This document shows, one piece after another, positions 1 to 20,652 of a DNA stretch of 20,652 bases (positions are counted from its first letter, which is position 1; every line of letters starts with the position of its first letter). Origin of the DNA: a virus. Its lineage: Duplodnaviria; Heunggongvirae; Uroviricota; Caudoviricetes. Location: positions 1-20,652 of IMG/VR virus record IMGVR_UViG_3300026512_000004; one strand, given 5' to 3'. A program made the position numbers and the translations under genes. The notes under the pieces were generated by a model. The model had not been told where the DNA came from, made no database searches, and saw nothing but the letters and a program-made list of their open reading frames with translations.

Positions 1-1
1 C

Positions 2-1372
2 GACAGTAAAAGTAACGAGGAATTCTATGATAGATTACATACTTTAGCACGTAAATTGTTCTTCTACGCAAGTTTAAAACCTATCACTGTTAACCTTGAT
101 GATTTGATGAAGGCGAGACGTAAAGTTAAGGAGTTACCTCATAATCCTATTGTAGGTAGTTATCTTGTTGAGATGATTACGGATCAAGCGTTGGAAAATA
201 TATCTGGAACCGATTTGGATATTCTGTACAAATCAGGATCACGTTTATCTCGTGAACAGTTTAGGAAAGCTTGTGTTATTGGTGGATATGTAGCAGATGT
301 ACACAATAAGGTGTTACCGAAACCTATTATGAATTCCGTAATTGAAGGGTTGCCTGAAAAAGATTTCTTTCTTGCTGCACAAGGTACACGTAAAGCGTTG
401 ATAGATAAGTCCATATGGACACCAAGGTCTGGTTATTTGGAGAGAACTTTGGTGTTAACATTGACTGCCGTAGAAATCAGTGAAGATGATTGTGGTGACG
501 AGTTTGGTCTGAAGATTAAAATACCGAGTCAGTTCGTCAAGTACTTTAAAAACAGATATTGGAGATATCCCGGAGAAACAGAATGGAGACAAGGACAACC
601 ACCTGCAGAACAAGATATAGAGTTAAGGTCACCAATCACTTGTAAAGCTGAATGGCCGAGATTATGTGCAAAATGTGCTGGTAAATTTCCGCTGAAGCAT
701 ATTGGAGTTATAGCGGCACAGTGTATTGCAGAACGTTTAACACAGTTAATTTTAAGAACCTTTCATACATCTGGAGCGGCAAGTTTAACAATTGATAAGG
801 AAGTCTTACAACTCATTAAAGAAAATATTGTTGACTGGACTCAAAAATCTATCCTTTTGAAGAAGTGTAGTAAAATCCAGCGCATCATAGATGTCACTAA
901 CCCGATACATGTAGAATATAAAGATGATGTAGTCGAATTAATTTATAGTGAACAAGTATTAGATAACGCGGACATTATTGAAAGATTGAACACATTGAAA
1001 TCGCTTTTCAGAGAGACAGAGAATCCAAATCCACCTCAAGATGTATTACTTTGGTTATTAAAAGAGTACACTAAGATTGGTGATATATTTGCGGTACTGA
1101 TTGAAGTATTACTTTCTATGTTGTATTGGTACAAAGACGGAAATCGTTATGTGCCGTTTCGCAAGCCTGCTTTAGGCAAGTTGATTATACCTTCTTTGAG
1201 GCGTATACCCGGTTTAATTTCTACATGTTTAGGCATGTTATATATGCCAAATTACAAGACTTTCTTAGAGTATTTACAAAATCCAACTAGTGTAGGCAGT
1301 ATTCATGAAATACTTTGGGAGCGCAATTTTGATTATCTGAAAGCTCTGCAAAATGAACGTACTAGAGTTTAG
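2..1372 (+). CDS. rpoC: Viral multi-subunit RNA polymerase beta'-like subunit, C-terminal part (set A); 5'-truncated by the window edge
   Basis: Frame is open from position 2 (DSKSNEEFYDRLHTLARKLFFY...), so the track start at 56 is not the true start. Motifs: KSGSRLSREQ (cf. SGARGS), bridge helix FFLAAQGTRKALIDKSIWTPRSGYLERTLV, EDDCG plus RSPITC..LCAKCAG (bacterial-type Zn site), trigger loop GVIAAQCIAERLTQLILRTFHTSG, late LIEVLLSML (cf. HIEVIVRQM). Confidence 0.93.
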   Translation, partial: DSKSNEEFYDRLHTLARKLFFYASLKPITVNLDDLMKARRKVKELPHNPIVGSYLVEMITDQALENISGTDLDILYKSGSRLSREQFRKACVIGGYVADVHNKVLPKPIMNSVIEGLPEKDFFLAAQGTRKALIDKSIWTPRSGYLERTLVLTLTAVEISEDDCGDEFGLKIKIPSQFVKYFKNRYWRYPGETEWRQGQPPAEQDIELRSPITCKAEWPRLCAKCAGKFPLKHIGVIAAQCIAERLTQLILRTFHTSGAASLTIDKEVLQLIKENIVDWTQKSILLKKCSKIQRIIDVTNPIHVEYKDDVVELIYSEQVLDNADIIERLNTLKSLFRETENPNPPQDVLLWLLKEYTKIGDIFAVLIEVLLSMLYWYKDGNRYVPFRKPALGKLIIPSLRRIPGLISTCLGMLYMPNYKTFLEYLQNPTSVGSIHEILWERNFDYLKALQNERTRV

Positions 1373-2300
1373 ACAAAAAGATTACGACAGAATTTTCACA
1401 ACATACATACCTACATTAGTAAAAATAAAATACCCGGATGCTACTAACATAAAGATTGAAAAAGAAGAAGTATGTACATATACAAGTTGGTGGTATCGGA
1501 TAAAATGTACATTTGATTGTGTGAAAGGAACAGTTGAACAAACAGTTATGATTCCTATACTTGAAAACCAGCTAATGAAGTTGCGGGGTACATATTATAT
1601 ACCAAGATATTGGCTGGTTTCTGCACCTTTAGTTCGTCGTAAAAAGACAGTCGTAATATGGTCCTGGTTGAAACCAATAATAGTAGATATTATGAAGGAT
1701 AGAGTTTATTTTCAAGTAGTTAGGGAAACAAAACCGAGCGTTAATATTGACGAGGACTTCAGTACCTTTATGAATACTATTGGTTGTTCTGATGAAGAAT
1801 GTCCTTTGCGTAGTGAATGTAGATTGACAGCGAGAAATGAGTTCAAATATGATTTTAAGATGATTAACGACATTTTCTTCGATGATTGGACATTACGAGT
1901 ATATACGGATTGGTTTCCGAATGTTGAAAAACACTGTGCCTTCCGTTACTTTGTTGAAACGGTTTTTACGGATAAGTGTACAGATTTAAATGATATGCGT
2001 CAGAAACGTTTATCCTGTTTTGAAAATTGGTTCAAAAGTTTAATACTGTTAAGCGATTGGAGTCGGACACATTTAGTAGATTTCGAGAATTTATTAGCAG
2101 TTCCAGAAGCTAATCCGTTGAGCATAATAATATTGTCTCTAAAATGTTATGAAGTTGGTTCCTCTTTGGAATCGATTAAGTTTAATGAAAGTTTTGAATA
2201 CATAATTTGTCCAGTTTCGTTATCCGATCAGGAACCGTTGAAGTATTCTACACTTTTACCTGAAGTAGAAGTTAATGAGATTGGACGTTTCTTAAAATGA
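1353..2300 (+). CDS. rpoB: RNA polymerase beta-like subunit, N-terminal part (set A), strongly reduced
   Basis: TVMIPILENQLMKLRGTYYIPRYWLVSAP matches the beta region-A motif (GDFPLMT..GTFIINGTERV.VSQL.RSP). NESFEYIICPVSLSDQEPLKYSTLL matches [25 protein letters not shown]. The N-terminus aligns with the paralogous beta from about nt 17330. ATGA overlap with the beta C-part. Confidence 0.72.
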   Translation: MNVLEFRQKDYDRIFTTYIPTLVKIKYPDATNIKIEKEEVCTYTSWWYRIKCTFDCVKGTVEQTVMIPILENQLMKLRGTYYIPRYWLVSAPLVRRKKTVVIWSWLKPIIVDIMKDRVYFQVVRETKPSVNIDEDFSTFMNTIGCSDEECPLRSECRLTARNEFKYDFKMINDIFFDDWTLRVYTDWFPNVEKHCAFRYFVETVFTDKCTDLNDMRQKRLSCFENWFKSLILLSDWSRTHLVDFENLLAVPEANPLSIIILSLKCYEVGSSLESIKFNESFEYIICPVSLSDQEPLKYSTLLPEVEVNEIGRFLK

Positions 2301-3994
2301 TAGCATTAGGGCCACCTTTTACGGCACAAACGGATACAACACGTTTACAAATGGCTACGAAACAATTTGCTCAGACTTTAGTACATGAGACCTGTGAAAT
2401 ACCTTATGTGATAACACGTGAAATGCTTGGTTTATCTTTTCCTCCTTTAGTTATACGTGCTCATAAGGATTGTGAAGTTGAGAAATATGGCAGGTTATTG
2501 TTAGTCGATGATAAAGTATATTGGGTGGAAGATTTCCTCGCGGGTACACCCTTACGTTACGTGAAAACAGGTAAAGTACATGAAGGAGAAGTTATTTGTG
2601 AATATGTAGGGTTCAAAAACGGTATTGTTACTTCTGGTTGGAACAGTGTTGTTGCTTTTCTACCATTCTTTGGATATAATTATGAAGACGCTATTGTTGT
2701 GTCAGAACGTTTTGCTAAGAAAACTGTCCACACTACTGTTGAAGAATATTTGATACCAGTATACGAAGACACCACTATCTATGAAGCTCCAGATAAAATA
2801 CATTGTGAAGGTAATATCAAATTTAGATGGTCTTCTAAGACAACTATAGATACCATTTCTGATTTAGTTGATTTTATATTCGGTAGAAGTGCAAATGATG
2901 AACTTGTAATTGAAAATGCTAAATGGATACAAATACGTACTTATAAGATAGCAAGAAAACCTAAATTGTTATCAAAAAGTACAGAAGAGATAGTTAGTAA
3001 ACTGTATAAACAATATGTTGCTCAGTTAAGAGGTGAAGTAGAAGCTGTAAGTAAGGTTTTGCCTACATTTGTTCACGATTATTTGAACAGATTGATCATC
3101 ACAATGGACGATGTCCGGATTAATGACTTGTTCCCTTATCGTAGTAAATTACAGTACATCATTCACGTAATCGCTAGATTCGACAAAGATTTAAAAGTTG
3201 GTGATAAGTTATGCAATAGGTATGCAAATAAAGGAGTTGTGTCTCTTATAATTCCAAATGAATTAACTCCAGAATATCAAGATACAGATGGATCTTGGAA
3301 GAAGATAGAAGTTTTATTAAACCCATTAGGACTTTTCGCGAGAATGAATATGGGCCAGGTCTGGGAGTTGTATATTGCTCGTATTGTTAAGAAGTTGTGG
3401 TCCGAAGGTGATGAGAAGAATTTCCAGAAACTGTGCGAGTTGCTGAAAGCACCAGAACAAGAGTTCAAACCATATTTAATAGTTGATAAAATTTCTTACT
3501 TCGATGTTGACCGTGTTTATGCATTTATCAACGAGCAATTAGGTGGAACCGTTACCAAAGTTCGATACAAGAGGGAGTTGTTGGAGTGGTTGAAAGATAA
3601 TTATGGTGCTGATTTTGATTGGCCAATAACTGGTGACGTATACGTACAAGCAAGTGTTGGTATTCAGTATATACAGAAGTTAAAACAAACTGCAGAATCT
3701 AAAATCAATGTTAGAGACTTAGGCCCGTACAGAATAATAACAAAACAGCCCACACGTGGTAAAAAGAAATCTGGTGGTTCACGTATCGGTTACATGGAAA
3801 TAGATGCGTTAATAGCACACGGTGCATTAGACACGTTAAAAGAGTTAACAACTATAAAATCTGATTGTGTAGACGAAAAGGTTAAAATGGTGAAAGATAT
3901 GGTGTCAGATAGGAAACCCGATTTGAAAAATGTCAAATCCTACACGAAGAGGACCGTTGATCACATAATGGCTGCGTTATCGGAGATGTTGTAG
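2297..3994 (+). CDS. rpoB: RNA polymerase beta-like subunit, C-terminal part (set A)
   Basis: PFTAQTDTTRLQMATKQFAQ (cf. [20 protein letters not shown]), FFGYNYEDAIVVSERF, LKVGDKLCNRYANKGVVS, LLNPLGLFARMNMGQVWE, GPYRIITKQPTRGKKKSGGSRIGYMEIDALIAHGA, ELTTIKSD. Confidence 0.96.
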   Translation: MIALGPPFTAQTDTTRLQMATKQFAQTLVHETCEIPYVITREMLGLSFPPLVIRAHKDCEVEKYGRLLLVDDKVYWVEDFLAGTPLRYVKTGKVHEGEVICEYVGFKNGIVTSGWNSVVAFLPFFGYNYEDAIVVSERFAKKTVHTTVEEYLIPVYEDTTIYEAPDKIHCEGNIKFRWSSKTTIDTISDLVDFIFGRSANDELVIENAKWIQIRTYKIARKPKLLSKSTEEIVSKLYKQYVAQLRGEVEAVSKVLPTFVHDYLNRLIITMDDVRINDLFPYRSKLQYIIHVIARFDKDLKVGDKLCNRYANKGVVSLIIPNELTPEYQDTDGSWKKIEVLLNPLGLFARMNMGQVWELYIARIVKKLWSEGDEKNFQKLCELLKAPEQEFKPYLIVDKISYFDVDRVYAFINEQLGGTVTKVRYKRELLEWLKDNYGADFDWPITGDVYVQASVGIQYIQKLKQTAESKINVRDLGPYRIITKQPTRGKKKSGGSRIGYMEIDALIAHGALDTLKELTTIKSDCVDEKVKMVKDMVSDRKPDLKNVKSYTKRTVDHIMAALSEML

Positions 3995-4000
3995 TCGATA

Positions 4001-4046
4001 TTGACACGTCGCCTTTACACTTCTTTTTTTGTTTTGAGAGGAAAGT
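4001..4046 (+). promoter_or_regulatory. Intergenic region with TTGACAC, a T-rich tract and a Shine-Dalgarno-like GAGGA upstream of ORF 4047
   Basis: TTGACAC at 4001-4007, T run at about 4021-4035, GAGAGGAAAGT directly before the ATG at 4047. No canonical -10 hexamer at 16-18 bp spacing. Confidence 0.35.
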
Positions 4047-5198
4047 ATGAAACATAACGAGTATTTTATTAACCTATATCGCGGTGAGTTTAATTTATCA
4101 GGTCTCCAGGTATTACAATTGTATCGATTTCCACTACGTAAACTAGCTTCTTACGTTGTCGCTGAGTGTTCGTTGCCAACGAACTTACTCAATGCTCTTC
4201 AAGAGCTTCTGATAGACCACGAAGTGAACAATTTACAGTTTAATCTAGAAATTTGTCACATACAGAATAAAGAAAAAGTTCCATTAGTTACATGTAACTT
4301 ACTTCTTGTTCATATGGATGTTGATGTTACGTTAATCGATAAGCCTGAAACAAATAGTGTTCGTATGTACTTTGTACCATGGCATGTATATGAGATGCAA
4401 CAGAATAGTAAATTGTTCACGATATATGAAAATATGTCTGCTTTAGATGCCATAAAAGACATATTAAATAAAATGAAATCCGAATACAATTTAAAAGCTG
4501 TTAAGTTATTCACAAAAGATGCTAGTAATTTTGTTTATGAACAGATACTTGCTAGAGCCGATAACGATCTAGTTTTACCAGTACGAATTGCCGATATGTA
4601 TAAGCCAGCACATACTCAACCTATCTATTTTGTTGATTTTTTCCATTATGAAGAATCTACACCTAAACCTTCTGTTTTCTTTTTCACATTATTTAGTCGT
4701 GATTTATTTCCCACAAAAAACGTGTTAACAACATCTCTGTCTTTGACTTCCAGGCGTTTAAAATCGGTCCCGTTACACGAATTTCTAAAGGGCAACCACT
4801 ACGTCGATCTATTAAGAGATAAACCTAAAATCACTGTCAAGACACCAGATATGATATTTCAACAACCTAATAAACAAGAAGCAAAAAACAATCAAGAACT
4901 AGTAATACATACACCTGATAGTAAGATAGATGCGTTGAAACGATTTGACCAAACTAAAGAACTAGTCTTGAAGAAGCTACATAGTTTTAGTTGGTGGGAA
5001 ATTCGTAATTATGATTTTGAGATGTTGACACTGTGTCAGAGAATCAATATAGATATAGCCGATCCAGATAGTTTTAATCAATTGATTGTAGGTTTGAAAA
5101 ACGTGTTTAGACGTGCAGCACAAACGGCTGATCCTGAGAAAATACCGTATAATCACGATTACTATATATTAACATGCGATTATGTCTCAGACAGTTGA
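4047..5198 (+). CDS. Hypothetical protein, possibly a baseplate hub (T4 gp27 / Mu gp44 / VgrG-N-like)
   Basis: 383-aa ORF with RBS. The segment TIYENMSALDAIKDILNKMKSEY...FVYEQILAR...PIYFVDF recalls the hub pattern IFQNKSV.DI...IL...Y..Q..E.D..F..RL...GI.Y.F. Similarity is weak and by eye only. Confidence 0.4.
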   Translation: MKHNEYFINLYRGEFNLSGLQVLQLYRFPLRKLASYVVAECSLPTNLLNALQELLIDHEVNNLQFNLEICHIQNKEKVPLVTCNLLLVHMDVDVTLIDKPETNSVRMYFVPWHVYEMQQNSKLFTIYENMSALDAIKDILNKMKSEYNLKAVKLFTKDASNFVYEQILARADNDLVLPVRIADMYKPAHTQPIYFVDFFHYEESTPKPSVFFFTLFSRDLFPTKNVLTTSLSLTSRRLKSVPLHEFLKGNHYVDLLRDKPKITVKTPDMIFQQPNKQEAKNNQELVIHTPDSKIDALKRFDQTKELVLKKLHSFSWWEIRNYDFEMLTLCQRINIDIADPDSFNQLIVGLKNVFRRAAQTADPEKIPYNHDYYILTCDYVSDS

Positions 5199-6084
5199 TT
5201 GGATTTACTTACGACCACCAAAGTTATCGCTAATAACACCTACTAAGAAAGATGTTTTATATTTAATTGACATATGTTCTATTATACGTGGATTATATAC
5301 ACGTCGCGCAATGGAATACGAGATATACGAAGTTGCAAGTGGTAAGGAGTACCCTACTAAGTTTTTCTACGAATTGATGGATTTTTTGAAGTATATAGGG
5401 ACCATAACGCGTAATTGGAAATGTAAACCTTACTTTGTTATATTTTATGACGAAGGAGGATGTATTCAAAACAGACAATTAGACCCTGACTACAAGAAAC
5501 GAACCTTTGAGTTTGACGAATACGATAAATTACGTGCTTTATTAAGACGGCATTATTTACAACACATACCAGAATATTTTGGCCATATACAAAATGTACA
5601 GATAATTAACACAAAAGAGTACGAATGTGATTTCGTTTCACTTTGGAAAAAGAAAGATGACTTCTTTCATGTTGTCCTGAGTAACGATAAAGATCTTTTA
5701 CAAGTTATTGACGATAATACTGTTATGTTAACGCCGCAAAATAAACTGTTTACACGAGAGAATGCAACTACTAAGATACACGAAAAAGTGAAGTTGGATC
5801 CAAAATACGTTCCGTTACTTTTGGCAATGGCAGGTGATTCTGCTGATAATATTCCAGGATGTTGTCGTGGGTATGGTTACGTACGGTGTGCGAGACTCAT
5901 CGTGGAAGCCGGTATACCTCCGGACCCGTTTTCTTTCCCCCAAAGTATAGATATATTACTTAGAAGAATTGGGTTTGACACAGATCGGTTACGACTAAAT
6001 TACCAATTGACATCTTTTAGTGAACAAATGAAGAGGATTAATTGGGACAAAATTGAAACCGTAGGAGGGTTAGATGACTTTTAA
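5182..6084 (+). CDS. 5'-3' exonuclease / flap endonuclease (T4 RNase H / Pol I N-terminal-like, PIN fold)
   Basis: Acidic motifs YLIDICS, IFYDEGG..NRQLDPDYKKR, YECD, VLSNDKDLLQVI and the H3TH motif LLAMAGDSADNIPGCCRGYG. Confidence 0.92.
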   Translation: MSQTVDWIYLRPPKLSLITPTKKDVLYLIDICSIIRGLYTRRAMEYEIYEVASGKEYPTKFFYELMDFLKYIGTITRNWKCKPYFVIFYDEGGCIQNRQLDPDYKKRTFEFDEYDKLRALLRRHYLQHIPEYFGHIQNVQIINTKEYECDFVSLWKKKDDFFHVVLSNDKDLLQVIDDNTVMLTPQNKLFTRENATTKIHEKVKLDPKYVPLLLAMAGDSADNIPGCCRGYGYVRCARLIVEAGIPPDPFSFPQSIDILLRRIGFDTDRLRLNYQLTSFSEQMKRINWDKIETVGGLDDF

Positions 6085-6460
6085 AGAGCTGGTAGAATTG
6101 TTCCGTCAAAAAGTACACGAAAAAACACAAAACAAAGAACTGACATTATATGCGATTGGTTCTACACTTTTTGAAGGTGGTATGATGCCACTCAATAGAG
6201 TTGTCAAAGGAAAAGGATTACCTAGATATGATACTGTTGAAAAATGGTTTAACGAGATTGGTTACGATGTACACATTGTAATAACACCTAAAAACGATTC
6301 TGAGGTTAAAGAGTTGAGCGATAGATTAAATAGAGAGGCTATGGATAGACTTTTTGATCAAATCACCAATATGACTACTACTGTCAGACGTGGTGGTAGA
6401 ATTGGTCGTATGATTGAAGATATAGTAGAACAAATGGCGAAACAACAAAGTAGTGAGTAA
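6074..6460 (+). CDS. Small protein, possible XRE/Cro-type helix-turn-helix DNA-binding protein
   Basis: 128 aa with a GGAGG RBS. TLYAIGSTLFEGGMMPLNRVVKGKGLPRYDTVEKWFNEIGYDV resembles the XRE pattern (..L..I.RG...P..DTL.K....LG..V). Confidence 0.5.
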   Translation: MTFKELVELFRQKVHEKTQNKELTLYAIGSTLFEGGMMPLNRVVKGKGLPRYDTVEKWFNEIGYDVHIVITPKNDSEVKELSDRLNREAMDRLFDQITNMTTTVRRGGRIGRMIEDIVEQMAKQQSSE

Positions 6461-7413
6461 TGCAAGTCTACGACAAAATTGATACGATAAACAGTCATCT
6501 ACAAGATATTATCGATCATAAAGAACAGGTTGCGATTAGTAATGGTAATACGTTAACCTACAATTACACGTATAATCACACACCATTAACTCAAGGTAAG
6601 ACGTATTTAAAATTCACAAAAAATGGTTCTGAAATTATAGTTGGTCCAGATACTCCGACTGATGATGATACAGGTATTATACAAACTGTCGACGTTGTAG
6701 TAAACATAGTTTCCTATTTAACCGGACAATTGGAAATAACGTTCACTACAGCACCAGATAATGGAACTCCTATTTTCGTCGTATCAGGATACACATTTGA
6801 TGATGTAGATGAGTGCATTGATACACAAAATAATTTGAACAATGTGAAATTAGTTTTACAAAATAATGAAACGAATATAACTGATAATTTTGATATGTTT
6901 TTTGGCAGTTCTAACGCTATGATTCAGACTACACAATCAGAGCAACTGGAGCAAAATTGTATTTTACAAGGGAAAACAATATCCTGTCTATATCAAGGCT
7001 ATTTTCTCGACGATCTCGTGAATTTAGTAGGCATTGACTTGGTGAACAGTTTAGATGAGCTAAATGAGAGGTTAAGCAACGTAGAACCAAGCATAAATAA
7101 TCTTCTTGACATACGTAATCAAATACTCGATTTTCTCAACACGGCAAATAAAGAAATAACGGCTAAGGTAATGGCAGCAAAGATGGGTGTTAACCACCAG
7201 GACGAGTTATTTGCGAGTTACGGAACAATTTATGAAATGAAAGGTGGACAAGATTTGTATGCAAAAATGTCAGCGTATTTTCAGGCGCAACAATTCAATA
7301 ATAAGGTTGTATCAAGTATAATAGCTGAGGCACGTGAATATTTAGATAGTAATATTGCACCATTGACAAATCAACTTAGTACAAATCTTGCGAACTTAGG
7401 TTGTAATGCCTAA
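6460..7413 (+). CDS. Hypothetical protein, probable virion/tail-associated structural protein
   Basis: N-terminal T/G/Y-rich beta-type domain (IVSYLTGQLEITFTTAPDNGTPIFV, a pattern common in tail/baseplate proteins) followed by an N/Q/L-rich helical region. Translationally coupled to the PAAR gene. Confidence 0.4.
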   Translation: MQVYDKIDTINSHLQDIIDHKEQVAISNGNTLTYNYTYNHTPLTQGKTYLKFTKNGSEIIVGPDTPTDDDTGIIQTVDVVVNIVSYLTGQLEITFTTAPDNGTPIFVVSGYTFDDVDECIDTQNNLNNVKLVLQNNETNITDNFDMFFGSSNAMIQTTQSEQLEQNCILQGKTISCLYQGYFLDDLVNLVGIDLVNSLDELNERLSNVEPSINNLLDIRNQILDFLNTANKEITAKVMAAKMGVNHQDELFASYGTIYEMKGGQDLYAKMSAYFQAQQFNNKVVSSIIAEAREYLDSNIAPLTNQLSTNLANLGCNA

Positions 7414-7705
7414 AGCAGCACGTTTGACAGATATGACGATCGGCATTTGTTGTTGTCATGGTGGATGTATACCGATGATGGGTGTCATTGTGACTAGCTC
7501 TTCGAATACAATTACCGACAACCTATTACAAGCAAGAGTCACGGATTTGGTACTAGGTTTATGTGGACATATTGGACTTATTGTTACGGGAAGCGGTGAC
7601 GTTATTACGAATAACTTACGAACTGCACGTGTTGGGGACTTAACTGCTGGCTGTCTAATAACGACTATAGTAACAGGAAGTCCAGATACAATAGTTGACG
7701 GTTGA
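7406..7705 (+). CDS. PAAR-repeat spike-tip protein (T4 gp5.4-like)
   Basis: 99 aa with three repeats KAARLTD, QARVTD and TARVGD, each preceded or followed by IVT(S/G)S..(T/V)I. Cys/His candidates for Zn binding: CCCH, CGH, GC. Confidence 0.9.
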   Translation: MPKAARLTDMTIGICCCHGGCIPMMGVIVTSSSNTITDNLLQARVTDLVLGLCGHIGLIVTGSGDVITNNLRTARVGDLTAGCLITTIVTGSPDTIVDG

Positions 7706-8403
7706 TGCAAAATTGGAATAATGTCTTAAGCTACATTAAATCGCATTTAGGAGCACCGGTTAATGAACTAGAGTTAACCGATGAACAGATAATACGATAC
7801 ATACAAGAACACACATTAGTAGAGTTTTCGAATTATGTACCCCATAAGAAATACGAAGTAATAACAAGTAGTAATCTGGTACAAGATTATCCTGTTCCAA
7901 AATACGAGATACCTACAGACGATCCGATATTGGATGTAATGGAAGTGTACTACAATAATGATTACAGTACAGGACTTGAGTCATTGGCTGCTGCACTTGG
8001 TACACGTACAACATTGCCCGCAGTGAGGCTTGCTTTAGAAGCGCAAGTAAGACTTGACATTGCTAAATACTTTGCGCCTGCTATTACCTTTGAGTTCGAA
8101 TCACCTAAGTATCTATATATAACACCTAAAGTAGACATAGCACTAGTACGTTATGGTACAGTCCATAAGAACTTAAATACTATACCGGCTGACATGTATC
8201 AACTGTTCAAACGATTGGCTTTAGCTGATATTATGATTTGGTTAGGTAGTATAAGATCCAAGTTTGAGTCGTTAGCAACACCAGTTGCTCAAGTTCAGTT
8301 AAATTGGCAGCAACTATATCAAGAGGGACAACAAATAAGAGCAGAAGTAACACAAATGTTAAATTCATTGCCACCTGACCGATTTGTAATTTGGGTAGGA
8401 TGA
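7705..8403 (+). CDS. Neck / head-completion protein, T4 gp13-like
   Basis: YIKSHLGAPVNELELTDEQI matches T4 gp13 ILRRLGAPIINVELTPDQI. The C-terminus LFKRLALADIMIWLGSIRSKF...QLNWQQLYQEGQQIRAEVTQMLNSLPPDRFVIWVG matches the gp13 C-terminal pattern ending PP....VG. The ATG at 7705 (TGATG overlap) is preferred to the TTG at 7702. Confidence 0.88.
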   Translation: MQNWNNVLSYIKSHLGAPVNELELTDEQIIRYIQEHTLVEFSNYVPHKKYEVITSSNLVQDYPVPKYEIPTDDPILDVMEVYYNNDYSTGLESLAAALGTRTTLPAVRLALEAQVRLDIAKYFAPAITFEFESPKYLYITPKVDIALVRYGTVHKNLNTIPADMYQLFKRLALADIMIWLGSIRSKFESLATPVAQVQLNWQQLYQEGQQIRAEVTQMLNSLPPDRFVIWVG

Positions 8404-9260
8404 TGTTTGAACCAGCACCCATTTATAACAGACCACAACCTACACCACAACAACAGAGACCACGTTTTACAAACTTAGGCAGAGTATCACTTCCAATGAA
8501 CAACTTGTTCGAGATATCTTTGGTACGTGACAATACTAATAATTTTAGACCTATTTGTATTATGGCTAGTATGGTACCCGGTATCCAGGATAGTACTAGT
8601 CCTACTGGAAGACGTTATGATATGAATCAACGTATAACACTTATGTTTACTGTACATGAATTGTTTTCTCTAGCAGCTGCGTTGAAGTTATTAGTTGAGG
8701 GACGTATTAGAGATTACGTCAAGTGGAGTGATACAACTAAAATACAAGGTTATCAAGGAGCAGGACTTAAAAAATCTTTTCGTGTAACTGCTGATCCTAA
8801 TAACCCTGGCAAATTCTTTCTTGGAGCAGAAACACAAGGTACAGTACAAAGTAAGTGTTATATCGTGTTAAACTACGATGATATACTTGGTTTAAGTATG
8901 ATAGTAGAACAACTTGCTAAGAGAGCATTGGATTTAACTTTCGAGTTGACCAAGGATTTTAACGGTACTAATGTACAACCCGGTCAACAACCTGTAATAC
9001 AACCTATAACTGTTAACCAACCTGCTCAGAATGTACCTCCAGCTCAAAATATACCACCTGTTCAAAACGTGTCACCTAACGAACCAGTTACTCAACCACC
9101 TGTACAACCTCCGGTAGAACAACCAGTAACCCAAACTACTAATCCGACACAACCCGTTAATCCACAAGAAGTGTTAAATGAAGTTGAAAAGAAAATGACC
9201 AATATTGCCGAAGCGCAACCTGTCACCGGACCAGATTTTAGTGACGTTGTAGAAGTATAA
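8400..9260 (+). CDS. Putative single-stranded nucleic-acid-binding protein, Whirly/PC4-like fold, with Pro/Gln-rich linker and acidic tip
   Basis: RRYDMNQRITLMFTVHELFSL and GAGLKKSFRVTADPNNPGKFFL resemble plant Whirly RQYDWSRKQVFSLSVTEIGTL and EGKVRKVLKVEPLPDGSGHFFNL. About 90 aa of P/Q/V/N low complexity precede the end PDFSDVVEV. The ATG at 8400 overlaps the gp13 stop (ATGA). Confidence 0.55.
   Translation: MMFEPAPIYNRPQPTPQQQRPRFTNLGRVSLPMNNLFEISLVRDNTNNFRPICIMASMVPGIQDSTSPTGRRYDMNQRITLMFTVHELFSLAAALKLLVEGRIRDYVKWSDTTKIQGYQGAGLKKSFRVTADPNNPGKFFLGAETQGTVQSKCYIVLNYDDILGLSMIVEQLAKRALDLTFELTKDFNGTNVQPGQQPVIQPITVNQPAQNVPPAQNIPPVQNVSPNEPVTQPPVQPPVEQPVTQTTNPTQPVNPQEVLNEVEKKMTNIAEAQPVTGPDFSDVVEV
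9021..9074 (+). repeat. Degenerate 18-bp (6-aa) coding tandem repeat, 3 copies
   Basis: cctgctcagaatgtacct / ccagctcaaaatatacca / cctgttcaaaacgtgtca encode PAQNVP PAQNIP PVQNVS. Confidence 0.7.
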
Positions 9261-9273
9261 AACTAAGGTTTTG

Positions 9274-9298
9274 CGGGGCATAATGCCCCGTTATTTTT
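9274..9298 (+). terminator. Intrinsic (rho-independent) terminator
   Basis: Perfect GC-rich 7-bp stem CGGGGCA-taa-TGCCCCG followed by TTATTTTT, starting 13 nt after the stop at 9260. Confidence 0.88.
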
Positions 9299-9304
9299 GC
9301 TTGT

Positions 9305-9339
9305 TTGACACTTTTAAAAATAACTAGCGTAAAGGAGGT
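9305..9339 (+). promoter_or_regulatory. Putative promoter region and strong Shine-Dalgarno site for ORF 9346
   Basis: TTGACA at 9305-9310, then TTTTAAAAA, then AAAGGAGGT at 9331-9339, 6 nt before the ATG. The SD is clear; there is no canonical -10 at 17 bp spacing. Confidence 0.55.
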
Positions 9340-9345
9340 CAAACT

Positions 9346-9813
9346 ATGAGAAAGTTTTATGACGATGTTGTCGAAGTATCACTCGAGGAGGTTCTCGCCA
9401 ATCCTGAAGATGCTATTCTTGAAGCTGTATCACGTAAGCTTCCTGTGGAACTGAAGAAGAAACTTCGTAAACCTACTCTTCGTCGCGAGATGCTTCAGAA
9501 ATGTGGTAAAAAAGCATTTCTTATTCCTGAAGAGCTTAAGTTTCCTGTGATGGATCCTGATACTTGTCAATATGATTGTAGATTAATTTATGCTGCATTT
9601 GTACGCGCCAATCAGTGGAAGAAGAAAAATCCTCGGTATACTGAGGTAGCTGAGAAAGCAAGAAAATTGTACGAAAAAAATAAATGTGATCTCAAGATAG
9701 GTGTGCACATTCGCGAGACCGATGAAATTGTCGAGCTTTCTCAATTTGCTGAATATGTAATGACACTTGTTGAGGATGAAGAGATGATAAACAATAATAA
9801 GTCTTCTTCTTGA
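9346..9813 (+). CDS. Small basic Cys-containing protein of unknown function, resembling a family recalled from nucleocytoplasmic large DNA viruses
   Basis: KPTLRREMLQKCGKKAFLIPEELKFPVMDPDTCQYDCRLIYAAFVRANQW...VAEKARKL matches from memory the giant-virus pattern R..ML.KCG.KCFL.P...FPIC...TC.....G.YAAY.RA.Q......A.KA..L. Strong RBS supports real expression. Confidence 0.5.
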   Translation: MRKFYDDVVEVSLEEVLANPEDAILEAVSRKLPVELKKKLRKPTLRREMLQKCGKKAFLIPEELKFPVMDPDTCQYDCRLIYAAFVRANQWKKKNPRYTEVAEKARKLYEKNKCDLKIGVHIRETDEIVELSQFAEYVMTLVEDEEMINNNKSSS

Positions 9814-9840
9814 ACAGAAATCTAAATCCCAGGTAGGGCA

Positions 9841-10977
9841 ATGCGACTTGTTACTGTTATTGATGCTAAGACTTGGTACCCAACAGATAACTTGTATGGA
9901 ACACTTATTTCGCTGATACATGGAATTAATCTTAATATTGGACGACATATTATAACACGTGTTACCAATGCTCTAACACGTGTTAAATCCGAAAAGAAAT
10001 ATGTTGATTCTGGTGGTTATTCTATCATTGTAGGTGACGTTCACCCCCGTGATTTTCGTTTATTCATCCAATACTATGTCCATTTTCTAGATACTGCTGA
10101 CCCTAATTTGTATGACTATTTATTCTCGCTTGATATACCGGTACTTTTGAAATATCCTAATACTAAAATCACACAGCTGTACGAATACAATAAACTCAGC
10201 TTATCGGAGACGTTTAATGTATTAAATGTAAAACCAGATTTAAAAAAGAAACTCATCTTTATCTGGCAATTTAAAGTTGAAAACGTTTATGAAATGTGGT
10301 CTCAACTCGTTGATGATTTTTCTGTGTATGAACATTTCGACAAGTTTGGTGTTGGTGGGATGGTTGGAATTCGTCGTCTTACTGGCATCTCCTTTACGCC
10401 TTTTATAGGGCCATTCTTTCGTATTTTATATGATTGTCGTAGATACAATGTTCAGCCCAAATTAATTCACTTTCTGGGTATCTCGAACTACACAGATCGT
10501 ATTGTAGGTTCTATTTTACAACATATTTTAAACAAAGTGTTAAATTATGATACTATCATCAGTTATGATACGTTCGCAGTTATAACACGAGGTATGATTA
10601 AACAAAGAATGCCTCGAGAAATACTGGAAATGTACGACAAAGGACGTAGATGGACACGTGAGGAATTAGCCGAAGTAGTACGTGCTAATATTGATTATTG
10701 GGTTAAAGAGGATAAGGAAATAAGTCGTACAACAGAGAGTTTAACTGAAGTTATTACTGATGTTACGAAACCAATTGAATTTCGTGTAAGGGAGTGTATA
10801 TTACGTTTATCACCGCTGAAATTGTCGAATAATCATATTAAAGAACTTGAAACATCCTTGAAGATGTTGACGTTTGCGTGGAATAAATACTGCGAGACTG
10901 ATGATTTACAAGTCTTTAATGAGAAGGTAATGAAACCGTTTATTCGTTTAATTGGATTACCCAATTTGCCGAATTAA
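9841..10977 (+). CDS. tRNA-guanine transglycosylase-fold protein, DpdA-like (putative DNA 7-deazaguanine insertion enzyme)
   Basis: TGT motifs appear in order: YVDSGGYS (cf. DSGGFQ), LFSLDIP (substrate Asp), IFIWQF (Gln), FGVGGMVG (cf. AVGGL), IHFLGIS (cf. YLMGVG), ISYDT (nucleophile Asp). No C-terminal CxCxxC Zn site. Confidence 0.75.
   Translation: MRLVTVIDAKTWYPTDNLYGTLISLIHGINLNIGRHIITRVTNALTRVKSEKKYVDSGGYSIIVGDVHPRDFRLFIQYYVHFLDTADPNLYDYLFSLDIPVLLKYPNTKITQLYEYNKLSLSETFNVLNVKPDLKKKLIFIWQFKVENVYEMWSQLVDDFSVYEHFDKFGVGGMVGIRRLTGISFTPFIGPFFRILYDCRRYNVQPKLIHFLGISNYTDRIVGSILQHILNKVLNYDTIISYDTFAVITRGMIKQRMPREILEMYDKGRRWTREELAEVVRANIDYWVKEDKEISRTTESLTEVITDVTKPIEFRVRECILRLSPLKLSNNHIKELETSLKMLTFAWNKYCETDDLQVFNEKVMKPFIRLIGLPNLPN
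9953..9985. repeat. Two identical 12-bp palindromes (TAACACGTGTTA) with a 21-bp period, inside the DpdA-like CDS
   Basis: Copies at 9953-9964 and 9974-9985; each is its own reverse complement. Confidence 0.75.
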
Positions 10978-10980
10978 CCT

Positions 10981-12267
10981 ATGCCTCTCACACTTAAGCT
11001 TATTGATATCGACAAATTAATCGAACAAGAAAACCTTAAAGAAGTTAAATCTGCCAAACCATATATACGTGAACGTGTAGGTCGATTTGATCCCGAAGGA
11101 CTTTGGTCAGAGGAGATTTTTGGACCTGTTGGTAGTGAAGAAAGACGTAAAAAGTTTGCCTATGTGAATTTAGGAACAGTTATTATACATCCCCAGTTAT
11201 ATCCTGTAGTTGGTCGTCTCTCACCTTCTTTCCAGAAATGTTTAACAGGTAAGGGTAAATTTAAAGTACAAAATGGTAAACTTGTTCAAAGTGATGATGG
11301 TGGTTTCGGACCTCTTTTCATTTACGAAAATTTCGATAAAATTGATTGGTCTCAATATGAACTTAAGGATCCGAGAGCAGTCAAGGCTATATTGAAATAT
11401 GGTAAAAAGATGTTTTACGATAAATGGTTGATACTTCCTGCAGGTGTGCGTGACATATTACAAGTAGGTAAAACCCAACGTGTTCAGTACTCTGAAATTA
11501 ACATGTTATATGTTCAGTTAGTCTCTTTAGTAACAACCGAGGCTAAAAGTATATCTAAATACAGTTTGTCCGTTGCTGTTCAGGAAGTTATTAATAAGAT
11601 AGCTGCGTGGATAAAGAATAGGATGAAAGGTAAGTCTGGTGCTATACGTGGCATGGTACTTAGGAAAACCGTGGACTTTTGTGCAAGAGGTACAATTGTT
11701 GGTAATCCGAAACTTGATATTGACCAGATAGAACTACCGTGGTATGTATGTATCAAGTTATTTGAACCTTTTGTCATACACAAGTTAATGAAAGAGCGTC
11801 AAGACTTAATGCAAATCATTGCTGATGTGTTGGAACTAGAATCTACCCCGAATGTAACTGATTTACAAAGATTTTTACGTGAGGTTGCTGATAATAAGGG
11901 AACAACGATACCACCCTTTTTGCGCGATCAACTACGTGAGTTAGTTGCTGAAATTGTGACAGATAAATTAGTACTTTGTAAACGTGATCCAGTTGAAACA
12001 CGAGCAAACTGGTTTGCTGCTCGAGTTGTAGTCAGTGATGGTACTTATTTCGGTATACATCCATCTATGTGTACTAGACTTCAAGGAGATTTTGATGGTG
12101 ACGCAATTGGTGTTTACGCTGTTTTAACGGAGGAAGCACAGAAAGAGGCAGAGAAGTTGTTACCAAGCAAGTCCAGAACATCTTGGTTATCCGTGAAGAA
12201 CTATGGAGACCAACATCACACTGTAGAATTAGATGCAGCAGCTATAATTTATTACGCAACCTCGTAG
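10981..12267 (+). CDS. rpoC: RNA polymerase beta'-like subunit, N-terminal part carrying the catalytic loop (set B)
   Basis: GLWSEEIFGP, ILPAGVRD, SEINMLY, MKGKSGAIRGMVLRKTVDFCARGTIVGNP, KRDPVETR, HPSMCTRLQGDFDGDAIGVY (cf. NADFDGDQM), EEAQKEAEKLL; ends ELDAAAIIYYATS (cf. SQD.VLGLYY.T). Confidence 0.97.
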   Translation: MPLTLKLIDIDKLIEQENLKEVKSAKPYIRERVGRFDPEGLWSEEIFGPVGSEERRKKFAYVNLGTVIIHPQLYPVVGRLSPSFQKCLTGKGKFKVQNGKLVQSDDGGFGPLFIYENFDKIDWSQYELKDPRAVKAILKYGKKMFYDKWLILPAGVRDILQVGKTQRVQYSEINMLYVQLVSLVTTEAKSISKYSLSVAVQEVINKIAAWIKNRMKGKSGAIRGMVLRKTVDFCARGTIVGNPKLDIDQIELPWYVCIKLFEPFVIHKLMKERQDLMQIIADVLELESTPNVTDLQRFLREVADNKGTTIPPFLRDQLRELVAEIVTDKLVLCKRDPVETRANWFAARVVVSDGTYFGIHPSMCTRLQGDFDGDAIGVYAVLTEEAQKEAEKLLPSKSRTSWLSVKNYGDQHHTVELDAAAIIYYATS

Positions 12268-12273
12268 ACCAAT
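12263..12273 (+). repeat. Left copy of a short direct repeat flanking the helicase gene (CGTAGAC-C-AAT)
   Basis: Contains the beta'N stop (TAG 12265-12267) and runs into the helicase ATG; matches 13734-13743. Confidence 0.5.
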
Positions 12274-13738
12274 GCCTGATTTTGGAGTAGTTTGGGGTGC
12301 ACCATTATCGACACAGTATCAACCACAACAATCTGATGCAGTGGATAATCCTTGTAAACAACTTGATCACAATCAAAAACGGTTATACGATAGGTTAAGT
12401 CGTGGATTTGATGTAATAGTTGCATGGAGCCCATCTGCTGGTAAAACGCGTCCTATTGTTTGTTGGGCATTGGAACAACTACATCCTTTTCTACAGCGTC
12501 ATCAGGTTACTGTAGCAGATCCCAGTCCTATAATTAAAAACATGATTTACGATGCTGTAAGCAAAGGTGTCATAAGACAAGTTATTTGGTTAGTTCCAAT
12601 TAAACAACTATTAGAGGGGATAGCTTCTGACTTAGCGGGATCTATATTAGATGTCATACGGATTTATTATCCTGATTATAAAAGCACAAGTTTAATACCA
12701 GGACGCGAATTTGTAGCAACTATGGGTGAAGGTCAGTATACTGGTGATTTAGACAAGTGTCCATTTGTAGTTGCCATTTATGAGTCATTTGCCGAACACA
12801 TCATTAAATATCAACATCATCCATTGTTGATTGTATTTGACGAGACACAGGAAGTTTATGTCCAAGATAATCAGCGCAAATCATTACGTAAAGCACTTGG
12901 TACTATATTACAAGGATTGAAAGCTCGTTGGAAAAATACGAGATTTGTTATGTTAACTGGTAGTTTACATTCTGCTGATATTGCGCAAGCATATGAATTC
13001 CTTACAGCTTATTTCGGCAATCAACGTAAAATACTTGCAGATTATGTTGATCAACCTAATAGGTCACATTTAATTATCATACCAGATCCACATGTACGTG
13101 ATCCTCAAACTATTAAATACTATGTAACACAGTTGAAAAAAGGTACCTGTATTATTTTGTTTTCTAAACGACTGATAGATGAGTACATGAATTGGGCTCT
13201 ATCACGATTGCCTATTGATCAATCTGTATATACGGAACGTGTGACTGTTAACGGTCAGACTTATCATGTACGTGATGTGCTTAAATTTTTACCTAAGAGA
13301 TTAGCCGAATTAGCAGTACGTCGTGTTACCTATCTTTACCGTGATCTTGACCGTGAATATCTACAGGCTTTACCTTGGATACAAGCATTATTTAGTCAGG
13401 GTATTATAAGAGTTGCATTTGCTACTGATGCTATAGGGAAAGGAGTCACACTTGATATACAGACCTTGATAATACCAACTATAAAGAAGACTGGTGGTAA
13501 ATTGTCACCTAGTGATCTAATACAGTTAGTACACAGAGCAGGTAGAGGTAAACAGCCTGTGGCAAAGATTATTTGTCATCCAGATGACTACGATGTTATT
13601 GTCAAAGCAGCGTTAGCCAATAGGGACACATTTGTAGAACCTGGTACAGTAAAACTTGATAAAATTGATACATTGTTAGTATTTTTAAGTTCAATATTTC
13701 GATCTCTTAGACAATCTAGTGACCACACATTAGCGTAG
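12272..13738 (+). CDS. Superfamily 2 (DExD/H-box, Ski2-like) helicase with two RecA domains and a short C-tail
   Basis: Motif I AWSPSAGKT, Ia LVPIKQL, II VFDETQE, III MLTGS, IV IILFSKR, V ATDAIGKGVTL, VI QLVHRAGRG. Confidence 0.93.
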   Translation: MPDFGVVWGAPLSTQYQPQQSDAVDNPCKQLDHNQKRLYDRLSRGFDVIVAWSPSAGKTRPIVCWALEQLHPFLQRHQVTVADPSPIIKNMIYDAVSKGVIRQVIWLVPIKQLLEGIASDLAGSILDVIRIYYPDYKSTSLIPGREFVATMGEGQYTGDLDKCPFVVAIYESFAEHIIKYQHHPLLIVFDETQEVYVQDNQRKSLRKALGTILQGLKARWKNTRFVMLTGSLHSADIAQAYEFLTAYFGNQRKILADYVDQPNRSHLIIIPDPHVRDPQTIKYYVTQLKKGTCIILFSKRLIDEYMNWALSRLPIDQSVYTERVTVNGQTYHVRDVLKFLPKRLAELAVRRVTYLYRDLDREYLQALPWIQALFSQGIIRVAFATDAIGKGVTLDIQTLIIPTIKKTGGKLSPSDLIQLVHRAGRGKQPVAKIICHPDDYDVIVKAALANRDTFVEPGTVKLDKIDTLLVFLSSIFRSLRQSSDHTLA

Positions 13739-13743
13739 ACAAT
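13734..13743 (+). repeat. Right copy of a short direct repeat flanking the helicase gene (CGTAGAC-AAT)
   Basis: Contains the helicase stop (TAG 13736-13738) and immediately precedes the beta'C ATG at 13744. Confidence 0.5.
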
Positions 13744-15507
13744 ATGGCTACCAAGTATATAACTACTTTAAGTCAAGTTTACAACGAATTATCGCAAGGT
13801 GCAAAACTGAAAGATAAGTATAAATTTCGTCACGCTAAGAAAACTAAGGATCAAGAAATTGTCACAACTTTAGGACGCATTTGGTTTAATTTACTTTTAC
13901 CAGAAGATTATCCGTTTGTAGATGAACCGATTGGGAAAAAGATGTTAAACAACAAAATACTGAAAAATATACTTGATAAATATGGTCCAGAGGAAGCAGC
14001 AAAGGTTGTTAAACGTATTTACGAAGAAGCATTTAAACTATCTTGTTATTTGCCTGTAACATTTGAATTTGAGAAAATTGAGCCACCTAAGTATTTGTTA
14101 GAAAAACGCAATGAACTCGTTAAGTGGATTGAACGAGAAGATCCTAAACCTGACGAGGTAATGCAAAAGATTAAGGAACTTCAAAAAGAGTACGAAAAGT
14201 GGCTTCAGGAAAATGATGTCTTACTTTACTACGCAGTTAAAGGTGGTGCAAAGGGCAGCTTGGCAGATTGGTCGTCAATGACGTTGATACGTGGTTATAC
14301 GACTAATGTTAAAGGTGAAATCTCTAAAAAGCCTATCATACATTCTATGAACGAAGGTTACGACATAGAAGAGTGGCTAAACGCAGCTAACCAATCTCGT
14401 CGTGCTCTATATCTTCAGTCCACACACGCTGCAGAACCTGGATATCTTGCAAGACGTGTTGTCTTTGCCTGTGATCATATTGAAATATCTTCTGATGACT
14501 GTGGAACCACTAAATATTGGAAGATTCACGTAAATGAGCGCATTGCACAAAGTATTAAAGGGCGTTACTACATAGATGGTAGTAAATTAAAAAGAATAGA
14601 TAACCCCGAAAAATTGATTGGTAAAGACATACTTCTACGTTCACCATTGTATTGCAAAGATAAAAATGGAATATGCGCAATTTGTTATGGTGATCTTTGG
14701 AAAGAGTTAGAAACTAGAAGAGTTGGTATTATTGCCGGTGCTATCACTAACACAGTATTATTAGGGTTAAATCTAAAAGCCAAGCACAGGATTATGTTAT
14801 TTGACATAGAAAAAGTAAATTTCATTGAAAGATTAAAAGGTAACGACGAAGCGTTTAAACTCTTAGACATCAAAGAGACTGAGATACGTGCTAAGGAACC
14901 TAGCATTATCTATATAGATAAAAGCGAATACAGAGAATTAGTAGACCTTCCGGACTATATAGTAATACCGGGTGTCTTCTCAATCCAAGTTGGAAACAAG
15001 GAGGTATCTATAGGTGTTCCGTTTAATGTAAAAGTGTTTAAAACTGCGAATACAGAAGAAACGGAAGAAGATATACTAATACGCTATGACAAGGGTGATA
15101 TTATTATTAAACAAGAATATGCAGACGTATCACCCTCTTTCGATGCAGTGGAGAAGTTATTAGAAGCAAGAGCTAAGTACATTAAGAACCCAGAAATTTT
15201 GGTCAATTTAGTTCATGAATTGATGTCGCGTGCTAAACCATTAGACTTAGTACATTGTGAAGTTATAGTTGCTAATATGTTTAGACGTGCAGATAATCCT
15301 AGAGAACCTTGTAGGATAAGAGGAAGTTATAAAAATGCGGTTGTGATAGGCCAAACTAAATTACCGTTTATTGACAGTTGGTTGAAAGCAGTTGCATTCG
15401 AGAATATAGATTATGCATTGACAAATGCATTGATAGATGGAAAATCCGCCAAAGGAACACCGTTGGAGAAAGTATTATTGGCCGACCTACTCGGAAGTGA
15501 GAGTTAA
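13744..15507 (+). CDS. rpoC: RNA polymerase beta'-like subunit, C-terminal part (set B)
   Basis: TTLGRIWFN, KGGAKGS, HSMNEGY, bridge helix ANQSRRALYLQSTHAAEPGYLARRVV, SDDCGT plus LRSPLYC..GICAICYG (Zn site), VGIIAG, HCEVIVANMFR, SWLKAVAFENIDYALTNALIDGK...PLEKVLLADL. Confidence 0.95.
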   Translation: MATKYITTLSQVYNELSQGAKLKDKYKFRHAKKTKDQEIVTTLGRIWFNLLLPEDYPFVDEPIGKKMLNNKILKNILDKYGPEEAAKVVKRIYEEAFKLSCYLPVTFEFEKIEPPKYLLEKRNELVKWIEREDPKPDEVMQKIKELQKEYEKWLQENDVLLYYAVKGGAKGSLADWSSMTLIRGYTTNVKGEISKKPIIHSMNEGYDIEEWLNAANQSRRALYLQSTHAAEPGYLARRVVFACDHIEISSDDCGTTKYWKIHVNERIAQSIKGRYYIDGSKLKRIDNPEKLIGKDILLRSPLYCKDKNGICAICYGDLWKELETRRVGIIAGAITNTVLLGLNLKAKHRIMLFDIEKVNFIERLKGNDEAFKLLDIKETEIRAKEPSIIYIDKSEYRELVDLPDYIVIPGVFSIQVGNKEVSIGVPFNVKVFKTANTEETEEDILIRYDKGDIIIKQEYADVSPSFDAVEKLLEARAKYIKNPEILVNLVHELMSRAKPLDLVHCEVIVANMFRRADNPREPCRIRGSYKNAVVIGQTKLPFIDSWLKAVAFENIDYALTNALIDGKSAKGTPLEKVLLADLLGSES

Positions 15508-15673
15508 AACTTCTCGTACACTGGTTGAACACTTACGTGAAATCGAACGTGAATTAGAATACATTACACAACAATCTAATGAACCAACTACTAAATTACA
15601 TTTACATAACGTACGTTATAAGTTACACGTGTTACTTCGAAAGTTAAAAAACGACGAACTTGAAGTAGATTAG
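15497..15673 (+). CDS. Small hypothetical helical protein (~58 aa)
   Basis: In-frame GTG at 15497 overlapping the beta'C end is more plausible than the track start at 15437 (71-nt overlap). Amphipathic helices LVEHLREIERELEYI and LHNVRYKLHVLLRKL. Confidence 0.45.
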   Translation: MRVKTSRTLVEHLREIERELEYITQQSNEPTTKLHLHNVRYKLHVLLRKLKNDELEVD

Positions 15674-15722
15674 GTCCTTAGGAATACCTACTAATTTCTA
15701 TTTGTAAATTGTAGAAAATAGA
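15671..15722. promoter_or_regulatory. AT-rich intergenic region with inverted repeats
   Basis: TAGGT(15671-15675)/ACCTA(15686-15690); TCTATTT(15697-15703)/AAATAGA(15716-15722); followed by a GAGGG RBS-like sequence before ATG 15737. Confidence 0.3.
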
Positions 15723-15736
15723 GGGTAAGTCCTGAT

Positions 15737-16225
15737 ATGGCAAGTAACAAAGGTAAACAGAAGGGTAACAAATATGAACGCGATGTAGCTCGTAAACTTA
15801 GTCTCTGGATGTTTAATGATTCTGAAGCACTTTGGCGAAATAGTTCGTCTGGTGCCCGTGGTTATAAAGGCGACATAGTGCCCTACAAACCTATTCCATG
15901 GAAAAGATGGCCGTTTCTTGTTGAGGTTAAAGCAGGTTACTTAAGACAAATGCCTAAAGGTCTATCATATCCAAACATAGTAGAAGAGTGGTTGATTAAA
16001 GCATGTAACCAATTAGGTGGGCAACAAGAGTACGTCTTATTGATTATTAAGTTCCATAGATGTCGTGATGTTCTTATAACTACGAAAGCCAGTTTGATTA
16101 AAACTAGACCTTATTTTATCTTTCTACCTAATTCATCTAAAGTACGCGGTTATGTATACGACTTCGCTACTCTTCTTGCTTCACCTTTTCACAAAACTGT
16201 AAATATGAGAATACTCAAGATTTAA
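15737..16225 (+). CDS. Holliday junction resolvase, Hjc-like PD-(D/E)XK nuclease
   Basis: KQKGNKYERDVARKL, WRNSSSGARGYKGDIV and FLVEVKAG follow the Hjc pattern KG...ER...L...R...SG....D....E.K. Confidence 0.85.
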   Translation: MASNKGKQKGNKYERDVARKLSLWMFNDSEALWRNSSSGARGYKGDIVPYKPIPWKRWPFLVEVKAGYLRQMPKGLSYPNIVEEWLIKACNQLGGQQEYVLLIIKFHRCRDVLITTKASLIKTRPYFIFLPNSSKVRGYVYDFATLLASPFHKTVNMRILKI

Positions 16226-16229
16226 CGAT

Positions 16230-19200
16230 ATGGCGTTAATAAGTAAAATTCACATCAACGAACCAATCGACAGCCTTTACTTTGATCCCAACCATGCGCA
16301 TGTACTATTAGTGTTTTCAGATGCTAAACTATCCACAATAAAAGACTTGCCAATACACTGGTCACAGTGTAGGGCAACGTTAATACCACCTAGTATTAAC
16401 TACGGTCGTAGACGTGTTCTTAGTGGTCTAATTAGTAGGTATAAAAAGGAAATGCCAGAACAGAAATGGATGCTCACTTTTCCACGTCAAATTGAGAATA
16501 ATAAGTTGGTCATTTATGTTATTCATGCTAAAGACTTTGAATATGCCGATTGGATATATTGTAGATGTGGAAGTGAAAAGAAGTTTGTAGATACACTTTT
16601 TACTCGTGTACTCAATAGGTATTACGAAAGTATTAAGAGGAAGTATCCCTATGCCAAAGTACATTTTCTTTTTCATCATACAGACCCAACTAGTTCTTTA
16701 AGATCTGTTTTTGAATATTTAGCAGACAGGCCTCGTGTTTTAGAAGACTACAGAAAGTACATAACAGATGACGTGATACTTGGTGCTGTACCTAATAACA
16801 CTTTATTTGCTATTGTAGATTCTTTTGGCAGACTATCAAGACAAGCTTTGAAAACCATGTTGTTTACTACAGAAGTTGAACCCGAAGAAAAATCTACCAA
16901 ACCTATAAAAGTTAAAAACTCTTTTGTCAAGCCTATAGTTTCTAAGAGTTTACTAAAATCTGCTGTCGATGTTGCTGAAACTCCGAAAGGCAAACCTATC
17001 TACAAAGTTTCTATAACAGAATTAAAGAAAATTCTGCGTAAATATGGTATAAAAGATGAAGCTGCTATTGCTTTGGTAAAAGACGAAGTCGAAGATTATT
17101 TGAATAATGTAAAAGAAGTGAACCCAAATGATTTAGAGAGTGTTATTTTGGACGCAATTTATAGATCTGTTTATGGTACGGAGAGACCAGAAGGACAAGC
17201 TACTGACATTAAATCTTTAGTCGAAACATTGGCCGTTGAAAAGTTTGCCCGTAAATTATCCTATTCAAAGTCGCCAGCAATACCTTTAGATCCAAATGAA
17301 ATCATCGATTTGAAGGAATCTACATCTGCTTTTCGTCATGAAATAGAGTTCGAACATTGGGTTGATAAACACTTCACAGATCTTTTCAAGGCACTTGAAA
17401 CTAGACCTGATAATCCTGTTAAAGTACTTAAAATAGATCGTGAAATTATTGACGAACCTGATAACAGGTATATTAGATATACAGTTACCTTACAGAATAC
17501 TGATTGCGGTTCAAAGAAACCTTATCAAGTTGAATTAAAAGTACCCTATCCTATCAACGGTAGATACTACAGATTGAAAGGGAAACGTTATTTAATTGCT
17601 AATCAATTACACTTACGTCCTATTACTAAAACTAAGAAAAACGAAGTTCGTTTTCTGAGTGCATTCGCTACTATCACCATTAGACTTGTCAATACACGCT
17701 ATACTTTTGACGACATTGAGTTGATGTTAGATTATTTACAAAAGATTTTACCAGATAAAGTTAGAAAAGAAGATGGAGTTTGGGTCTTAGGCGATAATAA
17801 GATTTACTTAGATATTACAAGTCCCGAGATTGTTGTCAGTGAATCTAAACGTATTTATCAAGAAGGTGACACGTTTTTTGTCGAAGAAAATGGAGAAAAA
17901 AGAGAACTTCCCAAATATAAGAGTAGATCACACATATTGTTCGATTTTATTCGTAATTGGTGTATAGATACAACTGGTAAAGATATCCTGCGTCAGGGCA
18001 AAGCAGTACCTTACTTTCAAATTCACATAGCAGGCTTGAAAATGCCACTAATTATTTTCCTGGCTGAACGCATGGGACTTTTGACAGCTTTAAATAAGCT
18101 TAACATAGAGTTTCATATTGCCAAAAAGTTTGATAAAAGGTATACTGTTTCTGTTCCGCTAGAAGGCGGTAATTCTGTTTTTATTGTCGCTTCAAATACT
18201 AAAGAGGAATTTATTGTAAATGGGTTATGTGCTGTTAAAAAGATGCCTACTTTTAAAAATCCAGATGACTATCTTGAGTGGCGTAGGTTTGTGGTCGAAA
18301 GGTACGGTGACAAAATTAAATCTTTTGACGCTGCTGCCAAAAACTTCATAGATCCAATTACACGTGATTTATTACGTTTAGAGGGTAACCCGACCACTTT
18401 TCTTGATGTTATCACAGGACCGATGATCGATCGACTCGTAGATAAGAAGGCAGACGATATTTCCAATTTAGCCATCTATCGCGTGAGATTGTCTGAAATG
18501 CTTTATCACATTATTTTCACACAGATTATGCAAGCTCATTCTAGATATGCTACTAGATGTAAACAAGGTGATGAAAATGCTAGAATGGAGTTTAATTCTG
18601 ACTTTATCATTAACACGTTGTTGTCTGGTTCAGGCGTTTTGATGAACATAGAGCCGTTAAATCCTATGGAAGAAGTGATGCGTTCAAACCGTGTTATAAA
18701 GACCGGTCCTGGTGGAGTTCCCTCTAAACGTATGATTGCTTTAGCTCATAGGAATATTGACAAGTCACATATAGGTAATCTTGGTTTTGTATCCACTTCT
18801 GAATATCAGGACGTCGGTATTCAACTGTATTTAACTACTAATCCTAAAATAAGTAACAGATATGGCATTTTAGGGTTATCAAGCGTAAACAATAAGTGGG
18901 AAGTTGTCACTTGGGACGAAGCAACTATACCTTTTGTTAATGGCCTTGACACTACACGTGCTATAATGGCTACAACACATGCTAAACAGGTGTCGCCGTT
19001 GGTGTCCAGAGAGATACCTTACGTAATGACAGGTGCCGAATACGTAATACCACAGATTTCATCTGATAGATTTGTCATACGTGCCGAAAAACCAGGTGTT
19101 GTTGAGGAAGTTACGGAACATTACATCAAAGTACGTTATGACGATGGAACTGTTAGATATTACGATGTTTTTCCGAGAATTGCTAAGACAAAAAGATCAG

Positions 19201-20652
19201 CTACTGTCGTTCTTAATATGGAAACATTAAAACCAGGTGACCATTTTGAGAAGGGTGAATTGTTAGCTTGGACACAACATTTTAAGGATGGTGTCTATGC
19301 AACAGGTAAAAACCTAAAAATAGCTGTTATGAATTATCTTGGATATAACCACGAAGATGGTTATGTATTGACAGCTGACGCAGCTAGTAAATTGGAGGTT
19401 ACAACTGCTCAAGAAATAGAGGTTTTAATACCAGAAGATGCTAAAGTTTTACAGTTCATTGATAAAGTGGGATATGTAACAGCACCACAGGAAACCTTAT
19501 TGGAGTTTACGTATGACAAGTCTTTAGATGATTATATTCATGAATTAGAAGGTGAAACTGATGTAACTGATATCGATGATGATATGAGAAACAAGTTTTT
19601 CAGAATGTCTGGTAAGACTATCAAGGTTAAAAGTCCAGGTGGTCGTATTGTCGATATACGTATTTATATCAATAGTCCCAGAAAGGTAGATAAAAAGATT
19701 ATAGATGCTTGGAAAAGACTTACAGCAGTGCTTAAAGAGAAGATGACGTTGTGTTCTAAAGATGGTATTCCTGCTACCGACAACTTTGATAGCTCTGTGT
19801 TGAAAACCGGTATACATAAACACAGAGGTGTTCCTTTCAAAGGTGTAAAAATTGTCTTCTACATTAGTTCACCAAAACTAGTTGAAAAAGGTGACAAACT
19901 TGCAAACAGATACGGTGCTAAAGGTATTGTAACACATATCATAGAACCAGATTTCACACCGTATAGTGAATTTCTTGGTCCTCTGGACATCTTCATTTCT
20001 CCTTTGGGTATTTTTGGTCGTAAGAATATCGTATTTTTGAAAGAGATATATACTGGTAAAATAATGTACGTATTAAACCAACGTGTTAAAGAATGGTTGT
20101 CTACTAAAATGAAAACAAGCGAGATTGTATCACGTATTTGTGACGTTTTAAATGCTTTGGGTGCCAAGAGACAAGTTGATTCGCTTAAAAAGGAACTCAA
20201 ACAAGTTAGTAATGTGCGTAAATACTTACAAACTGTCCATATTCCATTGATAGTTCCACCACATACACAGATATCATTTAAGCAATTAGGTGAAGCAGCT
20301 AAATTACTGGGCATACCATTAGATGAACATGTTTATATTCCAGAATTAGGTGCTTGGACAAAACACAAAGTACCTGTTGGAGTATCCTACTACTACGTAT
20401 TAGAACATTATGGCGATCCAACTATAACTGCACGTGCCTCTGAGAAGGTTTCTATGTTAACAGGTCAACCTTTAAAAGGTCGTAGAAAGGGTGGTAAGGC
20501 GATTGCTATTGGTAATTTAGATGTGTATGCTATGCTATCTTGGAACGCGGATAATATACTGACAGAGTTGATGACTGTAAGATCTGATTATCCTGATGCT
20601 AAAATGCAAGTGATTCGTCAAATTATACGTGAAGGACGTGCTAATTTGCCGA
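16230..20652 (+). CDS. rpoB: RNA polymerase beta-like subunit (set B), unsplit, with ~365-aa N-terminal extension; 3'-truncated and absent from the ORF track
   Basis: ATG at 16230 (MALISKIHINEP...); I found no in-frame stop to the window end (about 1474 codons, read by hand). Motifs: LKVPYPINGRYYRLKGKRYLIANQLHLRPI, GPGGVP, HRNIDKSHIGNLGFVSTSEYQDVGI, PFVNGLDTTRAIMATTHAKQ, GKNLKIAVMNYLGYNHEDG, EKGDKLANRYGAKGIV, ISPLGIFGRKN, VLEHY, LTGQPLKGRRKGG, ELMTVRSD. Confidence 0.95.
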   Translation, partial: MALISKIHINEPIDSLYFDPNHAHVLLVFSDAKLSTIKDLPIHWSQCRATLIPPSINYGRRRVLSGLISRYKKEMPEQKWMLTFPRQIENNKLVIYVIHAKDFEYADWIYCRCGSEKKFVDTLFTRVLNRYYESIKRKYPYAKVHFLFHHTDPTSSLRSVFEYLADRPRVLEDYRKYITDDVILGAVPNNTLFAIVDSFGRLSRQALKTMLFTTEVEPEEKSTKPIKVKNSFVKPIVSKSLLKSAVDVAETPKGKPIYKVSITELKKILRKYGIKDEAAIALVKDEVEDYLNNVKEVNPNDLESVILDAIYRSVYGTERPEGQATDIKSLVETLAVEKFARKLSYSKSPAIPLDPNEIIDLKESTSAFRHEIEFEHWVDKHFTDLFKALETRPDNPVKVLKIDREIIDEPDNRYIRYTVTLQNTDCGSKKPYQVELKVPYPINGRYYRLKGKRYLIANQLHLRPITKTKKNEVRFLSAFATITIRLVNTRYTFDDIELMLDYLQKILPDKVRKEDGVWVLGDNKIYLDITSPEIVVSESKRIYQEGDTFFVEENGEKRELPKYKSRSHILFDFIRNWCIDTTGKDILRQGKAVPYFQIHIAGLKMPLIIFLAERMGLLTALNKLNIEFHIAKKFDKRYTVSVPLEGGNSVFIVASNTKEEFIVNGLCAVKKMPTFKNPDDYLEWRRFVVERYGDKIKSFDAAAKNFIDPITRDLLRLEGNPTTFLDVITGPMIDRLVDKKADDISNLAIYRVRLSEMLYHIIFTQIMQAHSRYATRCKQGDENARMEFNSDFIINTLLSGSGVLMNIEPLNPMEEVMRSNRVIKTGPGGVPSKRMIALAHRNIDKSHIGNLGFVSTSEYQDVGIQLYLTTNPKISNRYGILGLSSVNNKWEVVTWDEATIPFVNGLDTTRAIMATTHAKQVSPLVSREIPYVMTGAEYVIPQISSDRFVIRAEKPGVVEEVTEHYIKVRYDDGTVRYYDVFPRIAKTKRSATVVLNMETLKPGDHFEKGELLAWTQHFKDGVYATGKNLKIAVMNYLGYNHEDGYVLTADAASKLEVTTAQEIEVLIPEDAKVLQFIDKVGYVTAPQETLLEFTYDKSLDDYIHELEGETDVTDIDDDMRNKFFRMSGKTIKVKSPGGRIVDIRIYINSPRKVDKKIIDAWKRLTAVLKEKMTLCSKDGIPATDNFDSSVLKTGIHKHRGVPFKGVKIVFYISSPKLVEKGDKLANRYGAKGIVTHIIEPDFTPYSEFLGPLDIFISPLGIFGRKNIVFLKEIYTGKIMYVLNQRVKEWLSTKMKTSEIVSRICDVLNALGAKRQVDSLKKELKQVSNVRKYLQTVHIPLIVPPHTQISFKQLGEAAKLLGIPLDEHVYIPELGAWTKHKVPVGVSYYYVLEHYGDPTITARASEKVSMLTGQPLKGRRKGGKAIAIGNLDVYAMLSWNADNILTELMTVRSDYPDAKMQVIRQIIREGRANLP

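What the first reader, a model, noticed from the sequence alone, without database searches (positions are those of the whole stretch)
2..20652. Two paralogous multi-subunit RNA polymerases in one virus that also has T4-like tail/neck genes
The window holds two non-identical beta' C-parts (2-1372, 13744-15507) and two beta subunits (1353-3994 split; 16230->20652 unsplit). The betas share non-cellular signatures: DTTR..MAT instead of DANR..MG, GDKL.NRY instead of GDK..(G/S)RHG, and PLG.F.R. This suggests duplication within a viral lineage. A virion plus non-virion RNAP pair is established for phiKZ/AR9-type jumbo phages, but here it co-occurs with a T4 gp13-like neck and a PAAR tip, and the subunit splits look different. 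This could be a distinct host-independent two-RNAP transcription system. Which subunits pair with which, and which set is packaged, is inferred from clustering only.
Basis: partly seen in the sequence, partly recalled or inferred. Interest (0 to 1): 0.9.

Follow-up and report, generated by a model that had tools for sequence, protein, structure and literature searches.

The report
Jumbo phage virion and non-virion polymerases
This fragment of an uncultured giant phage does carry two sets of cell-type RNA polymerase genes, but they are the already known "packaged" and "made-after-infection" polymerase pair of phiKZ/AR9-type jumbo phages, here in a very divergent environmental lineage whose genes are cut into fewer pieces.

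Summary
The window carries two paralogous multisubunit RNAP gene sets.

- Set A: beta'C, cut by the contig end, at 2-1372; betaN at 1353-2300; betaC at 2297-3994.
- Set B: beta'N with GDFDGD at 10981-12267; an SF2 helicase; beta'C at 13744-15507; an unsplit 1497-aa beta at 16230-20723.

The reading as a distinct system is not supported.

- Set B matches the virion RNAP of AR9/phiKZ by best hits, by beta' and beta trees, by the shared N-terminal beta extension and by the virion-protein tail on beta'C.
- Set A matches the non-virion RNAP. Best hits agree, and its beta is split at about the same place as in AR9.
- A duplication inside this lineage is disfavoured (AU p 0.052 and 0.032).
- The contig shares about 28 genes with AR9, including the "neck" protein, sheath, major capsid protein and portal. 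The tail genes are therefore not unusual company.
- The missing second catalytic beta'N is an edge effect. Relatives, including complete 285-315 kb genomes, carry NADFDGD about 135 residues upstream of where the window ORF begins.

New here is a deep, uncultured clade whose vRNAP has three polypeptides instead of five or more, encoded in one cluster with a helicase and a PDDEXK protein.

The scan has noted AR9-like uncultured relatives before, on other DNA.

The parts
2..1372 (+). Set A (non-virion type) beta' C-terminal part. It is a partial gene cut by the contig end; about 186 N-terminal residues are missing, including the NADFDGD motif.
   Evidence: Pfam Rpb1_5, 1.3e-21. The ORF is open at its 5' end. 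It aligns to residues ~187-634 of 654-662-aa relatives, or ~550-1006 of unsplit ~1017-1037-aa beta'. Those relatives carry NADFDGD at residue ~52 or ~423. Best known hit is AR9 non-virion beta'C, 7.6e-20, also PDB 7s00_D.
1353..2300 (+). Set A beta N-terminal subunit (315 aa). It overlaps the previous gene by 20 nt.
   Evidence: No Pfam or PHROG hit. The family profile matches AR9 non-virion betaN (83356-84846) at E 2.4e-14 and residues ~79-391 of unsplit 1018-aa betas. Homologues lie next to betaC in relatives.
2297..3994 (+). Set A beta C-terminal subunit (565 aa) with the catalytic barrel. It overlaps betaN by 4 nt.
   Evidence: Pfam Rpb2_6, 7.5e-36, and Rpb2_7. DTTRLQMAT and GDKLCNRYANKG are present. 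Best known hit is AR9 non-virion betaC, 1.7e-13. It falls in a 100/100 clade with environmental relatives.
4047..5198 (+). Baseplate central hub protein (T4 gp27 / VgrG / Mu gp44 fold). It is not an RNAP subunit.
   Evidence: AlphaFold2 with 91 sequences gave pLDDT 91.9 and pTM 0.90. Foldseek against the PDB gave E 2.9e-13 to 1e-10 for contractile-injection and phage baseplate hubs, including the phiKZ baseplate 9xph_A (TMq 0.59).
5182..6084 (+). 5'-3' exonuclease / flap nuclease (RNase H-like).
   Evidence: Pfam 5_3_exonuc_N, 2e-07, and 5_3_exonuc, 0.0016, both below their cut-offs; PHROG exonuclease, 2.3e-07.
7406..7705 (+). PAAR spike-tip protein.
   Evidence: Pfam PAAR_motif, 5.5e-13.
7702..8403 (+). 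Virion structural protein, neck/adaptor-like. It is a homologue of AR9 gp111.
   Evidence: phrog_18911, 2.8e-26, and phrog_211 head-tail adaptor, 2.9e-10. AR9 87491-88183 matches at E 4.9e-19 and is annotated as a virion structural protein.
10981..12267 (+). Set B (virion type) beta' N-terminal subunit (428 aa) with the catalytic GDFDGD.
   Evidence: Pfam Rpb1_2, 4e-18. The motif is at residue 370. Best known hits are AR9 virion beta'N, 2.5e-25, and phiKZ 187786-189258, 1.2e-16, against AR9 non-virion beta'N, 2.7e-13.
12272..13738 (+). SF2 helicase inside the set B cluster.
   Evidence: Pfam DEAD, 7.2e-07, and Helicase_C, 7.1e-05. Homologues lie directly after virion-type beta'N in G001, G002 and G005. 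Group 1 jumbo phages are reported to keep an SF2 helicase next to RNAP genes (PMC7824862).
13744..15507 (+). Set B beta' C-terminal subunit (587 aa). It fuses the 'middle' and 'C-terminal' beta' pieces of known virion RNAPs.
   Evidence: phrog_2962, 6.6e-36. Residues 373-578 match phrog_2926 'virion structural protein', 2.1e-06. AR9 virion mid-beta' matches at 2.4e-24, and residues 453-566 match AR9 gp124, a virion structural protein. In G005 the same protein is split into 366 + 218 aa. Trees.
15737..16225 (+). PDDEXK-family small protein, conserved beside the virion-type beta gene.
   Evidence: Pfam PDDEXK_15, 2.9e-09. Homologues lie directly next to the virion-type beta or beta'C in G001, G002 and G005.
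16230..20652 (+). Set B beta subunit, unsplit. The ORF runs to contig base 20723 (1497 aa) and includes the N-terminal extension typical of virion RNAP betas.
   Evidence: Pfam Rpb2_6, 4.2e-25. phrog_3148, 5.2e-54. phiKZ 181802-186157 (1451 aa) matches at 2.8e-20. The profile aligns AR9 virion N-beta residues 12-520 to the extension, and the AR9 virion beta exons to the rest. AR9 annotation reads 'virion RNAP subunit'. Tree support is 93/92 and 95/95*.

Best explanation
The window is the 5' end of a 122-kb fragment, about half a genome, of an uncultured jumbo myovirus. The phage belongs to the msRNAP-encoding 'Group 1' supergroup (phiKZ, AR9/PBS1, phiR1-37). Its two RNAP gene sets are the counterparts of the two known enzymes of that group.

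Set B is the virion RNAP. It comprises beta'N, beta'C fused to the small C-terminal piece, and an unsplit 1497-aa beta. These genes sit in one cluster with an SF2 helicase and a PDDEXK protein. By inference, the enzyme is packaged in the capsid, injected with the DNA and transcribes the early genes.

Set A is the non-virion RNAP. It comprises beta' (cut by the contig end), betaN and betaC, with overlapping gene ends that suggest coupled translation. By inference, it is made after infection and transcribes the middle and late genes.

Neither enzyme has an alpha or sigma partner encoded by the phage, so transcription is probably independent of the host polymerase.

Shown here: the homology, the assignment of each set to its type, the split pattern, and its conservation in relatives.

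Inferred from AR9/phiKZ biology: packaging, timing and host independence.
For: Domain and motif content.

Set B matches the virion type:
- Best hits are beta'N to AR9 virion beta'N 2.5e-25 and phiKZ 1.2e-16; beta'C to AR9 virion mid-beta' 2.4e-24; beta to the phiKZ 1451-aa subunit 2.8e-20.
- AR9 records annotate these matches as virion RNAP subunits or virion structural protein.
- Beta' tree: set B groups with AR9 and phiKZ virion subunits at 89/91. Without phiKZ the support is 94/88, inside a starred 95/93 clade.
- Beta tree: set B groups with AR9 virion beta at 93/92, starred 95/95.
- The N-terminal beta extension is shared with AR9 virion N-beta.

Set A matches the non-virion type:
- Best hits are AR9 non-virion beta'C 7.6e-20 (against 1.4e-05 for the virion type), betaC 1.7e-13 (against 1.1e-06), and betaN profile 2.4e-14.
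- The betaN/betaC break is at about the same place as in AR9: both proteins align nearly end to end.

A clade of only A and B is disfavoured, AU p 0.052 and 0.032.

Relatives G001 (314.8 kb, terminal repeats, 100% complete), G002 and G005 carry both sets with the same layout and two DFDGD-bearing genes each.

The contig shares about 28 genes with AR9, including virion genes.

No sigma region 2 and no alpha subunit were found in G000, G001 or G002.

Literature on the group: PMC7598289 and PMC7824862.
Against: - Set A's position relative to the AR9/phiKZ non-virion subunits is unresolved in both trees. It sits in a polytomy, and AR9 and phiKZ are very long branches. The A-plus-non-virion clade is only 'not rejected' (p 0.21).
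- The AU test on beta' is borderline (0.052).
- No homologue of the fifth non-virion subunit (AR9 gp226 / phiKZ gp68) was found.
- The helicase shows no sequence match to AR9 or phiKZ proteins.
- The set A catalytic motif is not in the contig, so it rests on relatives.
- Packaging, timing and rifampicin resistance are untested.
- No promoter motifs could be found.
Confidence: 0.82

Rival explanations
1. Lineage-specific duplication. The two sets arose by duplication inside this phage lineage and form a two-RNAP system independent of the phiKZ/AR9 pair.
For: Both betas share non-cellular signatures (DTTR..MAT, GDKL.NRY). In the beta tree the set A clade is the weakly supported sister (83/92) of the virion-type clade rather than of AR9 non-virion beta. 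AU on beta' does not quite reject the hypothesis (p 0.052).
Against: Set B is closer to the AR9 and phiKZ virion subunits than to set A in both trees. AU on beta rejects an A+B-only clade (p 0.032). The type-specific characters are shared with AR9: the N-terminal beta extension, the virion-protein tail on beta'C, and the break in the non-virion beta. GDK..NRY/NRH also occurs in other environmental clades.
Confidence: 0.07
2. Set A is an incomplete or decaying remnant with no catalytic beta'N. Only one phage RNAP is functional.
For: Only one Rpb1_2 (DFDGD) match exists in the 122-kb contig. No second beta'N was found by phmmer.
Against: The set A beta' ORF is open to the first base of the contig. 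It aligns from residue ~187 of relatives that carry NADFDGD at residue ~52. The contig is only about 51% of a genome. The set A genes are intact, keep their catalytic motifs and have overlapping ends. Every near-complete relative has two DFDGD genes.
Confidence: 0.03
3. Assembly chimera. The two RNAP sets come from two different phages joined in one contig.
For: The sequence is a metagenome-derived, linear, incomplete contig.
Against: GC is uniform at 0.34-0.39 and all window genes lie on one strand. Relatives carry both sets in single genomes, one of them closed by terminal repeats. The gene content between the sets (hub, PAAR, neck, nuclease) recurs near the RNAP genes in relatives.
Confidence: 0.02
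4. Roles reversed or altered. Set A is packaged, or both are made only after infection while early genes use the host polymerase.
For: Packaging is inferred only by orthology. Set A lies next to baseplate, PAAR and neck genes. Some msRNAP phages depend partly on host RNAP (title of a reference cited in PMC13282480).
Against: Set B's beta'C carries the domain that is a separate virion structural protein in AR9 and in PHROG 2926. Orthologues of set B are the ones found in AR9 and phiKZ virions.
Confidence: 0.06

Closest known systems
Bacillus phage AR9/PBS1 virion and non-virion multisubunit RNAPs (Lavysh 2016; Sokolova 2017, 2020, PMC7598289; non-virion structure PDB 7S00/7UM0)
   Same: - Two paralogous beta/beta' sets, with no alpha, omega or sigma.
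- Set A and set B each hit the matching AR9 enzyme best.
- The non-virion beta is broken at about the same place.
- The virion beta has the same N-terminal extension.
- The virion beta' is broken after the catalytic barrel.
- About 28 shared genes, including major capsid protein, portal-like protein, sheath, protease, TerL and the neck-like protein.
- No chimallin was detected.
   Different: - Only 21-26% identity.
- The virion beta is one 1497-aa ORF here. In AR9 it is two genes, one with six exons and one fused to an HD domain.
- Virion beta'C and the small C-terminal piece (AR9 gp124) are fused here.
- The virion RNAP genes are clustered with a helicase and a PDDEXK protein, whereas in AR9 they are dispersed.
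- No gp226 homologue was found.
- The non-virion beta' of relatives is unsplit or broken inside the catalytic barrel region.
Pseudomonas phage phiKZ virion RNAP (gp178, gp149, gp180, gp80 by my recollection of Ceyssens 2014) and non-virion RNAP (gp55, gp71-73, gp74, gp123, gp68; PDB 7OGP)
   Same: The two-enzyme strategy is the same. Set B beta matches the 1451-aa phiKZ subunit (2.8e-20), set B beta'N matches phiKZ 187786-189258 (1.2e-16), and set A beta'C matches phiKZ 66626-68659 (3e-09).
   Different: It is much more distant than AR9, with only about 9 shared genes by phmmer. No chimallin or PhuZ homologue was detected here or in the complete relative G001. The virion RNAP has five polypeptides in phiKZ-type phages against three here.
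Salmonella phage Arash virion-packaged RNAP (PMC10585845)
   Same: A multisubunit-type RNAP and a helicase encoded next to it were both found abundantly in virions by mass spectrometry. It is a myovirus.
   Different: - Only one RNAP set was detected (one Rpb2_6 match).
- Its gp206 appears to be a beta plus beta'N fusion.
- It encodes sigma factors.
- Its proteins are only remotely similar. The beta core aligns at 23% identity, and beta'N, helicase and beta'C show no significant pairwise match.
- It branches at the base of the phage RNAP clade.

Membership tests
Group 1 jumbo phages with virion + non-virion multisubunit RNAPs (phiKZ/AR9 type) | Two paralogous sets of beta- and beta'-like genes in one genome | tested here: met
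   Pfam and PHROG hits. Paralogy E 1e-19 and 1e-27. Both sets occur in the complete relatives.
Group 1 jumbo phages with virion + non-virion multisubunit RNAPs (phiKZ/AR9 type) | One set orthologous to the virion RNAP | tested here: met
   Best hits. Beta' tree 89/91 and 94/88. Beta tree 93/92 and 95/95*. Shared N-terminal extension and virion-protein tail.
Group 1 jumbo phages with virion + non-virion multisubunit RNAPs (phiKZ/AR9 type) | Other set orthologous to the non-virion RNAP | tested here: inconclusive
   Best hits and the shared break in beta favour it. The trees leave it in a polytomy, and the joint clade is not rejected (p 0.21).
Group 1 jumbo phages with virion + non-virion multisubunit RNAPs (phiKZ/AR9 type) | No phage-encoded alpha, omega or sigma subunit | tested here: met
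   No Sigma70_r2, RNA_pol_L or RNA_pol_A_bac match in G000, G001 or G002, while the control genomes match. Omega was not tested.
Group 1 jumbo phages with virion + non-virion multisubunit RNAPs (phiKZ/AR9 type) | Virion RNAP core made of five or more polypeptides (beta' in three, beta in two or three) | tested here: not met
   Here there are three: beta'N 428 aa, beta'C 587 aa (two pieces fused) and beta 1497 aa unsplit. This feature describes the known members rather than the mechanism.
Group 1 jumbo phages with virion + non-virion multisubunit RNAPs (phiKZ/AR9 type) | Fifth, non-homologous non-virion subunit (phiKZ gp68 / AR9 gp226) | tested here: inconclusive
   phmmer and jackhmmer with AR9 gp226 find nothing, not even phiKZ gp68. 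Half the genome is missing. The candidate at 4047-5198 proved to be a baseplate hub.
Group 1 jumbo phages with virion + non-virion multisubunit RNAPs (phiKZ/AR9 type) | Group 1 core genes: divergent split family B DNA polymerase, DnaB-like helicase, phosphoesterase, RNase H-type nuclease, SF2 helicase near RNAP genes, phiKZ/AR9-type capsid | tested here: met
DnaB-like helicase, phosphoesterase, TerL and sheath by PHROGs. Major capsid and portal-like proteins link to AR9 and phiKZ by jackhmmer. Flap nuclease. SF2 helicase in the cluster. DNA polymerase pieces hit AR9.
Group 1 jumbo phages with virion + non-virion multisubunit RNAPs (phiKZ/AR9 type) | Virion RNAP physically present in particles; infection resistant to rifampicin | not testable with these tools
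   Needs an isolate, or particle proteomics.
Chimalliviridae (nucleus-forming phages) | Chimallin (phiKZ gp54) homologue | tested here: not met
   phmmer with phiKZ gp54 and PhuZ gave no hit in the contig, in complete G001 or in the fetched parts of the other relatives. This is a single-sequence search with low sensitivity, and the contig is half a genome.

The most novel reading that the evidence does not exclude
The window's clade has an unsplit virion beta. A sister environmental clade (G003/G004, L053/L055) has both paralogues with unsplit beta and beta'. These forms sit inside the phage RNAP tree next to the fragmented AR9/phiKZ enzymes. The most novel reading is that the ancestral jumbo-phage RNAPs, both virion and non-virion, had whole beta and beta' genes, and that the famous fragmentation arose later and repeatedly. 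That would argue against the proposal that the split phage enzymes are relics of a pre-cellular multi-piece polymerase. It would also offer a three-gene virion RNAP, with its helicase and PDDEXK neighbours, as a far simpler enzyme to reconstitute.
Probability: 0.4. Interest if true: 0.55.

Novelty: new variant of a known kind. Interest (0 to 1): 0.33.

Why it matters
The two-polymerase strategy is well known for phiKZ- and AR9-type jumbo phages, so the headline claim is not new.

Three points have some value.

1. A deep, uncultured, apparently chimallin-free branch of that supergroup exists. Its nearest proteins among 5.8 billion are only 30-40% identical. The co-occurring hub protein family has at least 161 clusters at 50% identity.
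2. The number and position of gene breaks in these polymerases vary widely between lineages. This bears on whether the splits are ancient or derived.
3. The virion enzyme here needs only three genes, which lie in one cluster. No virion RNAP of this group has been reconstituted or solved, as far as the papers I read say. A three-gene version could make that easier.

Tried and rejected
1. I proposed that 4047-5198 is the fifth non-virion subunit (gp68/gp226-like). It follows betaC and is conserved near the non-virion genes in relatives. A shallow fold was uninformative (pLDDT 46.5). A deep one (pLDDT 91.9) is a gp27/VgrG-type baseplate hub. Rejected.
2. Salmonella phage Arash looked like a match for the set B layout (RNAP gene, then helicase, then 'structural protein'). 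Pairwise comparisons show no significant match for three of the four proteins, and a different beta plus beta'N fusion. It is only a distant analogue.
3. Complex prediction of set A betaC with betaN gave no verdict. This is neither support nor evidence against.
4. A k-mer search of 45 upstream regions for promoter motifs found only the Shine-Dalgarno sequence AAAGGAGGT. No early or late promoter classes could be defined.
5. AR9 gp226 searched by phmmer and jackhmmer: nothing.
6. The profile of the hub family against PDB sequences: nothing.
7. Megablast of the window against cultured phages: no match. A single-protein scan of IMG/VR with set A beta'C: nothing. Only an alignment-based scan found relatives.
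8. Chimallin and PhuZ by phmmer: none.
9. The helicase by jackhmmer against AR9 and phiKZ: no link.

Full report
WHAT IS THERE

The window is bases 1-20652 of a 122,127-bp linear IMG/VR viral contig that CheckV rates about 51% complete. All long ORFs lie on the + strand and GC is even at 0.34-0.39.

Pfam and PHROG scans identify two groups of multisubunit-RNAP genes.

- Set A:
  - 2-1372: Rpb1_5, beta' C-terminal part. The ORF is open at the contig's first base.
  - 1353-2300: no database hit.
  - 2297-3994: Rpb2_6 and Rpb2_7, beta C-terminal part.
- Set B:
  - 10981-12267: Rpb1_2, beta' N-terminal part, with GDFDGD at residue 370.
  - 12272-13738: SF2 helicase.
  - 13744-15507: beta' C-terminal part.
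  - 15737-16225: PDDEXK_15.
  - 16230-20723: one 1497-aa beta. It runs 71 bases past the window.

The paralogues recognise each other inside the contig, at E 1.4e-19 for beta'C and 1.2e-27 for beta.

THE PIECE WITHOUT A HIT

A profile built from 1353-2300 and its homologues in related contigs gives two matches.

- It matches AR9 83356-84846, the non-virion beta N-terminal subunit, at E 2.4e-14.
- It matches residues ~79-391 of unsplit 1018-aa phage betas.

This ORF is therefore the set A betaN.

Both AR9 proteins align nearly end to end with the window's betaN and betaC. The break in set A's beta is thus at about the same place as in the AR9 non-virion enzyme.

WHICH KNOWN ENZYMES THE SETS MATCH

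I fetched the whole phiKZ and AR9 genomes and compared ORFs.

Set A:
- beta'C hits AR9 non-virion beta'C at 7.6e-20, against 1.4e-05 for the virion counterpart.
- betaC hits AR9 non-virion betaC at 1.7e-13, against 1.1e-06.

Set B:
- beta'N hits AR9 virion beta'N at 2.5e-25, and phiKZ 187786-189258 at 1.2e-16.
- beta'C hits AR9 virion middle beta' at 2.4e-24.
- Residues 453-566 of beta'C hit AR9 gp124, a 248-aa 'virion structural protein'. The same region matches PHROG 2926, 'virion structural protein'.
- beta hits the 1451-aa phiKZ subunit at 2.8e-20.

The AR9 record labels the matched beta genes 'virion RNAP subunit'.

The first ~590 residues of set B beta were flagged elsewhere in this scan as a novel extension. 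They align to residues 12-520 of the AR9 virion N-beta. The extension is therefore a hallmark of the virion-type enzyme and not new.

TREES

Beta' C-part, 30 rows, 527 columns:
- Phage RNAPs are separated from the bacterial beta' rows at 100/98.
- The set B clade joins the AR9 and phiKZ virion subunits at 89/91.
- The set A clade (100/100) sits in a polytomy with the AR9/phiKZ non-virion pair.
- Dropping phiKZ keeps AR9 virion beta' with set B, at 94/88 inside a starred 95/93 clade. The grouping is therefore not an attraction between two long branches.

Beta C-part, 28 rows, 618 columns, with the AR9 virion beta assembled from its exon matches:
- Set B joins AR9 virion beta at 93/92, starred 95/95 with a second environmental clade.

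Forcing sets A and B alone into one clade costs 17.2 lnL (AU p 0.052) and 12.0 lnL (AU p 0.032).

Set A joined with the known non-virion subunits is not rejected (p 0.21). Orthology of set B to virion RNAPs is reasonably shown. For set A it rests on best hits and on the shared break, and the trees do not resolve it.

RELATIVES AND THE 'MISSING' CATALYTIC PIECE

The nearest proteins among 5.8 billion are only 30-40% identical and unnamed.

An alignment-based scan of IMG/VR found related contigs. They include G001 (314,837 bp, terminal repeats, 100% complete), G002 (285,572 bp, 95%) and G005 (106 kb).

Each relative has two DFDGD-bearing genes and two beta genes, and each shows the window's layout.
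- Virion type: a beta'N of 425-433 aa, followed at once by the helicase. A beta'C of about 595 aa, which G005 splits into 366 + 218 aa. A PDDEXK gene, and an unsplit beta of about 1545 aa.
- Non-virion type: betaN of about 375-400 aa and betaC of about 650 aa. The beta' is either whole (~1017-1037 aa) or split as 392 + ~660 aa.

The window's ORF 2-1372 aligns from residue ~187 of the ~660-aa proteins. Those proteins carry NADFDGD at residue ~52.

The absence of a second catalytic motif in the contig is therefore an edge effect, not decay. These complete genomes also argue against a chimeric contig.

THE REST OF THE PHAGE

The contig shares about 28 proteins with AR9 and about 9 with phiKZ by simple phmmer.

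The shared proteins include the tail sheath, tube, prohead protease, TerL pieces, DNA polymerase pieces and a DnaB-like helicase.

They also include the 'neck' protein at 7702-8403. It matches AR9 gp111, a virion structural protein, at E 4.9e-19.

The major capsid and portal-like proteins link to AR9 and phiKZ by jackhmmer.

No sigma region 2 or alpha subunit is encoded in the contig or in G001 or G002.

No chimallin or PhuZ homologue was seen, though the search was a weak one.

This profile matches the published definition of Group 1 jumbo phages (PMC7824862; PMC7598289):
- two multisubunit RNAPs;
- a divergent split family B polymerase;
- a divergent DnaB;
- RNase H-type nucleases;
- an SF2 helicase kept next to RNAP genes.

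The phage resembles the chimallin-less members, PBS1/AR9, phiR1-37 and PALS_2. The tail and neck genes are therefore expected company, not an odd combination.

WHAT DIFFERS FROM THE KNOWN MEMBERS

Published virion RNAPs have at least five polypeptides (PMC7598289), and Iyer et al. count three for the beta cognate. Here there are three in all. Beta is whole, and the small C-terminal beta' piece is fused to beta'C.

The three genes lie within 10 kb together with the helicase and a PDDEXK protein, and this cluster is conserved in G001, G002 and G005. In AR9 and phiKZ the subunit genes are scattered.

In relatives the non-virion beta' is whole or broken inside the Rpb1_2 region, rather than after it. 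A second environmental clade (G003, G004, L053, L055) has whole beta and beta' in both paralogues.

This variety of break points is the only part of the finding that goes beyond what is described.

A HYPOTHESIS OF MY OWN THAT FAILED

The 383-aa protein after betaC (4047-5198) is conserved near the non-virion genes in relatives. I suspected it was the fifth subunit.

Its family has at least 161 clusters at 50% identity. With 91 sequences it folds at pLDDT 91.9. The fold is a gp27/VgrG-type baseplate hub, with the phiKZ baseplate among the best matches.

No homologue of AR9 gp226 was found.

HOW IT MOST LIKELY WORKS

These steps are inferred from AR9/phiKZ biology.

1. Set B enzyme is packaged, perhaps with the helicase. 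phiKZ and Arash both pack a helicase (PMC10585845).
2. It is injected with the DNA and transcribes early genes, including set A.
3. Set A enzyme then transcribes the middle and late genes, including set B and the virion genes.

I could not find promoter motifs to support this.

VERDICT

The finding is a real and correctly located observation of a known kind of system, in a new and very divergent uncultured lineage with a simpler pattern of gene splits. Earlier notes of this scan describe AR9-like uncultured relatives on other DNA. Interest is modest.

Noticed in passing
window 4047-5198: A confidently folded gp27/VgrG-type baseplate hub with no Pfam or PHROG hit. Its family has at least 161 clusters (at 50% identity) in metagenomes. 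In relatives it lies within a few kb of the non-virion RNAP genes.
   Followed up: yes
window 15737-16225; G001 782-1285; G002 182559-183068; G005 105543-106064: A small PDDEXK-family protein is conserved directly beside the virion-type beta gene in every member of the clade examined. AR9 instead fuses an HD hydrolase to its virion C-beta. A nuclease-like partner of virion RNAPs may be a recurring theme.
   Followed up: partly
window 12272-13738: An SF2 helicase always follows the virion-type beta'N in this clade. It is 488 aa here but 622-647 aa in relatives, so the window copy lacks an internal or N-terminal segment. It has no sequence link to AR9 or phiKZ proteins.
   Followed up: partly
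G003/G004 (L081-L085), L053, L055: A second environmental clade of jumbo phages carries two RNAP paralogues in which both beta (~930-1510 aa) and beta' (~900-980 aa) are unsplit.
   Followed up: partly
G002 195213-197664 and 238824-239117: In relative G002 the virion-type beta'N is in two ORFs (347 + 74 aa) about 1.2 kb apart. The Rpb1_2 match in its non-virion beta' contains one in-frame TGA. This suggests an intron, a homing element or a sequencing error.
   Followed up: no
L014 (Salmonella phage Arash, OQ632216.1) 10465-15042: Arash gp206, annotated as a beta subunit, has the beta core at residues ~350-975 and a beta'N-like catalytic region near residues 1393-1462. It appears to be a beta plus beta'N fusion. 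Only one Rpb2_6 match exists in that genome, which also encodes sigma factors.
   Followed up: partly
whole contig, 45 upstream regions: A very strong Shine-Dalgarno sequence (AAAGGAGGT) is the only enriched upstream word. With a GC of about 36%, this argues against a Bacteroidota host.
   Followed up: no
window 9841-10977: A 378-aa protein just upstream of the virion beta'N has 436-440-aa homologues in G001, G002 and G005 but no Pfam hit. Another first-reader note calls it DpdA/TGT-like. I did not test that.
   Followed up: no
window 15437-15673: A 78-aa ORF overlaps the last 71 nt of set B beta'C in another frame. No family hit. It may be spurious.
   Followed up: no
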